Assembly (NCBI GenBank): GCA_963711845.1
Contig: CAVQFR010000014.1
Span: forward strand, 73,644-137,643
DNA: 64,000 nucleotides
Direction of reading: 5' to 3'
From: an uncultured delta proteobacterium
Lineage (GTDB): Bacteria; Desulfobacterota; BSN033; UBA1163
In this document: positions 1 through 64,000 of the stretch, piece after piece
How the letters are laid out: every line of letters starts with the position of its first letter
Numbering within the stretch: the stretch's first letter is position 1
Made by a program: the position numbers and the translations under genes
The notes under the pieces: model-generated
What the model saw: only the letters and a program-made list of their open reading frames with translations
What the model was told of the DNA's origin: nothing
Database searches by the model: none

Positions 1-185
1 TCCAGGAAGTTTTCATTCGCCATCGTCTTCAGGCCCGATTGGATCAGGTACGAAGCCCTGTTGAGAGCTTCTCGGGAAATATCGACTAAGGAAACCTGAA
101 ACCCTCCTTGGGCGAAAATCTGTGCCATGCCGTAACCCATGACGCCAGCCCCAACAACAACAACCTTTTGGTTTTTCTCCTTCAT
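1..185 (-). CDS. 3-hydroxyacyl-CoA dehydrogenase, N-terminal part (gene continues past window start)
   Basis: Manual minus-strand translation from ATG at 185-183 gives MKEKNQKVVVVGAGVMGYGMAQIFAQGGFQVSLVDI..., a GxGxxG Rossmann N-terminus typical of 3-hydroxybutyryl/acyl-CoA dehydrogenases; absent from ORF track because truncated by the window edge. Confidence 0.7.
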   Translation of the reverse strand, partial: MKEKNQKVVVVGAGVMGYGMAQIFAQGGFQVSLVDISREALNRASYLIQSGLKTMANENFL

Positions 186-207
186 CGGTCTATCCCCTAG
201 TCATCAT

Positions 208-549
208 TTAGTCTAGTTTGACGATGATGACTAACATTGTCGCCGGCTCCGTTCCAACCGTCTCGATACTTCGCTCTTCTCCAGGGGGAATATAGAGCAC
301 ATCGCCGGGGCCAAGCAGGTATTCGTCTTTGTTCTTGCCTCTTACCAACAAAGCGCCCGATATGCCGCAATAGACCCGTTCCGTGGGAGAAGCGTACATT
401 TCAGCTCCGCCCCCGGGGAGGAAATGGGAAACGCTTACATGAAGTCGCCGGCTACCATCTTCTTGACTAACTTTTGTAATCCCGCTCTGGCCAAAGTGCT
501 GTTTAGCCTGTTTCGGCGGTTGGCCTTGATCTTTTTTAATCAGCTTCAT
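208..549 (-). CDS. cupin-domain protein
   Basis: 113-aa ORF with small beta-barrel cupin-like sequence (GDVLYIPPGEE...HVSVSHFLPGGG); same strand and tight spacing with flanking catabolic genes. Confidence 0.55.
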   Translation of the reverse strand: MKLIKKDQGQPPKQAKQHFGQSGITKVSQEDGSRRLHVSVSHFLPGGGAEMYASPTERVYCGISGALLVRGKNKDEYLLGPGDVLYIPPGEERSIETVGTEPATMLVIIVKLD

Positions 550-590
550 TTCGTCACCTCACTTCAAATTCTTTCTCTTCGCTGTAGGTT

Positions 591-1361
591 CTAACCAATC
601 GCTGTCATCCCGCCGTCGAGGTAGATGATCTGGCCCGTGATAAAATCTGAAGCCGGGCAAGCGAGAAAAACAAAAGTGCCCGCGACCTCTTTCGGGTCGG
701 CAACCCGTTTCAGTGGCACGTTACCGAGGTATCTTTGAATCTGCTCTGGAGAGCGTGTCGCGAAAACTTCTGGTTTGGCAACCAAAGAAGGAGCGACAGC
801 ATTCACTTTAATATTATACTGAGCCCATTCCGAAGCCAGTGCCCGCGTCATCATGTCCAGGGCTCCTTTCGAAGCGCAGTAGCCCAGGTTTCCTCCCCAG
901 AGAGTGGCTCGAGAGCCCCTGACGGAAGACAGGTTGATGATTTTTCCCTTCTTGTTTTTTATCATGATTTTGCCAAACTCCCGGCAACAGAACATGACGC
1001 CTTTTACGTTGAGATCAAACAGAGAATCCCAGACATCCGCGGGGAACTCGTCGGCCGGCCTCTTTGTGGCCGACCCGTAGGCATTGACCAGTATATCTAC
1101 GGTGCCAAAGGCCGAGACAACTTCCCTCGCCAGATTAATGATACTCTCTTCATTGTTGGCATCCCCCTGAAGACAAGCGACCTTCACTCCAGTGTCTGCT
1201 TCGATTTTTTTGGCCGCATCCTGTAATTTCTGCATACCTCGACTGGCGATCACGACCTTCGCGCCCTGCTCTGCCATTCCAGCAGCTATCGCGCCGCCGA
1301 TAGCTCCTCCCCCGCCGATAATCACGGCTACTTTGCCGTCCAATCTGAACAGATCACCCAT
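591..1361 (-). CDS. short-chain dehydrogenase/reductase (SDR) family oxidoreductase
   Basis: 256-aa ORF; N-terminal glycine-rich NAD(P)-binding motif (VAVIIGGGGAIGGAIA), NAYG and catalytic Y-x3-K (YCASK). Confidence 0.85.
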   Translation of the reverse strand: MGDLFRLDGKVAVIIGGGGAIGGAIAAGMAEQGAKVVIASRGMQKLQDAAKKIEADTGVKVACLQGDANNEESIINLAREVVSAFGTVDILVNAYGSATKRPADEFPADVWDSLFDLNVKGVMFCCREFGKIMIKNKKGKIINLSSVRGSRATLWGGNLGYCASKGALDMMTRALASEWAQYNIKVNAVAPSLVAKPEVFATRSPEQIQRYLGNVPLKRVADPKEVAGTFVFLACPASDFITGQIIYLDGGMTAIG

Positions 1362-1399
1362 GATTTCTTTCTCCTCCTTTCGCGTATAAGCCTCTGGGT

Positions 1400-2278
1400 T
1401 CAGGCTTTGAGAAGCTTGAGCCCCAGTATCCTGCGTGTCTCATCCGGTGTTGCCGGTTGCTTGCCTAACTCCTGTGCGAATCTGACTGCCCGGGCCACTA
1501 ACTGAGCATTACTCTCAGCAGGTTCTCCCTTTCTGTAAAAAAGGCTGTCTTCAAATCCTACCCGGATAGCCCCACCTAAAATCATCCCGATTGTTGTAAT
1601 GGGAAATTGAGCCTTGCCGGTTGCCAACACACTCCACAGGGTATCCTGGGGCTCCGGAAGATCATCGATAAACCACGTCAGGTGCTTCGGGGTAGCGTCT
1701 ATCCCCCCATGGTACTTATGGCCAAGCACAAATTCCACATAGTAAGGCTTGTCCAAGAACCCTTTTTCAATCAAGTTTCTCACCTCACGAAGGTTTCCGG
1801 GGTTAAACACCTCCATGGATGGTTTAACCCCCGCCTCCTTCATTTTCCCGGCCCAATCTTCAAGAGTGTCACCATATCGAATTGTATACGTGCCTTTATA
1901 GGGGCCGGAGTTTCGTACCATGGTGCCCATGTCCAGTGATGCCATCTCGGGTTTCGGGTCAGCCTGCAAGCAGAGAATCCTATCCTCGACGGGAACCTGG
2001 GGACCAGTGCCTGTCGTGTCTTGAATGATGATATCGCAACCCAGTTCTCTTATCTTGCTGTGTATCTCACTATAGACCTTCGGATCCCCGGTCGGAATTC
2101 CATTCTTATCACGGGCATGGATATGCAGGATGGATGCCCCTTCTTTCCAGCACTCACAGGCTGCTCTTGCGATCTCATCCGGTTGTTCCGGAACATTTGT
2201 ATTCCGTTCTTTCGTGCGAGCCACTCCACCAGTCGTGGCCACCGTAATGATGACTTTATCTTCAGGTAATATCGCCAT
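1400..2278 (-). CDS. beta-keto acid cleavage enzyme (BKACE / 3-keto-5-aminohexanoate cleavage enzyme family, DUF849)
   Basis: ORF 1400..2335; sequence KVIITVATTGG...ILHIHARD...VEFVLG resembles BKACE TIM-barrel family; likely true start at internal Met (MAILPEDKVIIT) at 2278. Confidence 0.75.
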   Translation of the reverse strand: MAILPEDKVIITVATTGGVARTKERNTNVPEQPDEIARAACECWKEGASILHIHARDKNGIPTGDPKVYSEIHSKIRELGCDIIIQDTTGTGPQVPVEDRILCLQADPKPEMASLDMGTMVRNSGPYKGTYTIRYGDTLEDWAGKMKEAGVKPSMEVFNPGNLREVRNLIEKGFLDKPYYVEFVLGHKYHGGIDATPKHLTWFIDDLPEPQDTLWSVLATGKAQFPITTIGMILGGAIRVGFEDSLFYRKGEPAESNAQLVARAVRFAQELGKQPATPDETRRILGLKLLKA

Positions 2279-2386
2279 TTGACTATTCCTCCAGGATCGC
2301 CACGAGCCGAACCATAGACCCGTCCCCTCCCTCAACCCGGAGGGAAAAAGCCGCGATTGTGTATCGAATTCCAGTCACCTCTAACA

Positions 2387-3094
2387 TCAGGGTCTTGTCA
2401 GTTCAATCTTGAATTTGTAAAGGTCAGGGCGGCAATAGCTAATACTCATGAAGACAGGAGTCCGGTTCCTGGCATAGTATTGTCGCTCAATGACGTAAAC
2501 GGGGGCCCTTTTCTCAATGGAAAGATATTTCGAAATTCTTGCATCTGCTAATGCAACAGTCATGCTTTGGAAGGCATGGTGAACCTTGGTTTTAGATTTC
2601 TCTTCGACAAGAAGAATAATTTCGGTAGTTTCTTTAATTTCACTCCGAGAAATCATTTTCCCTAAATGAGGGGGTAAATAAAGGACCGAGTAGCGGGTCG
2701 CACCTTTTGAAGATGAGAAGACTACCTCCATCTGGAAAACCATCTGCCTCGTCCCTGTTTGGAGGAATTTTGCCACAAAGGGAGGGGGGATTGCTTCCTT
2801 ATATTCCAAAACTTTTATTCTTCCTTCCCGAGCCGACGCGATGAGGTTTTCAATTGTTCCCTTATATCTCAAATGTCTCAGTCCCACTTCCTCGCTTACA
2901 AACGTCCCCTTTCCGCGAATTCGGTATATCAACCCCTCATTGATAAGCTCCAATAGTGCCTGACGAACTGTACCCCGACTGACATGATATTCTTGAGATA
3001 GGTCGATTTCTGATGGGACAAGATCCCCTGCCTTGAGTTCATTAGAGAGAATCCTAGCCCTGAGGATGCTTTTTATTTGGAAGTAAAAAGGCAT
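2387..3094 (-). CDS. GntR/HutC-family transcriptional regulator (wHTH plus UTRA effector domain)
   Basis: N-terminal GntR HTH signature (LPSEIDLSQEYHVSRGTVRQALLELINEGLIYRIRGKGTFV) followed by UTRA-like C-terminal domain; heads the co-directional catabolic cluster; start probably internal Met at 3094. Confidence 0.8.
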   Translation of the reverse strand: MPFYFQIKSILRARILSNELKAGDLVPSEIDLSQEYHVSRGTVRQALLELINEGLIYRIRGKGTFVSEEVGLRHLRYKGTIENLIASAREGRIKVLEYKEAIPPPFVAKFLQTGTRQMVFQMEVVFSSSKGATRYSVLYLPPHLGKMISRSEIKETTEIILLVEEKSKTKVHHAFQSMTVALADARISKYLSIEKRAPVYVIERQYYARNRTPVFMSISYCRPDLYKFKIELTRP

Positions 3095-3239
3095 TGGGCC
3101 GTCTTCAAGTATCACGTTTCTCTCTCCTGAAAATGACTTTTGGCTCTACAAAGGTGTGCCCATTTGAACGTCACGAACCCCTGAAAATTGAGACGTGACT
3201 GATTGACTAGATGTCCATACATTACTACACCTGAAAAAA

Positions 3240-3625
3240 ATGTCAAGAAAAAAATTTATTGGAGTGCTTAAATCTTCTTCGGCTTATCGGTATGTGTTTC
3301 ATCGAAACCAGGAACCCATAAAAGATTTTCGTTGGGCATGGGATATCCGCTGCCGGCAAGCGGGCTTGAAAGGGAGCCTATTCCATGACTTCAGAAGAAC
3401 TACGGTAAGGAATATGGTCGGAGCAGGAGTCCCAAAGGAGTGGCAATGAACATCTCGGACCATAACACGCGGAGCGTGTCCGATCGCTGTAACATCGTTA
3501 ATGATCGGGACCTAATAGAAGCAGCTTTGAAGAAACAGGCTTACCATGAGAAGCAGAACGCATTAGTTGGAAGTGATCAGAAGCGGGGAGAGGTTATCCC
3601 TTTCAAACAGGCACAAAATGAGTAG
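3240..3625 (+). pseudogene. tyrosine recombinase/integrase C-terminal remnant (truncated and frameshifted)
   Basis: Two short ORFs in different frames (3240..3449, 3440..3625) together spell an integrase C-terminus: ...LFHDFRRTTVRNMVGAGVPKEW / ...ISDHNTRSVSDRCNIV...; no N-terminal/catalytic core upstream; lies immediately 3' of tRNA-Leu. Confidence 0.55.
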
Positions 3626-3726
3626 TCAAATAAATTTTAACCTTCGTGAGCACAATTTGGCACGGTCACCACAAAATTGAACAAAAAAAGGATTAGCTTC
3701 GGTCTTGCTAACCCCTTGGATATACA

Positions 3727-3815
3727 TGGTGCCTAGGGCCGGACTTGAACCGGCACGGTGGGGGGCCACCGAGGGATTTTAAGTCCCTTGCGTCTACCAA
3801 TTCCGCCACCCAGGC
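3727..3815 (-). tRNA. tRNA-Leu (anticodon UAA), long variable arm, CCA encoded
   Basis: Reverse complement reads GCCTGGGTGGCGGAATTGGTAGACGCAAGGGACTTAAAATCCCTCGG...GGTTCAAGTCCGGCCCTAGGCACCA; 7-bp acceptor stem pairs, anticodon loop CTTAAAA, T-loop GGTTCAAGTCC; closely resembles E. coli leuZ. Confidence 0.9.
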
Positions 3816-3903
3816 AGTCCTATGGGTTAATCGTCACTTCTTGGGATTCTTACTAAGGAATCCATCATTGCCCAGACCATTATCTTCAGAAAATCTCCCC
3901 TAA

Positions 3904-3949
3904 CCCCTCTTTGCCTGTCTAAAGACAGGAAAAGGATACCAAAGAGGGG
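3904..3949. other. nested palindrome (outer CCCCTCTTTG/CAAAGAGGGG enclosing CCTGTCTAAAGACAGG)
   Basis: Read directly; lies between the LVIVD gene 3' end and the tRNA-Leu 5' side. Confidence 0.4.
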
Positions 3950-4100
3950 GATTCCTCTGTCTAACCAATTATGGACTGACTAATAACCAAATTCTCGTTT
4001 AATAGAATTTATAATTCTTAGAAGATTATGTCAATAAAAAATGAAGCTTTATTGAGCAGGTTGATCATTGAAGAGTAAAGGGGACAAGAACGGAAAACTC

Positions 4101-5334
4101 TTACTTCTTATGCCTAAGAATGAAGAGCCCGTGATTCTTGTCCGTGATGTAAATATATCCCCGATTATCGACGATCACGTCTTCTGTCTGGGTGGCCAAT
4201 TCTTTGGGAAGCAGTCCCCTCTTCTTCTTGGGTGAAGCCGGGATGAAATAGGCAATAGGCCTGGGCACGCCCGGGGCAGCTGATGTCGTAAAGCCATAGG
4301 CCTCCACTCTCGTAACAGATATGGATGATGTTATCGACATCCGCAAGACAAGGTTGATGGTGGGGCATGTGGATGTTATGCGGCCCGAACTTTCCTCCGA
4401 GTTCCTGGAAATCTCGAACTCCTAATTCCTCCGGAGGAACCGGGATAGGGAAATTTGCAATTGGTTTGGGTTTCTCCTCATTTGTCATATCCACAACCAA
4501 TGCAAGGTTAAGCGGGTCCCGCTCTTCTTCGAGGATGGCCTCCGTTGTGGCGATCGCCAGTTTCCTCGACGGGATGGGCAAATAGGTGTGAGCTCCCACA
4601 ATGCTTCCAAAATCTCCGATGTCGATGCGGCCGAGTTGGCGAGGATGGGAAAGATCGGAGATGTCCAGGGTGATAAAACCGGCCCGACCATAGGGGAGAT
4701 AAGCTCTCTCTCCTATCACATACGGCGGACCATGGAGTTGATAGAAGCGATCCGCCTTTTCGCCTCCCTCTTCCCATTGTCCTTTAAACCACCACCGTGA
4801 AACCTCTTTGGGGTGGGTCGGATCGCTTATATCCACAGCAACAAAGATGTTTCCTTTATAACCCTTCATGTTGGCCGCAAGATACGCATATTTTCCACCT
4901 GAATAAAAGTTACGGTGGGTTCCAAAGCCTCCGGTTTCAAAAGAGCCCAGTCGCTTGGGATCCGTCGGATTCTTAACATCCCAGATCAGGATGCCTTCAC
5001 CGAAAGGCAGAGAGGGATCGTGTCCCCAGATATCGTTCCGACCCAGGATCCCATCCCCGATTCTCTCCAGAGCGGTGACCATCTTCCCCTGGGCCACCTG
5101 AACTTGTAATGTCCATGTATTGGCCGGACCGGGGATGAATTTGAGAAGCTCGGGTCGAGAGGGACGGGTGATATCCATGATGGTCCAGCCGCGGTGCCAG
5201 AAATGGCCGATATACAAGTACCAGCGGCCCTCCACTTCCTGAATCGCCATCTTGAATCCAGGCCTTTCGTCGAGGTCATGGTATGCGACCGTCTCCATGT
5301 TCTTGCTGATAAAACCCGGACTCTCACTCATCAC
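4101..5334 (-). CDS. LVIVD-repeat beta-propeller protein (apparent frameshift near 3' end)
   Basis: 389-aa ORF with about six repeats of hydrophobic-D-hydrophobic-SDP-x-x-P pattern (ILIWDVKNPTDP, FVAVDISDPTHP, FITLDISDLSHP, LALVVDMTNEEKP, LWLYDIS); final repeat continues in another frame in ORF 4101..4346 (...DVIVDNRGYIYITDKNHGLFIL). Confidence 0.6.
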
Positions 5335-5525
5335 TCACACTCCCACTAAGACTAATTCCCCCACTAGCAGGTTGTTGAAAAAGAGACTATTTCTCAGGCT
5401 GCTCAAAAATGCCCAGATGCAAGGCTCCCGAAATCCTGAGGAATGAGGCGTACTTGGAGGTACGCCGCAATGACGAAGGATGAGGGAAACGAAGCAGATG
5501 GGCGTTTTTCAGCAGCCTGCTAGAT

Positions 5526-6695
5526 TCAAGGGAGTCTCTGTCTAACTCCTCTGATGATATCGACCACATTATTCTGCATCTTTCCATCTTTGATATCTGC
5601 CACACAGATATAAAGGTCGGCGATCACTTGCCCTCGCTCGTCAAAGCGGATCGGTCCCCGCGGGCTGTTCAGGGAGACCTTGGAAATGGCCGCCAGGAAT
5701 TTGTCTTTATCGGAGAGATTCCCTTTAACGCTGGTAGCGGCTGCCAGGATGACCTTGGCGGCATCATAAGCATTCACACTGGGCAACGACGGGTCGGTAT
5801 TAAATTTGGCTCGAAAAGCGGCCACGAACTTCTTATTTTCGGGAAGATCGATGGTCGGTGTGTACGGAGTGACCACCGTATTCCCTTTGATAAAATCCTT
5901 GATCGAATCCATGATCGTTTCTTCATTGATGCCGATCCAGCCGGTCAGGGGTATCTTATCCTTGAGACCGAAGTCCACGTATTGGGAATCAAATTTCACT
6001 GCATCCGCGCCCGCATACCAGGCATATACCGCATCGATATCCCTTCTCATCTGCGAAAGGTAAGGCCCGAAATCAGGCGTATTCATCGGCGTGTAGACCT
6101 CCTGAAGAATCTGCCCTCCCATCTGCTCAAAGCCTTTTTTGAAAGCAGCCACCGAATCACGGCCTGCCGGAAAATCAATGCCAAACCCAACCATTTTACG
6201 ATATCCTTTTTTCTTATAAAGCCACTCCGCAAAGGGGAAATTCGCCTGGCTCGGTATCACCTGGAGGCGAAACGTATACTTGTTGGCCAGGGGCGGAAGC
6301 GTCAGATTCTCCGGCATGGCCAGGGGTACAATCCAGGGAACCTTCTGTTGGACAACGTAGTCCCTCATGGCCACGGCAGCAGCAGCGTTGACAGGCCCCA
6401 TCAGGACATCGATATGGTCCTTCTCCACCAGTTTCTGGGTCTTGGTCAGTGCAATGGCCGGTGACATGACCTCGTCTTCTATGATAACCTTGATGGTCTT
6501 GCCGGCGACACGGTTGGACACTTCATCAAGAGCCAGGGTAAATCCTCTGATGATGTGCGTGCCCTGGAATGTCATTGGACCTGTCTGGGACGCCAGAAGA
6601 CCGATCGTGATCGATTCTTCCGCGCTGAAGGCTGCCAGAGGGAATACGAAGAGGACGATAAAAAGGATGAGTAGCGTGTGCCGGGTCTTTTTCAT
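5526..6695 (-). CDS. ABC transporter substrate-binding protein, branched-chain amino acid (LivK/Leu-Ile-Val-binding) family
   Basis: 389-aa ORF with N-terminal signal peptide (MKKTRHTLLILFIVLFVFPLAAFSA) and type-I periplasmic binding protein fold sequence; divergent from permease/ATPase genes. Confidence 0.85.
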   Translation of the reverse strand: MKKTRHTLLILFIVLFVFPLAAFSAEESITIGLLASQTGPMTFQGTHIIRGFTLALDEVSNRVAGKTIKVIIEDEVMSPAIALTKTQKLVEKDHIDVLMGPVNAAAAVAMRDYVVQQKVPWIVPLAMPENLTLPPLANKYTFRLQVIPSQANFPFAEWLYKKKGYRKMVGFGIDFPAGRDSVAAFKKGFEQMGGQILQEVYTPMNTPDFGPYLSQMRRDIDAVYAWYAGADAVKFDSQYVDFGLKDKIPLTGWIGINEETIMDSIKDFIKGNTVVTPYTPTIDLPENKKFVAAFRAKFNTDPSLPSVNAYDAAKVILAAATSVKGNLSDKDKFLAAISKVSLNSPRGPIRFDERGQVIADLYICVADIKDGKMQNNVVDIIRGVRQRLP

Positions 6696-6846
6696 ACTGA
6701 CTCCTTTCTCTATTTTGTGATCATCTGAATTCGGTATACCCCTTTCCTCTCCGTGGTGAAATGAGAAGAAGGATTTACAATGAACTAAAATTATATTAAA
6801 CCCATGTCTGTGTCAAGATGTCCGCACCAGATAATCCATAATCGTC

Positions 6847-6867
6847 ATCCTGAACTTGTTTCAGGAT
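6847..6867. promoter_or_regulatory. candidate operator palindrome ATCCTGAA-N5-TTCAGGAT
   Basis: Perfect 8-5-8 inverted repeat in the divergent promoter region between the binding-protein gene and permease gene. Confidence 0.4.
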
Positions 6868-6890
6868 CTATGGGTTATCGAAAATGAGAG

Positions 6891-6911
6891 ATGCTGAAAA
6901 AATTTCAGCAT
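6891..6911. promoter_or_regulatory. candidate operator palindrome ATGCTGAAA-AAA-TTTCAGCAT
   Basis: Perfect 9-3-9 inverted repeat, shares CTGAA/TTCAG half-sites with the palindrome at 6847..6867. Confidence 0.4.
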
Positions 6912-7030
6912 GACAGGGATATCGTTAAGGTTTTGAAATTCGATTACGGATTATGTCCGGATGAAATCTTCTTGATTTTAACTCTCCCTCGATATACCAT
7001 GCATCTAATTCTGGAACAACCCCTTAAGTC

Positions 7031-8926
7031 ATGATCTCCTACTGGCTCACGCATATCGTTAACGGACTCTCCTTCGGCATGCTCCTTTTTGTCCTGGCCG
7101 CAGGGCTATCGCTCATTTTCGGGTTATGCCGGATCGTCAACCTGTCCCATGGTTCTTTCTACCTGTTGGGAGGGTATATTGGATTCTCAACGGTTCGCTT
7201 GACCGGAAATTTTCCCCTTGCCGTCCTCCTCGCCATGCTCTCCATGGCCGTTCTGGGAATACTGACGGAACGCATTCTCCTTCGCCGGTTCCGGGTCAAG
7301 CCCCTGGCCCAGGTGTTGTTGACCTTCGGTCTTATCTTCGTTTTTCAGGACGCGGCCATATGGATATGGGGAGGAACGCCTGTCCTGTTGAAGAAACTTC
7401 CTATCCTCACCGGCGCGACGAACCTCTTCGGTTTTTACTATCCGACCTACAGACTTCTCATCCTGTTGATCGGGTTGGTCATCCTTTTCTTTCTCTGGTG
7501 GCTCCTGATACGCACCCGGCTGGGCATCTTCATCCGGGCGGCGGTTGACGACGGAGAAATGGCGAATGGGGTCGGGATTCGCATGAATCTTCTCATGACC
7601 ATGGCCTTCGGTTTTGGCACCCTGTTGACAGGACTGGCCGGGAGTATCGGGGCGCCCTTTCTGGGGGTCTATCCCGGTCTGGATATCGAGGTGCTGCTCT
7701 ATGCGATGGCCGTGGTCATCGTCGGCGGTCTGGGCAGCTTGAAGGGCTCTTTCCTGGGCGCCCTCATGGTTGGCTTAGTCGACTCGATGGCCAAGGCCCT
7801 CTGGCCGGAGACGGGCATGTTTTCGATGTTTGCCCTGATGGCCATCGTATTGATTCTGAAACCTACCGGTCTTTTCGGCCTTCCCATTGCACCCATCAGC
7901 CAGGCATCGGTGTCGGAGGAGATCTTTCTTGAAGCGATTCCTTCAGGCGCCGGACATCCGTTGGGGTGGAGACGGAGGGCGTTGATCCATCCCTCATTCA
8001 TCTGGATCATGACGGCCTGTCTGGTGGCTGCAGGCCTGCTCTGTCCGATCATTCTTTCTACATACTACGTCAGACTGTTTACCCTGGCCTTGATTTGGGC
8101 GATCTTTGCCATGAGCCTCGATCTCATTCTCGGCCTGGGAGGAATCATCTCTCTCGGCCATGCGGTATTTTTCGGAATCTCTGCCTACACGATCGGATTG
8201 GCAGCTCGGTTCTTAACGCCCAATCTTTTCCTCCAGATCGGCCTAGCTCTGTTCGTCTCTGCCTTCGCTGCCCTGGTGTTGGGATGGCTTCTGCTCAGGA
8301 GTCGCGGGGTCTATTTCATGATGTTGACCATCGCCTTTTCCCAGGTCTTTCGGGCGATTGCCCATTCCTGGCGTTCCGTGACAGGCGGAGGGGATGGCCT
8401 CTCCGGTTTTGTACGGCCCATGTGGATGACTTCTGTCGAAACCTTCTACTACTTCGCCCTCTTCGTATTCATCGCCGTCTTTCTCTTCCTCCGATTTTTC
8501 GTCAAATCGCGGGTCGGAATCTCCCTGATCGGGATCCGCGAAAGTGAAAAACGCATGACGAGCCTTGGCTATCACGTAGACCACATCAAGCTTCTCTCCT
8601 TCGTCGTGTCGGGCGGCCTCGGCGGGATCGCCGGCCTCCTGAACGTCTATTTCAACGGGTACGTCAGCCCTGATTATTTTTCTGTGGATACATCCGCACA
8701 GGCCATCATCATGATCATTCTTGGCGGTGCAGGAACATTGATCGGACCCATCCTCGGATCGTTCTTCGTCATCTTCATGCAGAACATCTTGAGCGCCGTG
8801 ATGGAGCGATGGACCCTGGTCCTCGGCGTTCTCTTCATCCTGGTGGTGATCGGCGCCCCGGCAGGAATGGTGGGACTTTGGAGAAAACAATGGCACAAAT
8901 TCAGCCGGAGACAATCCCCGTCCTGA
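7031..8926 (+). CDS. branched-chain amino acid ABC transporter permease, fused LivH-LivM
   Basis: 631-aa polytopic membrane ORF; N-half LivH-like (…VNLSHGSFYLLGGYIGF…), C-half LivM-like (…LDLILGLGGIISLGHAVFFGISAYT…). Confidence 0.9.
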   Translation: MISYWLTHIVNGLSFGMLLFVLAAGLSLIFGLCRIVNLSHGSFYLLGGYIGFSTVRLTGNFPLAVLLAMLSMAVLGILTERILLRRFRVKPLAQVLLTFGLIFVFQDAAIWIWGGTPVLLKKLPILTGATNLFGFYYPTYRLLILLIGLVILFFLWWLLIRTRLGIFIRAAVDDGEMANGVGIRMNLLMTMAFGFGTLLTGLAGSIGAPFLGVYPGLDIEVLLYAMAVVIVGGLGSLKGSFLGALMVGLVDSMAKALWPETGMFSMFALMAIVLILKPTGLFGLPIAPISQASVSEEIFLEAIPSGAGHPLGWRRRALIHPSFIWIMTACLVAAGLLCPIILSTYYVRLFTLALIWAIFAMSLDLILGLGGIISLGHAVFFGISAYTIGLAARFLTPNLFLQIGLALFVSAFAALVLGWLLLRSRGVYFMMLTIAFSQVFRAIAHSWRSVTGGGDGLSGFVRPMWMTSVETFYYFALFVFIAVFLFLRFFVKSRVGISLIGIRESEKRMTSLGYHVDHIKLLSFVVSGGLGGIAGLLNVYFNGYVSPDYFSVDTSAQAIIMIILGGAGTLIGPILGSFFVIFMQNILSAVMERWTLVLGVLFILVVIGAPAGMVGLWRKQWHKFSRRQSPS

Positions 8927-9666
8927 AAATAACGGACCTCTTCAAAAGCTACGGCGGGCTGGAAGTTCTGGCGGACATCCGTTTAGAGATCCATCGCAGC
9001 GAATTACACGCCTTGATCGGGTCGAACGGCGCCGGAAAAACGACGCTCTTCGACATCATCTGCGGGTTTATCAAGCCCTCCCGGGGGAGTATTCAATTTC
9101 TGGGGAAGGAGATCACCTCCCTCCCTCCCTTCAGGCACGCCCATCTGGGAATAGGCCGGACGTTCCAGATCACAACGCTTTTCCGTTCCATCAGCGTCCT
9201 CGATAATCTGCGGCTCACCCTCGAGGCCCTCCCCGCCACCCGCGTCCCCTTCTTGAAGTCAAACAGATTCTCCGAGAAGAACCTGGATCCCGTGAAGGGC
9301 CTGCTCAACACATGGGGGTTGTGGGAAACGAGGAACATCCCCGTAGCCGCGCTGCCGTATGGCGTCCAGAGGCAATTGGAAATCATCATGGCCCTTCTCC
9401 AAAAGCCAAGACTGCTGATGCTCGACGAGCCCATGGCAGGACTTGAGGCGGGAAGCCGAGAATCGATGATGCGCCTGATCAAGGAATCCGGTAAGGAAAC
9501 GACCATCTTTTTTATCGAGCACGATATGAACGTGGCATTGCAACTGGCAGATCGCGTGACCGTTTTGCACCAGGGGAAAATCGTTGCTCAAGGGAGTCCT
9601 GTGCAGGTTCAAAACAACAGAGAGGTTCAACGACTCTATTTCGGGTATGAAGACAAAACGGCATAG
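8890..9666 (+). CDS. branched-chain amino acid ABC transporter ATP-binding protein (LivG-like)
   Basis: Walker A GSNGAGKTT, ABC signature region, Walker B LLMLDEPMAGL; start taken at ATG 8890 (MAQIQPETIPVLKITDLFKSYGG), overlapping permease 3' end. Confidence 0.9.
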   Translation: MAQIQPETIPVLKITDLFKSYGGLEVLADIRLEIHRSELHALIGSNGAGKTTLFDIICGFIKPSRGSIQFLGKEITSLPPFRHAHLGIGRTFQITTLFRSISVLDNLRLTLEALPATRVPFLKSNRFSEKNLDPVKGLLNTWGLWETRNIPVAALPYGVQRQLEIIMALLQKPRLLMLDEPMAGLEAGSRESMMRLIKESGKETTIFFIEHDMNVALQLADRVTVLHQGKIVAQGSPVQVQNNREVQRLYFGYEDKTA

Positions 9667-9768
9667 AGCGTAGAGCATAGAACATAGCGCATGGCGTAAC
9701 TGAGGAAGGCAAGAATGGGTCGAGCCTGCCCGCTGCAGGCAAGGTGCCCTCCAGGCATAGGGTATTAG

Positions 9769-10518
9769 ATGGAAAGTAGACCAATCCTAATAGTGGAAGA
9801 GATTCATACCTATTACGGCCAGAGCCATATTCTCCAGGGGGTCACCCTCTCCCTGGAGCAGGGGGCCATCGTTGCTGTGCTCGGCCGTAACGGCGTGGGG
9901 AAGACGACGCTCATAAGATCTCTCATCGGATTCAACATCCCCAGAGAAGGGAAGATTTATTTTAAAGGTGAGGAGATTACCCGGATGGAGCCCTACGGGA
10001 GGGTCGATGTTGGGTTGGCCCTGGTTCCTCAAGGACGCCGGATCTTTGGCTCATTGACTGTGGAAGAGAACTTGCTTTCCTCGGCAAAGAGGAGAGAAAA
10101 AAGAAAGATCTGGGATCAAAACGGAATTTTTGACCTCTTCCCTCAGCTCAAAGAGAGAAAAAAAGTCAGGGCTTCCCATCTGAGCGGAGGAGAACAGCAG
10201 ATGTTGGCCATTGGCCGGGCCCTTGTCAGCAATCCCGACCTTCTCCTCCTGGATGAACCCACGGAAGGACTTTCTCCTTCTGTGATCCGGGAATTGATCA
10301 AGATTCTTTCTCAACTGGCAAAAGAGGGACAATCCGTCCTCCTTGTCGAACAGAATCTGCAATTTGCCCTGAGTCTTGCAAGTTACCTGTTCATCCTGAG
10401 CAGAGGAAAGATGGTTTATGAGTCAACGCCCTCGGAGCTCTCCCAAAAACCTGAGGTCCAGCTCGCCTATCTCGGGGTTGGCCAGTCCGAGACGAAAGAG
10501 ATGAAACCATCCGAATAA
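9769..10518 (+). CDS. branched-chain amino acid ABC transporter ATP-binding protein (LivF-like)
   Basis: Walker A GRNGVGKTT, signature LSGGEQQML, Walker B LLLLDEPTEGL. Confidence 0.9.
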   Translation: MESRPILIVEEIHTYYGQSHILQGVTLSLEQGAIVAVLGRNGVGKTTLIRSLIGFNIPREGKIYFKGEEITRMEPYGRVDVGLALVPQGRRIFGSLTVEENLLSSAKRREKRKIWDQNGIFDLFPQLKERKKVRASHLSGGEQQMLAIGRALVSNPDLLLLDEPTEGLSPSVIRELIKILSQLAKEGQSVLLVEQNLQFALSLASYLFILSRGKMVYESTPSELSQKPEVQLAYLGVGQSETKEMKPSE

Positions 10519-10702
10519 ATTCTGAGAAAAAGTCCTTAAGGCGAGAAGACGTTGTTTCACTCACCATAGCCATCCCTTCAATCGAAAATTGGCGGAATTT
10601 GCCTCTGCCACTCCCTTGTTTCAAAAAGAAACTTGTGTTAGAGACAAATGAATACAATCTAGTGTAGCATATCTAACACCTCTTTACACCGATCCCGAAG
10701 CC

Positions 10703-10767
10703 GTCATTCCCGCGAAAGCGGGAATCCAGATTAGATACACTGGATTCCGGGTCAAGCCCGGAATGAC
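10703..10767. repeat. nested-palindrome element with GTCATTCC...GGAATGAC termini (family member 1)
   Basis: gtcattcccgcgaaagcgggaatcc...ctggattccgggtcaagcccggaatgac: two adjacent hairpins with similar stems plus terminal inverted repeat; second copy with same architecture at 40246..40359. Confidence 0.5.
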
Positions 10768-10921
10768 AAATACAGGAGAGGAACTTTTAATTCACTACAC
10801 TGGCAAAGCCATATTTCGTTCAAATCTCCCTCTCACCTTCCAGCGGGGGAGGTAGATCGTGGAGAATGTTAGAAAAACCTTTTAGACCTAGATACATCAA
10901 AATCCAAAGAAGGAGAATGCG

Positions 10922-12580
10922 ATGCGATCCGATGCGATGAAAAAAGGACTCGAAAGGGCGCCCCATCGTTCCCTCTTCAAGGCCCTGGGGCTTACGGATG
11001 AAGAGATTGAACGACCCATGATTGGAATTGCAAACTCAGCCAATGAAGTCATTCCAGGCCACCTCCATCTGCACCAGATCTCTGACGCCGTGAAGGCAGG
11101 AATCCGAATGGCAGGCGGGACACCTCTCGAGTTCTTTACGATCGGCGTCTGTGATGGGATCGTCATGGGCCATGAAGGAATGAAATACTCCCTCAGCTCA
11201 AGAGAATTGATTGCAGATTCCGTTGAATCCATGGCCATGGCCTACCCTTTCGATGGTCTCGTTCTCATTCCCAATTGCGACAAGATTGTGCCCGGAATGA
11301 TGATGGCGGCGGCCCGGCTCAATATTCCCAGCATTGTCATCAGCGGCGGTCCCATGCTGACGGGCGATTTCCAGGGAAAGGAGTACGACGTTATTTCCGT
11401 ATTTGAATGCGTCGGAAGAGTGAAGGTTGGGAAAATGACGCTCGACGACCTCAAAGAGGTTGAAGGCTGCGCCTGCCCGGGTGTGGGATCCTGTGCAGGG
11501 ATGTTTACAGCTAACTCGATGAACTGCCTTTCGGAAGTCCTTGGCCTTGCCCTTCCCTATAATGGTACGATCCCTGCCGTCTTCGCTGAACGGATCCGTC
11601 TGGCAAAGAAGAGCGGCATGCAGATCATGGACCTCGTCAAGCGGGATTTGAAACCCTCCAGGATCCTGACGAAGAAGGCCTTTGAGAATGCCATCACTGT
11701 TGACATGGCCTTCGGAGGATCGACGAACACTTCCCTTCACCTCCCAGCCATTGCGAAGGAAGCGGGAATCGAACTATCCCTCGCTGCCTTTAATGAGATC
11801 AGCGAAAAGACCCCCCATCTCTGCAACATGTCTCCGGGGGGTCCTCATCATTTACAGGAACTTCACCAGGCAGGAGGGATCCCTGCGCTAATGCTCGAAT
11901 TGAGCTGTGGAAATCTGATTCACCGGGATGCATTGACCGTTACGGGAAAAAAAGTTGGGGAGAACCTCAAGGGAAAGAAGACCCATAACCCGGAGGTCAT
12001 CCGCTCCCTAAAAAGACCCTACCATCAAACCGGAGGGCTTGCCGTCCTTTTCGGGAATTTGGCGCCCCAGGGAGCAGTCGTAAAACGCTCTGCGGTTGAT
12101 GACGCCATGCTGAAGCACCGGGGACCGGCCAGGGTCTTTGATACCGAAGAAGAAGCCCTGAAGATGGTCCTGAATGGAAAGATCTTGAAGGGGGATGTCG
12201 TGGTGATCCGGTATGAAGGACCGAAGGGCGGACCGGGCATGAGGGAGATGCTGGCCCCGACCTCTGCGATTGCAGGTGTAGGAAGAGATCGCGATGTGGC
12301 CCTCATCACGGACGGCCGGTTCTCAGGAGGAAGCCGCGGAGCAGCCATCGGCCATGTCTCTCCCGAAGCTGCCGAGGGAGGCCCCATTGCTGCGGTTCAG
12401 AACGGGGATCTGATTGAGATCGATATTCCGAATAAGAAACTGAGTCTCCTCATCTCTGAAGAGGAATTGAAGAAGAGATTGTCCCAGTGGAAGCCACCTC
12501 AGAAAAAACTCAAAGGATATCTCAAAAGGTATGCAAAGCTGGTACAATCGGCCAACACCGGAGCCACCTTCGAAGACTAA
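10922..12580 (+). CDS. ilvD: dihydroxy-acid dehydratase
   Basis: 552-aa ORF with IlvD/EDD family hallmarks ([27 protein letters not shown], Fe-S ligand region [16 protein letters not shown]); SD AAGGAGA 6 nt upstream of ATG. Confidence 0.95.
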
Positions 12581-12627
12581 TTCACGTTTCACTTAAGGGT
12601 CAATGACACGAATCACCGACACTGTCA

Positions 12628-14077
12628 CTATCTTTTAAGTACGGGCACGGAATATGGCCCTTCTCGAATGAAGGCCACAGTCGGTTCAATCCCTTTTTCT
12701 CGATAACGGTAAACAGCAAATTGGACAGCCTTCTGTACCATCTCCTGGGCCTTCTCAACGGCAGGCTTTATCCTTTTTCCCTTCATAAAATCGAGGCCAC
12801 AGACTCCCGGAAGGATGCAGTAATTTTCTCTCTCAATTTCCAGGGAACAATAAATCAGCCCGTCCTCTCCGATTTTTCTCAGGACCTTCCCCCAGACCTC
12901 GGGTTCCCATTGATCCTTTGTAAACTTCCAGCCGGAAGTTTTCAGTAAATCGAGATAGCCGTCCGGTCCCTGCAATTTTAGCAGGTGAATCAGACTTCTG
13001 TATTCCGGAGACCCGATGGGGTTGATGAAATCCCGGTTATTCGCTGCGATGATGATGACACCCCCTTCTTTCACCGCCGGGATAGCGCCCACCCCTGCCT
13101 TGGCCGTCTGGTAATGATCTCTTCCCACATATCCGCTGTGAGTCAGTACGATATCGAACTCCTCATCAAGAGGGATCTCCGCATAGCCCTTGATCATTTC
13201 AAAGGCCTTCATATTTCCCTCCACCATATCCCCTGTAAATACTCTCACGAGGCGCAAATCTTTATCCAGGTTGACGTTGATAACAAAATCAACTCCGACC
13301 GTCTGGGCAACTTCCAAAGCCTCCTCGTGACATGGATTCCCTTCGAGGACGAGGTTCGTTGCCCGGGGGTCTTCAAGATAAGGCAGGCCCGTGAAATCTT
13401 TGAATGGTCTTGACGTCCACCAATCCCGGACAAACGGATTTTCTCCCACCGGAGATCCCTGTGAAAAAATGACTCTCGACGAGTCCTGTCGCAATCTTCA
13501 GGTCCGCAAAATAGAAGTCCCGATTGACATAGACATGGGTCCCTCTTTTTGTCTTTCCGATACTCTCCAAAAGATCGTTATTCTCACAATCGTGGTCCAG
13601 GATCGTGTACTGTTTAACCACTTCCTCCCCGTACATCTCCACCTTCTCATCCGGGGTGCTTGCTCGATGCATTCCTGTCGCTACAATAATCTTGATATTT
13701 TCTTTCTTAATCCCTGAAGACTCCAGGCGTCCAAGCAGCGGGGGGAGGATGCCGCCTTCTCCTTTATAAGGAACGGGCCTTGTAATATCGGAAACAGCAA
13801 TGGCCACAGACATCTGTTCGGGAGGTTTCCCTTTTTTCCGGATGATCTCTTCCAAAGGGGGACTGCTGATGGGGGCTAGAAAAGCCTGCTCAAAGGCCTT
13901 TTGGGGATCCGGTAATACGGCAACCTCCTTCATGGTGAGTTCAACACTGTTTGGAGGCACCCAAACCTCTATCGCGTTTCTTCCAAACTCTACTGAGATT
14001 TTCTTCCAATCCTTCATATCAATTTTTTTAATAGCCTTTTTAAGGTCGCTTCGCATCGTGGTTCTCCTGACGATCAT
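12628..14077 (-). CDS. LarA-family (nickel-dependent lactate racemase-like, DUF2088) protein, interrupted by apparent -1 frameshift
   Basis: Two overlapping ORFs (13373..14077 N-part with VAIAVSDITRP, IVATGMHR, FFTGISGGRKSVCPG; 12628..13494 C-part with LEGNPCHEE) together match one LarA-like protein; frame change near 13380-13400 at a G/C run. Confidence 0.7.
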
Positions 14078-14438
14078 TTGGGGTTATGAAGTCTTGAGCT
14101 CGGCGTTCGCTCCCTCCGCGGTCGCCCTATTCTGAAACTTCTTTCTCCGAACCCATTAAGTTTAGTATAACCTGCGCCACCTCACATTACTATGTAACTT
14201 CAAATCCTGTCAAGATCAGCACCCGATCGAGCTTTTCGCCAGCTTGCGGGTGATTCTGCTTGATAATATAGAGCGCGATAGATCCACTTTAATCCAGGAG
14301 GATCGCTCGAAAAGCCTGAAGGTCGTACTTATGCCCCTAGGTATTCGGAGTGGAGATGAGGGTTTACATCGAAAGGTTGAATGGATTAATCCCTTGGAGC
14401 AAATCAGAGGCGAAAGGAAACAATTGGAGTATCGTAAT

Positions 14439-14702
14439 CTATGAAGAAGCCATCGGCTTAGGATACAAACGCAGATAAATCCCAAATACGTCATCTGCCA
14501 TTTTTTCGGTTGTCTCTTTAATCTCATGTAAACTTGATATGAAAGAGTGCAGCGATTCGTCAAGTTTCGTTATGTTCTCACAGTTCCTTTTTGAATTTTC
14601 TAATAGTTTTTTCTCCCGCTCACGAGATTCTTCAATAAGATCTCTTAACTTTTCTCTCTCTTCTTCAGTCCACTCTGACACAAGCTCATCGACTGTCTTC
14701 AT
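14439..14702 (-). CDS. hypothetical small charged coiled-coil protein
   Basis: 87-aa ORF rich in E/K/R; weak SD upstream; no recognisable family. Confidence 0.3.
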   Translation of the reverse strand: MKTVDELVSEWTEEEREKLRDLIEESREREKKLLENSKRNCENITKLDESLHSFISSLHEIKETTEKMADDVFGIYLRLYPKPMASS

Positions 14703-15030
14703 GACCTATCCTTTCTTGCGGGAGATAGGAAATATAAAAGCAAAATATATACCGGCTTCATGGGTCATCCAGGAAACCATAAAATAACTCACCTCTTCGA
14801 GGAGTTAGACAATCATAAGAAAACCCGGCGAAAACTGACCCTTCAAAAAAAGAGAAACGCTTTACTCTTTTTAGAAAAATCGTTTCCCTTTTTGGGAAGA
14901 TTGAATGGATTCGATCTGTCGAAAAAATTCGGAGGGAGGTTATTGAATCAGCAAGAGAGATCGATTTCACTTCTTATGCTGCCACTATCTCGAGCGGGCT
15001 CTCCATCTCAAAGGCGAACTGAATGCAGGA

Positions 15031-15079
15031 CCCCTCACCCTTCCCCTCTCCCCAGCGGGAGAGGGTGGGAGTGAGGGGG
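15031..15079. repeat. GC-rich palindromic repeat, copy 1 (CCCCTCACCCTTCCCCTCTCCCC / GGGAGAGGGTGGGAGTGAGGGGG)
   Basis: Read directly; immediately 3' of the peroxidase gene; related copies at 28669, 36175, 46536, 56160. Confidence 0.6.
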
Positions 15080-15083
15080 TCAT

Positions 15084-16484
15084 CTAAAGTTGGCGCATAA
15101 AAGCCACAAGATCCCTCTTCTCCTGCTCGCTCAGTTTGAGCTCAAGAATCAAATTGAAAAACTCCACCGTATCTTCCAACGTCAGGAGCCTTCCATCATG
15201 CAAGTAAGGAGGGGAATCTTTAATCCCTCGCAAAGGAAAGGTCTTGATGGGGCCATCTGCAGAGGCATATCTCCCATTAATCATCCGCGGTTTAAAGAAA
15301 CGTTCACCCTTCAAGTTGTGCATCAGATTATCGGTATAGTAGGGAGCTGGATGACAGCTTCCGCAAGCAGCTTTGCCGAAGAAGAGTACCTGCCCCCGCA
15401 TTTCCGGTTGGGTTGCCTTTTTCGGATCAAGCTTTCCGTCGATCCCAAGCTTAGGAGCCGGCGGAAAGTCCAGCAACGCCTGGAACTCCGCCATAAAATG
15501 GACCTGGCTCCCCCGCTCCAGGATGTTGACCCCTTTTTTCGTAGCAATCACCGGGTCGCCGTCAAAATATGCAGCCCTTTGTTCAAATTCGGTGAAGTCT
15601 TCGACCGACTTCAAAGCTCGCTGCGACCCAAACAGCCGCTGGATGTTCACACCCCGTAAACTAGGGGTATCCAGACGATGCCGGAATTCCTGGGGCCGGA
15701 TATCCCCAACAAGGTGTGTCGAGGCATTGGTATGTCCGTTTGCATGGCAGTCAAAACAGACGACCCCACGGCTTGGACGCTCGGACCGCCGGTCCTCGGT
15801 TTGGTTGAACTGCTGTTGCGGGAACGGGGTGACCAGTAGCCTCAGGCCTTCAATCTGCTTGGGGTTTAGAACTCCATTGAACAGCGCATAGTAGTTATCA
15901 AGAGTGACCAGTTTCCCCTGCGAAACATCTCCTAGGTCAGATCTCGTGGTCAGATAGATCGGTGCTGGGAACTCAGGAATCAAGTGATCCGGTAAGTCAT
16001 AATCCAGGTCAAAGCGCGTGAGGTCCCGACCTTCTTGCTTCTTGATCTCATCAATATGGAACTTGGGAAAGAGCATGCCCCCTTCAGGATGATTAGGATG
16101 CGGGAGCGGGAAAAAACCCGCCGGGAATACGCCCTTCTCGCGAATCTCCTCCGGACTCATTCCGGCCAATCTCTCCCAAGTCATCCCCCCTGGAAGTTTC
16201 GCACGAACGCCCTCCTGAACAGCCTTGCCGCGAGACATCGTCACCCCTGCGGCCGGACGGTTACTCAGGTCATAGCGCTCACTAAGCAAATCCATCTGAC
16301 GCTTCATCACCCCTGGCTTTGCAGCTTTCATCCGGGTCATGATCGCTTCAAAACTCTCTTTGATCACCACGGGAGAGTAACTCGACTCTCCTCTTGAAGG
16401 AGATTGGGCAAAAGTAGAAATCGAAACAATAATCAATGAGAGAGTCACACTTGCCAATCCAATGTATTTTATCGCCTTTGACAT
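15084..16484 (-). CDS. di-heme cytochrome c peroxidase family protein with long N-terminal extension
   Basis: 466-aa ORF, signal peptide, two CxxCH heme motifs (CFDCH, CGSCH) and CCP-like C-terminal motif SPPYLHDGRLLTLEDTVEFF; roughly 240 aa precede the first heme site. Confidence 0.75.
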   Translation of the reverse strand: MSKAIKYIGLASVTLSLIIVSISTFAQSPSRGESSYSPVVIKESFEAIMTRMKAAKPGVMKRQMDLLSERYDLSNRPAAGVTMSRGKAVQEGVRAKLPGGMTWERLAGMSPEEIREKGVFPAGFFPLPHPNHPEGGMLFPKFHIDEIKKQEGRDLTRFDLDYDLPDHLIPEFPAPIYLTTRSDLGDVSQGKLVTLDNYYALFNGVLNPKQIEGLRLLVTPFPQQQFNQTEDRRSERPSRGVVCFDCHANGHTNASTHLVGDIRPQEFRHRLDTPSLRGVNIQRLFGSQRALKSVEDFTEFEQRAAYFDGDPVIATKKGVNILERGSQVHFMAEFQALLDFPPAPKLGIDGKLDPKKATQPEMRGQVLFFGKAACGSCHPAPYYTDNLMHNLKGERFFKPRMINGRYASADGPIKTFPLRGIKDSPPYLHDGRLLTLEDTVEFFNLILELKLSEQEKRDLVAFMRQL

Positions 16485-16923
16485 TTTTCTTAACCTCCCT
16501 TTTATGGAATTTTTCAGGAACTGAGATTCACCTTCTTCTTCTCATGATCCCACTGCCAGCCATCTGATCCTATGAAAATACCTGCACACACCAAATAGAT
16601 TAGTATCTACGGCATTCCCGGGTGAATAGGGCAAACACTGTATTTTTCTTGAAGAAGGACAGTATTTTGAGACTAATGGGAATAAAACGATTTTGTGGAA
16701 TATCCGAGGGGATCCAATTTTCAAGAAACATTCCTCGCCCTTGACGGCGAACGATCGTACCGGGTGATGATTACCCCGAGCATCATCTTGTTTGATTTTC
16801 TAAATGATTTTTTCTCGACGTCGTTTTTCCTTGGGTTTAAGAATTCCCCCTCTTTGCTTCCATCTCTGTTTTTCCTTCATCTCCATCTCTCGATTCATCA
16901 CACCCGCCCTTTCAGGAGAATTT

Positions 16924-17136
16924 TCATCTTGAGGATTTTCGAGGTTTCATCTTGGAAACGATTCCATAAGTGCTTTTATAGATATCTATCCATTGATCCC
17001 TGAATTTTTCATAATTTAATGTTTCATTTTTTTCTGACTTAAGCAGCTCAAGAACAAGGTAACAAGAAGCAAGATTTGAAGAAATAACAACACTTCTCAG
17101 TTCATTGAGTTCCGGTGACAAGGGTTTTAAATCCAT
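16924..17136 (-). CDS. hypothetical small protein
   Basis: 70-aa ORF with canonical SD AAGGAGG 6 nt upstream of ATG; located in AT-rich islet. Confidence 0.4.
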   Translation of the reverse strand: MDLKPLSPELNELRSVVISSNLASCYLVLELLKSEKNETLNYEKFRDQWIDIYKSTYGIVSKMKPRKSSR

Positions 17137-17367
17137 ACTGAACCTCCTTTACTTATTAGATTATTTTTTTCTTTCCCTTCATCCCTTGATCCACTATTCT
17201 CCCCTTTTTCGAAAAACTCCTCCTTCGTGAATATCCCTTACTCACCAACTAACCCAGCATGGGCTTCCGGGCGGACGACCAGAAGCATGGGAAGTTCTTC
17301 AAAGGAAACGGCTTGGGGGTGTTAGGAGGCATTCCCACGGCGAGCCTCCACAGAATCGATGTGAAAA

Positions 17368-17700
17368 TTATCCTTTATCACAGCCAAAATATTTAAATAG
17401 GCCGCTCACATAGTTCCCCCATGTTGGAATCAATCTATCAATTTCGTATGACAGCAGAGTTATCTCTCCGCTATGAATCTTATTGTGTACCTCCTCCAGC
17501 TTCTCATATCTCAAAGGCCATGTCATTTTTCCGGATTGATTAACCACATAGAAAGTTTTTTGCCTCTCGTCAATTCCGACGATTCGCAATTGGTTAAGGC
17601 CATCTGCAGCCCAGAATTTTATATCCTGATCCTTCATTTCCTTTAATTTTTCCCAACTAAACAAGCACTTCGGAATAATCTCTATGATTTTCATCATCAT
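17368..17700 (-). CDS. hypothetical protein
   Basis: 110-aa ORF, AGGAG upstream of start; AT-rich context; no recognisable family. Confidence 0.4.
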   Translation of the reverse strand: MMMKIIEIIPKCLFSWEKLKEMKDQDIKFWAADGLNQLRIVGIDERQKTFYVVNQSGKMTWPLRYEKLEEVHNKIHSGEITLLSYEIDRLIPTWGNYVSGLFKYFGCDKG

Positions 17701-17726
17701 CCCCTTTTATTCTCCTAGGCCTTCCT

Positions 17727-17845
17727 GTGGAGCCCCACGGGCAAAGCCCGTGGCACCTGACTAACGCCCGAGAGGGGCGACATCCCGGCCAAAAGTTGGC
17801 GCATTCATCCACGGCCAAAGGCCGTGGCTTTCTGCTGCCGGGGTA
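17727..17845. repeat. dispersed ~120-bp hairpin-rich repeat, copy A
   Basis: gtggagccccacgggcaaagcccgtgg...ggcgcattcatccacggccaaaggccgtgg...ccggggta; about 85-90% identical by eye to 51967..52086. Confidence 0.65.
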
Positions 17846-18174
17846 GACCGTCTACCTCGCAAAGAGCGAAGCCGATTTCCTATCATCGATGATCAACAGA
17901 TTCCCCGGGTTATTCTCCTCAGCAGCCTTTTTCTCCGAATCGTCACAGCGACACCAACCGTCCTGGTTCTTTTCTGCACTCTCGCAACGTTCTGCGTTTC
18001 CTTCCAGTCTAATAGCTTAGGGGAGGCAGAGGGCTTCAGCCTTAATGGAAGTGTATTAGAGCAAGAACACTGCGTCAATAAGAATTGGAAGAATGGAAGG
18101 GTGGCTACCTCCAAATTCCATGACCTTACATCGCGTGGCTGGGCAGGCGAAGACCTGTACTCCTTTGAAATTAT

Positions 18175-18249
18175 TGGAGGCGGCAATCGGATTTGAACCG
18201 ATGAATAACGGTTTTGCAGACCGTCGCCTTACCACTTGGCTATGCCGCC
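18175..18249 (-). tRNA. tRNA-Cys (anticodon GCA)
   Basis: Reverse complement GGCGGCATAGCCAAGTGGTAAGGCGACGGTCTGCAAAACCGT...ATCGGTTCAAATCCGATTGCCGCCTCCA; acceptor stem pairs perfectly, discriminator U, CCA encoded. Confidence 0.9.
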
Positions 18250-18251
18250 CT

Positions 18252-18326
<75 letters not shown>

Positions 18327-18348
18327 ATCTTGTCTTTTCAATGGTTAA

Positions 18349-18377
18349 AAATTACAAGATTTGCCCCTCGATGTCAA
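18349..18377 (-). promoter_or_regulatory. candidate sigma70-type promoter for tRNA-Gly/Cys (TTGACA-N17-TAATTT on minus strand)
   Basis: Minus-strand sequence ttgacatcgaggggcaaatcttgtaattt about 22 nt upstream of tRNA-Gly 5' end. Confidence 0.4.
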
Positions 18378-18418
18378 TAGGGAAAAGAAAAGATGGGGAG
18401 ATGAAAAGATGTAAGAAT

Positions 18419-18955
18419 TCAGGCAATGATGGACTTCAGATATTTCCGGAAATAGTCAGCCCCGGATATAACGGCAACGACCAAAGCAACCCATAGAAAA
18501 ACCATCCCAATCGGATGGAAATCAACGGAAAAATACCTCCCATTGAGGATAAGAAAGAAGATGGACGTCATTTCGAAAACCGTTTTATATTTTCCCAAAT
18601 TACTCGCAGAAATAACAATATTTTGAGTGACGGCAATCCCTCTTAAACCGGTAATGGCGATCTCCCTTCCGACAATGACAATGACCATCCAGTCAGGAAT
18701 CTCTCTCGCTGGAATGAGTGCGATCAGAGCCGTCACGATCAGAAGCTTGTCCGCAAGGGGATCAAGAAATTTCCCCAAGGTCGTTTCCATGCCACGCCGT
18801 CGTGCGAGATATCCATCGAAGGTATCCGTAACAGCGGCTCCAAGAAAGAGCAGCGCCGTGAAGAATTGATACCCCCTGCCCGTATAAGAAAGGAGAACAA
18901 GGATAAGAGGAATGGCCAAGATCCTGAGGATGGTTACCCCATTGGGTAGACTCAT
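18419..18955 (-). CDS. pgsA: CDP-diacylglycerol--glycerol-3-phosphate 3-phosphatidyltransferase
   Basis: CDP-alcohol phosphatidyltransferase motif DTFDGYLARRRGMETTLGKFLDPLADK; membrane protein; followed by tRNA-Gly/tRNA-Cys as in the E. coli pgsA-glyW-cysT arrangement; start probably internal Met (MSLPNGVTILR). Confidence 0.85.
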   Translation of the reverse strand: MSLPNGVTILRILAIPLILVLLSYTGRGYQFFTALLFLGAAVTDTFDGYLARRRGMETTLGKFLDPLADKLLIVTALIALIPAREIPDWMVIVIVGREIAITGLRGIAVTQNIVISASNLGKYKTVFEMTSIFFLILNGRYFSVDFHPIGMVFLWVALVVAVISGADYFRKYLKSIIA

Positions 18956-19028
18956 GATCTGCCGGTAATTGAGTTTTTCCACAGAGGGATTATACTACCT
19001 GATTGATTTCTCGGCAAGCTTTTAAAAA

Positions 19029-19652
19029 TTAAGGTCGATAGGATTGATAATAGCTTAACACTTTTTTGACGTAATCCACGGTTTCCCGATACGGAGGGAT
19101 CGAACGTACCTCGGCAACGATATTCTCACCGGCATTATAGGCGGCTATGGAGAGCCGAAGATCATCATTAAAAAGGGAAAGGAGATACTTAAAATATCTT
19201 ACTCCCCCTTCAATATTTTCTCTGGGATTGAAACTGTTCGAAACATTGAGCCGCGAAGCGGTCTCCGGCATCAGTTGCATCAACCCCTTTGCTCCTTTTC
19301 TTGAGACCGCAGCGGGGTTGAATCCTGACTCTGCCCGGATGATTGCCTTGATCAACGCAAAATCCACCTGGTATTTCTTAGAAAACTCCGAAATGAGTGA
19401 GTCGTATTGATTCGAATCTCTTATGTACGAAAAGGAGGAGTTTCCACCTCCAACATCTTCTTTGCTCTCCCGGATGTAGAGCTTAAATTTGGGGTCTCTC
19501 GGGCAGTTGGTGAAATGAATGACCCCATTTTCATCTTCGTAACGATAAATCCCCGCTGACGAGGGCAGGGGCAGGAAAAATATGCAAAATAAAATCAATA
19601 GAGTGACAATGTAATTCATTAAATTTCGATTCCCAATGTCAATATTGGCCAA
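19029..19652 (-). CDS. lytic transglycosylase (SLT domain) with N-terminal membrane/signal segment
   Basis: SLT catalytic motif ESGFNPAAVSRKGAKGLMQLMPETA and AYNAG. Confidence 0.8.
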   Translation of the reverse strand: MANIDIGNRNLMNYIVTLLILFCIFFLPLPSSAGIYRYEDENGVIHFTNCPRDPKFKLYIRESKEDVGGGNSSFSYIRDSNQYDSLISEFSKKYQVDFALIKAIIRAESGFNPAAVSRKGAKGLMQLMPETASRLNVSNSFNPRENIEGGVRYFKYLLSLFNDDLRLSIAAYNAGENIVAEVRSIPPYRETVDYVKKVLSYYQSYRP

Positions 19653-19963
19653 AAACTACCATAACTTGTCACTTCTGTCAACGAAATTCTAGTCTCAAGG
19701 TATTTAGAAATTTTCTCAACCTAATGAAATCAAAGGATATTTGTGAATTTTTCTGAAATATACCTTGATAGAATAGTGCAATCTCTATGCCCATTGGCCG
19801 GCAAGCGCCCCATCTTGCCAAAGTGGGATAGGCAGGGTCCCTGCCTACCGACCCCGGTCCCAATCGAGGGCAGGGAAGACAGAATTCTCGCTTTTTCCTG
19901 AAGATTGTCGAGCGGGGTATATAGGTATAGGCAGCAGGACAAACAAAGAGGGTACGGCGTTCT

Positions 19964-22900
19964 TTAAGCCCCCTTTTTAATCGTCCACCGGCGTCGGATC
20001 CAGCCACCGAAATCGTCGAGAACCGAATACATCACCGGTACAATGAGAAGTGTCAAAAAGGTGGATGTGATCAACCCGCCGACCACTGCACGAGCCATAG
20101 GTGCCCGCATCTCCGCTCCCGCGCCGAGCGCCAAGGCCAGGGGAAGCATTCCGAAGATCATGGCCAGGGTGGTCATCAGGATGGGACGAAGTCTCGTTCG
20201 GCCTGCGGTAATGATTGCCTCCGTGCGATCCATGCCCCGGGAGCGCAGCACCTTGGCAAAGTCGACGAGCAGGATGGCATTCTTTGTCACGAGACCCATC
20301 AGCATCATGAGGCCGATGAGGGACATCATGCTGATCGTATCGCCTGTGAGCCAGAGCATCGTTGCCATCCCGATCAGAGAAAGGGGCAATGAGAGCATGA
20401 TCGAGAGGGGGTCGATAAACGATTCAAACTGGGCTGCCAAAATAAGATAAACGAGGATGATGGCCAGGATGAGAGCCTCTGCCATGTATCCCAATGATTC
20501 TGTCATTTGCTCGGCTTCTCCAGAAAAAAATACCCGGTATCCAGGAGGCATCCTGATGAGGGAGGCAGCCTGGCCTACCTTTTCTATGGCCGTCCCCAGA
20601 GGGAGATTGTCGAGGTTTGCAGAAACCACAACCTGACGAGTCAGGTCCTGCCGGTCGATCTCCGAAGGAGTGGGCTTGATGGAGTAGGTGACCAGTTCGC
20701 CCAGTGGAATGAGTGTGGGTCCATTCCCCGGTTTTTGAACGGCCAGTCTGAGTTTTTCAACATGGGATAGATCTTGCCTGAGAGTGTCCGGGAGTCTGAC
20801 GCGAACGTTCACCGCGTCGCCGTCCTCATCTTCATAGGTGGTGACCGCTTGCCCGCCCACCAATGCGCCCACCGTCCGCACGATGTGGCCCGTCGTGATT
20901 CCCACGTCAAAAGCCCGCTCCCGGTCGACCGTCAAACGGTACTCTGGGATGTCCTGCTCCAGGGTAACCTCGATGTCGACGATGCCCGGAATCTGGTACA
21001 TCTTCTCCTTTAAAGCCGCAGCATATTTCTTGAGAAGGGAAATATCATCCCCCCGGATATTGACGAGAAGGGGTTTCCGGGTATCCATCCTCCCCGCCTC
21101 CGTGATGAAGGGCAGGATGCCGGGAATCTTCTGGAGAAGGCGACGGGTCTCCTCTTGGATCGCTTTCTGTGAACGCCTTCTCTCGTTGCGGTCCGCCAGC
21201 TTGACATAAACTTTCGCATCGCGGACGGTTCCCTGGTCGCCTGCTCCAATCGTGGCATAGGTATGTTGAACCTCGGGGATCTCTTTCAGCGAAGTCAAAA
21301 CAGCATGGACTCTTCCCCGGGTCTCATCCACGGAGGCATCCGGGGCGGTCGTGAAGTTGACTTCGAATTCTCCCTGGTCGTACCCGGGCACGAACTCGCT
21401 CTGGAGAAAAAACTTGAAGACCACCAGACCGCCTACAAGCGAGAGGACTGCGATCAGGAGGACTGTCCTGCGGTGTTTCAGAGTCCAGGCGATAACGATG
21501 CGGTATTGATCCGCGGTTCGATCAAACCAGTTGTTGAATCGGTCAAGAACCCGAGCGACCAGGTGTCTCTTTCCCTTCCGCTCAATATCCGGGTCGACCC
21601 ATCGGGAAGAGAGCATGGGGTCGAGGGTAAATGAAACAAACAAGGAGACGAGAACCGCAAAGGTCACGGTCATCCCGAACTGAAAGAAAAACCGTCCGAT
21701 GATCCCCTTCATAAACGCCACCGGGACGAAAACAGCCACAATGGAGAAAGTCGTCGCTAAAACGGCCAACCCTATTTCACTCGTCCCCTCTCGAGCCGCT
21801 TCGAAGTGATCCTGTCCGCTCTCGAGGTGGCGGACGATGTTCTCCCGGACGACGATGGCATCATCGATGAGGAGTCCTATGGCGAGGGAGAGCGCCATCA
21901 GGGTCAACACATTCAGTGTCATTCCCAGGAAGTTCATGACGATAAACGATGAGATAACCGAGATGGGAAGTGTCAGGCCCGTAATCACCGTCGAACGCCA
22001 GGAATTGAGGAAAAGGAAAACGATGAAAATGGTCAAAATCCCACCGAGGATGAGCGTGTCCTGAACGTCGCGGACAGAATCACGGATCATGATCGATCCG
22101 TCACGTACAATCTCAATCTTTGTCCCCGGAGGAAGTTCCGACTGAAGTTTAGAAATTTCCTTCTTCACCAGATCCACCGTCCCCACGACGTTTGCTCCGG
22201 ACTGCTTGAGGATGTCAAGGGAGACGGCCTGGACCCCGTTCACAAAAGCCAAGGACCGCTGCTCCTCAATCCCATCCTTAATCTCTGCCACCTCTGAAAG
22301 CATGATGGGACGGCCGTTGCGCTCGCCGATGACCATTGTCTTGAATCGATCCACCGCCTCGGGCTTTCCGGAGACCCGTAAAGGGTATTCGGAGCTGTTC
22401 CGATTGAGCCTGCCGAGAGGGGTGTTGACGTTTTCCGACTGAAGCCCTGCCATCACTTCGTCCACACCCATTCCGAGCGCTTCCAGTCGGAAACGATTAA
22501 TGTTGATGTTCACCTCTCGCTTCGATTGGCCTACCAGGTCGACTTTCCCCACGCCGGAGAGGTTTTCGAAGCGGCGCTGGACCTTCTTCTCGACCAGAGT
22601 CGTCAGGTCTTTGGGAGAGAGAACATCCGAACGTACGGCGAGAGAGACGATGGGTATCGAAGAGAAATCAAGCTTCTGAATGATCGGTTCTTCTATCCCT
22701 TGGGGCAGATCCCCTCGGATGGCGTTGACCTTCGCCCGTGCCTCTTGGGAGGCCTCGTTGATTTTGACCTCTAAGTTGAACTCGACGACTACCAGAGAGA
22801 CACTTTCACGAGAGGTGGAAGTGACATGTTTGACCCCCGAGATCGGATTCACCGCCTCTTCGATCCGCTTCGATACCTCCCTCTCCACCGTCTCGGGTGA

Positions 22901-23062
22901 GGCGCCGGGGTATTTCGTGACGATGGAAAGGATTGGGATCTCCACATCGGGAAACATGTCGATGGCTAAGCGACGATAGGAGAAGATTCCCAGAGTGACC
23001 AATGCCAGCATCATCACGGAGGCGAAGATGGGTCGCTTAATCGACAGATTGGAAAGAAACAT
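19964..23062 (-). CDS. RND efflux transporter permease (AcrB/CzcA superfamily)
   Basis: 1032-aa 12-TM-type ORF with typical RND N-terminus [43 protein letters not shown]. Confidence 0.9.
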
Positions 23063-23066
23063 CTTC

Positions 23067-24230
23067 TCAGCCTCTATTCACCTGGGTGACATTTACCCGA
23101 TCGCCGTCTTTCAGGTTGAACCCACCACGGACAACCACTTGTTCATCGGTTACAAGTCCCGATATAATTTCTACAAAATCCCCCATGATTGCCCCTGTCT
23201 GAACGGTTCGTCGGTTCGCAATCTCTCCCTTCACCACGAAGAGATCTCCTTTCTTTCCAGCCACATCCCAGGAGAGAAGAGCCCCTCGAGGCACCCTAAG
23301 AATGCCCGTCCGTTTTCCTGTGCCAATTCGGCCCTTCACATAGAGGCCCCCCTTCAACTGCTCTGAAACGTTTTTGACCTCGGCCGTTACCTTCACCGAC
23401 CGATCTGATTCATTCACCACAGGGTTGATAAACATCACCTTTCCCGTAAACGTTTCTCCGGGAATAGCATCGGTCGAAAAGGTGAGCGGAAGCCCCACAC
23501 GGACCATACCCATTTCGACCGACGGAACCGTCACCGTTAGATCCAAGATGTGGGTATCAATGATTTTAAACATGATCTTTTGCGAACCCGCCTCTCCGAC
23601 AAGGTCCCCGATATTTACACCTCGGGATGAAACCACACCCTCTATTGGCGAAAGGATGGTCGTCTTGGAAAGCCGGGTCTGGGTGTGACGAAGATCCTCC
23701 TCGGCTGCCCTTAGCTGGGCCCTGGCAGCCTCGATCCGAGCAGCGGATGCCTCTTTTTCAGTCAGCCCGTCATCGAGGGCTTGCTGTGTCACAACCCCGA
23801 GCTCTTTGAGCTTCACCAGGCGACCGTACTCCCGGTTCGCCCGATTTCCCGCCACCTCCGCCTGTAAAAGGGTTGCCTTGGCCATTTCCACAGCAGCACT
23901 GGCCTTCTGTAACAGAATCTCTATTTCTCGTGAATCAATTTTCGCAAGGGGAGTTCCTTTCTTGACCCTGACCCATTCGGTAACATGAACCTCCGTTACG
24001 ATTCCAGCGTATTCAGACCTCACATCTGCCGCGAATTTAGGAGCAAGGGATCCCACCACGTCGATGCCTTCGCTGTGATCCGCCACTTCCACTTTGGCAA
24101 CTTCCACGGCGACAGGGGGACGCCCCCCCTTCTTTTCGTCCGGATTTTTACCTTCCTCCCTGCCGGAACAGCTCGAGAACCCTATGGAGAGAGCAAGCAA
24201 CATGGTTCCAAGCACAAATCTCTGTATCAT
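23067..24230 (-). CDS. RND efflux periplasmic adaptor (membrane fusion protein, HlyD/AcrA family)
   Basis: 387-aa ORF with lipoprotein-like N-terminus (SIGFSSCSG), coiled-coil region and beta-barrel/lipoyl-like segments. Confidence 0.85.
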   Translation of the reverse strand: MIQRFVLGTMLLALSIGFSSCSGREEGKNPDEKKGGRPPVAVEVAKVEVADHSEGIDVVGSLAPKFAADVRSEYAGIVTEVHVTEWVRVKKGTPLAKIDSREIEILLQKASAAVEMAKATLLQAEVAGNRANREYGRLVKLKELGVVTQQALDDGLTEKEASAARIEAARAQLRAAEEDLRHTQTRLSKTTILSPIEGVVSSRGVNIGDLVGEAGSQKIMFKIIDTHILDLTVTVPSVEMGMVRVGLPLTFSTDAIPGETFTGKVMFINPVVNESDRSVKVTAEVKNVSEQLKGGLYVKGRIGTGKRTGILRVPRGALLSWDVAGKKGDLFVVKGEIANRRTVQTGAIMGDFVEIISGLVTDEQVVVRGGFNLKDGDRVNVTQVNRG

Positions 24231-24323
24231 TTCGTTTCCCCATTCATTTCACTTCGCTAGAAAACACCTGCCCAAAAACGAGAGCCAACATGCGATTAAA
24301 CCCTTTTCAAATTTGAAATTTCT

Positions 24324-25640
24324 TTATGGGTACATCCTGCCCATGCCTCGCTCCAATTGGGCCTTGGCGATGTTGAAATCACTCAAAGCGCCGTAATAGT
24401 TCACTCTGGCTTGAGCCAGCAATGTGACCGCGTCAAGAACATCGGTTTGCGTGGCCACCTGATATTTGTACCTCTCCTCATTCATCCTTAGATTCTCTTC
24501 AGCCTGCTCGATCGCCTTTTCTGTCACGTTGATATTTTTTTCCGCAGTCAACATGTTGAGATAGTCATTTTTTACTTCCAGAGTAACGGACTCAATCAGT
24601 TGAGTCTTCGAATCTTCAGCCTGAATCACCTTGACCTTGTTCTCTCCAACCTTGAATGCTGTATTCCCCCAATTCCACAGAGTAAACGTGGCTAAGGCCT
24701 GAATCGTCCACCGATCACTGAATTTGACTCCGCCACTCATGTCGAAATCGTCGGAGAAACGATTGTAGTTGCCCGCGAGACTGATCGTCGGGAAATATCC
24801 GCTTCTGGCAATCTTCACACCCTCCTTTGCCTGGTCGATATTCAATTGAGCGGTCTTTACCTCTGGCCTCAGCCGGAGTGCCTCTTCAAGAGACTGTTCA
24901 TACGAGAGTGCAAAGGCTTGGTAAGCAAGAATATCGACCACCTCAAAGAGAGTATTGATTTCCCTCCTGAGCAATATATTGAACGAAGCCTTGGCCGTTG
25001 CTAAATCATTCGCCGCCTTGACCAGCTGTTGCCTGGCATTGGCCAGCCGCACCTCTGCCTGAAGGACATCATTTTTAGCAACAATTCCAACATCGAAAAA
25101 GGCTTTTGTCACTTCGAGCTGAGCCTCGAATTGTTTAACCTGCTGTTCGGCCACTGCCAGGAATTTCTCTGCTCTTAAGATAGTGAAGTATCCCACCCTC
25201 ACCTGCAGGACCAAATCCCGCTTTGCCGTCTCCAAACTCTCTTTTGAGAGATCCACCCCTATCTTTGCTGAACGATAATTGGCTAAGTTTAACCCTCCTG
25301 TAAAAAGGGGTTGATTGAGGGTCGTACCAAAATTGAAAATATCCCTATCGCTTACTCCACTCGGGACGGCAGCCTGCGCCACTCCGATGGTAACGGGTGT
25401 GTTATATCGAGTATAGCCATATTGTCCCGTCCACCAGGGGAGGAAATTTGTGATCGCTTCCTTCCGTCTATATTCGGAACCTACAATTCCCACCGTGGCA
25501 GAATTAAGTGTCAAGCTTCTCTCCATGGCGATCTTGATGCTTTCCTCCAGAGTGAGAGGTGCCTGAGATCCTTGCGCCCAGACAACACTTGTCGAAACAA
25601 TTGTCCATACCATGAATCCGACGAGCCATCTCATTTTCAT
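24324..25640 (-). CDS. TolC-family outer membrane efflux protein
   Basis: 438-aa ORF with signal peptide and two repeated halves rich in coiled-coil residues typical of OEP family. Confidence 0.8.
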   Translation of the reverse strand: MKMRWLVGFMVWTIVSTSVVWAQGSQAPLTLEESIKIAMERSLTLNSATVGIVGSEYRRKEAITNFLPWWTGQYGYTRYNTPVTIGVAQAAVPSGVSDRDIFNFGTTLNQPLFTGGLNLANYRSAKIGVDLSKESLETAKRDLVLQVRVGYFTILRAEKFLAVAEQQVKQFEAQLEVTKAFFDVGIVAKNDVLQAEVRLANARQQLVKAANDLATAKASFNILLRREINTLFEVVDILAYQAFALSYEQSLEEALRLRPEVKTAQLNIDQAKEGVKIARSGYFPTISLAGNYNRFSDDFDMSGGVKFSDRWTIQALATFTLWNWGNTAFKVGENKVKVIQAEDSKTQLIESVTLEVKNDYLNMLTAEKNINVTEKAIEQAEENLRMNEERYKYQVATQTDVLDAVTLLAQARVNYYGALSDFNIAKAQLERGMGRMYP

Positions 25641-25644
25641 TGAT

Positions 25645-26280
25645 CTACATCCTCCTTTCCATTTGTTGCACCCCGCCCAAAAAAATTTCCAAAACCGTGT
25701 CCAACTTCGAAATGAGTGGATAGGATTCTCGACTCATCATCCACTCGAAGATAAAGGAATTGACAACTCCCACTAAAGCATGAGCCAAATCCATGGGGTT
25801 GAGGGGTCTGAACTCTCCTTCTTCGATCCCCTGCCTCATCACTTCAGCAAGGATGTTGATATAGGCGATCATCTTCTCGTGGAGGCCCTTCCCCAACTCA
25901 TCTTTGACCGTCCACTCGAAGCGACTCCGCTCTGAAGTATAGATCCTAAAAAAATCCCGGTTTCGTTCGAAGAACTCGAACTGGAGGCCCAACACCTTTT
26001 TGATCCTCTCGACAGCCGAGGTGTTCTGCGAGAGTTCTGCTTTGACTAAACGATTGATCTCTTCCACCTTTTCATCGATGAGGGTGAAATAAAGTTCCTC
26101 TTTCGATTTGAAATACTTATAGAGGGTCCCTGTCCCGAACTCCGCCTCTCGTGCAATATCACTCATCGTGGTAGGGAAAAATCCTTTTGCAGCAAAAACC
26201 TTTTCCGCCGCCGAAAGAATTTCCTCGCGATGCGTCAAATATTCTCTTTCTTTTCTGCTAATCTTCTCGGTCTGAATCAT
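25645..26280 (-). CDS. TetR/AcrR-family transcriptional regulator
   Basis: N-terminal TetR HTH (LSAAEKVFAAKGFFPTTMSDIAREAEFGTGTLYKYFKSKEELY); first gene of the efflux operon. Confidence 0.85.
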   Translation of the reverse strand: MIQTEKISRKEREYLTHREEILSAAEKVFAAKGFFPTTMSDIAREAEFGTGTLYKYFKSKEELYFTLIDEKVEEINRLVKAELSQNTSAVERIKKVLGLQFEFFERNRDFFRIYTSERSRFEWTVKDELGKGLHEKMIAYINILAEVMRQGIEEGEFRPLNPMDLAHALVGVVNSFIFEWMMSRESYPLISKLDTVLEIFLGGVQQMERRM

Positions 26281-26313
26281 TGCTTATACCTTTAGACGGG
26301 AATTGAGAACATT

Positions 26314-26330
26314 TATTCACTTTGTGAATA
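26314..26330. promoter_or_regulatory. candidate TetR operator: perfect palindrome TATTCAC-TTT-GTGAATA
   Basis: 7-3-7 inverted repeat about 35-50 bp upstream of the TetR start codon. Confidence 0.5.
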
Positions 26331-26551
26331 GGAGTTCATTTTTACATCAAAAAAAGAGTGCTGTCAAGTGACATTTTTGAGGAAACCTCTCACATCCTCT
26401 TCGGGTTCAAATGATTCGATCACGCCTTGAAGCAATTCTTCCATCTCCCCCATTCCCTCCTCCTGAACAAAATTCAATCCGTCTCCCTGGGTGTGGATAT
26501 ACCGCCCCCCTTCCCTGTGCTGCCGAGGCTTACCGCCGGAAAACCAATGAC

Positions 26552-27166
26552 TCAGGGTTTGGGTGAAAGACAGGCAATCTTTCCACTTACCGACAGAATA
26601 TGGACCATGACCCCTTTTAAGGATTCGATCATACCCAGATAAATGGGTGAATGTTTGGGCACACAAATCCCATTAATCAATCTCTCTTCGTGCACTTCGG
26701 AATAGCCGTCCGCAGTTTTGAAAATGGTCCTTCCCTCTTCCCCGATCTGTCGGGCGAGGGATTTGCTCTCCGTAGTCAAGAGATTCGGAAGGTTTTCTAA
26801 AAGTCTTACGGTTTCTTGGAAGACGCCGTTCACTTCCTTGACGGCCTGATCACTGAAGAGAATATGGTTTTCAGACTTGCCTCTTACCCGATCCAAAACT
26901 CCTTCAATATTGTAAGCCATGCGATCCAGACCGGTGGCGATCGAGAGATAATGCTTGACCCGCTCCTTCTCCTTCTCGCTCGACGAACTCTTGGAAATAA
27001 TGAACCCGGTCAACTCCGACAAATACTGATAAATCTTATCTTCGAACTCTTCCGCTTCCTTGAAAGATTCTTCGTTGGGCCTCCGAAACCCGTCAAAAGC
27101 CAATTCCAGCATCCTCATCAAGCTCTGACAAACCAGGATCATCTTCTCCCTTATTTCTATGTCCAT
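26552..27166 (-). CDS. PhoU-domain protein (DUF47-like)
   Basis: About 205-aa helical protein with PhoU-like repeats (…SIATGLDRMAYNIEGVLDRV…); start may be 27181 or 27166. Confidence 0.55.
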   Translation of the reverse strand: MDIEIREKMILVCQSLMRMLELAFDGFRRPNEESFKEAEEFEDKIYQYLSELTGFIISKSSSSEKEKERVKHYLSIATGLDRMAYNIEGVLDRVRGKSENHILFSDQAVKEVNGVFQETVRLLENLPNLLTTESKSLARQIGEEGRTIFKTADGYSEVHEERLINGICVPKHSPIYLGMIESLKGVMVHILSVSGKIACLSPKP

Positions 27167-27402
27167 CTTCCCTCTCCCCAATGAATTGGCACTTTTGTCT
27201 CTCTAAGGATGACCGGCCCTCTGCTTCAGCAATATTTCTTAACACCGGGCGTCTTCGTGCGTCCTCACATGATTAAACGTGACTTGGATGGGAAACCCAC
27301 AACCTCCTGCCATGACCATGAAAAGGATCCGAGTTGAGGTTTACGTTCGCTTCGCTCACAGGCTAAGCTTAAGATTTAGGCTTCGGGACTATTCACCTTA
27401 AC

Positions 27403-28653
27403 CTAAAATAATTTTAGTTGCTCTTTTACCTCCTCCCCTCCCTTTCTCTCAGGGAAGAGATTGATTTTCCCATAAACGCCGTCATGGCCCGGAATAATTG
27501 AAACCTTTCCCTGCCTCATTCGGACAATCCCATCCAGGACATGGGGCGGAACAAAGGAAGCCAATTCATCGGGAGTGGCGTCGAGTAGAATTCTAAATTC
27601 TGATCCTCCCCTCTCGATCAACCTTTCATATTCAGCCTCCACCGCCTTCGTTCCAACTCGAACATCCAGTGCCTCGGCAATAATCTCTTCCAAAGGGATG
27701 AGATGGATGGAGGGAATGGCATTCTTCGGAATAAAACCCTCTCGGCGGTCAGCGAGCTCTTCCACGCGATGCATCACCCCGATGGTCAACTTCTTACCAC
27801 AATTCGGGCAGAGAGACTGGTTTGCCCTGGTCTGAGACGGAGAGAAGATCACTCCACACTGCCGATGACCGTCATAATGATACTTTCCCTCCTCCGGAAA
27901 GAATTCAATGGTGAAGAGAAGTCTCTTCCGGTCCTTCTTTCGAATCGTTTCAGTGATCTCTCGATAATCCAATGCGCACTCGAAGACGTTCGCCTCCCTT
28001 CCCAATCGGTTTGGGGAGTGGGCATCTGAATTAGAGAGGAGGGTCATGGAATCGAGGGCGGACAATCTCCAATTCATTTCAGGATCTGATGAGAGACCTG
28101 TTTCAACCGCATGGATATGAGGAGACACTTCTCCAAAACATTCCTCGATGGAGTCGAACCCCGAGTTCGCCCCAAAAATCGAAAACCAGGGTGTCCAGAC
28201 ATGGGCGGGGACGATCAGGCAATCCATAGAGATATCCAAGATCATCTTCGCCAATTCTTTTGCACTAAAACCAAAAATGGGTCTTCCATCCGACGAGAGT
28301 TTTCCAAGGTTCCCCAACTTAGAACGAATGGCCTCTGCCACCTCGAAGCCGGGGGCGAAAATGAGATTGTGGATCCGCCTTCCCTTCCCATTCTGAGTAT
28401 AAATATTGCACACCTCTGTCGTTAAAATATACTGGACTCCCTGTTCTCCCTTCTTCAGCTTGAAAAGGCCATTTCCCGAGGGTTCTAATTTTGATCGCAG
28501 CTCTGCAAAATAGGTGGGATGGGTGAAGTCTCCCGTCGTGAGAAGAGCAATTCCTTTTTTCTTTGCCCATCGCGCAAGGGTTTCCACCTCCATCTCCTTA
28601 CTGGTGGCTCGACTGAATTTGGAATGAATATGAAAATCAGCAATGAATCGCAT
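27403..28653 (-). CDS. PHP-domain protein with C-terminal zinc ribbon (EndoQ-like / TIGR00375-type)
   Basis: PHP motifs DFHIHSKFS and LSNSDAHSP, CPNCGKK zinc-ribbon; start taken at MRFIADFHIHS since upstream ORF extension is encoded by a GC-rich repeat. Confidence 0.6.
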   Translation of the reverse strand: MRFIADFHIHSKFSRATSKEMEVETLARWAKKKGIALLTTGDFTHPTYFAELRSKLEPSGNGLFKLKKGEQGVQYILTTEVCNIYTQNGKGRRIHNLIFAPGFEVAEAIRSKLGNLGKLSSDGRPIFGFSAKELAKMILDISMDCLIVPAHVWTPWFSIFGANSGFDSIEECFGEVSPHIHAVETGLSSDPEMNWRLSALDSMTLLSNSDAHSPNRLGREANVFECALDYREITETIRKKDRKRLLFTIEFFPEEGKYHYDGHRQCGVIFSPSQTRANQSLCPNCGKKLTIGVMHRVEELADRREGFIPKNAIPSIHLIPLEEIIAEALDVRVGTKAVEAEYERLIERGGSEFRILLDATPDELASFVPPHVLDGIVRMRQGKVSIIPGHDGVYGKINLFPERKGGEEVKEQLKLF

Positions 28654-28668
28654 CGTCAACGAAAGACC

Positions 28669-28718
28669 ACCCCTCGCCCCTCCCTCTCCCCTGAGGGGAG
28701 AGGGGAAGGGTGAGGGGG
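28669..28718. repeat. GC-rich palindromic repeat, copy 2
   Basis: cccctcgcccctccctctcccctgaggggagaggggaagggtgaggggg. Confidence 0.6.
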
Positions 28719-28730
28719 AATTGTGAAATT

Positions 28731-29831
28731 TCAATCTGCACTCTGCAATTTCCGATCTGAAATCTCATTAAAATGGCCTAACCGCTTGATAGCCTCCACC
28801 TTTTCTCGATCCCCTACCTTGGCTTTATCAATCGCACCTCTTAATACCTCAATCGTCTGATCATAGACCTTTCGGTCTACGGGATAAGGATGGCCATCTT
28901 TTCCACCATGGGCAAAACTGAATCGCGTTGGGTCTTTGAAGCTGGGTGAGATCCCATGGATCAGCTCTGAAATCAGGCTCAACGCCCGCAGACTTTTCGG
29001 GCCCACCCCCCGCATTCCAAGTAGTTCCTCAAAATTCGTCGGTGAGTGTTCATGGATTTGAATAAATATCTTCTCCAGCTTCTCCAGGCGAATTTGTTCC
29101 ATGGGAACAGGATGTTCTTTGGGGAGGTAAAGTTCATTGACTCTCTTCCCTTCAGAGATCAGAAACTCAGGTTTCTCTTGGGAAAGCTCAGCGATGGATT
29201 GTCTGGTCTTTTCACTCTCATGAGCCACGAGATTCAAACCCTCTTTGGTTTGATCACAGCACACCGCCCAGTGGGGTTCACAGACAAAGTCTTTTACTCC
29301 CGGGCTAAACCAATGATATCTTCGGGCATATCGGCTCGCTTCATTCATGCCCTGTTGAACCACTGCCCACCGCCCTGACTGAGTAAAAAAGAAACTATGA
29401 TGATAGATTTGGTAACCATCCTGAACGGCTGCGCTATCGACCTTTGCAGACATTCGACTTGCATAAATCAAAGGCCCCCCGTCCATGCCCCTTCGTTCGC
29501 AAATCTCCTCGATCTCTACGGGGGTCTTTCTGGAGGTCTTTCCTTTCCCCCCCGCAATGAAAAACCCCACTTCGTTTTCGATTCCCTTGATCCCCTCCTT
29601 CAGGGCACCACAGACGGTCGTGGTCACGCCACTTGAATGCCAATCGAACCCCAGCGCGCACCCGAAGGCCTGGAACCAGAAAGGGTCAGAGAGCCGGGAA
29701 AGCATTTCTTCCGTTCCATAAACGTCGATGATGGAAAGGGTGATCTCTTTCGCCAGGCTTTTCATCCTTTGGAAAAGCCATGACGGCGCTTTCCCATAAT
29801 GGAGTGGAAGATGAGCCACGCCTGTCTTCAT
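28731..29831 (-). CDS. conserved hypothetical protein (possibly DUF763 family)
   Basis: 366-aa ORF, full-length coding periodicity, no motif I can assign with certainty. Confidence 0.5.
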   Translation of the reverse strand: MKTGVAHLPLHYGKAPSWLFQRMKSLAKEITLSIIDVYGTEEMLSRLSDPFWFQAFGCALGFDWHSSGVTTTVCGALKEGIKGIENEVGFFIAGGKGKTSRKTPVEIEEICERRGMDGGPLIYASRMSAKVDSAAVQDGYQIYHHSFFFTQSGRWAVVQQGMNEASRYARRYHWFSPGVKDFVCEPHWAVCCDQTKEGLNLVAHESEKTRQSIAELSQEKPEFLISEGKRVNELYLPKEHPVPMEQIRLEKLEKIFIQIHEHSPTNFEELLGMRGVGPKSLRALSLISELIHGISPSFKDPTRFSFAHGGKDGHPYPVDRKVYDQTIEVLRGAIDKAKVGDREKVEAIKRLGHFNEISDRKLQSAD

Positions 29832-29991
29832 CCGACCGGATTCCTTCCCAAACTCAATTGTTACCCGGAGCGCCTGACCGTTTGCGTTCCGACAGAAATG
29901 TCGTTGCGGGCGAAGATCGATACCTATTCAAGAGCCCCCTGTTCACCCCGTTAGAAAACTTCGCAACATCCCATCCCCTTACTAACGAGGT

Positions 29992-30249
29992 TCACCCCGC
30001 GACTTTGTAGACGACGTCGTGTTCTCTCACTCGGTCCTTTATCTTAATCCCGATATCCGCACCCGGGCCTGCTTCCTGGACACTCTTGTTCTCAATCTGC
30101 ATGGAGTCGATGGTTTGAGTCACATCAGTCGTATGGCCGACGATGTGGATGGACTCCCCGACCTTCAACGATCCCTCTGATAACCGTATCGCGGCAACGC
30201 CAACCTTTCCGAAATATTTGATCACTTCCCCTATTTTCCTCTCCTCCAT
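29992..30249 (-). CDS. small beta-barrel protein (EF-Tu domain-2-like)
   Basis: 85-aa ORF MEERKIGEVIKYFGKVGVAAIRLSEGSLKVGESIHIVG…. Confidence 0.4.
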   Translation of the reverse strand: MEERKIGEVIKYFGKVGVAAIRLSEGSLKVGESIHIVGHTTDVTQTIDSMQIENKSVQEAGPGADIGIKIKDRVREHDVVYKVAG

Positions 30250-30264
30250 TTTCCCCCTCCTTTC

Positions 30265-31311
30265 TCAGTTTTTCAATTCAATACCTATTTTCTCCAAGCC
30301 TTCTAAAACCTCGCCCACTTCAATCGCTCTTAAACATTCAAGATCATTACATTGAATGAATCTTTCTTGAGGACATGGAGAGCAAGGGACTCCCCTGCAA
30401 ACCACAAATGCCTTTTTTCCCTTCGGCGACCAAACCTTTTGGTCTGTGGGCCCAAAGATGACCAGCGTAGGAAGTCCTAAGGCAGCGGCCATATGAGAAA
30501 TACCGGAGTCATTTCCAATAAAGAACCCACATCCTTCCATCACAGAGGCCAGCTGGAGAAGGGTAAGTCCCTTTGCCAGAATGGGGGCCTTGGGTCCCAT
30601 TCCCTCGAAGGCCCTCCGCACTTCTGGCCCTTCGGCTGGACCAAGAACGATGAGGATTTTTGAGCGGAGACGGTCTTGAAGTGTACGAACGAGATTTAAA
30701 AATCGATCAAGGGGCCAAACCTTTTTCTTGCTCCCACTCCCGGGATGGAGGATGATCACTTTCGATCGCTCTACCCGTGGCACCCCTTTGCTTTTCCAGA
30801 AATCCCTCGCCCACTCCCGATCCGACTCTTTCAAATAGAGTTTCGGATTTGGCTTGGATCTGGGAAACCCGTATCGGGTGAATTGTTTGAGAAGATGCTC
30901 GGTGATATGAACCTTCTCATCCCAGGGTGGAAAAGAATTGATGGGAAGGATTCGCCCCTGACAAACCCTCCTTAGATTCCCGATGACCGTTCCTTCTGCG
31001 TCTTTTCCAAAGACAGCGATGAGATCGAATGTTTTGAAAAATTCAGAGAGCGTAAAATCCAGATTCCCTTCTCGATTGAAGAAAGAGGCCATCCCCCTTT
31101 GATCGATGGAGAAGATCTCATCGGCATAAAATCGCCTTTCCACCAACTCCAAAATCCTTGGATATCCCATGATCACTGATTTCGCATGTGGAAAGGCCTT
31201 TCGAAGGGTTTCGAGGGCAGGCAAGGCGAGAATGAAATCACCCAGAGCGCCCTGATGAATGACCAGGATGGATTGAAACTCAGGCGTTTTTTGCAAGACA
31301 GAAGAGTCCAA
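30265..31311 (-). CDS. glycosyltransferase family 9 (heptosyltransferase-like)
   Basis: GT9 hallmark FIGNDSGISHMAAALGLPTLVIFGPTD and KVIILHPGSGSKKKVWP. Confidence 0.85.
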   Translation of the reverse strand: MDSSVLQKTPEFQSILVIHQGALGDFILALPALETLRKAFPHAKSVIMGYPRILELVERRFYADEIFSIDQRGMASFFNREGNLDFTLSEFFKTFDLIAVFGKDAEGTVIGNLRRVCQGRILPINSFPPWDEKVHITEHLLKQFTRYGFPRSKPNPKLYLKESDREWARDFWKSKGVPRVERSKVIILHPGSGSKKKVWPLDRFLNLVRTLQDRLRSKILIVLGPAEGPEVRRAFEGMGPKAPILAKGLTLLQLASVMEGCGFFIGNDSGISHMAAALGLPTLVIFGPTDQKVWSPKGKKAFVVCRGVPCSPCPQERFIQCNDLECLRAIEVGEVLEGLEKIGIELKN

Positions 31312-31329
31312 CGATTGACCTCCTCTCGG

Positions 31330-32361
31330 TCAGGAGATTCTTTCCAGACGCTTCCGAATGTGTTCATCATCGGGTGTGATCTGAAGGATCTTTCGATATT
31401 CCCTTCTTGCCTCTTTCCATCTTTCCTGATCCTCGTAGAGTACACCCAAATTGATTCTTGCAAAGAGATAGTCGGGGTTGATACGAAGGGCCTTCTTCAA
31501 TTCAATGGCGGCTTCCTCATATCGTCTCCGATCGCTATAAAGAAGGGCTAAATTATAATGGAGATCTGCGTGCTGAGGGCTCATACGAACCGCCTTTTTC
31601 ATACACCGAAGGGCTTCACGGGTACGGCACATCAAACCATAGACATAACTGAGGTTCGCATATCCCATGCCATAGCAGGGATCGATCTTCAAAGCTTTCT
31701 GAAATTCCTGAATCGCCCTGAGGTAGGCTCCTTGATAGGTATGGACCGTTCCAAGGTTTGCATGAAAAATAAATTCATCAGGTTTCAGCCTTGCGGCCTT
31801 TCGAAGCTCATGGATCGCCTGGGTGGATTTCCCTTTTTTGGCCAGATAGAGACCGATGAAGTTCTGGAACTGGGCGTAGTGGTGGTTCAAATGAATCTTT
31901 CTTAAAACCCTTTCTGCTTTCTTATTAAGTTGGACTACGCCTCTCTGCCATACTCCTTTCTTTCTGTAATAGTCTCGATAATAGGCGTGGTACTGGATGG
32001 CTTTATGAATTTGAGCCGCGGCTTCCTTCTGCTTTCCGGCGCGAAGATACAAAATCCCCAAGACATGATGAATAAAACCATCCTTCGGATATTGTTTTGC
32101 TTCGGGGAGAAAAATCTCTTCGGCCTCCTTCCATCGCCTCATTTCAAGATATAAGAAACCTAAATTAAGAATGGCCTCTCGATACTTCGGGTTCACACGG
32201 AGGGCCTCTAAAAAATGATTCCTCGCCTTTTCCATCTCTCCCTTGACCATCAAAAGAAGAGCGAACTGATTTTGGAGATCCGCATAGTTGGGATGGAGCT
32301 GAACCTCTTTTTCAACCTCCCCCAGGATTCGCTTATAAATTAGATTCCGGCTTGTTCTCAT
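31330..32361 (-). CDS. tetratricopeptide repeat (TPR) protein
   Basis: Multiple TPR-like 34-residue repeats (…AIQEFQKALKIDPCYGMGYANLSYVY…). Confidence 0.8.
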   Translation of the reverse strand: MRTSRNLIYKRILGEVEKEVQLHPNYADLQNQFALLLMVKGEMEKARNHFLEALRVNPKYREAILNLGFLYLEMRRWKEAEEIFLPEAKQYPKDGFIHHVLGILYLRAGKQKEAAAQIHKAIQYHAYYRDYYRKKGVWQRGVVQLNKKAERVLRKIHLNHHYAQFQNFIGLYLAKKGKSTQAIHELRKAARLKPDEFIFHANLGTVHTYQGAYLRAIQEFQKALKIDPCYGMGYANLSYVYGLMCRTREALRCMKKAVRMSPQHADLHYNLALLYSDRRRYEEAAIELKKALRINPDYLFARINLGVLYEDQERWKEARREYRKILQITPDDEHIRKRLERIS

Positions 32362-32674
32362 CCTCTCCTTCCTCTTCCCTTACATCCACTGGTACCCAAT
32401 GACCCCTTTCCTTTCTCCAGTTGAAAAATTGAAAATTAACGTCGACCACACCGGGAATGCTCTTAACCTTCTTTTCTAAGGAATAGAGAGCGTGGATCGT
32501 TAAGTGCGCCGTCTTCGCTTCATCCCCATCGGCAGGAGGATTGGAAATTTGAAAAATGCCTCTGATGTAGACCACTCCCTTCACTGTCCCGAAATCTATT
32601 CTAGAACAATCGATGGAGGTACGGATCAACATTCGCCGAATATTGGATTGAATTACAAAATCTTCTTTTAACAT
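32333..32674 (-). CDS. hypothetical protein
   Basis: 113-aa ORF between the response-regulator and TPR genes, same strand. Confidence 0.35.
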   Translation of the reverse strand: MLKEDFVIQSNIRRMLIRTSIDCSRIDFGTVKGVVYIRGIFQISNPPADGDEAKTAHLTIHALYSLEKKVKSIPGVVDVNFQFFNWRKERGHWVPVDVREEEGEDENKPESNL

Positions 32675-32701
32675 CTTGTCTCAAATTAACCCTAACTCAT
32701 C

Positions 32702-33091
32702 TCACGGTTGATCAGGTTCTTTCTTCAATGCTCGGCTCACTGCATCTAATAGCTCCTCAGGGTCATAAGGTTTCTTAACGTAAAAACGAGCCCCCAGTGC
32801 CATGGCCTTTTCCTCTGAGTTCTTCTCTGGACTCCCCGTCAAGAAGATCACGGGAATGGCAAGGGTATTCACGGATTCCTTCAATTTCTCGGCAACGCTA
32901 AACCCGTTCCCCGCCGGCATTCGGATATCGAGGATGATGAGATCCGGGTTTTCTTTGTGGGCCGTAAAAATACCTTGGGCCCCATCAAAGGCGGTAACGA
33001 CCTCATATCCGGCTCCTCGAAGCCGGATCGTCAATGCCTTGATAATATCCCGTTCATCATCCACAATGAGAATCTTTTTTTTCTGCTCCAT
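32702..33091 (-). CDS. single-domain response regulator (CheY-like receiver)
   Basis: KILIVDDERDI…DLIILDIRMP…IPVIFLTG with conserved Asp pocket. Confidence 0.85.
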   Translation of the reverse strand: MEQKKKILIVDDERDIIKALTIRLRGAGYEVVTAFDGAQGIFTAHKENPDLIILDIRMPAGNGFSVAEKLKESVNTLAIPVIFLTGSPEKNSEEKAMALGARFYVKKPYDPEELLDAVSRALKKEPDQP

Positions 33092-33098
33092 ATTCCCC

Positions 33099-34418
33099 TC
33101 ATTCTACCCGTCCATCTTTTTTATTTTCTCCCTCTTCTACTCTCTTCCAACCAGGTGAATCCCCTTGAAGCCAACCCGACATCTCGTCCCTTGTTTGGTG
33201 GAAAGTCTCCATTTCTCCTTTTTCGATGGGAAGGCCCGTAGGAAAGATTTCTCTCAGCGGGTTCCGGAATTGTCCGTCTTTGGCCAGCCGATAGTCCAAA
33301 TGAGGCCCGGTGGAAAGACCGGTCGATCCCACATATCCGATGGTCTGTTTCTGATTCACCCTTGCTCCTTTTCTGACCCCAGAGCCAAAACCGGAAAGGT
33401 GACCATAATAGGTGATGTACCCATTACTATGGCGGAGGATCACCTGATTCCCGAATCCGCCGCTCCATCCGCAAGAGGCAACGGTTCCGTCTGCCACAGC
33501 CCATATCGGTGTGCCGGGCGGAGCCGCATAATCCACGCCATAATGAGGCCGCACTCCTCCCAGGATCGGGTGTTTTCTGGCCCGGCTGAATTTCGAACTG
33601 ATCCGGTTAAACCTTAAAGGGACTTTTAAAAAAGCTCTCCTCAGAGAAATCCCTTTTTCATTATAATATCCCTCTTTATACCGGATCCCTTGAATGATCC
33701 TTTCTCCCCTCTGATACTCCACGGCACGGATCGGTCCATATTGGATAAACTGATCTCCTTTATAAACCTTCTCCACCACCATTTTAAATCGATCTCCTTC
33801 CCGCACGTCTTTATAAAAATCGATCTCCCAAGCCAGGATTTCCGCAAAAGCAACGGTCAAAGGATCTTGTTCTCCCGCCGCCTCCATCGCTTCAAAGAGA
33901 GAGGAATGAATTTCTCCAACGACCTTCACCAGACGGCTTTCGAGGGGAACTTTCTTTCTTTGAGCCACATATTCTTCGGAATCTTTCTCAATTTCATAAA
34001 TCTCCGTAGGACTCGCTTCGTAAACAAACTTCACCAGCTCCCCCTTCCCATCGGTGGTGAACCGGTAAGTTCCTCCTTTCATCTTCTTGAAATTCACATA
34101 GGGTTTCAATTTCGAGATTATCAGATCGATCCACCGAAGAGGAATGCGCTTCTCCGATAAGGATTGGAAAAGGGTGCTTCGTTCTTTCACATCCCCTTCA
34201 ATGGTATGGAGAGAGGGATCCTGGGGAGTCACTGGAGTGGAGACAGGAGGGGCATCGGAAAGCGGTGGAGGGGTGGGAGGGAGTACAAAAAAGTAGGTCA
34301 GGAGCAAAAGTCCAACCAGAAGAAACCCTGAAAGAAGAACCCGCTTCCTTCTCCTCCTGTTCGCCTCAAAAGGCCTCCCTTCAAACCGACCCAATTTTTT
34401 AAAATCTAAAGGCTCCAT
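33099..34418 (-). CDS. M23-family metallopeptidase with N-terminal membrane anchor
   Basis: M23 motifs HYGVDYAAPPGTPIWAVADG and GYVGSTGLSTGPHLDY. Confidence 0.85.
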   Translation of the reverse strand: MEPLDFKKLGRFEGRPFEANRRRRKRVLLSGFLLVGLLLLTYFFVLPPTPPPLSDAPPVSTPVTPQDPSLHTIEGDVKERSTLFQSLSEKRIPLRWIDLIISKLKPYVNFKKMKGGTYRFTTDGKGELVKFVYEASPTEIYEIEKDSEEYVAQRKKVPLESRLVKVVGEIHSSLFEAMEAAGEQDPLTVAFAEILAWEIDFYKDVREGDRFKMVVEKVYKGDQFIQYGPIRAVEYQRGERIIQGIRYKEGYYNEKGISLRRAFLKVPLRFNRISSKFSRARKHPILGGVRPHYGVDYAAPPGTPIWAVADGTVASCGWSGGFGNQVILRHSNGYITYYGHLSGFGSGVRKGARVNQKQTIGYVGSTGLSTGPHLDYRLAKDGQFRNPLREIFPTGLPIEKGEMETFHQTRDEMSGWLQGDSPGWKRVEEGENKKDGRVE

Positions 34419-34435
34419 TCTGAACTCCCCATCCC

Positions 34436-35422
34436 TTAGATCATCCCTCTTAAGAAATTCGCGGCATCTTCAGGGGGAGTGGGGTTGACAAAAAAACCTG
34501 TCCCCCATTCGAACCCTTCCCGCAGTCCGATTCGTAATCGGGTTTCCATGTGCCAGTGGTATTCTGGCCGGTGGAATCGAATCTGAACAGGAGAAGTATG
34601 CAACGTAAGACTATACGGCGGATCAGCAAGGAGTTTAAGAAAACAATGGAACAGTGACTGGATCCCGACGGAAAGATCTCCCACCTCTGCTTCGGTGATG
34701 TTGTGAAAATCAGGGCAGTGGACCTTCGGGACGATCCAGGTTTCAAACGGGTAGCGTGAGGCGAATGGGGCGAAGATTAAAAAATGGACGGTTTCCAGAA
34801 TCACCCTTTTTTTCATAGAGATTTCTTCTTTGAGGATGTCACAGAAAATACAGCGTTCCTTGCGTTGATAGTAATCCAAGGTCCCCCAGATCTCTTCGTC
34901 AATTCGCTTCGGGATGACCGGCATCGCCATGATATGAGAATGGGGATGGCGGTTAAAGATGCCCGGGTAATTCTTGAGAATCAGGAACTGCTGGAATCGC
35001 TGATCCTTTTCCAAATCGATCAGCCTCCCCTTATAAGCCAACAGGATTTTTTCAATCTGCTTGGGTTCCATGGTAGCCAGGTTCTGATGATGTTCAGGGG
35101 CCTCCACAACAATCTCATGGGCGCCGATGGCCTCCATGACATCATACATCCCCTCCGGTCTTCGGTCGAAGTTCCCTTCGATACGGAAGAAAGGGAATTT
35201 ATTCGGGATCACCCGGACAGACCATCCTCCTCCCTCCCGGCTCAGTGAAAAAGTTTCTTGCGGGGTCATCCCTTCATTCCCCGGGCAGAAAGGACAGGGA
35301 CCCTCCGCCTCCCGGCGGCCATAGGGGGGTTTGAAGGAAAGGTAATCCGATGGACTTTTGGGATCGTCGTTGGTCACGACCACCCACATTCCCGTAACAG
35401 GCTCTCTTCTCAGTTCTGCCAT
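34436..35422 (-). CDS. galactose-1-phosphate uridylyltransferase-like (GalT / HIT superfamily)
   Basis: Zinc-site CPFCPGNE and active-site HPHSH (H-x-H) motifs; start taken at MAELRREPVTGMWVVV. Confidence 0.7.
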   Translation of the reverse strand: MAELRREPVTGMWVVVTNDDPKSPSDYLSFKPPYGRREAEGPCPFCPGNEGMTPQETFSLSREGGGWSVRVIPNKFPFFRIEGNFDRRPEGMYDVMEAIGAHEIVVEAPEHHQNLATMEPKQIEKILLAYKGRLIDLEKDQRFQQFLILKNYPGIFNRHPHSHIMAMPVIPKRIDEEIWGTLDYYQRKERCIFCDILKEEISMKKRVILETVHFLIFAPFASRYPFETWIVPKVHCPDFHNITEAEVGDLSVGIQSLFHCFLKLLADPPYSLTLHTSPVQIRFHRPEYHWHMETRLRIGLREGFEWGTGFFVNPTPPEDAANFLRGMI

Positions 35423-35432
35423 CGCACTCTTC

Positions 35433-36020
35433 TCAGGAAAGGAGCGATTGGTAAATATATTGCCTTCCCCGATGGGAATCTTCCTTTCCCATCGTCGCCC
35501 GCTCCACTCGCACGACAAGACGCTTCTTGTAAAGATTGAGAAGCCGCGTGCCGCTCGTGTTCATCCCAATCCCTTCCTCCTCGGATAATTCCCTCAGCGT
35601 CAACTGCCTTCTCTTCATCACCCGGGTGAGGGTGTGGATCAGATAATTATTCAGAGAACCGACGAGTTGCCATCCTTCCGTCCCGGTGGTCAGTACGGCC
35701 AACTTTTTTCTTTCCAGGGCCACGCCGATGTTCTCCGCCTGGGAAGGACTGAGGCTCTTCAGGACGAGAAATTTCTCTCCATACTCACCGCTCCACAACC
35801 GGGAGATCATCTTGGCCACGACTTCGTCGGCCCAGGAAAAATCGACAGAACCCATCCCTGAGAAATCGAGGACCAAGCAAATGGATCCTTTTTCCTCCCC
35901 TAAAATTCTTTCAAGGCCCTCCCGAATCCGGATGCCTCGAGAGCGGCCGGTCATCTCCCTCGATCCGTTCTTCAAAAGGGTCTGGGTCAGCTTCTTTAAA
36001 GAGAGCGTCCGCTTTTCCAT
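35433..36020 (-). CDS. hypothetical protein (STAS-like/DUF4325-like N-terminus, possible C-terminal wHTH)
   Basis: 195-aa ORF; tentative domain guess only. Confidence 0.4.
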   Translation of the reverse strand: MEKRTLSLKKLTQTLLKNGSREMTGRSRGIRIREGLERILGEEKGSICLVLDFSGMGSVDFSWADEVVAKMISRLWSGEYGEKFLVLKSLSPSQAENIGVALERKKLAVLTTGTEGWQLVGSLNNYLIHTLTRVMKRRQLTLRELSEEEGIGMNTSGTRLLNLYKKRLVVRVERATMGKEDSHRGRQYIYQSLLS

Positions 36021-36174
36021 TCTTCTTCTTCAATTGATTCAGTTGAACCAATTAATCATAAAGTTTATCTTTTGTCAAGTGATTTTTGAGAGAACTCTGA
36101 AATGCAATCTCTCTGGGTTACACAGATTTCAGTAAATGAATAAACAAATTCCCCTTCTTCTCGATGCATTTCTA

Positions 36175-36270
36175 CCAGGAATCTCCCCCCCCTTTGTGGG
36201 GGAGGGTGGGGGCGGGTTGGAGAAGTTTGGCTCCCCTCCCTCCTTCCTCCTCTCCCACCGGGGGAGAGGA
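36175..36270. repeat. GC-rich repeat, divergent copy 3 (…cctcctctcccaccgggggagagg…)
   Basis: Shares CCTCTCCC/GGGAGAGG core with the other copies. Confidence 0.45.
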
Positions 36271-36480
36271 ATATTTTTTAGATATTCTAAGTAGGGCGGG
36301 ATCGCCGATCACGCCGATCAGACGGTGCGTTCGGGGAACGCACCCTACAGGAAAGATAAAATTATTTATTGCGTTTGCATTGGACTTTTTCCGAAATCTC
36401 TTTGAGAGATCTTATATCTTCAAGGCAGGATTGGGCAGGGCCCGTCGGGTTTCATGAGGAAGAACCGCCGGAGGGCGGTG

Positions 36481-36792
36481 TCAATGGAGAAGCGAGTCCG
36501 GATCTGTTCGGATTTGAAAAGGACCTTCCCAAGGGTGCTGAATCTCACCCACAAACCGATCTCGGCAACTCTTACACATGATCAAAGTGATCTCTTCGTA
36601 GACATCTTTCTCCAACTCCTTGGGATCCAAATGTTGGACCTCTTCAAGCAGACCCTTCAATTGTCGATCAATTCCTTCCGCTGGTTCTGAAAGGATGCCG
36701 TCAAAACCCGAAACAACCCTGATATAGACCACATAGAATGAGCTACCCGGCTGGAGTCTCTTCCCACATCTAAAGCAATTTTTCTCTTTCAT
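36481..36792 (-). CDS. hypothetical zinc-ribbon protein
   Basis: 103-aa ORF with paired CxxC motifs (CFRCGK…CKSCRD). Confidence 0.4.
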   Translation of the reverse strand: MKEKNCFRCGKRLQPGSSFYVVYIRVVSGFDGILSEPAEGIDRQLKGLLEEVQHLDPKELEKDVYEEITLIMCKSCRDRFVGEIQHPWEGPFQIRTDPDSLLH

Positions 36793-36824
36793 CGGTTCCT
36801 CTCTATGATTGGGTTTTCCTCTTT

Positions 36825-38132
36825 CTATCCTTCACATTTCCTCTTCCACTCTTCCATGTCTTTCAAAGCCCGCCTCGCCATCAGAAGCCGTCTCCCCCTG
36901 CCTCTGTTCTTCTCTGGTAAAGGAGGAAACAGACCAAAGTTGATGTTCATGGGCTGAAAGGGAACAGCGCTCGAATGGGTGATGTAATCGACCAACGCAC
37001 CCATAGCCGTCGTAGGCGGGGGGACAATGGCCGGCATCCCATTCGCATATCGATGGGCATTGATCCCGGAGAGTAGCCCGATCGCAGTCGATTCCATGTA
37101 CCCCTCTACCCCTGTGATCTGCCCGGCGAAGAAGAGGCTCGGTTGAGTCTTCAGTTGGAGGGATTCCCTCAGCAATCGAGGGGAATCAATAAAGGTATTG
37201 AGATGCATGGAACCCAGTCGAACAAATTCTGCTTTTTCCAACCCCGGAATCATCCGGAATACCCTCTTCTGTTCTTCATGCTTCAACCGAGTTTGAAACC
37301 CCACCAGATTGAAAAGCGTCTCAAACCGGTCCTCCTGCCTCAGCTGGACGACGGCAAAGGGCTGTCTTCCTGTCTTCGGATCAGTGAGGCCAACCGGCTT
37401 GAGAGGCCCAAAAGCAAGCGTCCCCCTTCCCCGTTCCGCCATCTCTTCAACGGGAAGACATCCTTCAAAGAAATATCTTTTTTCAAACGGGTGCACCAGC
37501 GCTTTTTCCGCCTGATTCAACGCCTCCACAAACCGGCCATAGGCTTCTTCATCCATTGGACAATTGACATAGTCGTCTCCCCCTTTTCCATACCGGGACG
37601 ACTTGAAGGCATACTGATAATCGATCGAATCAGCGGCCACGATGGGTGAGATGGCATCGTAGAAAAAAAGGTGCCGGGATCCTGTCACCTTCTGAATCTC
37701 CTTGCTCAACATTTCTGACGTCAGGGGACCTGTCGCAATAATCGTGATCCCGTCCTGGGGAATACAAGAGATTTCCTTCCGGATCACCTCCACATTTTCC
37801 AAGTTTTCTAAGGTTTGAGTGATCTGTCTCGAAAAAACTGTTCGGTCCACGGCCAGGGAGTCTCCCGCCGGAACTCTTGCCTCTTTCGCAACTTTTAAGA
37901 TGAAGGATCCTAAGAGTCCCATCTCCTCCTTCAGAACCCCCGAAGCGTTCTCAATGGATTCTGATTTAAGAGAATTGCTGCAGACCAATTCTGCAAAGAA
38001 AGGAGAGCGGTGGGCCGGAGAATAGGCCTCCGGCTTCATCTCATAGAGGATGACCTTCCCTCCTCTCTTAGCAATCTGCCAGGCCGCTTCGCACCCCGCC
38101 AGCCCTGCGCCGATAACGACAATCGGTTCCAT
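36825..38132 (-). CDS. trmFO: methylenetetrahydrofolate--tRNA-(uracil54-C5)-methyltransferase
   Basis: FAD-binding N-terminus MEPIVVIGAGLAGCEAAWQIAKRG and TrmFO/Gid-family body. Confidence 0.9.
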   Translation of the reverse strand: MEPIVVIGAGLAGCEAAWQIAKRGGKVILYEMKPEAYSPAHRSPFFAELVCSNSLKSESIENASGVLKEEMGLLGSFILKVAKEARVPAGDSLAVDRTVFSRQITQTLENLENVEVIRKEISCIPQDGITIIATGPLTSEMLSKEIQKVTGSRHLFFYDAISPIVAADSIDYQYAFKSSRYGKGGDDYVNCPMDEEAYGRFVEALNQAEKALVHPFEKRYFFEGCLPVEEMAERGRGTLAFGPLKPVGLTDPKTGRQPFAVVQLRQEDRFETLFNLVGFQTRLKHEEQKRVFRMIPGLEKAEFVRLGSMHLNTFIDSPRLLRESLQLKTQPSLFFAGQITGVEGYMESTAIGLLSGINAHRYANGMPAIVPPPTTAMGALVDYITHSSAVPFQPMNINFGLFPPLPEKNRGRGRRLLMARRALKDMEEWKRKCEG

Positions 38133-38352
38133 CGTTCTTTATTCTATTTGGTCTCTCATAGATTTGCAAAGTAAAATTCCAACATCTTATTGGCCCCTTG
38201 GGGTCCATCAAAAATGGACCTTCCCTCTTCCTCATTAAAACTCCCTTTCCCACGAAGTGGAGCCAAATGGAAATTGCCATAAAATCAAATTCTTGGTATA
38301 AATAGGTCAACTTCTGGGGGTGATTGACAATTTCACTATGATGAGAATTTGA

Positions 38353-38910
38353 GTGAAGTGGCGATATATTGGTTTTTGTAGGAGGGACGGAATTCAGAAC
38401 GATCGAAAAGTGAGGGGGATGAGATTTCTGGAAGACAAAATAAGTGCAAGAGTTCAACAACGTCCCGCAGACCCAAAATCGCCTATCATCACACACGCTT
38501 TTGCTGTAGATAAGGGTTCTTATGGATATATTTGGAAAATTTATATCGAAGCAGAGGGTCCAGACGGGGATATGGATAGAATTGCCGTAGTTGTGGACCA
38601 GACAGGTTACGGTTATTACTCAACGGATTGGATCATCCTAAAGCCCCAATGTCGAGAGCATATTATAGGATACCTTCAATGGAATACTTTCAGTTCAAAA
38701 GGTTCGTATTTACCGGAGTGGACACAGATTTCCGCGAAGGTTTCCATTTTTGACAAATCTGGGAATGAAAGCAACGAAGTGATTTTCCCATTTACATTCG
38801 AGTCTGGGGTAAAAAACCAATATGAAAACCAGCTCCCTGCTCCGTTCGATAAAAGGAATATCCCACGGTTAGGGCATATTATGATTGATCTTTATTATGA
38901 AAGTAGGTGA
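38353..38910 (+). CDS. hypothetical protein
   Basis: 185-aa ORF (GTG start; alternative ATG at internal MRFLEDK); no recognisable motif. Confidence 0.35.
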   Translation: MKWRYIGFCRRDGIQNDRKVRGMRFLEDKISARVQQRPADPKSPIITHAFAVDKGSYGYIWKIYIEAEGPDGDMDRIAVVVDQTGYGYYSTDWIILKPQCREHIIGYLQWNTFSSKGSYLPEWTQISAKVSIFDKSGNESNEVIFPFTFESGVKNQYENQLPAPFDKRNIPRLGHIMIDLYYESR

Positions 38911-39036
38911 AACCGATTAGATCTACCGATGCCTCGTTGGAAGACCTTTTTGGATCAACCCTACGCAATACACTTTAGCATTTTTGGGCTACAGCTTCCG
39001 TGGCGCGCATGATCTCCATTCCCATCCTTCACTTCC

Positions 39037-39285
39037 TCAGACCTTGAATGCTCCTTCTCTGCCGATATATCTCTTCCTCAGTTTTGTCTTCTCGATCTTG
39101 CCGGTTGGGTTCGATGGAACCTCGCCCAAAAAGACCTTCCGGCGCCGCTTGAATTTCGGCAGTTTCTCACAGTATCGAAGAATCTCCTCTTTGGTGAGGG
39201 ATTTGCCCAAGGTTTCCTCTCGGCGTTCACAAGTGAAGAGGGTCGTGATTCCCCATGAGGCAATAAACATGGATGATGGCTCCAT
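39037..39285 (-). pseudogene. acyl-CoA synthetase (AMP-binding) C-terminal fragment
   Basis: …WGITT…EEILRYCEKLPKFKRRRKVFLGEVPSNPTGKIEKTKLRKRY matches the last ~70 aa of AMP-binding enzymes; no upstream body. Confidence 0.5.
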
Positions 39286-39308
39286 AACGATGATGGGCGG
39301 ATTCAGGG

Positions 39309-39530
39309 TTATTTTCGAAACAGTGTAAACAATAATGTCAGGATGATACTGATGAGAATGGAGGTGGTGAGGGGAAAGTAGAAAGTAAAGTTCTTTTTTC
39401 TAATGAGGATATCCCCGGGAAGTTTTCCGATCCATGGAATTTTCTCGCCAAACAACAGAAGCAACCCGATGAGAATAACAAAAACACCCAGCAGGATGAG
39501 CAGTTTTCCTAAAGCACCAAAGCCAAGCAT
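39309..39530 (-). CDS. DUF2905-family small membrane protein
   Basis: 73-aa ORF with GKLPGDI…FYFPLTTSILISIILTLL pattern. Confidence 0.6.
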   Translation of the reverse strand: MLGFGALGKLLILLGVFVILIGLLLLFGEKIPWIGKLPGDILIRKKNFTFYFPLTTSILISIILTLLFTLFRK

Positions 39531-39650
39531 CCGGCCTCCCCCAAAAACGTGACTCGTGCCCGTGTCTTGTGTCCGTATCCTAAGTGCCTAAAGTTAAAAG
39601 TACCTAAATTGACTAAAGTCATCTCCTGGCATTTAAGTCACTTTAGTCAC

Positions 39651-40199
39651 TTAAGGCACCTTATTGTGGGCTTTGCCCATGTATCGTTCTTTCTCGCTGT
39701 AGATGCAGCCACAATATTGCTGGCGGTACAGTCCCAGGGACTTGGATACCTCCAGTCCCCTTCTCCATCCTTGCCGAAAATCTTCGTAATAAAATGGAAT
39801 CCCTATCTCTTGAGCGATGCGCTCCCCGGTTTCCTTGATCTGAGCATGATTTTGATGGGAGCTTTGGAGAAGGGTGCTTGAAAATCTATCAAAACCCTGA
39901 TCCCTCGCCTCGCGAGCTGTGGCTTCAAGACGGATTGAATAACAAAACTGACATCTTTCCTTAACTCGATGGGAGACATTTCTTAGGAACTCTTCCAGGA
40001 GATATTCATCCCGATAGATCACCTTCAACCCAACTTTTTGGGAGTATTGTTTCAACGCGTCGAGTCTTTTTTGGTATTCCTGGTAAGGGTGAATGTTGGG
40101 GTTGAAAAAATATCCGATGGCCTCCTCCCCTTTTTCATCGATTCGCTCAAGGGGATAGATAGCACAGTTGGCACAACAAATATGGAGGAGAATTTTCAT
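39651..40199 (-). CDS. queH: epoxyqueuosine reductase QueH (DUF208)
   Basis: MKILLHICCANCAIYP N-terminus and C-terminal YCGCIYS cysteine cluster. Confidence 0.85.
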   Translation of the reverse strand: MKILLHICCANCAIYPLERIDEKGEEAIGYFFNPNIHPYQEYQKRLDALKQYSQKVGLKVIYRDEYLLEEFLRNVSHRVKERCQFCYSIRLEATAREARDQGFDRFSSTLLQSSHQNHAQIKETGERIAQEIGIPFYYEDFRQGWRRGLEVSKSLGLYRQQYCGCIYSEKERYMGKAHNKVP

Positions 40200-40245
40200 T
40201 CTACTCAAACTTCACAAAACCACACTTAAGGCTTCCTCTAAAAAT

Positions 40246-40359
40246 GTCATTCCTGCCCCGATTTTCATCGGGATAGACTCCAGCAGGAATCCATAAGCTC
40301 TTGACATAACTGGACTCCCGCCGGAGTTTACCCCGTACTGGATACGGGGCGGGAGTGAC
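40246..40359. repeat. nested-palindrome element with GTCATTCC...GGAGTGAC termini (family member 2)
   Basis: gtcattcctgc…gcaggaatcc…actggactcccgcc…ggcgggagtgac; same two-hairpin architecture as 10703..10767. Confidence 0.5.
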
Positions 40360-40430
40360 GAATTGAAAATTATTATGGGGTCCCCTAACGCTCTGGGGAT
40401 TCGAATTCAGGGTTAGTTAGCAGCAAGGGT

Positions 40431-42896
40431 TCACTTTGCAGAATCTTTCCTCCGGGGAATTCCCAGCTCCTTCTCGACCTGTAAGATTCTATCGGTCGTC
40501 TTGATGACGGTATCAGGGTTGAGGGAGATGCTGTCGATGCCACACCGGACCAGAAACTCGGCGAATTCCGGATAATCGCTGGGAGCCTGGCCGCAGATGC
40601 CAATCTTCCTTCCATTCTTCTTGGCGCTTTCAATCAATGATTGAACCATTTTTTTCACCGCCGGATCCCGCTCATCGAAGATATGAGAAACTTTCTCTGA
40701 ATCACGATCCAATCCCAATACCAACTGGGTCAGATCATTCGATCCGATGGAGAATCCGTCAAAAACCTCGGCAAATTCATCAGCCATGATCACATTGCTG
40801 GGGATCTCACACATCACATAGATCTCAAGGCCATTTTGCCCCTGGATCAGACCGTGCTTTCTCATCTCCGCAATGACCAACCTCCCCTCCTCCACCGTCC
40901 TGCAGAAGGGAATCATCAATTTTACATTGGTCAAACCCATCTCATTCCGAACCTTTTTCATCGCCTTGCATTCAAGAGAAAACCCTTCCTGATAAGACTC
41001 ATCATAATACCGGGAGGCTCCCCGGAAACCAATCATGGGGTTGTCTTCAACAGGTTCAAATTCGCTTCCACCGATGAGATTGGCGTACTCATTGCTCTTA
41101 AAATCGCTCATTCTCACGATGACATCTTTAGGATAAAAGGCAGCAGCGATCTTGGCCACCCCTTGAGCCAGCCGATCGACGAAGAAGACCTCCTTATCTT
41201 CATACCCGATGGTCAACTGTTCAATCTCCTTTTTAATATGACTATCGCTGATTGAATCAAATCGGACAAGCGCCATGGGGTGGATTCGTATAAAATTATT
41301 GATAATGAATTCCAGTCTGGCCAGACCCACCCCGTCATTGGGAATAAAGGAAAGGTGGAAAGCATTGTCCGGGTTTCCCACATTCATCATGATTTTTGTT
41401 TGAGGCTTCTCCAGATGTGCCATATCGAAGTGCCTCACTTCATAATCGAGGATCCCTTCGAAAACCAATCCCGTCTCCCCTTGCGCACAACAAACGGTGG
41501 CACTTCGATAGTCTTTCAAAAGCTCGCTTCCATCCCTTGTTCCCACCACACAGGGAACGCCCAGCTCCCGGCTGATGATGGCCGCATGACATGTCCTTCC
41601 CCCGCGGTCGGTCACAATGCCCGAGGCAATTTTCATGATGGGTTCCCAGTCCGGGTCCGTCATCTGGGTGACCAATATCTCGCCCTTCTTAAACTTCTCT
41701 ATCTCTCTTGGACTGGTGATGACATTGATGGGGCCAGCGCCAATCTTTTCACCGACGCTCTTCCCCTGGACCAAAACATTCCCCTTCTCCTTTAAGTAGT
41801 AGGTCTCCAGAACATTCATCGCTCGCTGGGATTTTACCGTCTCGGGCCGTGCTTGAAGAATAAAGAGTTCCTGGGTAATACCATCCTTGGCCCACTCAAT
41901 ATCCATGGGCATGTAGACCCCTGCTTTTTTCGAATAGTGCTCTTCGATCCTCACCCCCCATTGGGCAAGGAGGATAATCTCTTCGTCGCTCAGGATGAAA
42001 TCCGCCCTTTCTTGTGCGGAGACAGGAACATTCTTGGTTGACCCCTCTCCCTCCAGGGTGTAAATCATTTTGATCTCTTTACTTCCGAGGGTTTTCTGAA
42101 TGATGGGTTTATAATTTCCTTTAATGCAGGGTTTAAATACATAGAATTCATCGGGATTGATAACTCCCTGAACAATATTCTCCCCTAATCCATAAGCACC
42201 TGTGATGTACACCACGTCAGGAAAGCCGGATTCTGTATCGATCGTGAACATCACCCCAGAACAGGCCTTATCGGAGCGCACCATCTTCTGAACTCCGATA
42301 GAAAGAGCGACCGAAAAGTGGTCAAACCCCCTATGGGTTCTGTAGGAGATGGCGCGGTTGGTAAAAAGGGAGGCAAAACATCGTTTGCAGGCTTGAACGA
42401 GGGCGTATTCCCCGCGGATGTTGAGATAAGTCTCCTGCTGACCGGCAAAACTCGCACCAGGAAGGTCTTCGGCTGTTGCGCTGCTACGGACCGCCACATC
42501 CGTATCCTCCCCATACTCCTTGCACAACTTCCGATAGGCTTTAACAACCTCCTCAACGATCTCCCTGGGAAACTCCAAACTGTGGATAAGCCTCCGGACC
42601 CGGCTTCCCCTCTCTGAAAGGTTTTCCACATTTTCGACATCGAGATCAGAAAAGATCTCTCGAATATTTTCTTTGATCTTTGGTTTACTCTTACCATCAT
42701 GCCAGTCTTGGACAATCCCTTCGTCCAAAAGGGCATGGTAGGCATTCACGGTTACAGCAAATCCATTAGGGACACTCACCCCTTGTTTCGTCAGTTCCTT
42801 TCGCATCTCTCCCAAGGAGGCATTCTTTCCTCCAACTGTGGGAAGATCGTCGAGTCCAATTTCGTCAAACCAAAGAATGTAAGGTTTTTCCCCCAT
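40431..42896 (-). CDS. ppsA: phosphoenolpyruvate synthase (pyruvate, water dikinase)
   Basis: 821-aa ORF with PEP-utilising enzyme mobile domain (phosphohistidine region GGRTCHAAIISRELGVPCVVG) and PEP/pyruvate-binding TIM-barrel. Confidence 0.95.
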   Translation of the reverse strand: MGEKPYILWFDEIGLDDLPTVGGKNASLGEMRKELTKQGVSVPNGFAVTVNAYHALLDEGIVQDWHDGKSKPKIKENIREIFSDLDVENVENLSERGSRVRRLIHSLEFPREIVEEVVKAYRKLCKEYGEDTDVAVRSSATAEDLPGASFAGQQETYLNIRGEYALVQACKRCFASLFTNRAISYRTHRGFDHFSVALSIGVQKMVRSDKACSGVMFTIDTESGFPDVVYITGAYGLGENIVQGVINPDEFYVFKPCIKGNYKPIIQKTLGSKEIKMIYTLEGEGSTKNVPVSAQERADFILSDEEIILLAQWGVRIEEHYSKKAGVYMPMDIEWAKDGITQELFILQARPETVKSQRAMNVLETYYLKEKGNVLVQGKSVGEKIGAGPINVITSPREIEKFKKGEILVTQMTDPDWEPIMKIASGIVTDRGGRTCHAAIISRELGVPCVVGTRDGSELLKDYRSATVCCAQGETGLVFEGILDYEVRHFDMAHLEKPQTKIMMNVGNPDNAFHLSFIPNDGVGLARLEFIINNFIRIHPMALVRFDSISDSHIKKEIEQLTIGYEDKEVFFVDRLAQGVAKIAAAFYPKDVIVRMSDFKSNEYANLIGGSEFEPVEDNPMIGFRGASRYYDESYQEGFSLECKAMKKVRNEMGLTNVKLMIPFCRTVEEGRLVIAEMRKHGLIQGQNGLEIYVMCEIPSNVIMADEFAEVFDGFSIGSNDLTQLVLGLDRDSEKVSHIFDERDPAVKKMVQSLIESAKKNGRKIGICGQAPSDYPEFAEFLVRCGIDSISLNPDTVIKTTDRILQVEKELGIPRRKDSAK

Positions 42897-43115
42897 AATT
42901 CCCTCCCCGGGAGCCTATGTTATTTTATTGCTTTTTTTGTAGAAGCCTTCCGACGTATTACTATGTAAATTTATCCGAACCGAACTGCCTTGTCAACCCC
43001 GTTAGATAAGTAACATAACGGATTTCCCTTTTTTCTGAAATCCTTGCATTAACATTTACACGCTTAAACCATTAAGACCTATCTAACGGGGTCAAGGACG
43101 GGTCTCATCGATTTG

Positions 43116-43136
43116 ATTTGCAAATGATTTGCAAAT
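43116..43136. promoter_or_regulatory. tandem perfect palindromes ATTTGCAAAT-G-ATTTGCAAAT upstream of ppdK
   Basis: Two identical 10-bp palindromes 1 nt apart, about 70 bp upstream of the ppdK start in the ppsA/ppdK divergent region. Confidence 0.45.
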
Positions 43137-43202
43137 GAGAATTGATTTTTGAATGAATTATTATTAATATAAGATGTTATCCTAGAGAAGGAAGTGAAAT
43201 TC

Positions 43203-46031
43203 ATGAAAAGTTCGAAATATGTCTACCTTTTTGAAGAAGCCGATGGGACCGATAAGAAACTCCTTGGCGGGAAAGGAGCGGGTTTGGCCGAAATGACCCG
43301 TATGGGTCTCCCTGTTCCGCCTGGATTTATCGTCACCACCGAGGCTTGTCTTCATTTTTATGAGAACAAAAAGAGACTTCCTAAAGGCCTCCTGGAAGAG
43401 GTGGAAGTCAATCTGAAAATGGTGGAGGAAAAAACAGGCAAAAAACTTGGAAGCGCTCAAAATCCCCTCTTCTTCTCTGTCCGGTCGGGCGCGGCGATGT
43501 CCATGCCTGGAATGATGGACACCATTCTCAATTTGGGCTTAAACGAGAAGACTCTTGAGGGTTTGATCCAGATCACGTCGGATGGAAGATTTGCCTATGA
43601 TGCTTACCGAAGATTTATTCAACTTTTCGGAAAGATCGCCTTGGGGTTGGAAGAAAAGGAATTTGACCAAATCCTTAACCAGACAAAAGAAAGAGTGGGG
43701 GCCAAAGAGGATATTGATCTCAATGCTGATTATCTCAAGGACATTTGTAAACAATATCTGGGATTAATCAAAAAAAGGACGGGAACCCCTTTTCCTCAAG
43801 ACCCGATGGTTCAACTCAGACTCGCCATTGAAGCGGTTTTCAAATCCTGGATGGGCAAGAGGGCGGTGGATTATCGAAAGGAATTCAACATCACCCGTGA
43901 CATGGCGAACGGAACCGCCGTCAATGTCTGCACCATGGTTTTTGGGAACATGGGTTTTGACTCGGCAACGGGGGTTGCGTTTACACGAGACCCGGGCACA
44001 GGAGAGAACATTCTCTATGGGGAATATCTTGTGAATGCCCAGGGTGAAGATGTCGTGGCCGGGATCCGGACACCCAAACCCATCCAAGAGATGAAGAAGG
44101 AAATGCCGAAAACCTACCGAGAGATGGAGCGGATCAGAAAAATCTTGGAAGAGCATTTTCATGAAGTTCAGGACTTCGAGTTCACCGTGGAGAAGGGGAC
44201 CCTCTATATCCTTCAAACTCGAAATGGGAAGATGAACGCTCAGGCGATCGTTCGAACTTCTAAAGACATGGTCTCTGAAAAACTAATTAATAAGGAAAAA
44301 GCTGTCCTGAGATTGAAACCTCAAGAGCTGGAACAACTCCTCCATAAGCGGATCGATCCAAATTTCAAGGGGAAACCAGTCTGCGTCGGCCTCGCAGCTT
44401 CCCCGGGAGCAGCCTCCGGAAAAGCAGTGTTCGATGCGGATGAAGCAGAAAGGTTGGGAAAACTTGGGCAAAAACTCATATTGGTGCGAGAGGAAACGAA
44501 ACCCGAGGATATTCATGGCTTCTTTGCTGCCCAGGGGATCTTGACGAGCCGGGGAGGAAAGACCTCCCATGCCGCAGTGGTCGCAAGGGGTATGGGCAAA
44601 CCCTGTGTATCTGGATGCGAAGAGTTGCACATCGATCCACAGAAGAGAGAGACCACCGTAGGGAATATTCACATCAAAGAAGGAGATTTCATCACCATCG
44701 ATGGCTCCAGAGGCGAGGTCTATCTGGGAGAGGTCCCTACCGTAGACCCTGAAATCAGCAAAGACCTCCTTACGCTCCTGGGTTGGGGGGATGGGATAAG
44801 AACGTTGGGCGTTCGGGCCAATGCCGATACCCCTGAGGCCGCGATCAAAGCAAGGCAGCTGGGTGCAGAAGGGATCGGTCTCTGCCGAACAGAGAGAATG
44901 TTCAACGCCGCGGATCGGCTCCCCATTGTTCGGGAGATGATCTTGGCGGGGTCGAAAGAGAAGAGGGCAGAAGCGATTGCAAAGCTTCTTCCCATGCAGC
45001 GCAGCGACTTTAAGGAGATCTTCAGGGCCATGGAAGGACTGCCGGTGACCATCCGTCTCCTCGACCCACCGCTTCATGAATTTCTCCCATCCGCCGAAGA
45101 ACTGGCCGAAGAATTGAGAAAGCTGAAGGAGATTGATACCGCCTTTTCCACCATGGAAAACATCTCTGATGCGATGAAGTTTCTGGATCCCTCTTTCCGC
45201 GAATCACTGGGACTCCTCGACCACGTGGTGACGGATATCGTCGAGATTAAAGAGAAGAGGCTCGATAAGAAGCTCATCCGAAAAGAGCAGGAAACTCTCA
45301 GGAAGGTGAAAGAGATGATGGAGGTCAACCCCATGCTGGGTCATCGAGGGGTCAGGTTGGGGATTACCTATCCAGAGATCTATAAGATGCAGATTCAGGC
45401 GATTCTGGAGGCCGCCGCCGAGTTGATCAAAGAAGGTCTTGATATTCAACCTGAAATTATGGTCCCCCAAGTCTGCACCGCCCAAGAATTGAAATGGGTT
45501 TCTCAACTCGTCTTAAAGGTCCAAAAGGAAGTGGAGAAACAATTTAGAATCCGGATCCCCTTCAAATTCGGGACGATGATCGAAGTGGTGAGAGCCTGTA
45601 TGAGGGCCGGGAGATTGGCGGAGGTGGCAGACTTCTTCTCCTTCGGGACCAACGACCTCACTCAGGCCACCTTCTCTTTCTCCAGAGAAGATGCGGAAAA
45701 CAAATTCCTGCCCCTTTACAATCAGCGGAAGATTCTCCAGGACAATCCCTTTGAAGTATTGGATGTGAAAGGCGTGGGAAGGTTAATGATGATCGCGATC
45801 GAGTGGGGAAGGAGGACAAAACCGGATCTGAAGATTGGGATCTGTGGTGAACATGGTGGGCATCCGGAATCGGTCGAATTCAGTCACAGCATCGGACTTT
45901 CCTATGTCAGTTGCTCTGCTCCACGCCTCCCGATTGCGCGTCTGGCAGCCGCCCATGCCAAATTGAAAGAGAAGGAGAAAAAACCTTCGGAAAAATACGA
46001 CCCCGATGTTTTTGGCATACCCTCTGTTTAA
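43203..46031 (+). CDS. ppdK: pyruvate, phosphate dikinase
   Basis: About 940-aa ORF with PPDK N-terminus (KYVYLFEEADG…GGKGAGLAEM), phosphohistidine domain (GGKTSHAAVVARGMGKPCVSG) and C-terminal PEP-binding barrel; ATG 43203 preferred (SD AGAAGGAAG). Confidence 0.95.
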   Translation: MKSSKYVYLFEEADGTDKKLLGGKGAGLAEMTRMGLPVPPGFIVTTEACLHFYENKKRLPKGLLEEVEVNLKMVEEKTGKKLGSAQNPLFFSVRSGAAMSMPGMMDTILNLGLNEKTLEGLIQITSDGRFAYDAYRRFIQLFGKIALGLEEKEFDQILNQTKERVGAKEDIDLNADYLKDICKQYLGLIKKRTGTPFPQDPMVQLRLAIEAVFKSWMGKRAVDYRKEFNITRDMANGTAVNVCTMVFGNMGFDSATGVAFTRDPGTGENILYGEYLVNAQGEDVVAGIRTPKPIQEMKKEMPKTYREMERIRKILEEHFHEVQDFEFTVEKGTLYILQTRNGKMNAQAIVRTSKDMVSEKLINKEKAVLRLKPQELEQLLHKRIDPNFKGKPVCVGLAASPGAASGKAVFDADEAERLGKLGQKLILVREETKPEDIHGFFAAQGILTSRGGKTSHAAVVARGMGKPCVSGCEELHIDPQKRETTVGNIHIKEGDFITIDGSRGEVYLGEVPTVDPEISKDLLTLLGWGDGIRTLGVRANADTPEAAIKARQLGAEGIGLCRTERMFNAADRLPIVREMILAGSKEKRAEAIAKLLPMQRSDFKEIFRAMEGLPVTIRLLDPPLHEFLPSAEELAEELRKLKEIDTAFSTMENISDAMKFLDPSFRESLGLLDHVVTDIVEIKEKRLDKKLIRKEQETLRKVKEMMEVNPMLGHRGVRLGITYPEIYKMQIQAILEAAAELIKEGLDIQPEIMVPQVCTAQELKWVSQLVLKVQKEVEKQFRIRIPFKFGTMIEVVRACMRAGRLAEVADFFSFGTNDLTQATFSFSREDAENKFLPLYNQRKILQDNPFEVLDVKGVGRLMMIAIEWGRRTKPDLKIGICGEHGGHPESVEFSHSIGLSYVSCSAPRLPIARLAAAHAKLKEKEKKPSEKYDPDVFGIPSV

Positions 46032-46113
46032 ACGTCTAGACCAAGAGCTTTCTCTGCCTCCGAAGACTTACTTGGATACAACCAAAGCCAAACTCTAAAA
46101 AGTTTGTTCTATT

Positions 46114-46389
46114 CTATTGCCGACGCCGGAGCCTCTCAATGGCAAGGCGCAAGCTATCCTGCATGCGTAAGATCGCTTCGGCCAAGTTCCCTATTTCATC
46201 CCTGGATTTAATCTTTATTTCGGCGCCCATGTCCCCGACGCTGATCCTTTCAGCGACCTCAGTCAACTTTTTGATCGGTGTACCAATCTCCCGGCCTAAG
46301 AACCAGGCAATAAGGATCACCCCTAGGGTGGTTATTCCCAGAAGAACGTAGGTAAAAACCTCCGCATCCCTTAGGATCTTATTGGCCCA
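46114..46389 (-). pseudogene. orphan transmembrane-helix + HAMP-domain fragment of a sensor protein
   Basis: Open frame back to stop at 46390 encodes …FTYVLLGITTLGVILIAWFLGREIGTPIKKLTEVAERISVGDMGAEIKIKSRDEIGNLAEAILRMQDSLR…; no sensor or kinase domains follow. Confidence 0.45.
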
Positions 46390-46468
46390 TCACTTCAATT
46401 CCGGCCCGCCTTTTCCTCTTCCAAAGATCCCGCGAAAAATATATTTTCTCCTCTCAGCCATGAACAGA

Positions 46469-46533
46469 AAATCCTCCGGTACAATCCCTTTGAAGTATTG
46501 GATGTGAAGTGCGTGGGAAGACTAATGAGGATC
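46469..46533. repeat. ~65-bp duplicate of an internal ppdK segment (source 45730..45795)
   Basis: acaatccctttgaagtattggatgtgaag.gcgtgggaag..taatga matches ppdK coding sequence about 700 bp upstream at roughly 85-90% identity. Confidence 0.7.
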
Positions 46534-46535
46534 TG

Positions 46536-46574
46536 TCCCCCTCTCCCCTCAGGGAGAGGGGAAGGGTGAGGGGG
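46536..46574. repeat. GC-rich palindromic repeat, copy 4 (partial)
   Basis: ccccctctcccctcagggagaggggaagggtgaggggg. Confidence 0.6.
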
Positions 46575-46593
46575 AAATTTCAGATATCTTTGG

Positions 46594-46936
46594 TCAGATT
46601 TCAACGGGAAGGATTTTTCTTTCCTTTACATTGACGTAGCCTTGGTGGGTAATTCTCAGGTGAGGGAAGGCAGGTGTTCCAAGAGTATCGACGGTGAAGA
46701 CTGGCTTATCCCATTTTACACCATTCTCTCTCAGAGACTCATCGAGCTTTCTAACCTCTTCTCTCACGATCTCCATGGGTTTTCTCGTCTTGGGCAGGAT
46801 CATGATCAGGACCGACATAGGCAATCATTCCATCCTTGATCCAGATGGACTGCTTCTTAATAAACTCTCCTGTGAAAACGTTGAAGAGGACACCGTTGGT
46901 GATGAACGTATCAGGGGGAATATTCCCTAAAGCCAC
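46594..46936 (-). pseudogene. decayed N-terminal fragment of an amidohydrolase-family gene
   Basis: ORF 46751..46936 encodes FITNGVLFNVFTGEFIKKQSIWIKDGMIAYVGP (amidohydrolase N-terminal beta-sandwich pattern), then frame breaks; no catalytic domain. Confidence 0.3.
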
Positions 46937-46937
46937 T

Positions 46938-47741
46938 TTACTGAGGATATTTCTCTTCTCTGTCTCGCTCAGGGTGGTTCACCTTTTTCCATCCTGTTCT
47001 CGCGCGGCATAATTCCCTGCCCTCCCCTTCCCTGGAAACACGATGAAGAAAAACGGGGGGAGATTCCTGAAGAGTCTCTGTCTGGATCGATATGGCATCC
47101 TCATAGGAAGATTCGGCAAGGAAATTGATCTCGAAGGTATGAATTTGATGGGTCCGGTTGATCTCAAATGGAGCGCTGTCCAGAATCCATTCAATGTATT
47201 TGATATTGTTCACATGATGGTGGATATCGATATCGCTGTAACGGACCTCATAAGACTTCGTCGATTTAGGCTGGACAGGGGCAGGAAGCTTTTCAGGCTC
47301 CTCGGCAGGACGAAGTGGATCGAACAAATGACGAAGATGTCTGAATAAAGGCTCAATCTTTTGAGGCTTCCGGTTCTTCAGATCGAGGACCAACCAGGCA
47401 CTCCTGGCGGTCCCCAGAATCTTCCCCGCTAGATCAGAGATCGAGAATTGACGAAGGGCAAAGAGACGGCCTGTCCCTGTCAGCCAGGTTTTTACTCTGA
47501 TCCGGTCTCCCCAACAGGGATATTTCTCCATCTGAACAGACAAACGGGATAACACCCAAAAATATTGGTGCCCCATCAGGTCGGAATAACCCACCCGCAG
47601 ATGATCGGCATGATGCCAGGCGGTCTCCTGCATGAAACTCCAAAGGACCGGCAGGAACACCTCGTTCTTCGCATCCACCTCATAAAAGGAGATCGAATAT
47701 TCATCTTCCCAGCTCGTTTTCATCGGATCACTTTCAGGCAT
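46938..47741 (-). CDS. acyl-ACP thioesterase
   Basis: 267-aa ORF with double hot-dog thioesterase pattern (…YFWVLSRLSVQMEKYPCWGDRIRVKTWL…ARSAWLVLDLKNRKP…). Confidence 0.7.
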   Translation of the reverse strand: MPESDPMKTSWEDEYSISFYEVDAKNEVFLPVLWSFMQETAWHHADHLRVGYSDLMGHQYFWVLSRLSVQMEKYPCWGDRIRVKTWLTGTGRLFALRQFSISDLAGKILGTARSAWLVLDLKNRKPQKIEPLFRHLRHLFDPLRPAEEPEKLPAPVQPKSTKSYEVRYSDIDIHHHVNNIKYIEWILDSAPFEINRTHQIHTFEINFLAESSYEDAISIQTETLQESPPVFLHRVSREGEGRELCRARTGWKKVNHPERDREEKYPQ

Positions 47742-47756
47742 CCTCTGATCCTGCGG

Positions 47757-49301
47757 CTATCTTTCGCGGCGGTTTGAATTTGTAAACTGTCTTACCACGT
47801 CGTCCTTTATAATCTTGCCCATTCTGTTTCTCGGGAGCTCTTTCAAAAAGACGATCTCTTTCGGGCATTTCCAGTCTAAGAGGCGTTCTTTACAGAATTG
47901 TTTTATTTTATCAATGGCGGGTTTCACACCAGGTTTTAAAACGACCCCAGCCACCACTTTCTCACCCCACTTTTCATCAGGGACCCCTACGACACAGGAC
48001 TCGGATATCTCCGGGTGGCGGTCGAGGACGGATTCCACCTCCTTGGGTGAAATATTTTCTCCTCCGGAGATAATAATGTGCTTCAAACGGTCTGTGATAT
48101 AGTAGTATCCCTCATCGTCCTTCTTACCCAAATCGCCGGTACGAAACCATCCGTTCACAAAGGCAGCTTCCGTCTCCCGGGGCTTCCCCCAATAACCCGG
48201 TGTGACGTTGGGCCCCCTTAACCAGATCTCTCCCACCTCGCCTGTGCCTAAGTCTTTGAAGCTTTCCGGATCTACGATTCTGACTTCCACACAGGGAAGC
48301 GGAAGGCCGATGGAACCGGGCTTCTTCTTACCCCGAAGAGGATTAGAGAAATTCATTCCTGTCTCGGACATTCCTTCTCTCTCTAAAGGCTCCTTCCCGA
48401 AAACTTCCTTAATCCTCTCAAATTCTCTCGGAGGCAGTGGAGCTGACCCCGAAGCCAACAGTCGAATGTGGTTGAAATTCCCGATTTCCTTTTCTAATCT
48501 GTCCATCATCTTCACATACATGGTCGGAACACCCATGAACATCGTGCAAGCCAGTTCTCCTTCCTGATGGGACAGAATATCATTGACAGGCTCGCTGGAA
48601 AACTCATCCAGCATCACGATCTTTGAGCCCGCGATGAGCGACGTATGAAGGGCAAAGCATAAGCCGTGGATATGAAAGAGCGGGAGGGCGTGGCAGAGAG
48701 TGTCTCTCTCGGAGATCTCCCAAATTTGGATCACATTCCGGGCATCCTGGATCAGGTTCTGCTGGGTGAGGATCGTTCCCTTGGGTTGACCGGTCGTTCC
48801 CGAGGTATAAATGAGGATGGCAGGATCGTGGAGGTTTCCACGGGGAGAGGATGTCCGAGAGGGAGAGGATGGAAATAGTTTCTCTTCCGAAAAAGGGGAT
48901 TCTGTATCAACAGACAAGATCCGTCTTTTGGAATCAAGGGACCGGATAAAGTCTTCCTCTTTCTTCCCCACAACGATGATCTTTGCATCCGTATCCTTTA
49001 AGAAATAAACGACCTCATCTCGTTTAAATCCCGGGTTAAGGATCACCGAGATTCCTCCGGATTTTTGGATCCCCAGGTGTATCACCACTGCCTCGACGCT
49101 CTTCGGCATATCGAGAATGACCCGATCCCCCTTCTCCAGCCCCATTTCCTTCAGGCCGCTCGCGACCCGGTCAGAAACCTTCTTCAGGGAAAAGTAGGTC
49201 ACCCGGCTCTCGATTCTTCCCTTTTTCAGAAAAAGGATCGCTTCCTTTTGGCCTAACCGGAGTGCGGTTTGATCAAAAAGGGAGCTTAGCGTCTCAATCA
49301 C
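47757..49301 (-). CDS. acyl-CoA synthetase (AMP-dependent synthetase/ligase)
   Basis: AMP-binding motif ILIYTSGTTGQPKG, C-terminal …LPRNRMGKIIK. Confidence 0.85.
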   Translation of the reverse strand: MIETLSSLFDQTALRLGQKEAILFLKKGRIESRVTYFSLKKVSDRVASGLKEMGLEKGDRVILDMPKSVEAVVIHLGIQKSGGISVILNPGFKRDEVVYFLKDTDAKIIVVGKKEEDFIRSLDSKRRILSVDTESPFSEEKLFPSSPSRTSSPRGNLHDPAILIYTSGTTGQPKGTILTQQNLIQDARNVIQIWEISERDTLCHALPLFHIHGLCFALHTSLIAGSKIVMLDEFSSEPVNDILSHQEGELACTMFMGVPTMYVKMMDRLEKEIGNFNHIRLLASGSAPLPPREFERIKEVFGKEPLEREGMSETGMNFSNPLRGKKKPGSIGLPLPCVEVRIVDPESFKDLGTGEVGEIWLRGPNVTPGYWGKPRETEAAFVNGWFRTGDLGKKDDEGYYYITDRLKHIIISGGENISPKEVESVLDRHPEISESCVVGVPDEKWGEKVVAGVVLKPGVKPAIDKIKQFCKERLLDWKCPKEIVFLKELPRNRMGKIIKDDVVRQFTNSNRRER

Positions 49302-49402
49302 TTTCTATCTCTCCATCTTGCCCATGTAGATTTTCTTAACAAAATTCAAAGCTTGGTGTCAAATATTTAGGACATCGTCAATAATGTATTACTAACTTAG
49401 TC

Positions 49403-49431
49403 TTGACTTACTTTATTTTATATGATATACA
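49403..49431 (+). promoter_or_regulatory. candidate sigma70-type promoter (TTGACT-N17-TATACA) for the AbrB/PIN pair
   Basis: Spacing-correct -35/-10 hexamers about 30 bp upstream of the antitoxin start; GGAG SD before ATG 49460. Confidence 0.4.
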
Positions 49432-49459
49432 TTTGTAAAAAGTTTTACTGGAGACTTAA

Positions 49460-49720
49460 ATGGAAACATCAGCAACTATCAAAGGACAGGTGGTCATCCC
49501 GGCAAAGATCAGGCATCGTCTGCGAATTAAGAAGGGCACCAAATTCTATGTCGAAGAGCGAAAAGGGGAAATAATCCTTCGTCCCCTAAACAAGGAATAT
49601 TTTCAAAAGATGAGTGGTGTTCTTAAGGGAGGAGGACTTATCAAGGCATTAGAAGAAACCAGGGCCGACGATCTTAGGCGAGAGGAGGAGAAAATTGGCC
49701 GCCGCAAAGGTTCTCGATAG
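49460..49720 (+). CDS. AbrB/MazE/SpoVT-family antitoxin
   Basis: N-terminal swapped-hairpin motif TIKGQVVIPAKIRHRLRIKKGTKF…GEIILRP. Confidence 0.7.
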   Translation: METSATIKGQVVIPAKIRHRLRIKKGTKFYVEERKGEIILRPLNKEYFQKMSGVLKGGGLIKALEETRADDLRREEEKIGRRKGSR

Positions 49721-50096
49721 TTGGGCCCTTCTCTGCTACCTTGAGCAAGAACCCGGTTATGAGAAGATAATCGACCTCTTCGACAAAGCTGTTGAGTCCT
49801 CCAAGCCTCTCTTAATGTGCATCGTGAACTGGGGAGAGGTTTATTACCAGGTGATGAGGCGGTTTGGAGATCAAAAAGCACAAGAGATTGAGCAGCTCAT
49901 TCAGACCCTACCGATCACACTGATTGAAGCCAATAAAGAAATTACGCGGGAGGCGGCGCGCATAAAAGCCACAAAACGGATGGCCTATGCGGATTGTTTT
50001 GCCGTCGCCCTCGCCCGCCTAAAAAAAGCAGAACTTTATACAGGGGATAATGAGTTCAAAGCCGTGGAGAAAGAAACAAAGATTGTTTGGCTTTAG
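49695..50096 (+). CDS. PIN-domain toxin (VapC-like)
   Basis: PIN acidic residues in VLDSWALL…, AYADCFAVALA, TGDNEF; TTG start overlapping antitoxin 3' end. Confidence 0.7.
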   Translation: MAAAKVLDSWALLCYLEQEPGYEKIIDLFDKAVESSKPLLMCIVNWGEVYYQVMRRFGDQKAQEIEQLIQTLPITLIEANKEITREAARIKATKRMAYADCFAVALARLKKAELYTGDNEFKAVEKETKIVWL

Positions 50097-50404
50097 CGGT
50101 TAAAGTTAGTGTTTGACCTTATAGACACTATAACATTTAGCGTTGATTTCTTCCTGAACTCTTCAAATCCGTACGGACCATATTCATCCAATGTTTCAGG
50201 TGCAAATCACTAAGGCCGTGACCGAACTTCTGATCTCGAATTTCTGATAGGGGAAAATCGGCAATAATCGGTAATAAATGTGACATTTTCCCCTTGACTC
50301 TCATTTCGATTAAGAGTACTTTCAAGTCGTCGTTTCCTGCTGGCCCTTGATTAGACTCAAAACGTCACCCATGACCATTTTGATTGAGGGAAGGAGTTAT
50401 ATAA

Positions 50405-50623
50405 ATGGGCTATGGCAATGAGGTTGACAAAGAAAGAAACTGGATGGCATTAGAGCGGATAGGATTTCATCTGGATGAGGCTATGCGGTTTTGTAAGCAA
50501 CTGGACCTTTCCGGACTCGGCCCGTTAGAGCAAAGAGAATGGGAAACCAGAATGAAGGCCTGCAAAGATGCTATTGAATTTACCAACGAATCAGCCCGGC
50601 AATTGGTTAAGATTCTTGTGTAA
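50405..50623 (+). CDS. hypothetical small protein
   Basis: 72-aa ORF with strong SD (GGAAGGAG) 9 nt upstream of ATG. Confidence 0.45.
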   Translation: MGYGNEVDKERNWMALERIGFHLDEAMRFCKQLDLSGLGPLEQREWETRMKACKDAIEFTNESARQLVKILV

Positions 50624-50778
50624 TTTCTATTTCCCCTAAGCCCCCTTGCCTGTTTTAGACTTCTCCATTCCTTCCTGAAACATTCTCTTCCCCAATTTGT
50701 GAAATGGGTGTATATTACAACTGCACATAGTGGGCGCTATCGATCTCAACGATAACAGAGACACTGCCATTCAGTTAT

Positions 50779-51384
50779 TTGCGCTCGTCAATTCAATTGA
50801 TGTCGGATAAGATGGGAACGAGTCCGGGTATGAGTGAGTCACAAAGCAAGCTGCCTGAGGACGTCGGTATTAGCGTCGAAAGAATGATTCGCTTCTGTTA
50901 CCTTGCGGAGATGCAGTTCGAATATGCCTCCGGCGACACAAAGACCCTGCCCCTTCACTTGACCCGATTTGGCACATTGCTGCTTGAGACTGCCAGCTTT
51001 CTGTACTCCCTCTTCGAAGAGAGACGCGACTCGATCAACTTATTGGATGTCTGGCGGGGCTTTGACCATCCTTTTAGCGAGGAACTTCATGACTGTGTGA
51101 GGAAATTGGATCCATTCAAAAAAGAGCTGCGGCAAGTACGAAATCGCATCGGTTTCCATGGAAGCCTCAATCGAAATCGTGAACGCTCCGGACTCGGCAT
51201 ATTTGATGTTGATAGTTTACGGGTGCATGACTTTGCCCGCCTCATCGGGGAAATGCGGGAACTGTTTCTGCATATGATCGAATGGTATATAAAGAGAATG
51301 GACGAGTCCGCGCGGCCCGATGAGATGTGGAAGGAGTTCGTTGCTGAGCTGAAGGGCCGCTCACGAATCCGGAAGTCATCATGA
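50779..51384 (+). CDS. hypothetical protein (predicted all-helical)
   Basis: About 195-201-aa ORF; start ambiguous (TTG 50779, ATG 50800 or 50812); no recognisable motif. Confidence 0.45.
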   Translation: MRSSIQLMSDKMGTSPGMSESQSKLPEDVGISVERMIRFCYLAEMQFEYASGDTKTLPLHLTRFGTLLLETASFLYSLFEERRDSINLLDVWRGFDHPFSEELHDCVRKLDPFKKELRQVRNRIGFHGSLNRNRERSGLGIFDVDSLRVHDFARLIGEMRELFLHMIEWYIKRMDESARPDEMWKEFVAELKGRSRIRKSS

Positions 51385-51450
51385 CGCTGCCCAATAACGC
51401 GTCTTACCCAACATCCGCGTCAACCGGATCGCCCAAACCGGATAAGATAA

Positions 51451-51708
51451 ATGACCATTCTCTTAGTGTTCTATGTAATCGGTGGCGTAATTGGGGTTTT
51501 GATCAATCTACGCTTTTTCTTGCCAGTGGCATATTTTGATGTGAGGAATGCCTTTGGATTGATTGGGACATTGCAAACCATTGGCTATCAGTTGATACGA
51601 GTCTTAATATTGAGCTGTGTTGCTTTCTTTCTTTCGTGGATTTCTGTTGGCTATTTAGTCATTCACTACGAAAACTTCAAACGTGACCTCGAAAGAATGA
51701 AATTGTAA
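51451..51708 (+). CDS. hypothetical small membrane protein (two predicted TM helices)
   Basis: 85-aa ORF MTILLVFYVIGGVIGVLINL…LIRVLILSCVAFFLSWISVGYLVI; lower GC than core genes. Confidence 0.45.
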   Translation: MTILLVFYVIGGVIGVLINLRFFLPVAYFDVRNAFGLIGTLQTIGYQLIRVLILSCVAFFLSWISVGYLVIHYENFKRDLERMKL

Positions 51709-51966
51709 TCTCTTTCTAACGGAAATCATCAGTCGTTAATGCAGATCGATCCTCGCTCTTTGTAGGTGAAGCGGTTGTCCTGAAAGTCTTTGTCAATTCA
51801 AGTCTTAAGTTTTATAAAGTAAACCGCGTTAGAAAGGGCAGAGCTTTGACACCGCCCTCAATAAGGAGCTGATACTTTCTATTCCACCATCCCCAGCATA
51901 AATGCTGGGGCTTTCTAACGGGGTAAAGCTCTCTGCCCACAGAGTGGGGCATTCTTCATCATTTTC

Positions 51967-52086
51967 GTGGAGCCCCACGGGCATAGCCCGTGGTACCCTA
52001 CTTCACGCCTCAGCGGGGCGACATCCCGGCCAAACGCTGGCGCATTCATCCACGGGCAAAGCCCGTAGCCTTCTGCTGTCGGGGTA
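51967..52086. repeat. dispersed ~120-bp hairpin-rich repeat, copy B
   Basis: gtggagccccacgggcatagcccgtgg…ggcgcattcatccacgggcaaagcccgtag…tcggggta; partial extra copy of the 3' part immediately upstream (about 51905..51960). Confidence 0.65.
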
Positions 52087-52187
52087 AAAGATCTGGTTCA
52101 AAAAATAGGGAGGCTAAAACCCCCATGCCCTCGGGGGTCAGGTGAAAATGGTTCAGATCAATGACGATATCTCACTAAATTTATTAC

Positions 52188-52595
52188 TCATGTTCTTTTG
52201 CTTTTTGATATCTCCCAAAATTCTCTTGGAGTTATGATTGGGACTGAATGGAACTTCTTCAGCACAAGAAGATCCTTATCTCCAGTAATGATGTAATCGG
52301 GTTTGGCTACTTCAGAAAGACCAAGAATTTTGACATCATCAATATCTCTGCAGGCGTCTTTATCTAACCTTTTATGGTCGCTGAATGTACAAAATTCCTT
52401 CAAATATTCAGTGATCATGAGAACCTTATCCTTAGGCATCTTCATTTTTTTCTGTAAATTCCTTTGAACCTCAGATAGGATGTGTTCGCTGATAATGATT
52501 TCATGCTTTTCCAGGCAGAGTTCAAAAAGGGCGTGGGCCAGCCCTCGCCCTGCAAAGGCCGCTAAAATAACATTTGTATCGAGAATTACTCTCAT
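52188..52595 (-). CDS. PIN-domain toxin (VapC-like)
   Basis: MRVILDTNVILAAF…DIDDVKIL…ITGDKDL; 4-bp overlap with upstream antitoxin. Confidence 0.75.
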   Translation of the reverse strand: MRVILDTNVILAAFAGRGLAHALFELCLEKHEIIISEHILSEVQRNLQKKMKMPKDKVLMITEYLKEFCTFSDHKRLDKDACRDIDDVKILGLSEVAKPDYIITGDKDLLVLKKFHSVPIITPREFWEISKSKRT

Positions 52596-52810
52596 GATAC
52601 TTCTTTATAGACATCCTCGTCTGTAAGGATGCCCTGGGCCTCTGCAAAAGGGAGAACCATATTTCGAAGTCTACGAAACCGGTAGATGGCTATATACCTC
52701 TTCAACGATTCTCTAACGAGATCGCTAATGGGTTTCCCCTCTGCCTTACTGATCTCCTGTAATCCCTCTCTTAAATCATCAGGAATTCTGATGGTCAGGG
52801 TCTGATTCAT
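52592..52810 (-). CDS. ribbon-helix-helix (CopG-like) antitoxin
   Basis: MNQTLTIRIPDDLREGLQEISKAEGKPISDLVRESLKRYI; ORF track extends upstream into glyS 3' end, start taken at internal Met. Confidence 0.65.
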   Translation of the reverse strand: MNQTLTIRIPDDLREGLQEISKAEGKPISDLVRESLKRYIAIYRFRRLRNMVLPFAEAQGILTDEDVYKEVS

Positions 52811-52892
52811 ATTCACCCTCCTTTGTAATACAACGTAACACAGACGACGAGATTTGTCAATTCTATTAAAGTTTTCAGACAAAAGGCGGTAA

Positions 52893-54956
52893 TTAGGTGA
52901 GTTTGGAGAAGTCGGCGATTCTGAGGAAGAGTTTTCCGATCTCATCGAGGAGGGCAAGGCGATTGTTTCGGATCTTCTCGTCTTCAACCATCACCATGAC
53001 CCCATCGAAGAATTCATCAATCGGTTTCTTCATCTGGGTCATTTCGAGGAGTGCAGAGGGATAGTCCCTTTTGTTAAGAAGGGAATCGATTTTTTCTTTC
53101 GCCTTGAGAAAAGATTGATAGAGGTTCTGCTCAGCAGATTCAGCAAAGAGGGACGGGTTGATTTCTCCTTTTGGAGGAGACCCCTTCAAGATATTCATCG
53201 CCCGCTTAAAAGCGATCACAATCGACTCAAAATCCTTCCATTCCCTTGCCTTCCTCAGGGCATCAATTCTGCCCTGAACATCCAGCAGCTCATCAAATGA
53301 AATCGAAAGCACAGCGTCGGTCACATCGAAGGCGTATCCCTTGTCTAACAAAAAGTTTTGATAACGGACTCGGAAGAAATCGAGAACGTCATTTCTTACT
53401 TCCTCTACAGGACGTTCCATCTTCTCCTTCAACTGCCCTTCACTCGCTTCGACCAATCCCCTTAAGGAAAGAGAGTACTTTTTTTCAAGGAGGATCCGGA
53501 TGATTCCCAGGGCTTGGCGCCTCAGCCCAAAAGGATCGGCTGTTCCCGTGGGCACGAGACCCACTCCAAAGCAACCCACAATGGTATCCATTTTGTCAGC
53601 GATGCTGACGATATCTCCAACGGGCCCGGAAGGAAGTCGATCTCCTGCAAAAGCGGGAAGGTAGTGCTCGTAAATTGCCTCCGAAACCTCCGGCCTTTCT
53701 TTGGACAAACGGGCATACTCCCTTCCCACAATTCCCTGAAGTTTCGGAAACTCGCCGACCATTCCGGTCACCAAATCGGCTTTGCATAAGTGCGAGGCTC
53801 TTTCAACCGCTTCCTGCAGCTTGGGATCAATTCTTTCTGCCATCCATAAAGCCAATTGTTTAAAACGCATCATCTTCTCATAAGAAGTGCCCAGTTTGGC
53901 CTGAAAAACAACTTTCTTCAATTGCTCCACCCTGGTGTCGAGAGGAATCTTCAGGTCATCTTCAAAGAAGAAAGCCGCATCCGACAGCCTCGCCCTAAGG
54001 ACTCTTTCGTTTCCCTTCACCACGACTTCTCGACTTCTTGGATGAATATTGCTGATGCAGACAAAATGAGGAAGCAAGTTTCCATGGTCATCCACCACGG
54101 GAAAATATCTTTGATGCTCCTTCATCGAATGGATGAGAATCTCCCGAGGAAGCGAAAGAAATTTGCTGTCAAAGGTTCCGCACAAGGCGACCGGATACTC
54201 CACCAGAAAATTGACCTCATTGAGGAGATCCTCATCTTTAAGGATCCTTCCTGAAACTCTGGCCCCTTCTCGAATCATCTCCTCCTCGATCCTTTTCTTC
54301 CGCTCCACAGGGTCCACAATCGCAAAGGCTTCTCTTGTCTTTTGAAGATAGGATTGAAAATCCATCACGGGAATAGGGCCGGAGTGCATGAACCGATGGC
54401 CGAAGGTCATCTTTCCACTTCGGATATTCCCTACCTCGAAAGGAACCACTTCTCCGCCGAAGAGGGCTAATATCCAGTGAATCGGCCTGGCAAATCGAAT
54501 CGGGACATCTGCCCAGCGCATCGATTTCTGGAACGGGATGGAAAGTATCCATTTGGGAAGGAAGGTGGAGAGGAGCTCAAGGGTCGGTCTTCCCGGCTCC
54601 TTCTTCACAGCACAGACATACTCGCCTTTCCCGGTTTCAACCAGGGTCAGGGATTCGACAGGAACGGATTGCCCTTTGGCAAAACCGATGGCCGCTTTCG
54701 TCGGATTTCCTTGGGCATCAAAGGCGGCCTGTTTCGAAGGACCTATCTTTTTGGTTTCTTCATCTCTCTGTTTTTCAGAGACAGCCTCCATCACCAGAAC
54801 GAGGCGTCTCGGAGTCCCAAAAGTTTTTACCCCTTTGAAATCGATCCGGCTTGCCTCCAGTTCTTTTTGGGCGAAGCTCTCCAACCCAATCAAGGCCTGC
54901 GGAACAAACCCGGCCGGAATTTCCTCTGTCCCGATCTCCAATAGAAGTTCCTTCAT
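52893..54956 (-). CDS. glyS: glycine--tRNA ligase beta subunit
   Basis: 687-aa ORF with GlyS N-terminus MKELLLEIGTEEIPAGF and downstream of glyQ. Confidence 0.95.
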   Translation of the reverse strand: MKELLLEIGTEEIPAGFVPQALIGLESFAQKELEASRIDFKGVKTFGTPRRLVLVMEAVSEKQRDEETKKIGPSKQAAFDAQGNPTKAAIGFAKGQSVPVESLTLVETGKGEYVCAVKKEPGRPTLELLSTFLPKWILSIPFQKSMRWADVPIRFARPIHWILALFGGEVVPFEVGNIRSGKMTFGHRFMHSGPIPVMDFQSYLQKTREAFAIVDPVERKKRIEEEMIREGARVSGRILKDEDLLNEVNFLVEYPVALCGTFDSKFLSLPREILIHSMKEHQRYFPVVDDHGNLLPHFVCISNIHPRSREVVVKGNERVLRARLSDAAFFFEDDLKIPLDTRVEQLKKVVFQAKLGTSYEKMMRFKQLALWMAERIDPKLQEAVERASHLCKADLVTGMVGEFPKLQGIVGREYARLSKERPEVSEAIYEHYLPAFAGDRLPSGPVGDIVSIADKMDTIVGCFGVGLVPTGTADPFGLRRQALGIIRILLEKKYSLSLRGLVEASEGQLKEKMERPVEEVRNDVLDFFRVRYQNFLLDKGYAFDVTDAVLSISFDELLDVQGRIDALRKAREWKDFESIVIAFKRAMNILKGSPPKGEINPSLFAESAEQNLYQSFLKAKEKIDSLLNKRDYPSALLEMTQMKKPIDEFFDGVMVMVEDEKIRNNRLALLDEIGKLFLRIADFSKLT

Positions 54957-55039
54957 GCCTGGTCCTTTGTTAGATTTGTAGCGCCCTCATTTATTGAGGG
55001 CGAAGATTTTCGTCGGCATTAAATGCCGACGCTACATCT

Positions 55040-55912
55040 CTATTTGCGGTTTAAAAGCGGAAATCCCATCTCTTCTCTCTGTTTAAGATACCCTTCCGCG
55101 CAGAGTCTTGCCAGCGTCCTCACCCTCAAGATGTACCCTACCCGCTCGGTCACGCTGATCGCGCCCCGCGCATCGAGAAGGTTGAAGACATGGGAGGTCT
55201 TGAGGCAATAGTCGTAAGCCGGGAGGACCAGCCCTTTTTCAACCAACGTCTTCGACTCTTCTTCAAACATCTCAAAGAGACGGAAGAGCATCCCTACGTT
55301 CGCTTCCTCGAAATTGTATCGTGAAAATTCGACTTCGCCCTGGTGATGGATGTCTCCATATTTTACCCCCTTCAGCCATTCCAGGTCATAAACATTATCC
55401 ACCCCCTGAAGATACATGGCGATTCTTTCAGTCCCGTAGGTGATCTCCACCGGGATGGGACTCAGTTCGATACCGCCCACCTGTTGGAAATAGGTGAATT
55501 GGGTGATCTCCATGCCATCCAGCCAGACCTCCCACCCCAGCCCCCACGCACCCAGCGTTGGGGATTCCCAATCGTCTTCGACGAATCGAATATCATGATC
55601 AAGGGGATCGATTCCGAAGGCCTTTAAGCTATTGAGATAGATCTCCTGAATATCAAGAGGGGACGGTTTCATGATCACCTGATATTGATAATAATGTTGA
55701 AGCCTATTGGGATTTTCGCCGTATCGGCCATCGGTGGGACGGCGGGAAGGCTCGACATAGGCCACTCGCCACGGTTCAGGACCTAAGGACCTGAGAAAGG
55801 TCGCAGGGTGAAAAGTCCCGGCCCCCACTTCGGTATCATAGGGCTGTTGAATTACACACCCCTGATCCGCCCAGAATCGCTCCAGGGCAAAAATCAATTC
55901 CTGAAAATTCAT
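55040..55912 (-). CDS. glyQ: glycine--tRNA ligase alpha subunit
   Basis: [48 protein letters not shown]…; highly conserved GlyQ sequence. Confidence 0.95.
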
Positions 55913-56078
55913 CACGCCCCCGTTATTGGCTGATAGCTAATGGCTAATAGCTTATAGCTTTTGTCCAATTGCCGTCTGTTATTTACCAAGAAGCTATGCT
56001 CTGTGTCATCTTCTCTCTTACGGAGCACGGTGTAGCACTTTTGAGTCTCGGATGTCAACACGGTGGTTAACCGTAAAT

Positions 56079-56106
56079 CCGAAATTCGAATATCGAAACT
56101 CGAAAC
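56079..56106. repeat. four tandem heptamers (cCGAAat tCGAAta tCGAAac tCGAAac) upstream of glyQ
   Basis: Read directly in the glyQ 5' intergenic region. Confidence 0.5.
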
Positions 56107-56159
56107 AAATTGTACATGACGGGTTCGTCACCCCCAGACCATGAAAATCTATCTCATTA

Positions 56160-56250
56160 TCCTCCCCCTTGACGGGGGAGGACTAAGGTGGGGGTGGACA
56201 GGATGTGCTCCCCCTCACCCCCACCCTCTCCCGCAAGGGGAGAGGGAGAT
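56160..56250. repeat. GC-rich palindromic repeat, copy 5 (with adjacent CCTCCCCCTTGACGGGGGAGG hairpin)
   Basis: cccctcacccccaccctctcccgcaaggggagaggg. Confidence 0.55.
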
Positions 56251-56396
56251 GACGGACTATTTTCCATGTAATCCAAATTTCGAATTCCAAAATCCCAAAC
56301 TATTTCTATCTGTTTGGGTCATTTGTATTTTCAAAATTGGTGCTTGTTTCGGATTGATCCCTGCGGGATGCTTCGCCCGCGCTTCGTATTTCGATA

Positions 56397-57161
56397 TTAT
56401 CCCTTAATTTCCCTCAATGTCTTCAGCGACTTCAATTCCTTTCCTAATTGATAACTGATAAATCTGGGGAGAATCTCTCGACTTTCGGACAAGGACTGTT
56501 GGGTGAATTTCAACCGTTGAATCTTGGGCCATTCCATCTGGGAGATTTTCTCTATTAATCTGGCCGTTCCTAAGGAAAAAGGGATGAGGTTATTCCACAT
56601 CTTCGAGCACTTTTCACAAACCAAAGCCCCTTTTTCAAGTGAGAAAAAAACTCCCGGAATCTCTTTCAAATCCTCCCAATCCTTTTTACATAGATTGCAT
56701 CTCCCCATATTGGGCCGGTAGCCGAAGAGGGAGAGCATCCGGATCTCGAAAAGTCTCAATTGTTCCTCCTGTGGCTCTATTCCTTCAAGATCCGATAAGA
56801 AGGACAAAAGAAGTTCGAAGACCTCTCGATTCCCTTCCCGCTCTCCAGCCATCTCGTTCGCTAATTCAAGATAATAGGTTCCATAAAGAATCTTTTTGAG
56901 GTCTTCCCTGATTTTTGGAAAAGAGTGAAGGATATCACAACCCTCCGCCCTCACCAACCCCATCCCTTCTTTATCGAAAAAGATGAGGCGAAGATGAGAA
57001 AAAAGGCCAAGGGCATTCTGAAATCGCTTCCTGCTTCTCCTCGCCCCTTTGGCAATTCCCTTCAGCTTTCCAAAATCCTTGGTGAAGAAGGTAACGATCT
57101 TGTCGGACTCACCGTAGTTTGAGGATCGAATGACAATGGCGTTTGTCTTGAAGAGAGGCAT
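56397..57161 (-). CDS. recO: DNA repair protein RecO
   Basis: 254-aa ORF with RecO N-terminal OB-fold sequence and zinc-binding CNLC…CEKC. Confidence 0.85.
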   Translation of the reverse strand: MPLFKTNAIVIRSSNYGESDKIVTFFTKDFGKLKGIAKGARRSRKRFQNALGLFSHLRLIFFDKEGMGLVRAEGCDILHSFPKIREDLKKILYGTYYLELANEMAGEREGNREVFELLLSFLSDLEGIEPQEEQLRLFEIRMLSLFGYRPNMGRCNLCKKDWEDLKEIPGVFFSLEKGALVCEKCSKMWNNLIPFSLGTARLIEKISQMEWPKIQRLKFTQQSLSESREILPRFISYQLGKELKSLKTLREIKG

Positions 57162-57250
57162 TAAGAAATCGTTCCTATCGTTTGGATCGCTCCGGTCGTT
57201 GGTATCGCTAAAAACCTTCCATTCACTTTGCGAACATAACGAACCAAACG

Positions 57251-57979
57251 CTATTTTGACGGATCCCCTTTCTTGCCTGATGGAGTCGCTGGTCCCTGCA
57301 TCTTGATGATCTCTGTCCCGGGCGGAATGGCAAATTGGAAGAAGGAATGGGAGATTCCCACGTTCGTCTTGATATTGATGAAACGGGTTCGAGTCAAATT
57401 TCCCAACCCGTCGAAGACATCGGCCTGAAGGACAGTATACGTCTTCTTATCCACCGTCAAAACCAATTTCGACAGAGTGCCAACGGGGTCTTTAGGAGCC
57501 AACTCGATGACATAGTTGTCCTCCTTCTGAGAAACAGACTCATTCAGATTGAGGAAGTTGAAATCCCGGCTGAGATTTCCCTCCCCGGCCAAGAAAGCCA
57601 AAGGTGTTCTTTCTTTGAGGATGCTTGAGACATCGGAAACGAGAACCTGCTTTTCTTCGGGCTGATAATACCAAAAGTTGTGACCATCCGAAATAAGCTT
57701 CTGGCTTGGAGCCGTATAGTCCCACCGCATCATCCCCTTCTTCTTGAAATAGACCTTTCCTTCTCCCCGGTTCGACTGTTTCATCCCCTTGCCGATATAT
57801 TCCTGAATGAAACTGGCTTCAAAGTCGTTTGTCTTTTCATACCGGTTCTGGATTTCGCTCAATACCTCCTGACCGGTTGTGCAAAAAGCCACTGGATGGA
57901 AGACCAATGGAAATAGCATGAACGCGCAAAAGTTCAGTAGAAATATTTTTCTCATCTTCATCAACCCCTTGCTTTCCAC
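57251..57979 (-). CDS. LolA-family outer-membrane lipoprotein carrier-like protein
   Basis: Signal peptide then LolA-like beta-barrel sequence; conserved position immediately downstream of ftsK. Confidence 0.65.
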   Translation of the reverse strand: MESKGLMKMRKIFLLNFCAFMLFPLVFHPVAFCTTGQEVLSEIQNRYEKTNDFEASFIQEYIGKGMKQSNRGEGKVYFKKKGMMRWDYTAPSQKLISDGHNFWYYQPEEKQVLVSDVSSILKERTPLAFLAGEGNLSRDFNFLNLNESVSQKEDNYVIELAPKDPVGTLSKLVLTVDKKTYTVLQADVFDGLGNLTRTRFINIKTNVGISHSFFQFAIPPGTEIIKMQGPATPSGKKGDPSK

Positions 57980-58025
57980 ATTATAACGATGAACGATAAA
58001 CCGTGAACAACGAACTGTTCATCGT

Positions 58026-60263
58026 TCACGGTTCAATCTTTTTGACCAGAACCTCTCTGGGCTTAACCCCATCGGAAGGCCCCACCACTCCTTCCTCTTC
58101 CATCTTCTCGACGATGCGGGCCGCCCGATTATAACCGATTCGAAATCGCCTTTGAACGAGGGAGATGGAGGCCTGTCCAACCTCGGCGACAAAGGCCACT
58201 GCCTCATCGTACTTTTCGTCGTATTCCGCCTCTTCTCCTCCTGCGGCCTCTTTTTCCTTTTTCACTTCGGCGAGAACCGAAGGATCTAAATAGGAAGGCT
58301 TCCCTTGCTTTTTCCAGAATTCGACAATCCGTTTGATCTCTGCGCCTGAGACAAAGGCCCCATGAAGACGTGTCAGTTTCGAGCTGCCGGGTGGAAGGAA
58401 GAGCATATCCCCGGCTCCCAGGAGGTGCTCTGCACCAATGGCGTCCAGAATGGTTCGAGAGTCTACTCTCGAGGTCACCTGAAATGAAATCCGTGCAGGG
58501 AAGTTTGCTTTAATAATTCCAGTGAGCACATCCACCGAAGGCCGCTGGGTGGCCAGCAAAAGATGGATGCCCACCGCCCGTGCCATCTGCGCGAGCCGAG
58601 TGATCGATTCCTCCACATCCTTCGAAGAGATCATCATCAGGTCTGCCAGCTCATCGATCACCACCACAATATAAGCGAGCCTCTCCATCGGCTCCGTTAC
58701 CTTCTCCTCGTTTCCCTCTAAGACATCCCCCTTCCGTTTATAAACTTTCCCTTTCTCTTTCAGTTCCTTCTCCATTCTCTGATGGTAATGTTCAATATTC
58801 CTCACTCCTTTTTCAGCGAGAACCGTGTACCGCCGTTCCATCTCTTCCACCAGCCACCGGAGGGCAGCCGCCGCCTTTTTCGGATGGGTCACCACAGGCA
58901 GAAGCAAATGCGGGACGCCTTCATAATCGGAGAGTTCTAACATCTTTGGGTCGATCATGAGGAATCGAACCTCGTCCGGAGTCGCCTTAAAGAGAATGCT
59001 GCAGATCATGGCATTGATGGAAACGCTTTTCCCGGAACCTGTTGATCCGGCGACCAGGAGATGCGGCATTCTTGCGAGATCAACGACAAAAGACTCTCCT
59101 GAAATGTCCTTTCCCAGCCCAAAAGACAGTTTCGATTTAAAAGTTCGGAAAGGGTCGGAATCGATGATTTCTTTGAGATAGACTGTCTCCCTGTTTTTGT
59201 TAGGAACCTCAACGCCCACGACGGCTTTGCCGGGGATGGGGGCGACGATACGAATCGACAGAGCGCTCAAGGCCAACGCCAGGTCATCGGCTAAGTTGAC
59301 AATCCGGGAGACTTTCACGCCGGGGGCCGGCTCGAATTCATAGACCGTGATCACGGGACCGGGCCTCACCTCGACCACCTTCCCTTCCACCCCATAATCC
59401 AGAAGTTTCTTCTCCAAGATACGGGAATTCATGATCAAACTCTCCCGGTCGATCTTCTGTCTTTTCTCTACATCGGCTTCGAGCAAAGAAATGGGAGGGA
59501 GTTGGAAGGTTTTCGAGGATTCAAGAAATTCGAACGTCTCTTGTTTCATCTCCTCCTCTCTTTTCGAAGGAAGGGATGGTTTTTCTATGACGACCGTTGG
59601 GGGAATCTCTTTCGCTTCCTTTTTCTCCTGCTTTTGCTTCACCAACTTCCTTTCCCTCTCCGCCCCCTCTCTTCTGACCATTTTGAACGTCCCAATCTTT
59701 CCGATCAGTTTTTGAAGAGACTCTCCCAGATGCTTGACGAGAGAGATGAAGGAGATCCCCGTCCCCAGAACGAATGAAAGGATCAAGATCATCAATAAAA
59801 GGACGGTCGCCCCTGGACGATTAAAATACCGGACAAGATTTCTCGAAAAAATCTCTCCGATAAACCCTCCCATTAAGAGGTCCTGACTGTAGATACGGAT
59901 GGGGCTCAACCATAAACCAAAGAAGGAAGAAATGCTGATGAGGAGCACCGCCCAACCGGCAATTTTCAAAGACAAGTATTTCCACTCCCACCTGAAAATA
60001 AAACTGAAGGCGAAGAAGACCAGAACGAAGGAAATCAAAAAAGAAGGAAAGCCGAAGCTTTGAAAAAGGAGGCCGGAGAGATAGGCCCCGACAATCCCCA
60101 TCCAATTATGAATCCCCTTGACCTTTGCCGAGGTGTAGGAGAAGAAAGAGGGATCCATGGGATGGTAAGAAATCAGACTCAGGAAGAGAAAGACTCCCAA
60201 GGCAATCAGCAAGATCCCCACAATCTCATGTCTCAGCTTTTCTTTGATAGAATCCTCCATCAC
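58026..60263 (-). CDS. ftsK: DNA translocase FtsK
   Basis: N-terminal membrane domain, linker, C-terminal motor with Walker A GSTGSGKS and FtsK gamma-type C-terminus. Confidence 0.95.
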   Translation of the reverse strand: MMEDSIKEKLRHEIVGILLIALGVFLFLSLISYHPMDPSFFSYTSAKVKGIHNWMGIVGAYLSGLLFQSFGFPSFLISFVLVFFAFSFIFRWEWKYLSLKIAGWAVLLISISSFFGLWLSPIRIYSQDLLMGGFIGEIFSRNLVRYFNRPGATVLLLMILILSFVLGTGISFISLVKHLGESLQKLIGKIGTFKMVRREGAERERKLVKQKQEKKEAKEIPPTVVIEKPSLPSKREEEMKQETFEFLESSKTFQLPPISLLEADVEKRQKIDRESLIMNSRILEKKLLDYGVEGKVVEVRPGPVITVYEFEPAPGVKVSRIVNLADDLALALSALSIRIVAPIPGKAVVGVEVPNKNRETVYLKEIIDSDPFRTFKSKLSFGLGKDISGESFVVDLARMPHLLVAGSTGSGKSVSINAMICSILFKATPDEVRFLMIDPKMLELSDYEGVPHLLLPVVTHPKKAAAALRWLVEEMERRYTVLAEKGVRNIEHYHQRMEKELKEKGKVYKRKGDVLEGNEEKVTEPMERLAYIVVVIDELADLMMISSKDVEESITRLAQMARAVGIHLLLATQRPSVDVLTGIIKANFPARISFQVTSRVDSRTILDAIGAEHLLGAGDMLFLPPGSSKLTRLHGAFVSGAEIKRIVEFWKKQGKPSYLDPSVLAEVKKEKEAAGGEEAEYDEKYDEAVAFVAEVGQASISLVQRRFRIGYNRAARIVEKMEEEGVVGPSDGVKPREVLVKKIEP

Positions 60264-60991
60264 TGTTTTTCCCCGCTCTCTTCCTGAGAGATCAACTTAA
60301 AGTTCTCGGAGATCGTATCTCTCACCTTCTTCATCAAGGACTCCCTATCCTTTAAAGAATAACGTTGGATCTCGATGGGGTGCCCCACGAACATTCGAAT
60401 CCCTCCGGGGCGAGCAGTCAAACTATCCTTCGGCATGATGTCCCGGCTTCCACTGATCGCAACCGGAACGATAGGAACCTTGGACTTAATCGCCAAGGTG
60501 AACCCTCCTTTTTTAAAAGGCAGAATCGAGCCATCCGGACTTCTTGACCCCTCAGGAAAGATGACCACGGACATTCCATCTCGAATCTTCTGAGCTGCCT
60601 CGTTCATAGCCTCCACGGTGTCCCGAGTTCCCCCCCGATCGATACTGATATATCCTACGGCGGCCATCGTCCAACCTAAGAATGGAACGGAAAAGAGCTC
60701 CTTCTTAGCCAACCATTTAAACTGATAGGGAAGATGGCCCAGCAAGGTAAAGATATCATAGAAACCCTGATGGTTTGACATAAAGATGTAGGGACCTGCC
60801 GCATTCAGATGCTCCATCCCTTCTACCCTGACCTTCACCCGGTTGGCCAGCAGAGCAATTTTTCCCCAGAGTTTTGCACAATAATGACCCGCTCTTCCCT
60901 TTCGGTCAAAGGGATAGGTCATGAAAGTAAACACTCCCAGGACCAGTGTGGCGACGACAATGCAAGACCAAACAAAGATTGTGCGAATCAT
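60260..60991 (-). CDS. 1-acyl-sn-glycerol-3-phosphate acyltransferase (PlsC family)
   Basis: Acyltransferase motifs NHQGFYD (H-x4-D) and FPEGSRS; start taken at MIRTIFVW because upstream ORF extension is encoded by tandem repeats. Confidence 0.75.
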   Translation of the reverse strand: MIRTIFVWSCIVVATLVLGVFTFMTYPFDRKGRAGHYCAKLWGKIALLANRVKVRVEGMEHLNAAGPYIFMSNHQGFYDIFTLLGHLPYQFKWLAKKELFSVPFLGWTMAAVGYISIDRGGTRDTVEAMNEAAQKIRDGMSVVIFPEGSRSPDGSILPFKKGGFTLAIKSKVPIVPVAISGSRDIMPKDSLTARPGGIRMFVGHPIEIQRYSLKDRESLMKKVRDTISENFKLISQEESGEKQ

Positions 60992-61013
60992 CAGCTTCGC
61001 TTCGCTCAGAAGA

Positions 61014-61045
61014 GGAATATTGGAATACTGGAATATTGGAATATT
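61014..61045. repeat. four tandem octamers GGAATATT/GGAATACT
   Basis: ggaatattggaatactggaatattggaatatt read directly, about 25 bp upstream of the preferred plsC start. Confidence 0.6.
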
Positions 61046-61085
61046 GCACGATAGAACAAAAGGTCTTCTCTGTTCAATTCCATAC

Positions 61086-61142
61086 CCATTATTCCATTCT
61101 TCCATTCTTCCATATTCCATTACTCCATCATTTCATCATTCC
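61086..61142. repeat. tandem CCATT(C/A)TT-type octamer repeats
   Basis: ccattattccattcttccattcttccatattccattactccatcatttcatcattcc. Confidence 0.55.
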
Positions 61143-61147
61143 TGCTG

Positions 61148-61921
61148 TTAGATTCTCTTCTCCAATTCCTTGAGGATGGCACTCACTTCTTCCTTAATTT
61201 TTTCGTCAATGTCGTACGGAGATTTCCCTTCCCTATCCGATTGAAGAACCTTAGGATTAAAACTCATGTGGCCTAAAACCGGAAAATCGGAAAGGTTTTC
61301 CTCAATAATCCTTCTGTCTTCTTCTGAAGTCACTTTGTTTCCAACGATCATTATTTTCTTAATATGTAGATCTTCTCCCAGTTTCTTGATCTGCCTGGCT
61401 GTGTTGATGGCCCTCTGCCCTGGTTCCACGACGATGACGAGAGCATCCACATATCCTGTGCTTCCTCTTCCGAGGTGTTCCAAACCTGCCTCCATATCAA
61501 TGATCAGGACTTCCTCCCTCTGAACGAGAAGGTGACGAACCAGATTCTTCAGGAGGACATTCTCCGGGCAGAAGCAGCCCCCTCCTCCCTGGGGGATACA
61601 ACCCAAGAGAAGGAGTTTAACCCCTTGATAAACGACTCCCATGTCATCAGGAATATCATCCACTTTGGGATTAAGTTTGAACATCGTCCCATAGCTCCCT
61701 TTTTTGGCACCCGTTCGCTCTTCAATCATGGAAGTCATCGAGGCAATGGGCGAGAGTTTGGCGAGAGCTTCTTTGGGAAGGCCGATGGCCGAAGCTAGGT
61801 TTGAATCGGGGTCAGCATCAATGGCGAGGACCTTTCGGCCTTGATGCGCCAAAATCCTAGCCAGGACTCCCGCTAGCGTCGTCTTCCCAACTCCTCCCTT
61901 CCCCGAAATCGCGATTTTCAT
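61148..61921 (-). CDS. CooC/AcsF-type nickel-insertion ATPase (MinD/ParA superfamily)
   Basis: Deviant Walker A ISGKGGVGKTT and the CooC-characteristic CxC motif (GGGCFCPE). Confidence 0.7.
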   Translation of the reverse strand: MKIAISGKGGVGKTTLAGVLARILAHQGRKVLAIDADPDSNLASAIGLPKEALAKLSPIASMTSMIEERTGAKKGSYGTMFKLNPKVDDIPDDMGVVYQGVKLLLLGCIPQGGGGCFCPENVLLKNLVRHLLVQREEVLIIDMEAGLEHLGRGSTGYVDALVIVVEPGQRAINTARQIKKLGEDLHIKKIMIVGNKVTSEEDRRIIEENLSDFPVLGHMSFNPKVLQSDREGKSPYDIDEKIKEEVSAILKELEKRI

Positions 61922-62065
61922 TTTCTCCTCCGGTACTTATCATAATCAATAAATGATCAAATGTCTATTCTGGCGGAGGTTTCCCCCTTGCACCGCCTCC
62001 ATCTAAATACGATTTGACAAAGATAGGCTGATCATCAATAATGATACTTCTTAAAAAGAAAAACC

Positions 62066-63238
62066 ATGAAGCCCAATAAAAAGGCGTTGGCCATTCTCAG
62101 CGCTGCCCACCTGGTCACAGATATCAATCAAGGGGCTCTCCCTGCTCTTCTCCCTTTTTTCAAAGAGGCTTTGAACCTTTCCTACACGATGTCAGGGGTT
62201 ATTCTTCTGGCCGCGAATCTAACCTCTTCGATCATTCAGCCTGCATTTGGACATCTCTCGGACAGACGCCCCTTCGGATGGTTTCTCCCCTTGGCTCCTT
62301 TCATCGCCTGTCTTGGATTGGCGCTTACGGGTCTCGTTTCTAATTACTCTCTCCTCCTAGGTTGTGTCATTGTCACTGGCATCGGGGTTGCCAGTTTCCA
62401 TCCTGAAGGGTTCAAGACAGCGTATTTTTTCACTGGCGACAAAAAGGCAACAGGTATGTCATTTTTTGCAGTGGGCGGGAACTTTGGGATTGCCATCGGT
62501 CCAATTTTGGCACTTACGCTTGTGACCTCCTATGGTCCCAAGGGAACGTTAAGCTTGATCCTACCGGGAATTCTCATCGCCATCATCTTGTTCTTCAACA
62601 TGTCCACTCTCACCGCCCCTGTTCAAGCCGCTCACAGAGAGGCGAAGAAGGAGATCAAAGCGCCCCTCTCCAGAAATCAACTGACTTCATTCTCTCTTCT
62701 CGTCACCGTCGCCACGATTAGAGCATGGATCTCAGCCGGACTCGTCGCCTTCATCCCTTTCTATTACATCAATTATCTTAAAGGAAATCCTCTCTATGCC
62801 GGGAAACTCGTGACAACCTTCCTCATGGCAGGCGTTCTGGGGGCACTCCTCGGAGCTCCGCTGGCGGATCGATGGGGTCATAAAACATTCCTCTTAATCA
62901 CCTTGATCGTGTCATTCCCTCTCCTTCTTCTTTTCTATTATAGCAGTGGTCTCCTGGCTTTTATCTTTTTAGGGATGGCAGGGATGGTGTTGATCTCTTC
63001 ATTCGCCCTCACGACCGTGATGGGCCAGGCCCTCCTCCCTCAATATCTTGGAATGGCCTCGGGCATGATGGTCGGGTTCACCATCAGCGCAGGAGGAGTC
63101 GGGGTTACGCTCCTCGGAGCCATCGCAGATACGTGGGGGGTGCCGATGGCAATAAAAGCAGTCTTTGTGTTGCCTCTCATTGCAGCGGCTCTTACTTTGC
63201 TGGTAAAGTATCCTCTTGAGAAAAAAATAGGTGAGTGA
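62066..63238 (+). CDS. MFS transporter
   Basis: 390-aa 12-TM-type ORF with MFS-like loop motif (GHLSDRRPFG). Confidence 0.8.
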   Translation: MKPNKKALAILSAAHLVTDINQGALPALLPFFKEALNLSYTMSGVILLAANLTSSIIQPAFGHLSDRRPFGWFLPLAPFIACLGLALTGLVSNYSLLLGCVIVTGIGVASFHPEGFKTAYFFTGDKKATGMSFFAVGGNFGIAIGPILALTLVTSYGPKGTLSLILPGILIAIILFFNMSTLTAPVQAAHREAKKEIKAPLSRNQLTSFSLLVTVATIRAWISAGLVAFIPFYYINYLKGNPLYAGKLVTTFLMAGVLGALLGAPLADRWGHKTFLLITLIVSFPLLLLFYYSSGLLAFIFLGMAGMVLISSFALTTVMGQALLPQYLGMASGMMVGFTISAGGVGVTLLGAIADTWGVPMAIKAVFVLPLIAAALTLLVKYPLEKKIGE

Positions 63239-64000
63239 TGAGCACAATTCTCGTGACGGGTGGGGCAGGATTCATTGGCTCCCATCTTTGTGAACGTCTC
63301 CTAAGCGACCGGGTCAACGTGATTTGCCTCGACAACTTTGACAGCTTTTATGATCCCAATATAAAGATCAAAAACGTGGAGAGCGTGAAGAAGAAGTTTC
63401 CAGAGCTGTTTGAGCTGGTCACAGGAGATATTCGAAACCCTGATCACCTCAAGGGGGTTCTTCAAAAAAACCAAATTGACACCGTTGTTCACCTGGCTGC
63501 CAGGGCTGGGGTGAGGCCTTCCATCTCTGATCCCCTTCTTTACCAGGATGTAAATATCCGCGGGACGATCGTTCTTCTGGAAGCCTGTAAAGCGCATGGA
63601 ATCAAAAACTTCATCTTTGCTTCCTCCTCCTCGGTTTATGGAGAAAACCAAAGAGTTCCCTTTACGGAAGAGGATCTTGATATCCAACCCATCTCCCCTT
63701 ATGGAGCCACCAAACGGGCCGGAGAACTTCTCTGCTATTCTTATCATCATCTTTATGCGATGAATATCGCCTGTCTGAGAATCTTCACAGCCTATGGTCC
63801 AAGACAGAGGCCTGAGATGGCGATTCATAAATTCACCCGTCTGGTTGACCAAGGCGAGAAAATCCCGATTTATGGAGACGGCTCTTCCCGGAGGGATTAT
63901 ACCTATATCGATGATCTCGTTGACGGGATCCTTGCCGTTATCCATCACCATAAAGGGTTTGAGATTTATAATCTCGGGGAATCCCAGACCACCTCCTTAA
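63238..64000 (+). CDS. NAD-dependent epimerase/dehydratase (UDP-sugar epimerase family), 3'-truncated by window end
   Basis: ILVTGGAGFIGSHL Rossmann motif, catalytic YGATK (Y-x3-K); ATG at 63238 overlaps MFS stop. Confidence 0.85.
   Translation, partial: MSTILVTGGAGFIGSHLCERLLSDRVNVICLDNFDSFYDPNIKIKNVESVKKKFPELFELVTGDIRNPDHLKGVLQKNQIDTVVHLAARAGVRPSISDPLLYQDVNIRGTIVLLEACKAHGIKNFIFASSSSVYGENQRVPFTEEDLDIQPISPYGATKRAGELLCYSYHHLYAMNIACLRIFTAYGPRQRPEMAIHKFTRLVDQGEKIPIYGDGSSRRDYTYIDDLVDGILAVIHHHKGFEIYNLGESQTTSL

Follow-up and report, generated by a model that had tools for sequence, protein, structure and literature searches.

Positions 1-3115 of the window (i.e. the 64-kb stretch of DNA analysed here, from an uncultured member of the Desulfobacterota) probably belong to an operon for trihydroxybenzene/phloroglucinol catabolism, of which they make up the promoter-proximal half. 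Phloroglucinol is the common funnel through which flavonoids and tannins are degraded anaerobically; what becomes of it has a bearing on the carbon stored in anoxic sediments and peat. The operon is judged to be a variant of a known pathway, the new element being a ring-opening gene reduced to a remnant. The anaerobic phloroglucinol pathway (i.e. PGR, DPGC, TfD and TAL) was characterised in Clostridium scatologenes (Zhou et al. 2023, PMC10470551), and a phloroglucinol cluster has also been reported in Gram-negative sulfate reducers (PMC10470551). The features of the region and its flank are as follows.

3..185, minus strand: TfD-like 3HCDH-family dehydrogenase, first 61 codons (NCBIfam 3HCDH models, E 1e-13); the gene continues past the window start
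208..549, minus strand: cupin, 113 aa, single domain (Pfam Cupin_2, E 1.3e-9)
591..1361, minus strand: classical SDR, 256 aa (Pfam adh_short_C2, E 2e-58)
1400..2278, minus strand: BKACE, 292 aa, full-length match (PF05853, E 2.8e-88)
2286..2381, minus strand: remnant of a cyclase-family (DPGC-like) gene, last 32 codons (tblastn against the intact L013 cyclase)
2387..3115, minus strand: GntR/HutC-type regulator at the operon head, 242 aa, wHTH and UTRA effector domain (Pfam GntR and UTRA)
3240..3625, plus strand: probable degraded C-terminal remnant of a tyrosine recombinase (integrase), in two frames (PF00589, weak)
3727..3815, minus strand: tRNA-Leu(UAA) (ARAGORN)

The five genes named by the sequence-only reading (i.e. 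GntR, BKACE, SDR, cupin and 3HCDH-family) were recovered on the minus strand, with profile matches and coordinates in agreement. For the regulator, the stop end stood, and the start at 3094 was found to be an internal ATG; the gene begins at a GTG at 3115 with a AGGAGAGAG Shine-Dalgarno, and the same 242-aa ORF is present in two relatives (i.e. L001 and L035). Intergenic gaps from GntR through BKACE, SDR and cupin to 3HCDH are 108, 38, 41 and 22 nt, the first of which is what is left of the 3' end of a cyclase-family gene otherwise deleted, a feature missed by the sequence-only reading. Because the gaps are short and no minus-strand terminator-like site was found within positions 1-4200, co-transcription of the five genes under the GntR/HutC regulator is plausible. 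A promoter scan returned matches no more numerous than in shuffled sequence, and no operator palindrome was obvious on inspection. Identical gene order was observed in >20 independent contigs, indicating that the cluster is no chance juxtaposition.

In the proposed flow, phloroglucinol would be imported, or formed from pyrogallol by a transhydroxylase (the gene for which lies downstream in L035), and reduced by the SDR with NADPH to dihydrophloroglucinol. Hydrolytic ring opening, a step for which related clusters encode a DPGC-like cyclase-family enzyme, would yield 3-hydroxy-5-oxohexanoate, a free acid that the 3HCDH-family protein would oxidise to 3,5-dioxohexanoate. The BKACE would then, with acetyl-CoA, pass the acetoacetyl moiety to CoA, giving acetoacetate and acetoacetyl-CoA, and a DUF35/thiolase pair encoded past the window start would convert acetoacetyl-CoA to two acetyl-CoA. 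The GntR/HutC protein would regulate the pathway, with a single transcript for all genes. This flow preserves the general chemistry first envisaged, namely oxidation of a beta-hydroxy acid to a beta-keto acid, from which BKACE and acetyl-CoA produce acetoacetate and an acyl-CoA. The BKACE substrate had been left open, a position contradicted by the genomic context of relatives, which indicates the anaerobic phloroglucinol pathway and 3,5-dioxohexanoate (i.e. triacetate) as substrate.

In relatives of 55-79% identity, the BKACE-SDR-(cupin)-dehydrogenase block includes a 'cyclase'-family hydrolase and is often adjoined by pyrogallol-phloroglucinol transhydroxylase genes. The order in the 71-79% relatives is IclR or GntR, cyclase (PF04199), BKACE, SDR, cupin, 3HCDH, transporter and DUF35/thiolase; cyclase, SDR, TfD-like and thiolase genes are again neighbours in relatives of 49-59% identity. 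Judged by sequence, the four families of these loci are the set of the characterised phloroglucinol pathway (PMC10470551). The relatives' cyclase resembles CsDPGC (29% identity, E 2e-25) more than it does isatin hydrolase (E 5e-10), and identities to the C. scatologenes DPGC and TfD are ~30%, an approximate value as the reference sequences were OCR-read from a supplementary figure. In Moorella sulfitireducens (L030; E 2.7e-270 against 4v4c), as in several metagenome contigs, an AthL/BthL transhydroxylase adjoins the cluster. A molybdoenzyme in L013 was rejected as a transhydroxylase, being acetylene-hydratase-like, and the link is carried instead by L030, L035 and the metagenome loci.

The gene running off the window start was followed in the two closest loci, where a full 319-aa TfD-like gene precedes DUF35 and thiolase genes in both L001 (98% nucleotide identity) and L035 (91%). 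L035 adds TctBAC (a TTT transporter) and an 821-aa transhydroxylase-like molybdoenzyme, for which the best PDB match was the large subunit of pyrogallol hydroxytransferase (E 4e-166; next family, 272 bits). The DUF35 (OB_ChsH2_C) and Thiolase_C_1 proteins, known only from these two loci and outside the window, matched BbsA/BbsB and Methanothermococcus acetyl-CoA acetyltransferase models with all scores well under the cut-offs; they resemble the BbsAB benzoylsuccinyl-CoA thiolase and archaeal-type thiolase/DUF35 pairs. The gene content of the relatives fits the pyrogallol to phloroglucinol to acetate route of Pelobacter acidigallici, whose transhydroxylase (PDB 4V4C) is of the AthL/BthL type found in L035 and L030. 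Unlike in that system, the transhydroxylase gene lies outside the window; that the window's genome has one is extrapolated from a single contig (i.e. L035), and the predicted substrate is pyrogallol or hydroxyhydroquinone.

The BKACE matched PF05853 over profile positions 1-274 of 274 (296 bits, cut-off 24.8), and its best match among solved structures was Kce (E 5e-48), with which it shares fold and family. Alignment to 2Y7D demonstrated retention of the Zn2+ ligands His46, His48 and Glu230 and the catalytic residues Glu143, Arg226 and Asp231 (Kce numbering), all invariant across a 20-sequence alignment of the BKACE clade. As an exact-sequence look-up of the window BKACE gave no match, a 99% identical relative (P0001) was used as a stand-in. 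No NCBIfam equivalog cut-off was reached: the score was 261.9 bits for the Kce equivalog (cut-off 382) and 194.5 bits, in two fragments, for NF053538 (cut-off 430). The latter model (3,5-dioxohexanoate:acetyl-CoA acetone transferase) names the same reaction as that predicted here but stands for another BKACE subfamily, its profile being 310 positions long. At the position of Kce Glu14, the window BKACE has Val/Ala (TGG-VA motif) in contrast to Trp16 of CsTAL, and the CsTAL primer-derived peptides NVECWG and WGALGIG occurred together in 0 of 114 loci. Throughout the surveyed loci the BKACE clade sits in SDR/TfD/cyclase/AthL gene contexts; phloroglucinol, cyclase or cupin contexts are not mentioned in the NetSyn BKACE paper. 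Because relatives' loci carry the PGR-DPGC-TfD-TAL enzyme set, the window BKACE is most likely a triacetate (3,5-dioxohexanoate) acetoacetate-lyase cleaving 3,5-dioxohexanoate. Of the refuting outcome named in the sequence-only reading, a BKACE in a characterised clade with a known substrate, one part holds, in that the substrate is implied by clade context; membership of the biochemically characterised CsTAL clade is at most tentative, with Trp16 not conserved and all NCBIfam equivalog cut-offs missed.

In the SDR, which is the sole one within the conserved block across loci, beta-2 is followed by an ASR motif of the NADPH type. Its best named matches were gluconate 5-dehydrogenases, under the cut-off, and no structure named phloroglucinol reductase occurred among the best 60 of 92 matches. 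It is the presumed equivalent of phloroglucinol reductase and, by analogy, would reduce the aromatic ring and not a keto acid. The 61 dehydrogenase codons in the window are 95% identical to the L001 orthologue. When the full-length L001 protein was aligned with CsTfD, FpTfD and Hbd (4KUH), the Hbd CoA contacts Lys56 and Asn221 were absent, and a TfD-like NRxQHA motif and a C-terminal extension were present; this orthologue has the catalytic Ser/His/Asn and no CoA contacts, as in TfD, and the window holds the N-terminus only. Because the CoA-contact residues are missing, the 3HCDH-family protein most likely acts on a free acid like TfD. The label '3-hydroxyacyl-CoA dehydrogenase' holds for the family and probably not for the substrate. 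NCBIfam offered no model naming the cyclase, the TfD-like protein or the SDR.

Cupin orthologues occupy the same slot in >15 loci, identifying the cupin as a conserved accessory gene of the BKACE-SDR-dehydrogenase cluster type. Invariant residues are H18, S41-H42-F43-L44-P45, G47, G48, E57, Y60, G65, E91 and R93. The canonical His metal ligands are absent, their positions being E50, variable 52, E57 and invariant R93 on a motif reading without structural superposition. The AF2 model, which is of database homologues, has a pLDDT of 92.8 and is closest in fold to the metal-dependent cupins TM1459 and RemF cyclase, but the His/Glu metal ligand set of these proteins is not present. The regulator (PF00392, E 1.2e-18; PF07702, E 2.8e-18) belongs to the HutC subfamily of the GntR family and scored under every cut-off of the named NCBIfam equivalogs. 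Orthologues of 52-54% identity head the intact clusters L016 and L018, and GntR is also the first gene in L032, L042, L044, L047 and L059.

The cyclase remnant corresponds to residues 221-252 of the L013 cyclase, whose gene is intact, at 75% identity (tblastn, E 7e-10), with its stop codon at 2283-2285, 4 nt ahead of the BKACE ATG. Instead of a PF04199 ring-opening hydrolase, the window cluster contains this 32-codon 3' remnant only, and no other cyclase, creatininase or transhydroxylase homologue was found elsewhere in the 64 kb. The same deletion junction occurs in L001, where the remnant is frameshifted, and in L035, making these two independent relatives that share the cyclase deletion. 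The gene is intact in the orthologous clusters L011-L014, L016, L018 and L037, and the GntR-cyclase-BKACE order is preserved in L016 and L018. All remaining ORFs are intact in the three lineages with the deletion. At dS 0.25-0.47, seven genes exhibited dN/dS values of 0.05-0.22 (e.g. BKACE and cupin, 0.07; SDR, 0.11; regulator, 0.22) as compared to 0.76 for the remnant. The remaining operon genes are under strong purifying selection and the cyclase remnant is drifting. As the cyclase is deleted and the other genes are selected, ring opening must come in trans, most likely from an unlinked cyclase-family paralogue, or from another enzyme.

It is doubtful that a non-homologous enzyme, rather than a cyclase-family DPGC, opens the dihydrophloroglucinol ring. 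One candidate is the co-located cupin, among whose closest structural matches is RemF, a polyketide cyclase of the cupin fold; in a sister lineage the opener would perhaps be a creatininase-family hydrolase, which fills the exact DPGC slot there. Replacement of DPGC by the cupin was unsupported by co-occurrence, since the cyclase-less loci L057 and L031 have no cupin and many clusters have both. That loss of the hydrolase inactivated the pathway, leaving a decaying relic with other genes becoming pseudogenes, is very unlikely. The reduction of the cyclase to 32 codons, the adjoining degraded integrase and tRNA, and the decay of clusters L008-L010 (frameshifted cyclase, fused AthL/BthL fragments) would suit such decay, but the intact ORFs in three lineages and the contrast between their dN/dS values and that of the remnant, frameshifted in L001, largely refute it.

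A rather more serious alternative, though still unlikely, is that the same enzyme families process another substrate, either a different 1,3-dioxo or polyhydroxy compound, aromatic or alicyclic, that can be reduced (e.g. hydroxyhydroquinone, a substituted phloroglucinol or a dione derived from resorcinol) or an open-chain beta-hydroxy acid taken up by the cell, so that triacetate would not be the BKACE substrate. Identities of ~30% to the characterised enzymes, the unconserved CsTAL Trp16, the missed equivalog cut-offs and the dispensability in cis of the DPGC gene are all compatible with this; linked TRAP/TTT transporters usually carry carboxylates, and the Clostridium cluster contains nothing equivalent to the conserved cupin or the DUF35/SCP-x thiolase. 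However, SDR, cyclase, CoA-independent 3HCDH and BKACE recur with genes for AthL/BthL transhydroxylases, enzymes known to produce phloroglucinol, and retention of the SDR under selection speaks against the simple uptake of an open-chain acid. A lysine-fermentation (Kce) or carnitine-type module (i.e. carnitine dehydrogenase and BKACE) is highly improbable. In PDB and NCBIfam alike, the BKACE sequence matches Kce best, and a 3HCDH-family dehydrogenase beside BKACE is also the carnitine arrangement. Both readings were rejected on residues, scores and context: the 5-amino-binding Glu14 is replaced and the Kce cut-off missed; genes for lysine aminomutase, 3,5-diaminohexanoate dehydrogenase and (3-aminobutyryl-CoA) ammonia-lyase are absent from the window and all related loci; identity to true Kce-type sequences (TGA-E motif) is only 42-45%, and those sequences do not occur in such a context; and the dehydrogenase scored 125.7 and 106.3 against carnitine dehydrogenase equivalog cut-offs of 592 and 414, respectively.

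The phloroglucinol assignment, as preferred here, places the operon beside the C. scatologenes system, with which the orthologous loci share the four clustered families and an associated thiolase, a dehydrogenase without CoA contacts and a BKACE without the amino-binding Glu of Kce. In contrast to that system, the window has no DPGC gene and has Val/Ala, not Trp, at the Glu14 position; a conserved His-less cupin is added, the thiolase belongs to the archaeal/SCP-x type and is paired with DUF35, GntR/HutC or IclR proteins serve as regulators, transporters are TRAP/TTT and not MFS, and the host belongs to the Desulfobacterota. The locus would represent the form that the pathway takes in the Desulfobacterota, controlled by GntR/IclR, served by TRAP/TTT transporters and supplemented by a cupin, DUF35-thiolase and a linked transhydroxylase, and a probable substrate can be assigned to a sizeable, uncharacterised BKACE clade. 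It further suggests that a supposedly key ring-opening gene can leave the operon while the remaining genes stay selected, such that marker-gene surveys on DPGC alone would overlook such organisms. Alternative candidates for ring opening are the cupin, unlinked paralogues of the cyclase and the creatininase-family protein; a non-homologous opener, if real, would add a new type to the retro-Claisen C-C hydrolases, acquired through non-orthologous displacement in a known pathway.

A probable, weakly matched integrase remnant lies between the operon and the tRNA-Leu. The frame-joined translation of 3240..3625 aligned with PF00589 positions 108-159 of 172 (E 0.006, under the gathering score), and neither fragment alone gave a Pfam match. 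The 3' end of the tRNA-Leu points toward this remnant and the operon. The match between L001 and the window is confined to the part inward of the tRNA 3' end; the tRNA-like 5' part of L001 is different and degenerate. The tRNA-Leu(UAA) is likely to be an island junction.

Five genes were found on the minus strand of positions 1-3115 of the window, as the sequence-only reading had listed them.

2387-3115, minus strand, GntR regulator with UTRA domain (HutC-type)
1400-2278, minus strand, full-length enzyme of beta-keto acid cleavage (BKACE)
591-1361, minus strand, classical SDR
208-549, minus strand, cupin of 113 aa
3-185, minus strand, gene of the 3-hydroxyacyl-CoA dehydrogenase family, first 61 codons, continuing off the window

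The regulator was confirmed but not its proposed start at ATG 3094; a GTG at 3115, preceded by a good Shine-Dalgarno sequence, is the likelier start. Intergenic gaps from the regulator to the dehydrogenase gene were 108, 38, 41 and 22 nt, and no terminator-like site was found in a search of the minus strand of the operon region. The gene cut by the window start, which had been marked for follow-up, is complete in contig L001 (98% identical to the window locus), where genes for a DUF35 protein (OB_ChsH2_C) and a thiolase of the SCP-x/archaeal type come after that of the 319-aa dehydrogenase. Contig L035 (91% identical) extends further, through TctB-TctA-TctC, to a molybdoenzyme of 821 aa; among solved structures, its best match is the large subunit of pyrogallol-phloroglucinol hydroxytransferase (E 4e-166; half the bits for the family ranked next). 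The start of a beta subunit comes directly after it.

BKACE homologues with at least 70% identity grouped tightly in one clade, whose members all came from Desulfobacterota MAGs and metagenomes. In these loci, a BKACE-SDR-cupin-dehydrogenase block comes after a regulator gene (IclR or GntR) and a 'cyclase'-family gene (PF04199), and before transporter (TRAP or TTT) and DUF35/thiolase genes. A second clade (49-59% identity) comprised sequences of Syntrophaceae, Peptococcaceae and Moorella and of many metagenome contigs; its neighbours were likewise cyclase, SDR, TfD-like dehydrogenase and thiolase genes. Two pairs of pyrogallol-phloroglucinol transhydroxylase genes (AthL/BthL; E 2.7e-270 to PDB 4V4C) flank the block in Moorella sulfitireducens, an adjacency also seen in several metagenome contigs. 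No cyclase gene was present within 8 kb of the Moorella block.

L030 (Moorella sulfitireducens JANRHG010000009.1), 1-16861, cupin-TfD-BKACE-SDR, TRAP transporter, acyl-CoA dehydrogenase, thiolase and AthL/BthL pairs

This species is a cultured acetogen and would be tractable for pathway testing.

Phloroglucinol breakdown by Clostridium scatologenes has been shown biochemically to involve an SDR, a cyclase-family hydrolase, a 3HCDH-family dehydrogenase and a BKACE (PMC10470551). Dihydrophloroglucinol is produced by PGR, ring-opening by DPGC gives (S)-3-hydroxy-5-oxohexanoate, TfD oxidises this product to triacetate, and TAL converts triacetate and acetyl-CoA to acetoacetate and acetoacetyl-CoA (PMC10470551). 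Exactly the same four families occur in the relatives' loci, and Gram-negative sulfate reducers have already been listed with the phloroglucinol cluster (PMC10470551). The best explanation is that the window cluster is probably a Desulfobacterota variant of this known anaerobic pathway, and its substrate is therefore not unknown, contrary to the sequence-only reading. However, the window operon differs from the C. scatologenes pathway in the absence of an intact DPGC, a defining feature, and in its accessory genes; that the cluster serves a different substrate is unlikely.

Examination of the window BKACE revealed that the Zn ligands of the lysine-fermentation enzyme Kce (His46, His48 and Glu230) are kept and that the catalytic Glu143, Arg226 and Asp231 are conserved, whilst Kce Glu14, the amino-group binder of the lysine-pathway substrate, is Val/Ala. 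In 114 loci, the position that follows the TG[GA] motif was compared with gene context: a hydrophobic residue goes with phloroglucinol-type neighbours, and such neighbours were absent both from genuine Kce-like sequences, with Glu at this position, and from 'xH-GK' types. The window protein fell below every NCBIfam equivalog cut-off (262 versus 382 for Kce; 194 versus 430 for the 3,5-dioxohexanoate enzyme). A Kce or carnitine module is scarcely credible. CsTAL has Trp in place of Kce Glu14, whereas the window BKACE lacks this Trp, so that its membership of the characterised TAL clade is uncertain. BKACEs with this Trp (TGS-W) and 42-46% identity to the window protein were present in the related contigs L090, L105, L109, L107, L108 and L112; in the first three, the gene pairs with a TfD-like gene, and no SDR or cyclase was detected beside it at the thresholds used.

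The full-length dehydrogenase orthologue lacks both CoA-contact residues of Hbd (Lys56 and Asn221) and has an NRxQHA motif, an internal insertion and a C-terminal extension in common with TfD; together these differences and likenesses argue for a free acid as the predicted substrate. The relatives' cyclase resembled CsDPGC (29% identity; E 2e-25) more than isatin hydrolase (E 5e-10); percentages are approximate, as CsTfD and CsDPGC were read by OCR from a supplementary figure. The SDR is of the NADPH type (ASR after beta-2), and its best named matches, gluconate 5-dehydrogenases, were below cut-off.

The 108 nt separating the GntR and BKACE genes translate to EVTGIRYTIAAFSLRVEGGDGSMVRLVAILEE and a stop; in tblastn, this peptide matched the intact cyclase over its last 32 residues with 75% identity (E 7e-10). 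The remnant ends 4 nt ahead of the BKACE ATG, precisely the spacing found in intact clusters. Insertion of a foreign regulator was rejected because intact GntR-cyclase-BKACE clusters exist in contigs L016 and L018, with GntR proteins 52-54% identical to that of the window; the window architecture is an internal deletion of ~0.8 kb. The junction is common to the window, L001 and L035, with the remnant frameshifted in L001 and carrying many non-conservative changes in L035. Nei-Gojobori estimates (dS 0.25-0.47 in the gene comparisons) gave dN/dS values of 0.07, 0.11, 0.07 and 0.22 for BKACE, SDR, cupin and GntR, respectively, between the window and L035, and of 0.10, 0.19 and 0.05 for TfD-like, DUF35 and thiolase genes between L001 and L035. 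Loss of the cyclase could be the mark of a decaying relic, but this is very improbable given values of 0.05-0.22 for the kept genes versus 0.76 for the remnant. As judged from this difference in substitution pattern, the deletion is old and the remaining operon genes are still functional.

Cyclase disruption was also observed in a lineage at 71% identity, where three assemblies share a frameshift that splits the gene at an identical position.

L008, 9239-9996, split cyclase
L009, 6579-7335, split cyclase
L010, 4503-5259, split cyclase
L010, 14023-15193, nearby AthL-like and BthL-like genes, reduced to one fused fragment (AthL residues 4-219, then BthL residues 116-275)

Genes for a glycyl-radical enzyme and its activase, and for an aldehyde:ferredoxin oxidoreductase, lie nearby in this lineage.

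The most economical answer for the ring-opening step of the window pathway would be a cyclase paralogue elsewhere. Related loci commonly carry a second or tandem copy of the cyclase gene (L018, L037, L033, L055, L056, L059, L066, L068 and L078). No further cyclase, creatininase or transhydroxylase homologue was found in the 64-kb window, the remainder of which holds housekeeping genes. In one sister Desulfobacterota lineage, the exact cyclase slot upstream of BKACE is occupied by a creatininase-family (PF02633) metallohydrolase of 300 aa.

L002, 5461-6363
L003, 473-1375
L015, 8993-9892
L019, 1595-2494

These four loci contain no cyclase remnant; the ring-opening hydrolase may have been displaced here by this non-orthologous protein. 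All clusters with at least 70% identity, and some more distant clusters, contain the cupin. The confident model of the cupin (pLDDT 92.8) is closest to TM1459 and to RemF, a cupin polyketide cyclase; in a motif reading without superposition, the canonical metal-binding His residues are replaced, and E50, E57 and R93 are invariant or nearly so. Cupin presence gave no clear prediction of cyclase absence, with L057 and L031 lacking both and many clusters having both. A role as tautomerase or isomerase on dihydrophloroglucinol or triacetate is a guess. Overall, takeover of ring-opening by a non-homologous enzyme, whether cupin or creatininase-family protein, is rather improbable.

Directly upstream of the operon regulator lie two further features.

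3240-3625, plus strand, probable, degraded C-terminal remnant of an integrase (tyrosine recombinase; weak PF00589 match, E 0.006, two frames joined)
3727-3815, minus strand, tRNA-Leu(UAA), 3' end facing the operon

The match between L001 and the window begins at the tRNA 3' end and runs inward only, and L001 has a degenerate, tRNA-like 5' part there. These features are consistent with, and suggest, a position of the operon at the edge of an old tRNA-associated island. A 389-aa LVIVD-repeat (PF08309) protein without an NCBIfam match is encoded at 4165-5334 (minus strand), with the tRNA on one side and, on the other, an ABC transporter cluster of the Liv type (5526-10518, including a fused 631-aa double permease). 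Overlapping ORFs of 288 and 234 aa at 12628-14077 (minus strand) may represent a frameshifted or split LarA-like gene; only the upstream ORF matched Lar_N, and the second had no Pfam match. Two PEP-utilising enzymes of 821 and 945 aa, encoded in divergent orientation (40431-42896, minus strand; 43194-46031, plus strand) both contain PPDK_N, mobile and PEP-binding domains and are PEP synthase/pyruvate phosphate dikinase-like paralogues. In related contig L013, the stretch immediately upstream of the IclR-cyclase-BKACE cluster (1-2678) encodes a Mo/W enzyme of 716 aa (cut) and a Fer4_11 subunit; assignment of the enzyme as a pyrogallol transhydroxylase was rejected, as it is closest to acetylene hydratase (PDB 2E7Z, E 2e-102).

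Follow-up and report, generated by a model that had tools for sequence, protein, structure and literature searches.

A degraded tyrosine integrase stub at tRNA-Leu(UAA) in an uncultured lineage, probably the relic of an ordinary integrative element

The closest described counterparts of the locus reported here are genomic islands and prophages integrated at tRNA genes. Integration sites in tRNA genes, including those with an anticodon-centred attP, were reportedly classified by Williams in 2002. Degenerate, integrase-defective islands and cis-mobilisable elements (CIMEs), formed by accretion at one att site, are known from ICESt1/ICESt3 of Streptococcus thermophilus. Among islands mapped in the Islander database, the anticodon-centred att class accounts for about half; as a rule, islands restore the tRNA, a displaced piece of which stays behind, and the anticodon-centred attP is common (PMC4383910). 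The present locus likewise has a tyrosine integrase, or what is left of one, beside a regenerated tRNA. Two features common in tRNA islands recur: an identity block that spans the tRNA from its anticodon loop to its 3' end, 57 nt long here and 45-57 nt in the intact integrase family, and tandem arrays at one tRNA, found here within the family. The locus differs from the islands in that only the 3' third of the integrase, a spacer and a tRNA half are left, with no displaced fragment and no definable island. Like the CIMEs of ICESt1/ICESt3, it presents a recombinase-less remnant beside an att site open to new elements; unlike them, it showed no second att site flanking the remnant, either in the window or in ~10.6 kb of relatives' sequence further left, and any mobilisation of it would be hypothetical.

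The window, i.e., the whole stretch of 64,000 nt that was analysed, comes from an uncultured delta proteobacterium. The features listed here lie close to its left end:

208..549, minus strand: cupin, catabolic cluster
591..1361, minus strand: SDR, catabolic cluster
1400..2335, minus strand: BKACE enzyme, catabolic cluster
2387..3115, minus strand: GntR/UTRA regulator, catabolic cluster
3240..3449, plus strand: ORF 1, overlapping ORF 2 and reading together with it as the C-terminal part of a tyrosine integrase
3258..3266, no strand: truncation junction, with conserved promoter/operator DNA of the GntR-led operon on the left and integrase-derived DNA on the right
3267..3431, plus strand: integrase remnant, first frame, within the ORF 3240..3449 (about residues 250-305 of full-length relatives)
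3431..3432, plus strand: site of a 1-nt deletion, GTC-CC in the window vs GTCTCC in contigs L001, L002 and L088
3432..3625, plus strand: integrase remnant, second frame, in the ORF 3440..3625, with TAG at 3623..3625
3440..3625, plus strand: ORF 2, ending in TAG 3623..3625
3626..3726, no strand: spacer of 101 nt, element-derived and P' arm-like, with repeats GCACAATTT-GGCACGGTCACC and a minus-strand hairpin followed by U7 at ~3683..3717
3727..3783, minus strand: 3' 57 nt of the tRNA, up to and including the anticodon loop; corresponds to the att identity block that the integrase family would predict
3727..3815, minus strand: tRNA-Leu(UAA), intact, 89 nt, the integration target (ARAGORN; Rfam RF00005, 57.4 bits)

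The homology of the two ORFs can be read off directly. ORF 1 (translation of 3240..3449 containing ...YVFHRNQEPIKDFRWAW...LFHDFRRTTVRNMVGAGVPKE) and, in the next frame, ORF 2 (translation of 3440..3625 running from VAMNISDHNTRSVSDRCNIVNDRDL to FKQAQNE and the stop) join into a 128-aa reading that is 88% identical (E 2.8e-67) to a metagenomic 128-aa 'integrase', P0001, and that also matched other integrase fragments. P0001 scores 31.2 bits against Pfam PF00589, above the cut-off of 27.1; the joined reading of the window stays below this cut-off (15.4 bits, E 0.016), as expected of a decayed fragment. Full-length relatives, with PF00589 at 82-85 bits and SAM-like N-terminal domains, match the window by tblastn at 3291..3622 (E ~1e-19 to 1e-24) with about residues 250-345 of ~365-380, and the same tblastn search found one integrase-like locus only in the window. 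What survives is the C-terminal third, ~120 codons at ~3267..3625 on the plus strand, of an enzyme of ~380 aa at full length. No integrase-like sequence was found in the window upstream of ~3267, so that the N-terminal core-binding (SAM-like) and arm-binding domains are absent; those carried by the relatives are PF13102, PF14659 and PF02899. The sequence belongs to PF00589 by descent, through P0001 and the full-length relatives. A full catalytic set has an Arg, a Lys, the His-x-x-Arg motif, a His/Trp and the nucleophilic Tyr, of which the window keeps just HxxR and the second His. The first-pass annotation had described a C-terminal tyrosine recombinase remnant split over two frames, and the ORF layout, the P0001 match and the tblastn matches bear this out. 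Its estimate of ~110 codons is corrected here to ~120 integrase-derived codons; its distance of about 100 bp to the tRNA 3' end agrees with the 101 nt counted from the stop TAG 3623..3625 to position 3727. The interval 3240..3625 is a pseudogene and no active PF00589 member.

Damage within the window copy is seen directly in the alignment with L001, L002 and L088. The T missing between 3431 and 3432 puts the reading out of frame, so that a stop appears at 3447..3449. Of the conserved motifs, His-x-x-Arg is retained as HDFRRT (His 3384..3386, Arg 3393..3395); the catalytic Tyr has become Cys (TGT at 3488..3490 vs TAT in the relatives), the GH motif at 3458..3460 reads DH (Gly to Asp, 3459), the MVRAG motif has Gly for Arg, and several further conserved positions are also changed. 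The region with the first catalytic Arg, the Lys and the DNA-binding domains lies outside the fragment, which never contained it. Lacking these parts, the stub is non-functional as a recombinase, whatever the status of the frameshift; the truncation and the substitutions are likewise independent of it. Over 3259..3525 the fragment is 91.8% identical to L001, vs 98.6% for the GntR gene and 99-100% for the spacer and tRNA half. With L003 as outgroup, the 25 differences between window and L001 in the fragment divide into 15 derived in the window, 4 derived in L001 and 6 undecided, and they are clustered at 3343..3514. By our own estimate from the counts, the ~4-5% synonymous-type divergence of neighbouring genes predicts ~16 differences per 367 nt where 25 were observed, and the differences are skewed to the window lineage.

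The truncation junction was examined with relatives of the neighbouring operon. Scanning metagenomes with the cluster's BKACE protein gave 10 contigs, six of which (L087, L089, L091, L093, L094 and L095; 84-94% nucleotide identity) follow the window up to 3254-3266 and past this point enter four different unrelated sequences, without integrase or tRNA. We read this common break point as the end of a selectively conserved promoter/operator region. The window's own junction, directly observed, is common to L001, L002 and L088 (96-97% nucleotide identity), and for this reason it is judged to be real and older than the split of the four sequences. An assembly chimaera at the junction was ruled out, as three independent contigs from different data sets carry it. 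Conserved intergenic DNA of the GntR side supplies the ATG at 3240 together with 6-9 initial codons (MSRKKF), which makes the apparent '128-aa ORF' a fortuitous fusion. In L001, L002 and L088 this ORF is uninterrupted over 128-129 codons with all conserved residues (HxxR, GH and Tyr) present, and non-synonymous and synonymous differences among the three stand at 5:1, 5:3 and 2:2.

Two of these contigs carry a different tail. In L002 (1039..1252) and L088 (reverse complement, 2745..2968), another integrase allele, with a P0004-like tail, takes over for the final ~33 codons of the stub and for the entire spacer; to the left of it, identity to the window is still 96-97%, and the tRNA is unchanged. 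Found in two independent contigs, the swapped tail would indicate recombination between integrase alleles at the tRNA-Leu site. The mosaic tail and the clustered differences at 3343..3514 together suggest that recombination with other integrase alleles occurs occasionally.

Intact members of the integrase family were collected in a genome scan with one genome per species, which gave 571 relatives, the best 80 of which were kept. Among these best 80 of 571, the highest identity was 73% and the nearest matches were from Thermodesulfobacteriota. Intact members occur in Thermodesulfobacteriota, Acidobacteriota, Nitrospirota and other MAGs and genomes (e.g., Desulfocarbo indianensis, L007) as well as in IMG/VR viral contigs, where 75 related integrase loci were found, and they share 47-73% amino-acid identity with the window over its fragment. 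They are 360-420 aa long, with PF00589, an N-terminal SAM-like domain and the full catalytic set, and differ in this from the ~120 codons of the window with no catalytic Tyr. The geometry is directly visible: in 50 of the 72 loci with enough downstream sequence (from the best 80 of 571), the integrase stop is followed within 250 nt by a convergent tRNA, at a median distance of 25 nt from stop to tRNA 3' end and a maximum of 129 nt, and the same arrangement holds in 35/45 loci with an ORF of at least 340 aa. The tRNA is tRNA-Leu in 36/50, tRNA-Leu(UAA) in 14 of these; L007, L052, L054, L069 and L078 are intact members in the same convergent arrangement with tRNA-Leu(UAA).

The att structure of the family is equally open to direct observation. 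In 11 loci the 3' portion of the tRNA is repeated directly over 45-57 nt at a distance of 3-9 kb upstream, perfectly so in 10/11. Invariably on the integrase side, the repeats extend from the tRNA 3' end as far as the anticodon loop, and at leucine and serine tRNAs they measure 50-57 nt. Elements with detectable ends span 3-9 kb; at tRNA-Leu(UAA) in L054, for example, a 56-nt repeat bounds an element of 3.3 kb. With convergent tRNAs at 50/72 loci and perfect repeats of 45-57 nt, the footprint of an integrative element at a tRNA gene, which the first-pass annotation had proposed for this site, is supported. Judged by eye from translations, the genes of the mapped elements are prim-pol-like, toxin-antitoxin-like, RES-like and STAND-type NTPase-like, and none of the family elements with mapped ends carries a catabolic operon. 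The flank of L103, the closest longer fragment, resembles a defence island (DUF4365, HTH_3/MqsA-like, Lon_C/RNase HII and TPR/CSD).

Two further family loci are described here for themselves. L064 (87..7176, tRNA-Leu(CAA)) holds a tandem array in which two perfect 55-56-nt repeats of the tRNA 3' portion bound segments of 2.6 kb and 4.4 kb, the tRNA-proximal one with an intact integrase and a gene that by eye reads like a RES-domain protein. In L003 (9029..10213), a more distant relative, a nearly full-length family integrase, residues 1-359 in at least 4 frame pieces, adjoins tRNA-Leu(UAA), and no distal att repeat was found within 10 kb. Its frame breaks may be sequencing errors, the contig names suggesting a long-read assembly.

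At the target itself, the 3' end of tRNA-Leu(UAA) lies at 3727, the gene is convergent with the integrase remnant, and it is 98.9% identical to the tRNA in L088. The integrase remnant stands 101 nt from an intact, regenerated tRNA in family-typical geometry, as in the Islander islands. The 57-nt block has the sequence TGGTGCCTAGGGCCGGACTTGAACCGGCACGGTGGGGGGCCACCGAGGGATTTTAAG. L001 shares 100% identity with the window across 3727..3783, a stretch that closes with the anticodon loop TTTTAAG; beyond it the two are unrelated. This exit exactly 57 nt into the tRNA looks like a displaced att half-site, such as would arise if the strain of L001 had received another element at its tRNA; the 129-nt tail that follows has no match among the loci collected here or in IMG/VR. 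An unrelated, AT-rich viral contig, L097, contains a tRNA-Leu(UAA) 3' half ending at the same place. The half-site in L001 and the mosaic integrase tail in L002 and L088 are consistent with the accretion picture known from CIMEs. Both L088 and L003 carry integrase remnants at their tRNA-Leu(UAA) sites, and among the contigs recovered there was no unoccupied tRNA-Leu(UAA) site of the same species.

In L002 and L088 the spacer and integrase tail are replaced together and the tRNA is constant; since the spacer changes with the integrase allele, it is part of the element and not of the host. Mean column identity of the spacer is 86% across the window, L001, L003 and L103, and the gene downstream of it in L103, cut by the contig end, differs in sequence from the tRNA 3' end of the window. 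The conserved repeats within the spacer (GGCACA...GGCACAGTCACC) may be integrase arm-binding sites. Folding placed a hairpin followed by U7 immediately 3' of the tRNA on the minus strand, which would serve as the terminator of the tRNA-Leu transcript; a simple terminator scan of 3000..4300 found none.

On the 5' side of the tRNA, the sequence varies in ways that are recorded here as separate observations. The LVIVD-repeat gene at 4101..5334 (minus strand) is split by a 1-nt insertion near 4297 relative to L086 (93% nucleotide identity); its homologues have 409-411 aa vs 389 aa, with an aberrant tail, for the longest ORF here, and the gene is either a pseudogene or affected by an assembly indel. 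L086, 93% identical, departs from the window at 4041, ~225 nt upstream of the tRNA, and past the break (L086 1215..2508) has an apparent, putative PIN-domain gene and an HTH_3 gene in place of the tRNA. The region between the LVIVD gene and the tRNA thus varies between strains, and a promoter-like site at 4034..4006 (minus strand) lies just inside the L086 break. Between this putative promoter and the tRNA, 3850..3985 is rich in inverted repeats (fold -46 kcal/mol, z = -2.3), shares a 31-nt match with L008 and may be a small inserted repeat. In L003 and L088, tRNA-Leu(UAA) directly adjoins an ilvD-like gene, which in the window stands 7.1 kb off at 10922..12580. The interval 3817..10906 holds the LVIVD gene and a branched-chain-type ABC transporter block. 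As one unit it shows synteny with L084, and an insertion or rearrangement 5' of the tRNA may have placed it here.

Further right, tRNA-Cys(GCA) and tRNA-Gly(GCC) at 18175..18326 (minus strand) share the orientation of tRNA-Leu(UAA), from which they are 14.4 kb away. The three tRNAs stand together in the same order in L069 (contiguous) and L059 (~1 kb apart), and glyW-cysT-leuZ of E. coli is a similar arrangement; an ancestral tRNA operon may have been split in the window. An element inserted at the tRNA-Cys 3' end (18175) was considered as an explanation for 3816..18174 and rejected, as no repeat supports it. Elsewhere, 17727..17845 and 51967..52086 form a 120-nt direct repeat (87% identity) composed of GC-rich hairpins. 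REP-like DNA of a similar hairpin-rich kind comes after the cluster in L089 and L091, and L086 shares a 65-nt match with window 38262..38326.

The catabolic cluster left of the junction extends, in relatives (L087-L096, L098-L101), ~10.6 kb beyond window position 1. The added genes encode a 3-hydroxyacyl-CoA dehydrogenase, a DUF35/ChsH2-like protein, a thiolase-like protein, the transporter TctBAC, a pyrogallol-transhydroxylase-like molybdenum enzyme with a ferredoxin (Fe-S) subunit and a creatininase-family protein. By gene content (window 1..3115 with L089 and L098), the cluster resembles anaerobic trihydroxybenzene/phloroglucinol catabolism, which is its putative function. Triacetate acetoacetate-lyase we take to be a BKACE-family enzyme. 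In the phloroglucinol pathway this lyase takes part, and the reductase is an SDR (PMC10470551). The first-pass annotation had called the cluster co-directional and suggested that it could be cargo of the element; it is co-directional with the tRNA, both being on the minus strand, but divergent from the plus-strand integrase fragment.

The suggestion that the cluster is cargo is not supported by the analysis. That account takes the stub, the tRNA half and an operon of at least 14 kb as one large island with a dead integrase at tRNA-Leu(UAA), which might move by homologous recombination or in trans through the related integrase of a tandem element. It has some evidence on its side: stub and cluster are 96-97% identical in the window, L001, L002 and L088, whereas the DNA beyond the tRNA differs in each contig that reaches it (in the window it is the LVIVD/ABC block, in L088 an ilvD-like gene with only 74% identity to its counterpart in the window, and in L001 sequence for which no match was found); all six integrase-less relatives break synteny at the window's own point, 3254-3266; and the family does form tandem arrays (L064). 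No direct repeat of attL/attR kind was found, however. The 57-nt tRNA half has no second copy in the 64-kb window (whole half and two sub-segments, up to 3 mismatches) and none in the left flank of the relatives (L087-L096, L098-L101; ~10.6 kb beyond the window), so that the displaced tRNA 3' fragment in direct orientation by which Islander islands are recognised is missing from the window and this flank, and when 3100..4170 was compared with the remaining window by short-word BLAST, chance 9-14-mers were all that came up. Composition gave no signal of foreign origin for 1..3115 either, with a GC content of 0.498 vs 0.49 for the window and ordinary tetranucleotide usage (z = 0.74); the lower value of 0.436 at 3116..4164 is ascribed to non-coding and decayed DNA. 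Moreover, in six relatives (84-94% nucleotide identity) the right edge of the cluster has neither integrase nor tRNA, the mapped family elements carry no catabolic operon, and the shared break point, as the end of a promoter/operator region, could be conserved by selection alone. We consider the cargo account unlikely, and the findings come close to what the first-pass annotation had itself named as the outcome that would speak against cargo, an isolated relic. A non-autonomous island composed of the stub, the 57-nt tRNA half and the trihydroxybenzene-type operon of at least 14 kb, spreading between genome backgrounds by homologous recombination through integrase/tRNA homology or by trans-acting integrases of tandem elements, would explain the 96-97% identical block beside unrelated DNA past the tRNA, and is distinctly improbable.

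The state of the stub allows two other readings. Its split into two frames could be an assembly error, leaving a continuous ORF as in L001, and a second 1-nt indel 0.9 kb away in the LVIVD gene, together with split genes in related ERZ250395xx assembly contigs, points that way. The deletion nevertheless lies outside any homopolymer run, and the 3.2 kb of adjacent genes to the left show 0 indels against independent Illumina-type contigs; on this ground the deletion at 3431/3432 is probably genuine. Many conserved residues are substituted in the same copy, which is decayed whatever the frameshift status, and we regard an assembly error as quite unlikely. The short ORF might instead encode a working protein in the relatives, and until recently here, for example one interfering with incoming integrases. 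The 128-129 codons with HxxR, GH and Tyr intact in L001, L002 and L088 amount to an ORF preservation somewhat above what simple neutral decay predicts, and of the 25 differences between window and L001 only 4 are derived in L001. Against this, the ORF owes its start and initial codons to chance, since they are intergenic DNA, the DNA-binding domains, first catalytic Arg and Lys are all missing, non-synonymous differences equal or exceed synonymous ones among the three contigs, the window copy is broken, and overall divergence is, by our own estimate, within about two-fold of the neutral expectation. A working protein is thus extremely improbable.

We favour an ordinary integrase relic: an element inserted at tRNA-Leu(UAA), and a later deletion fused its stub to the promoter of the GntR operon, a reading to which we assign a probability of roughly 0.72. 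An element with a lambda-type tyrosine integrase would have entered tRNA-Leu(UAA) by crossover in the anticodon loop. From this element would stem the 57 nt at the 3' side of today's tRNA, the 101-nt spacer including the terminator hairpin, and an integrase gene pointing to the tRNA. A deletion would then have removed the N-terminal two thirds of the integrase and the rest of the element, fusing integrase codon ~250 to the promoter region of the GntR-regulated operon at 3258-3266, and roughly neutral decay of the stub would have followed. We infer both this order of events and that the deletion, not the element, brought the operon beside the stub. On the favoured reading the stub is a fossil, and what still works is the tRNA, probably its terminator, and nothing else.

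Together, these results bear first on annotation, where 3240..3625 is to be recorded as a pseudogene rather than two small genes; beyond annotation, their significance is small. If the cluster does travel with the stub, this would mean horizontal spread of an anaerobic polyphenol-degradation operon and be of moderate ecological interest. For the integrase family, which is widespread and uncharacterised, the 57-nt anticodon-loop att block provides a clean example. For the uncultured lineage, which is probably related to Thermodesulfobacteriota, the locus marks tRNA-Leu(UAA) as an integration hot spot, and the site is still one in the population, as relatives carry a different tail allele and a displaced tRNA half-site.

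Follow-up and report, generated by a model that had tools for sequence, protein, structure and literature searches.

Convergent doublets of NTS/SRM-type hairpins in the intergenic DNA of an uncultured bacterium

The survey of a 64-kb stretch of DNA (hereafter the window, meaning the whole stretch that was analysed) revealed three doublets of facing hairpins, all intergenic. Copy 1, copy 2 and the third doublet are ordinary members of the known NTS/SRM repeat family, and not local gene-control signals. Each locus is probably a gene-less doublet of Ssn-related NTS/SRM hairpins, which was inserted and has spread or been turned over through Ssn nicking. This reading builds on observed motif identity, on a doublet frame held in common with ssn cassettes, on the insertion status and dispersal of the elements, and on a selected hairpin structure. 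The action of a cognate Ssn on these copies in this organism is something that we infer, since no ssn gene was found in the 64-kb window by regular-expression and phmmer searches. This kind of repeat has been known since a 2025 paper, and what is new is the host group, the long-loop hairpin and the tight gene-less doublets with outer arms.

The Neisseria Transformation Sequence (NTS), CGTCATTCCCGCGMAVGCGGGAATCYRG, includes the older dRS3 repeat, and its hairpin is bound by SsnA, a single-domain GIY-YIG nuclease, which cuts just 5' of it and acts on ssDNA only (Chenal et al., Nat Commun 2025, PMC11893778; found through a full-text search with GTCATTCCCGC, and the only relevant paper among the results of the literature string searches). 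The broader class of Ssn-related motifs (SRMs) flanks 71% of ssn homologues (genes for single-domain GIY-YIG proteins of the cd10448 type) and is described by the pattern HGTCWYN(0-2)YYVSBRHN(0-5)WNVSBRGN(0-2)RNCYNB, hand-built from 29 genomes; for SsnA, the GTC located 5' of the palindrome is critical for cleavage, and the C right after the palindrome for binding (PMC11893778). Following the published search rule of at most one mismatch to CGTCATTCCCGCGMAVGCGGGAATCYRG (PMC11893778), the left half of copy 1 (10702-10729) is an NTS, being identical to the consensus (28/28, 0 mismatches), and it matches the SRM pattern as well. The other five halves in the window give no NTS match even with up to four mismatches, and the SRM pattern is matched by one of the six halves; as this pattern cannot span loops longer than 5 nt, such a non-match does not exclude relatedness. 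All six halves carry GTC directly 5' and C directly 3' of the palindrome, the positions singled out for SsnA (PMC11893778).

The architecture of the elements is detailed in Table 1, where L-numbers designate loci fetched from public collections, L325-L327 by protein sequence alone. The initial annotation had described nested palindromes with GTCATTCC termini and a common architecture at two loci. Every feature that it gave for copy 1 (10703-10767) is present: four perfect inverted-repeat pairs, outer arms GTCATTCC/GGAATGAC, hairpins ATTCCCGC/GCGGGAAT at 10706-10725 and ATTCCGGG/CCCGGAAT at 10744-10764, and central arms GGAATCCAG/CTGGATTCC, in the layout GTCATTCC-CGCGAAAGCG-GGAATCCAG, then ATTAGATACA, then CTGGATTCC-GGGTCAAGCCC-GGAATGAC. 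Copy 2 (40246-40359) follows the plan of copy 1, with arms GTCATTCC/GGAGTGAC and hairpins ATTCCTGC/GCAGGAAT and ACTCCCGCC/GGCGGGAGT, and the expanded loops with sub-hairpins ascribed to it were recovered as two loops of 26-27 nt, each with a sub-hairpin. The gene context was likewise as annotated, with copy 1 in the ilvD leader, between an ABC-transporter ATPase gene (livF, 9769-10518) and ilvD (10922-12580), and copy 2 between ppsA (40431-42896, minus strand) and queH (39651-40199, minus strand). The extent and the number of the elements had to be revised. Nested palindromes do occupy the annotated coordinates, but the full units are wider (about 10659-10804 and 40226-40388, thus 146-163 nt) and include family-specific outer inverted arms; the two reported loci stand, but a third doublet at 6844-6914 had been missed, flanked by the genes for a periplasmic binding protein (5526-6695, minus) and for a branched-chain amino-acid permease (7031-8926, plus). 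This third doublet (GTCATCCTGAAC…GGATC and GATGCTGAAA…CATGAC) has the plan of copies 1 and 2 with different stems. In all doublets, the halves are oriented hairpins (GTC, palindrome, C) that face each other, in copies 1 and 2 with the GTCATT ends outward and the two halves 10-15 nt apart. The DNA-fold z-scores of the hairpins range from -3.8 to -5.2 versus shuffled sequence.

Table 1. Features of the three doublets and of the ilvD upstream region, in window coordinates
Feature	Position	Strand	Evidence
Third doublet: GTCATCCTGAACTTGTTTCAGGATC, 23-nt gap, GATGCTGAAAAAATTTCAGCATGAC	6844..6914	.	two perfect convergent stems; fold z -4.3
Copy 1 left outer arm, family-C unit, CTAGTGTAGC…	10659..10702	+	kept in L223, L131, L232, L251
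Segment extra in window versus L245 and L295 livF–ilvD spacer	10661..10905 (245 nt)	.	alignment
Copy 1 left hairpin, canonical NTS, CGTCATTCCCGCGAAAGCGGGAATCCAG	10702..10729	+	DNA fold -9.0 kcal/mol, z -4.7
Copy 1 inter-hairpin spacer ATTAGATACA	10730..10739	.	family-C conservation: CAGTGTTTCTAATCTG in L223
Copy 1 right hairpin, inverted, GTCATTCCGGGCTTGACCCGGAATCCAG, CTTGA-loop class	10740..10768	-	perfect 8-bp stem; fold z -3.8
Copy 1 right outer arm, family-C unit, …CACTACACTGG	10768..10804	+	alignment; L131 and L223 BLAST matches extend to 10788
Copy 2 left outer arm, family-A unit, TTAAGGCTTCCTCTAAAAAT	40226..40245	+	conserved directly 5' of GTCATT in relatives of the unit
Copy 2 left long-loop hairpin, outer stem ATTCCTGC/GCAGGAAT	40246..40294	+	fold z -5.2, exactly that structure
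Copy 2 spacer AAGCTCTTGACATAA	40295..40309	.	family-A conservation: CATAAGCTTTTGACATTACTG in L139
Copy 2 right long-loop hairpin, inverted, GTCACTCCCGCCCCGTATCCAGTACGGGGTAAACTCCGGCGGGAGTCCAG	40310..40360	-	TAAACTCC long-loop class; covariation in both stems
Copy 2 right outer arm GAATTGAAAATTATTATGGGGTCCCCTAA, family-A unit, degenerate here	40360..40388	+	alignment

Motif searches returned at least 120 stretches with the short form of the hairpin in viral contigs and at least 120 with the long-loop form in genome representatives. The MAGs carrying the latter are labelled Syntrophaceae, Thermodesulfobacteriota, Thermodesulfovibrionia, Nitrospirae, Patescibacteria, Planctomycetota, Chloroflexia, Ignavibacteria, Acidobacteria and Rickettsiaceae, among others, and several of them harbour at least 3-5 loci each. 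Adjacent hairpin pairs in the MAG loci are convergent, with GTCATT ends outward, in 43 of 48 cases, and their spacers cluster at 16-21 nt, the two pairs of the window giving 16 and 21 by the same measure. The convergent doublet is thus the normal format of these hairpins. Six Ssn-like ORFs were detected, ssn genes being present within a few kb in only 6 of the first 240 motif-selected loci, and the ssn ORFs inspected exactly fill the position between two convergent hairpins. In L101, an NTS on the plus strand (7786-7809) is followed by ssn (7823-8134) and by an NTS on the minus strand (8141-8164), and the same NTS–ssn–NTS order occurs in L046. L220 possesses two cassettes, one of which lies between a short NTS and a TAAACTCC long-loop hairpin, the latter directly adjoining the start codon. 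Three ssn genes fetched by protein sequence alone (L325-L327) show the NTS–ssn–NTS arrangement too, the upstream hairpin of L326 being identical to the left hairpin of copy 1. The cassette ORFs code for single-domain GIY-YIG proteins of about 100 residues (Pfam GIY-YIG match). Since ssn ORFs fill the doublet frame elsewhere and none does so in the window, the window elements correspond to the gene-less form of NTS–ssn–NTS. No outer arms of family A, B or C were found beside the ssn cassettes seen, which therefore provide no autonomous parent of the family-A and family-C units.

The hairpins of copy 2 belong to a long-loop class that lies outside the published SRM pattern and yet flanks ssn in L220. 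The alignment of 104 distinct long-loop copies gives the consensus GTCATTCCYGC – CCCGYA(N4-6)TRCGGG – RTAAACTCCR – GCRGGAATCCAG; in the left hairpin of copy 2, the inner stem is CCCGAT/ATCGGG and the bulge ATAGACTCCA. Covariation, proposed in the initial annotation as a check on structure, was assessed on 36 distinct 48-nt copies with 500 shuffles: 96.8% of cells are paired, 7 of the 14 pairs are changed on both sides, and none of the 500 shuffles scored as high. Sliding the partner column by 1-3 positions lowers pairing to 24-49%. The structure of the long-loop hairpin is under selection. As the inner stem was left unconstrained by the search pattern, its covariation is free of that ascertainment bias, whereas the ACTCC of the bulge was imposed by the pattern; the T-A-A preceding ACTCC was not imposed, and at least 90% of copies retain it. 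The bulge echoes the motif of the 3' tail (ACTCCAG versus AATCCAG). Other long-loop types occur in L009, L012 and L327. A string search of the open-access literature, the supplementary tables of the Ssn paper apart, found the TAAACTCC form printed nowhere.

The search for further copies suggested in the initial annotation yielded, besides the third doublet, units 86-97% identical at unrelated, non-orthologous loci in other genomes, the identity of whole units being 86-90%. Comparison of the window proteins with 120 motif-bearing genome loci by tblastn revealed no orthologous neighbourhoods, and the shared elements are therefore not syntenic. These units fall into families defined by their outer arms. 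In family A, which includes copy 2, the left arm TTAAGGCTACCTCTAAAAAT lies directly 5' of GTCATT (kept in L127, L129, L139, L144, L156, L177 and L238), the spacer is CATAAGCTTTTGACATTACTG, and the right arm, with the consensus …GGGAATTATTAGAGGTTCCCTTAAG, is inverted-complementary to the left one. Sequences similar to the copy 2 spacer are found in L127, L156, L177 and L238; copies of its left hairpin with 96-98% identity are present in L129, L140, L145, L154, L174, L196, L223 and L239, and an identical 48-nt copy of its right hairpin in L177. Family C, which includes copy 1, has outer arms ACTAGTGTAGTGCGTC… and …GACGCACTACACTAG, also present in L131, L223, L232 and L251, and the alignment shows the left outer arm of copy 1 to be inverted-complementary to the right one. 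The right hairpin of copy 1 recurs in these four loci as well as in L129 and L161. Family B, with the arm CTCGTAAAAAGTC, was met in other MAGs. Within a family, short-loop and long-loop hairpin modules are swapped while the outer arms remain constant.

The short hairpins of the fetched loci form a superfamily with the order GTCAT-stem-loop-stem-ATC, in which GNRA-like loops (GCGAAAGC, GCGCAGGC) can be told from CTTGA-like ones (GGGCTTGACCC, GAACTTGTTTC); family-C doublets, including copy 1, combine one hairpin of each type. Hybrids were also noticed, in L160 (5993-6041), L190 (162-211), L212 (887-939) and L198, where the 3' portion of a long-loop hairpin (…GGGTAAACTCCAGCAGGAATCC) comes directly after an entire short NTS, suggesting recombination or nesting between short and long forms.

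With regard to insertion, both copies are absent from syntenic relatives whose flanking genes share 85-88% nucleotide identity with those of the window, and the empty sites sought in the initial annotation were found in L245 and L295 for copy 1, and in L242 and L243 for copy 2. The livF–ilvD spacer measures about 60-80 nt in L245, 253 nt in L295 and about 400 nt in the window. In the two former loci, which lack the element, the ilvD ribosome-binding site follows almost immediately on a conserved leader segment (…CTTGTGTTAGAGACA…). BLAST alignments to relatives stop at 10518-10522 and restart at 10905-10906, and the left edge of the family-C unit (10659) coincides with the empty-site junction in L245 and L295. 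Between the right junction of copy 1 and the empty-site junction lie about 100 nt of unrelated sequence, and no target-site duplication is evident. The ppsA–queH spacer consists of unrelated sequence devoid of the element in L242 and L243, and of only 97 nt in a third relative; a near-identical strain (74.6-kb contig, 96.5-99.7% identity to the window) carries copy 2 unchanged and is uninformative on empty sites. Copies 1 and 2 are insertions into intergenic DNA. Their designation as MITE-like or REP-like elements in the initial annotation is supported by this absence from relatives, by their dispersal in other genomes and by the covariation of the hairpins.

The sites themselves show further features. 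In L246, whose IlvD is 96% identical, the livF–ilvD spacer (2650-2990) contains at the copy 1 site a different insertion of about 250 nt; along with further NTS-derived palindromes, the CTTGTGTTAGA leader motif is found in it a second time, which points to an insertion hot spot at this site. The ilvD leader segment at 10605-10660, a GTTTC-N5-GAAAC hairpin followed by CTTGTGTTAGAGACA, is kept in L245, L295 and L251; it borders the insertion point on the upstream side and may be a promoter or regulatory site. In the ppsA–queH spacer of L242 (4440-4747), other GC-rich palindromic repeats (GGTGCCTGCC…GGCAAAGGCAGGGGAGAGGGTGGGGGTGAGGGGAGA) replace the NTS doublet, and this spacer is hypervariable.

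The outer arms raise the question of whether the units are moved by a transposase, the arms being then the ends of a TIR-type MITE, and the NTS hairpins its cargo or stabilising core. The arms are inverted, 15-45 nt long, and lie at a fixed distance from GTCATT (0 or 9 nt in family A, 21 or 29 nt in family C), and both the match of the family-C left edge to the empty-site junction and the swapping of hairpin types between constant arms fit such a scheme. We nevertheless hold it to be unlikely, given that no transposase gene with matching ends was found in the window or in the fetched loci, that no target-site duplication is evident, and that the doublet frame is occupied by ssn genes. Furthermore, many doublets have unrelated flanks, and it is therefore the hairpin pair, not the arms, that constitutes the shared unit. 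An origin of the palindromes by chance in AT/GC-balanced intergenic DNA can practically be discarded. The 8-mer GTCATTCC by itself is not over-represented in the window (6 occurrences versus 3.2 expected, with 11 of 100 shuffles reaching 6), but perfect 8-bp stems right after GTC number 6, of which the third doublet provides two, against 0.29 in Markov-1 simulated windows (maximum 2); moreover, chance would leave unexplained the exact 28-nt consensus match and the hundreds of related copies elsewhere.

A role at the site of residence was also considered, either as cis-regulator (an ilvD attenuator, or a ppsA terminator/queH leader) or as a small RNA gene resembling FtrB. Copy 1 is probably transcribed, since it lies between the conserved leader segment and the ilvD ribosome-binding site; its region 10689-10788 scores 28 bits (E 0.006-0.013), below threshold, against Rfam FtrB, an experimentally detected 115-nt RNA of Francisella whose Northern probe sequence is an NTS hairpin, and the covariation of the stems fits RNA as well as ssDNA. 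Such a role appears improbable, however, for elements that are missing from relatives keeping the genes and the leader, that adjoin unrelated genes in other phyla, and around which scans revealed no promoter-like or terminator-like site at either locus. The FtrB score is far under the gathering score of 66, and deletion of ftrB itself caused no growth, stress or virulence phenotype (PMC3091763). At the gathering threshold, Rfam detects three tRNAs only in the window; the microRNA-precursor matches obtained at a relaxed threshold are spurious and caused by the palindromes. Repeats of a RAYT system, i.e., REPs or REPINs depending on an IS200/IS605-type HUH transposase, share the format of the doublets, with two inverted palindromes, a short spacer, an intergenic and dispersed distribution, and a gene flanked by repeats (PMC3116915, PMC3337134). 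This assignment is very improbable, as the gene found inside the frame is that of a GIY-YIG nuclease, not the Y1/HUH gene of a RAYT, and as no Y1/HUH domain was detected among the 20 window ORFs scanned against Pfam. The 5' signature also differs, being GTCAT here and GTAG in REPs.

Compared with known systems, the window elements share with the NTS/SRM-Ssn system the exact NTS half, the oriented GTC-palindrome-C order, the intergenic and multi-copy distribution, and the convergent frame that surrounds ssn elsewhere. They differ from it by the lack of ssn in the window, by five of six halves falling outside the NTS and SRM patterns and, in copy 2, by the 48-nt hairpin with its inner stem and TAAACTCC bulge. 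The host, moreover, appears to be an uncultured Thermodesulfobacteriota-like anaerobe, to judge by the labels of QueH relatives with 78-85% identity, in contrast to Neisseria or symbionts. Tight gene-less doublets within armed units of 146-163 nt are absent from the main text of PMC11893778. The neisserial intergenic mosaic elements (NIMEs) offer a further likeness, as the ATTCCC-N8-GGGAAT of dRS3 is contained in the left half of copy 1, and mosaic build-up from interchangeable hairpin modules is common to NIMEs, to the BIMEs of E. coli and to the present units. In NIMEs, repeat units of 50-150 bp form arrays in which dRS3, known since about 2000, separates the units. Neisseria gonorrhoeae records in the plasmid collection contain 29-30 matches each; hairpin pairs of Neisseria-like viral loci are spaced by 23-32 and 52-63 nt, whereas copies 1 and 2 are isolated doublets, with halves 10-15 nt apart.

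The closest functional analogy is with the REPIN–RAYT system, where inverted palindrome doublets forming a long hairpin are likewise non-autonomous, intergenic and dispersed, the enzyme gene being flanked by repeats (Bertels and Rainey 2011, PMC3116915). The enzyme is, however, an HUH tyrosine transposase there and a GIY-YIG nuclease here, the sequence signatures differ, and REPINs are described as vertically inherited within lineages, whereas near-identical hairpins occur here across many phyla. Bacterial MITEs of the Correia type resemble the units by their size of about 150 bp, their terminal inverted repeats, their intergenic insertion and their presence/absence polymorphism between relatives. 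The core of the window units is instead a pair of hairpins of a protein-recognised type, no parent IS was found, and the outer arm sequences, read directly, are presumably unlike Correia ends. As for FtrB (Rfam RF02748), its consensus has the layout of copy 1, with an NTS hairpin (GUCAUUCCCGCGUAGGCGGGAAUC) followed by a GUCAAGC-loop hairpin. The score of copy 1 (28 bits, for a gathering score of 66) places it outside this family, and FtrB differs in being a detected transcript. FtrB was reported as restricted to Francisella, and the link to NTS was not made (Postic et al. 2010, PMC3091763), but it appears to be a transcribed NTS-type doublet; since its probe has the NTS sequence and an RNA was detected, such elements can yield stable RNAs. 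Candidate attC sites, CRISPR arrays and IS200/IS605 ends were set aside by reading of the sequence, which contains no GTTRRRY core sites, regular array or Y1 transposase.

Returning to the probable spread or turnover of the doublets through Ssn nicking, the following course can be proposed. In DNA made single-stranded during replication, transformation or repair, each half would fold, and a cognate Ssn would bind the hairpin and nick a few nucleotides 5' of GTCATT, so that a convergent doublet would receive one nick per strand at its outer borders. Through repair or recombination at these nicks, doublets would be spread or replaced much as in REPINs or in homing, with a copying step that is hypothetical; to our knowledge, GIY-YIG nucleases only cut DNA. 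As in Neisseria, incoming motif-bearing ssDNA would be restricted as well. Points that weigh against this reading are the lack of ssn in the window and its scarcity near the motif elsewhere, the five halves outside the SRM pattern, and the absence of an autonomous parent among the ssn cassettes seen and of an evident target-site duplication. Any influence on ilvD, ppsA and queH is probably incidental. More tentatively, we can propose that NTS doublets and ssn form a REPIN/RAYT-like partnership based on a GIY-YIG nuclease, in which gene-less doublets may represent non-autonomous copies or landing pads of the NTS–ssn–NTS cassette. On the same reading, the TAAACTCC long-loop hairpin, with its inner covarying stem and a conserved 10-nt bulge repeating the A-TCCAG motif of the 3' tail, may be the specificity class of its own Ssn subfamily. 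Were this partnership real, near-identity of the hairpins across Patescibacteria, Planctomycetota, Nitrospirota, Chloroflexota, Thermodesulfobacteriota and Rickettsiaceae would mean frequent horizontal spread of the pair. Independently of this proposal, the NTS/Ssn system reaches many uncultured phyla in a compact doublet format paralleling that of REPINs. In the long-loop bulged class, Ssn enzymes of novel ssDNA specificity have a natural candidate substrate, and it is this property that gives the Ssn family its interest as a tool. With regard to annotation, the proper label for palindromes of this type in uncultured anaerobes is that of Ssn-related repeats, and they should not be read as attenuators, terminators, sRNA genes or spurious ORFs.

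Some genes of the window deserve mention in their own right. The lactate racemase (LarA-like) gene at 12628-14077 (minus strand) is interrupted: its two overlapping ORFs, 13373-14077 (Pfam Lar_N) and 12628-13494, lie in different frames, owing to a frameshift or a sequencing error. Two PIN-domain (VapC-like) genes, at 49695-50096 and 52188-52595, probably belong to toxin-antitoxin modules. The ppsA gene (40431-42896, minus) has as divergent neighbour a paralogue coding for a 945-residue protein of the PPDK/PpsA type (43194-46031, plus), both products being PEP-utilising enzymes. Finally, the QueH protein of the window has 182 residues and lacks PF05635, the four-helix-bundle domain of 23S rRNA intervening sequences, while in many relatives (L242, L243, L244 and others) the protein reaches about 310 residues with a PF05635 match, the QueH part coming first in L242 and L243.

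Follow-up and report, generated by a model that had tools for sequence, protein, structure and literature searches.

BoxC/PIT/TMECO repeats have been known since the 1990s and have been studied as triplex and G-quadruplex DNA; to our knowledge, no origin, function or route of spreading is generally accepted for them. The E. coli pattern is CCCTCNCCC-N3-6-GGGNGAGGG-N3-GGGNGAGGG (Holder et al., NAR 2015, PMC4666352), with earlier work by Bachellier et al. and Hoyne/Maher (cited in PMC4666352). Formation of an intrastrand purine-motif triplex in vitro has been published for the motif, while in vivo footprinting by Holder et al. gave no evidence of a stable triplex; the same paper cites earlier work finding no promoter or terminator activity, reports the motif from 262 proteobacterial genomes, and reports no link to mobile elements and no associated mobility genes (PMC4666352). 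G-quadruplex/hairpin/duplex switch motifs of E. coli have been described as HPG1 and HPG2 (Kaplan et al., NAR 2016, PMC5100583).

The window, meaning the whole 64,000-nt stretch of DNA analysed, contains five loci that we firmly assign as new members of this known family, in an uncultured Deltaproteobacteria/Thermodesulfobacteriota-like genome rather than in E. coli (Table 1). All four exact copies match the TMECO pattern, against 0 expected, two on each strand, and the E. coli hrpB-mrcB pair can be aligned with each of the inverted +/- pairs, c5 and c3. The blocks have the same sequence and spacing as in E. coli, and the window copies are likewise strictly intergenic, present in both orientations and as +/- inverted pairs, and, at the three sites compared, found at loci that vary between close relatives. 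They differ in the second loop, which is GAA or TGG in the window and TTA or CCG in E. coli, and in that two copies have both outer blocks, so that each forms one long hairpin with the motif on both strands.

Repeat units of the window

Table 1. Coordinates of the repeat units and neighbouring gene fragments in the window
Feature	Position	Strand	Description	Sequence	Exact core	TMECO match (strand)
c1	15031-15079		Nested four-block unit, single long hairpin	CCCCTCACCC-TT-CCCCTCTCCC-CAGC-GGGAGAGGG-TGGGA-GTGAGGGGG	15044-15065	15032-15065 (-)
c2	28670-28718		Nested four-block unit		28682-28704	28682-28716 (+)
c3a	36183-36216	+	Degenerate unit	CTCCCCCCCC-TTTGT-GGGGGAGGG-T-GGGGGCGGG
c3b	36231-36270	-	Degenerate unit, inverted	+ strand: C-rich block, then TCCTCTCCC-ACCG-GGGGAGAGGA
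c4	46537-46574	+	Solo three-block unit, 5' outer block missing	CCCCCTCTCCCC-TCAG-GGAGAGGG-GAA-GGGTGAGGGGG	46539-46560	46539-46572 (+)
c5a	56160-56200	+	Variant unit, left half of inverted pair	TCCTCCCCC-TTGAC-GGGGGAGGA-CTAAG-GTGGGGGTGG
c5b	56210-56246	-	Canonical unit, right half of inverted pair	CCCTCTCCC-CTTGC-GGGAGAGGG-TGG-GGGTGAGGGG	56224-56246	56212-56246 (-)
PPDK duplicate	46406-46533	+	Decayed copy of PPDK 3' coding segment 45667-45794
HAMP-gene remnant	46114-46320	-	Last 68 codons; the 391-aa HAMP-containing gene is intact in relative L255

The core CCCTCTCCC-N4-5-GGGAGAGGG has four exact matches in the window against 0.01 expected from dinucleotide shuffles, and the core with the outer GGGTGAGGGG block is found four times against 0.00 expected. 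At the four exact loci, the outer blocks CCCTCACCC/GGGTGAGGG stand around the CCCTCTCCC-loop-GGGAGAGGG hairpin, and no additional copy occurs in the window at up to 2 substitutions. The initial annotation had counted at least five palindromic copies with a common core and arms and marked c3 as divergent; four loci show this structure in exact form, and the fifth (c3) is a degenerate inverted pair in which each core is matched only at 2 substitutions. The copies take three forms: c1 and c2 are nested hairpins of four blocks, c4 is a single unit of three blocks, and c3 and c5 are inverted pairs.

Folding, computed as Watson-Crick pairing only, gives -41 kcal/mol for the c1 hairpin (z = -3.6 vs shuffled sequence), -45 kcal/mol for c2 (z = -4.7), and -64 kcal/mol for the whole c5 pair (z = -5.3). 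The c3 pair folds no better than shuffled sequence (z = -0.9); its units do line up in register with those of c5 and of an E. coli BoxC pair. The G-rich strand of the window repeats, GGGAGAGGG-NNN-GGGTGAGGG, is by sequence an HPG1/HPG2-type G-quadruplex (G4) motif with four G3+ tracts, loops of 1-7 nt, and a complementary C-rich block upstream, and these repeats account for 7 of the window's 12 G4-motif loci. It differs from HPG1/HPG2 in the sequence of the middle loop.

Distribution, mobility and DUF559 genes

The exact motif is distributed far beyond the 262 genomes of Proteobacteria in the published survey and extends to many phyla and to phage genomes. At least 120 stretches, spread over many phyla, contain the exact 28-base form, as do at least 120 viral contigs, and its flanks are not conserved between taxa.

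The motif is also tightly linked to DUF559 nuclease genes. Elsewhere, not in the window, units flank genes for this Vsr-like nuclease almost without exception; in 240 motif-selected loci, all 6 complete DUF559 genes have units within 100 nt, at 11 of their 12 ends, and 4.8% of bases in these loci lie within 100 nt of a unit. Among viral contigs, each of the 9 close DUF559 homologues is bordered on both visible sides by hairpins or inverted repeats, most of them TM-like by search pattern and two or three diverged and read by eye, and such borders are found at 0 of 9 distant homologues. The tail ...PPHPNPLPNGERE, which is the translated outer C block, inner C block, loop, and inner G block, ends 106 of 120 DUF559 homologues; it is present in 105 of 134 diverse family representatives, found with a profile that included the repeat-encoded tail and so biased the ranking toward tailed proteins, and in 0-1 of 120 control proteins. 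The family is large (about 34,000 clusters at 50% identity), and its profile matches the homing endonuclease I-Bth0305I (PDB 3R3P). No DUF559 gene was found in the window or in the loci of relatives examined.

Two layouts occur, with the gene either between outer blocks or between inner hairpins. In contigs L345 and L341, a hairpin with an outer G block precedes the gene and an outer C block with a hairpin follows it, the gene taking the place of the pair's spacer. The E. coli DUF559 gene, ycjD, ends within such a hairpin and has a TMECO copy 168 nt downstream. TMECO counts reach 6-15 in E. coli phylogroups D, E, and F, ycjD is single-copy, and most D, E, and F strains carry eefRABCD, not ycjD, at the ycjD locus (PMC12817139), so the E. 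coli correlation is confounded with phylogeny.

Some loci give evidence of movement. Phage contigs L358 and L356 carry a pair element of ~150 nt that L355 and L357 lack, and with its 15-nt perfect inverted end and 7-nt duplicated junction (ATGAACG...ATGACCG) it reads as a clean insertion in this one phage lineage. In L059, a priA-like gene contains a DUF559 unit as an in-frame insertion. In the L146 phage lineage, the terminal sequence of the pair element is common to the flank of a DUF559 gene. The pair form resembles MITEs as an inverted-repeat element of ~90-150 nt, with the perfect inverted ends and duplicated junction in one phage lineage only; it departs from them in that the window copies have no visible duplicated junction and the product of the candidate parent is a nuclease instead of any known transposase.

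We infer from these associations that DUF559 may be the mover of the units. The unit is a G/C-rich sequence of 34-49 nt made of the 9-nt blocks CCCTCNCCC and GGGNGAGGG, and its parent would be a small mobile cassette consisting of a gene for a DUF559 nuclease, which has a Vsr-like PD-(D/E)XK fold, with such units at its ends. A cassette losing this gene would leave an inverted pair or a nested four-block hairpin. Taken as a whole, the statement that the window loci are BoxC/PIT/TMECO copies, that they are selfish insertions, and that they originate from a DUF559 cassette is on balance probable. Its last element, by which the window copies would be non-autonomous remnants of a DUF559-linked mobile cassette, is the most likely origin, with a chance approaching even. 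Its extension to the family at large, with BoxC/TMECO as the ends and gene-less remnants of a pan-bacterial, phage-borne, selfish DUF559 (Vsr-fold) cassette, is a tentative proposal.

The cassette may, by analogy and again tentatively, constitute a repeat-plus-enzyme system like REP/RAYT with a homing-endonuclease-like enzyme, of which the window copies would be dead derivatives. DUF559 resembles free-standing phage homing endonucleases in being a sequence-detectable relative of one of them, the Vsr-fold I-Bth0305I, and in phage L146 a DUF559 gene lies in the terminase-portal spacer, where a related phage has a GIY-YIG nuclease gene. The DUF559 system differs in its GC-rich hairpin ends and gene-less derivatives; for known homing endonuclease genes, we are aware of no description of conserved GC-rich hairpin ends or of thousands of gene-less derivatives.

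The association can also be read in the opposite direction. Some IS elements target REPs, and DUF559 genes may similarly invade pre-existing repeats, the nuclease homing into the spacer of an inverted pair, with the units as its target site and spreading by some other route. The gene in L345 and L341 sits exactly at the place of the pair's spacer, solo units and pairs vastly outnumber DUF559 genes (6 genes in the 240 motif loci), and D, E, and F E. coli keep 6-15 units mostly without ycjD at its locus. We nevertheless judge such invasion unlikely, since 78-88% of family members conserve the unit-encoded tail within their DUF559 reading frame, the pair element of the L146 lineage shares its terminal sequence with a DUF559 gene flank, and both gene layouts occur. 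The priA-like insertion in L059 is a hint of a DUF559 cassette entering a unit-less site, which would speak against invasion.

Spacers, relatives and other possible functions

The proposal of an intergenic GC-rich palindromic family is confirmed for the window, where 5 of 5 loci fall between ORFs judged to be genes (gene map, with Pfam support for part of the genes). For 209 copies taken from phage contigs and other genomes, the longest stop-free stretch that covers the copy ends no more than 150 nt away in ~70-73% of cases, compared with 33-35% of random positions by the same measure. Copy c1 lies between convergent ORFs, 5 nt past the stop of ORF 15084-16484 (-). Copy c2 takes up most of the 74 nt that separate the DUF763 gene (stop 28731) from the next gene (ATG 28654-28656, N-terminus MRFIADFHIHS), both on the - strand and in an apparent operon; it lies 12 nt past the stop codon and 13 nt upstream of the next start. 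The c5 pair lies in the recO-glyQ spacer.

At the three sites comparable with relatives, copies are missing in most or all of the nearest relatives, and all three sites differ between related genomes. In L002, whose encoded RecO is identical, unrelated DNA stands in place of the c5 segment, and c5 is absent in L125 (GlyQ 94% identical) and L123. Relatives L254, L249, and L251 have no c2 in the corresponding spacer. Relatives L282 and L270 have other copies at other positions downstream of PPDK, and L270 has, at a different locus, a pair element with 87% identity to the c5 pair. In the comparable relatives, the entire spacer differs and no clean insertion is seen, nor is a target-site duplication visible at the window copies. 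Being non-coding, intergenic, and present or absent among close relatives, the units point to selfish inserted DNA and not to conserved regulatory signals; family identity together with selfish-insertion behaviour is very probable.

Copy c4 lies in a 900-nt region of gene fragments between PPDK and an acyl-ACP thioesterase gene. The duplicated gene segment noted beside it is real: the PPDK duplicate stops 3 nt short of the unit, and its identity to the source segment is 73% ungapped and 80% gapped, rising to about 89% in the last 64 nt. The HAMP-gene remnant marks a ~1.65-kb deletion with a junction near 46371-46381, about 160 nt from c4, and a synteny break is also present. The initially suggested role in recombination remains circumstantial: c4 lies in this rearranged stretch, and the left part of the PPDK fragment is common to relative L255, so that the duplication is not a recent event attributable to the repeat.

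Very stable hairpins (-41 to -64 kcal/mol), positions of c1 and c2 shortly past stop codons, a terminator role proposed by the Enterobacter 638 authors, and published triplex and G4 formation in vitro would suit host regulatory or structural signals under selection, acting as terminators/attenuators, mRNA 3'-end stabilisers, or triplex/G-quadruplex switches. We consider this quite unlikely, because the same spacers lack copies in close relatives, including the contig with identical RecO, and c2 stands just ahead of the next gene of an apparent operon. Neither c1 nor c2 is among the terminators called in a scan of 14000-30000, their stems being followed by TCATCTAAAG and AATTGTGAAA with no T run, and the published results likewise give no promoter or terminator activity and no stable triplex in vivo (PMC4666352).

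The label of a REP-like family does not hold in the strict sense. The units resemble REP/REPIN elements as short, GC-rich, imperfect extragenic palindromes occurring singly and as inverted doublets, and the REP arrangement, in which repeats border the gene of the presumed mobilising enzyme, is analogous to that of DUF559 elsewhere. They differ in that the GTAG/CGTC tetranucleotide is absent from the flanks of c1-c5, the associated gene elsewhere is a PD-(D/E)XK nuclease, and the same sequence, an exact BoxC/PIT/TMECO match, is conserved across phyla, whereas REPs are lineage- and RAYT-specific. No RAYT/Y1 transposase, other transposase, or integrase domain was found among the 50 window ORFs scanned, a set that excludes PPDK, glyS, the recO-distal block 57251-63951, and ORFs below ~100 aa. 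Mobilisation as classical REP/REPIN elements by a RAYT (IS200/IS605-like Y1 transposase) is thus largely refuted and very improbable. The window separately contains GTAG-tagged REP-like hairpins at 36324-36348 and 54978-55035, which belong to a different family.

A conserved Pro/Gly-rich protein-coding repeat or a chance low-complexity feature has a negligible probability and is refuted for the window: stop codons are rare in the units, ORF lists run through them, and DUF559 genes elsewhere translate them as a C-terminal tail, but the window copies lie outside Pfam-supported domains, beyond an apparent true start (c2 only) or at the tail of an ORF that lacks such support, in differing frames and orientations, and number 4 against 0.01 expected. 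The coding alternative raised in the initial annotation is therefore ruled out here and the repeat is non-coding, while the spurious Pro/Gly-rich extensions it described are evident in the window ORFs. ORF 27403-28734 reads LKFHNSPSPFPSPLRGEGGARGG ahead of the true start MRFIADFHIHS, ORF 14760-15074 terminates ...PHPSPLPSGRGWE*, and ORFs 46395-46604 and 46509-46634 likewise read through a copy.

Significance for the genome and the family

The window has no nuclease gene, and its copies are probably inert. They would give transcripts very stable hairpins and single-stranded DNA potential triplex/G-quadruplex structures, and they would mark fast-turnover spacers. Their practical value in the window lies in annotation, as they produce false Pro/Gly-rich ORF extensions and flag fast-evolving spacers.

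If the cassette origin is true, it would explain the same 34-nt sequence in many phyla and the apparent genomic instability of the sites. DUF559 nuclease genes may explain the spread of the long-puzzling BoxC repeat; if the link is causal, the old question of the motif's origin can be put directly to experimental test, and DUF559, a large family of domains, acquires a role.

Anatomy, family and distribution of the repeats

The five GC-rich palindromic loci of the window (copies 1 to 5) are composed of units of 34-49 nt assembled from 9-nt C and G blocks, and occur in three forms: a nested four-block hairpin (copies 1 and 2), a solo three-block unit (copy 4), and an inverted pair, or pair element (copies 3 and 5). 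The exact core CCCTCTCCC-N3-12-GGGAGAGGG has four matches in the window against 0.01 in dinucleotide shuffles, and adding the outer GGGTGAGGGG block retains all four with 0.00 expected. Allowing two substitutions yields just two extra sites, both within the ranges of the initial annotation, whose GC-rich palindrome family is thus borne out by core enrichment and by direct reading of the five loci.

Repeat copies and an adjoining gene remnant in the window
Feature	Position (strand)	Structure	Folding or basis
Exact cores	15044-15065, 28682-28704, 46539-46560, 56224-56246		pattern search
Extra site	36183-36270	degenerate locus	2-substitution search
Extra site	56160-56182	variant hairpin beside copy 5	2-substitution search
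Copy 1	15031-15079	four blocks (outer C, inner C, loop, inner G, outer G), single long hairpin	-41 kcal/mol, z = -3.6
Copy 2	28670-28718	four blocks, same order as copy 1, single long hairpin	-45 kcal/mol, z = -4.7
Copy 3	36183-36216 (+), 36231-36270 (-)	decayed pair	no better than shuffles, z = -0.9
Copy 4	46537-46574	without 5' outer block	
Copy 5	56160-56200 (+), 56210-56246 (-)	inverted pair; variant unit (+), canonical unit (-)	-64 kcal/mol, z = -5.3
C-terminal remnant	46114-46381 (deletion region)	last 68 codons of 391-aa HAMP-containing gene	gene intact in relative L255

Holder et al. 2015 (PMC4666352), located through full-text searching with the two 9-mers, describe TMECO, formerly BoxC or PIT, as CCCTCNCCC-N3-6-GGGNGAGGG-N3-GGGNGAGGG and list 23 copies in E. 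coli K-12, all intergenic and five of them in +/- pairs. All four exact window copies follow this pattern. Direct reading of the E. coli hrpB-mrcB spacer shows the pair arrangement of copies 5 and 3, and the four pair sequences of this comparison align in register. For the same G-rich strand, Kaplan et al. 2016 (PMC5100583) described a G-quadruplex-hairpin switch, HPG1/HPG2, and 7 of the 12 G4-motif loci of the window fall inside these repeats. Additionally, the Enterobacter 638 genome paper counts 100 hairpins of this kind at the 3' ends of genes, with a guessed terminator role. As these published descriptions show, the BoxC/TMECO family is already known, and we hold with high confidence that the window repeats are members of it and represent non-coding, insertion-polymorphic DNA. 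The local variation consists of second loops reading GAA or TGG and of the nested four-block form. The REP-like label of the initial annotation therefore stands as regards a family of short intergenic palindromes, but not as a name, because the repeats belong to BoxC/TMECO; they are not REPs in the strict sense and have no GTAG/CGTC tag.

Other palindromic sequences accompany these copies. A weak unit-like remnant, CCCGTCCCCTCCCTCAACCC-GGAGGG, possibly a sixth, decayed copy, lies at 2319-2351 in the GntR-family/BKACE gene spacer and doubles as a G4 motif of the - strand. GTAG-tagged palindromes of the classical REP type, a family separate from BoxC/TMECO, are found at 36324-36348 (-), ~55 nt from copy 3, and at 54978-55002 (+) with 55011-55035 (-), the latter forming an inverted, REPIN-like doublet (54978-55035) in the glyS-glyQ spacer. 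A second repeat family comprises ~120-nt copies at 17727-17845 and 51967-52086 (88-89% identical), each carrying two CCACGGSCAAAGSCCGTGG hairpins and both apparently between ORFs, with tRNA-Cys/Gly near one copy and a PIN-domain gene beside the other.

Beyond the window, a representative-genome scan with the exact 28-base pattern returned at least 120 stretches, the matches listed spanning Pseudomonadota, Acidobacteriota, Chloroflexota, Planctomycetota, Omnitrophota, Nitrospirota, Nitrospinota, Elusimicrobiota, Cyanobacteria, Verrucomicrobiota, Bacteroidota, Atribacterota, Myxococcota and others, and viral contigs gave at least 120 matches to the same pattern. Among the matches listed, loops vary across taxa and flanks are unrelated. 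Overlap with long stop-free stretches is uninformative on coding because the motif is itself stop-poor, and the coding-overlap question was judged by a distance-to-edge test, in which 70-73% of the motifs listed lie within 150 nt of the ends of stop-free stretches, compared with 33-35% of random positions. This edge bias fits a gene-end or between-gene location.

Genomic setting and variation among relatives

The window is ordinary chromosome, with ABC transporters, ilvD, an AcrAB-TolC-type efflux operon, pgsA, a PEP synthase, glyQ and recO recognised by Pfam scans; PPDK was named from its translation, and the names of glyS and ftsK come from Pfam hits precomputed for the L001 gene calls. The proteins closest to its GlyQ and DUF763 proteins are named as Deltaproteobacteria, Syntrophales or Thermodesulfobacteriota MAGs (81-86% identity). 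Rfam at gathering thresholds reported three tRNAs only and assigned no RNA family to the repeats, and Pfam scans of 50 window ORFs contained no transposase, integrase, RAYT or DUF559.

All five copies lie between genes, as had been proposed. Copy 1 has convergent ORFs on either side, with a stop codon 5 nt before it, and copy 2 fills the 74-nt spacer from the DUF763 gene to the next same-strand gene; a terminator scan found no T run after either, and the other copies likewise have none behind them. Copies 3 and 5 occupy spacers of 460 and 481 nt, both with co-directional flanking genes, and copy 4 lies within a 900-nt stretch of gene fragments from PPDK to an acyl-ACP thioesterase gene. The ORF readings of the window confirm that ORF extensions through the repeats are spurious, as initially annotated. 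Two divergent PEP-utilising paralogues, a PEP-synthase-like gene (40431-42896, -) and PPDK (43194-46031, +), precede copy 4, and the pseudo-fragment adjoining this copy is derived from PPDK.

Comparison with related contigs indicates rapid turnover at these loci. In the recO-glyQ spacer, L002, which has an identical RecO and comes from another sample, retains near-identical spacer flanks, with the pair-bearing central ~190 nt swapped for ~170 unrelated nt. The corresponding spacer of L125 (GlyQ 94% identical) is 110 nt long without a unit, and that of L123 (88%) carries a different long inverted-repeat element at 9690-9930 (CCCTCAGTTAAGGGGTGG... / ...CTTTAACTGAGGGGTTAC), which suggests that this spacer serves generally as a landing site for small elements. 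At 56352-56372, the window has a 21-nt hairpin-forming indel, GGGCGAAGCATCCCGCAGGGA, that L002 lacks. At the DUF763 spacer of copy 2, three relatives (86-88% identical) all have differing spacers, none with a unit. Downstream of PPDK, L282 has two four-block units and L270 a pair element 87% identical to that of copy 5, at a locus other than that of copy 5; the pair itself is a unit of dispersal. In L282, a four-block unit with ~60 nt of 3' flank is directly repeated at 715-1025 with a period of ~205 nt. The copies are dispersed elements with insertion polymorphism, and the spacers that contain them change fast; no duplicated junction was found at the window copies.

A role in recombination had been proposed for copy 4 from its contact with a duplicated gene segment. 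The region is indeed rearranged: relative to L255 (97% identical), the window has lost ~1.65 kb downstream of PPDK, including a 156-aa gene, and synteny with L123 stops in the PPDK downstream region. However, L255 also has the left part of the PPDK pseudo-fragment, so the fragment predates the split of these genomes. A causal role of the repeats in rearrangement would be consistent with Holder et al. About 2.8 kb at 50096-52893, from glyS to a PIN-domain gene, with small ORFs (a further PIN-domain gene among them) and one copy of the second repeat family, is missing in L125 and L123, where the glyS to PIN-domain gene distance is ~23 and ~260 nt, respectively. At 46594-46936 (-), overlapping ORFs of 76 and 61 aa, which may be a frameshifted gene, lie in DNA kept downstream of PPDK in several relatives.

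Mobility and association with DUF559 genes

The viral contig L146 represents a genuine phage head module in which four spacers contain units, and its terminase-portal spacer holds a gene of DUF559, a family of small Vsr-like nucleases, with units on its flanks. Among related phages, this spacer carries a GIY-YIG nuclease gene in L357 (1915-2232) and the unit-flanked DUF559 gene in L146/L355 (1145-1866). In the L146 lineage, a ~150-nt pair element sits at a stop/start overlap in two contigs and is missing from two. Its inverted ends match perfectly over 15 nt (GCGGCGGTTCCCCTC and GAGGGGAACCGCCGC), its duplicated junction (ATGAACG...ATGACCG) restores both stop and start codon, and its end sequence also borders the DUF559 gene of this lineage. 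In a Gastranaerophilales MAG (L059, 2406-2840), a priA-like helicase ORF contains an in-frame insertion of a ~430-nt unit-DUF559-unit block and stays open throughout, with the Walker A motif following directly.

An iterative protein search of 240 motif-selected loci identified six complete DUF559 genes and one fragment, with 11 of 12 gene ends within 100 nt of a unit, against 4.8% of bases in those loci. In viral contigs, hairpins or inverted repeats flank all nine close homologues on both visible sides, compared with none of nine distant ones; the close-homologue flanks mostly fit a relaxed TM pattern, those of L341, the left of L340/L342 and arguably L343 being diverged and recognised by eye only. 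Furthermore, 106 of the 120 nearest database homologues have ...PPHPNPLPNGERE as their C-terminus, which corresponds to outer C, inner C, loop and inner G read as protein. Among the best 150 representatives of 34,171 clusters, unit-encoded tails occur at the C-terminus in 105 of the 134 with enough C-terminal sequence and at the N-terminus in 34 of 63, against 0-1 of 120 control proteins; as the tail formed part of the search profile, these fractions are upper estimates. As to fold, the DUF559 profile hits PDB 3HRL, with a weaker match to the homing endonuclease I-Bth0305I (3R3P).

In E. coli, the single-copy DUF559 gene ycjD has its 3' end inside a unit-like hairpin (C-terminus ...RRSPSP*), with TMECO number 9 in the numbering of Holder et al. 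located 168 nt downstream of it. The gene is present in 3378 of 5426 E. coli genomes and occupies the site where the eefRABCD operon is missing (PMC12817139). Phylogroups A and B1 have 13-30 units, D, E and F have 6-15 and B2 has 1-2; since the relation of ycjD to TMECO number tracks phylogroup, these data are confounded with ancestry. Holder et al. found no mobility genes near the motif, and our literature search, in which coverage of subscription journals was thin, found nothing tying DUF559 or ycjD to repeats.

A profile search of six-frame translations found no DUF559 in the window or the relatives' loci. The window repeats likely derive from a DUF559-bearing cassette, though this origin is unproven. 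Removing the gene from the two observed cassette layouts would leave an inverted pair and a nested four-block hairpin, exactly both gene-less forms seen in the window. On sequence grounds, DUF559 may be the mover of the units or may merely target them. As the element belongs to a known family, the window finding by itself is of modest interest, and the DUF559 association is the part worth pursuing.
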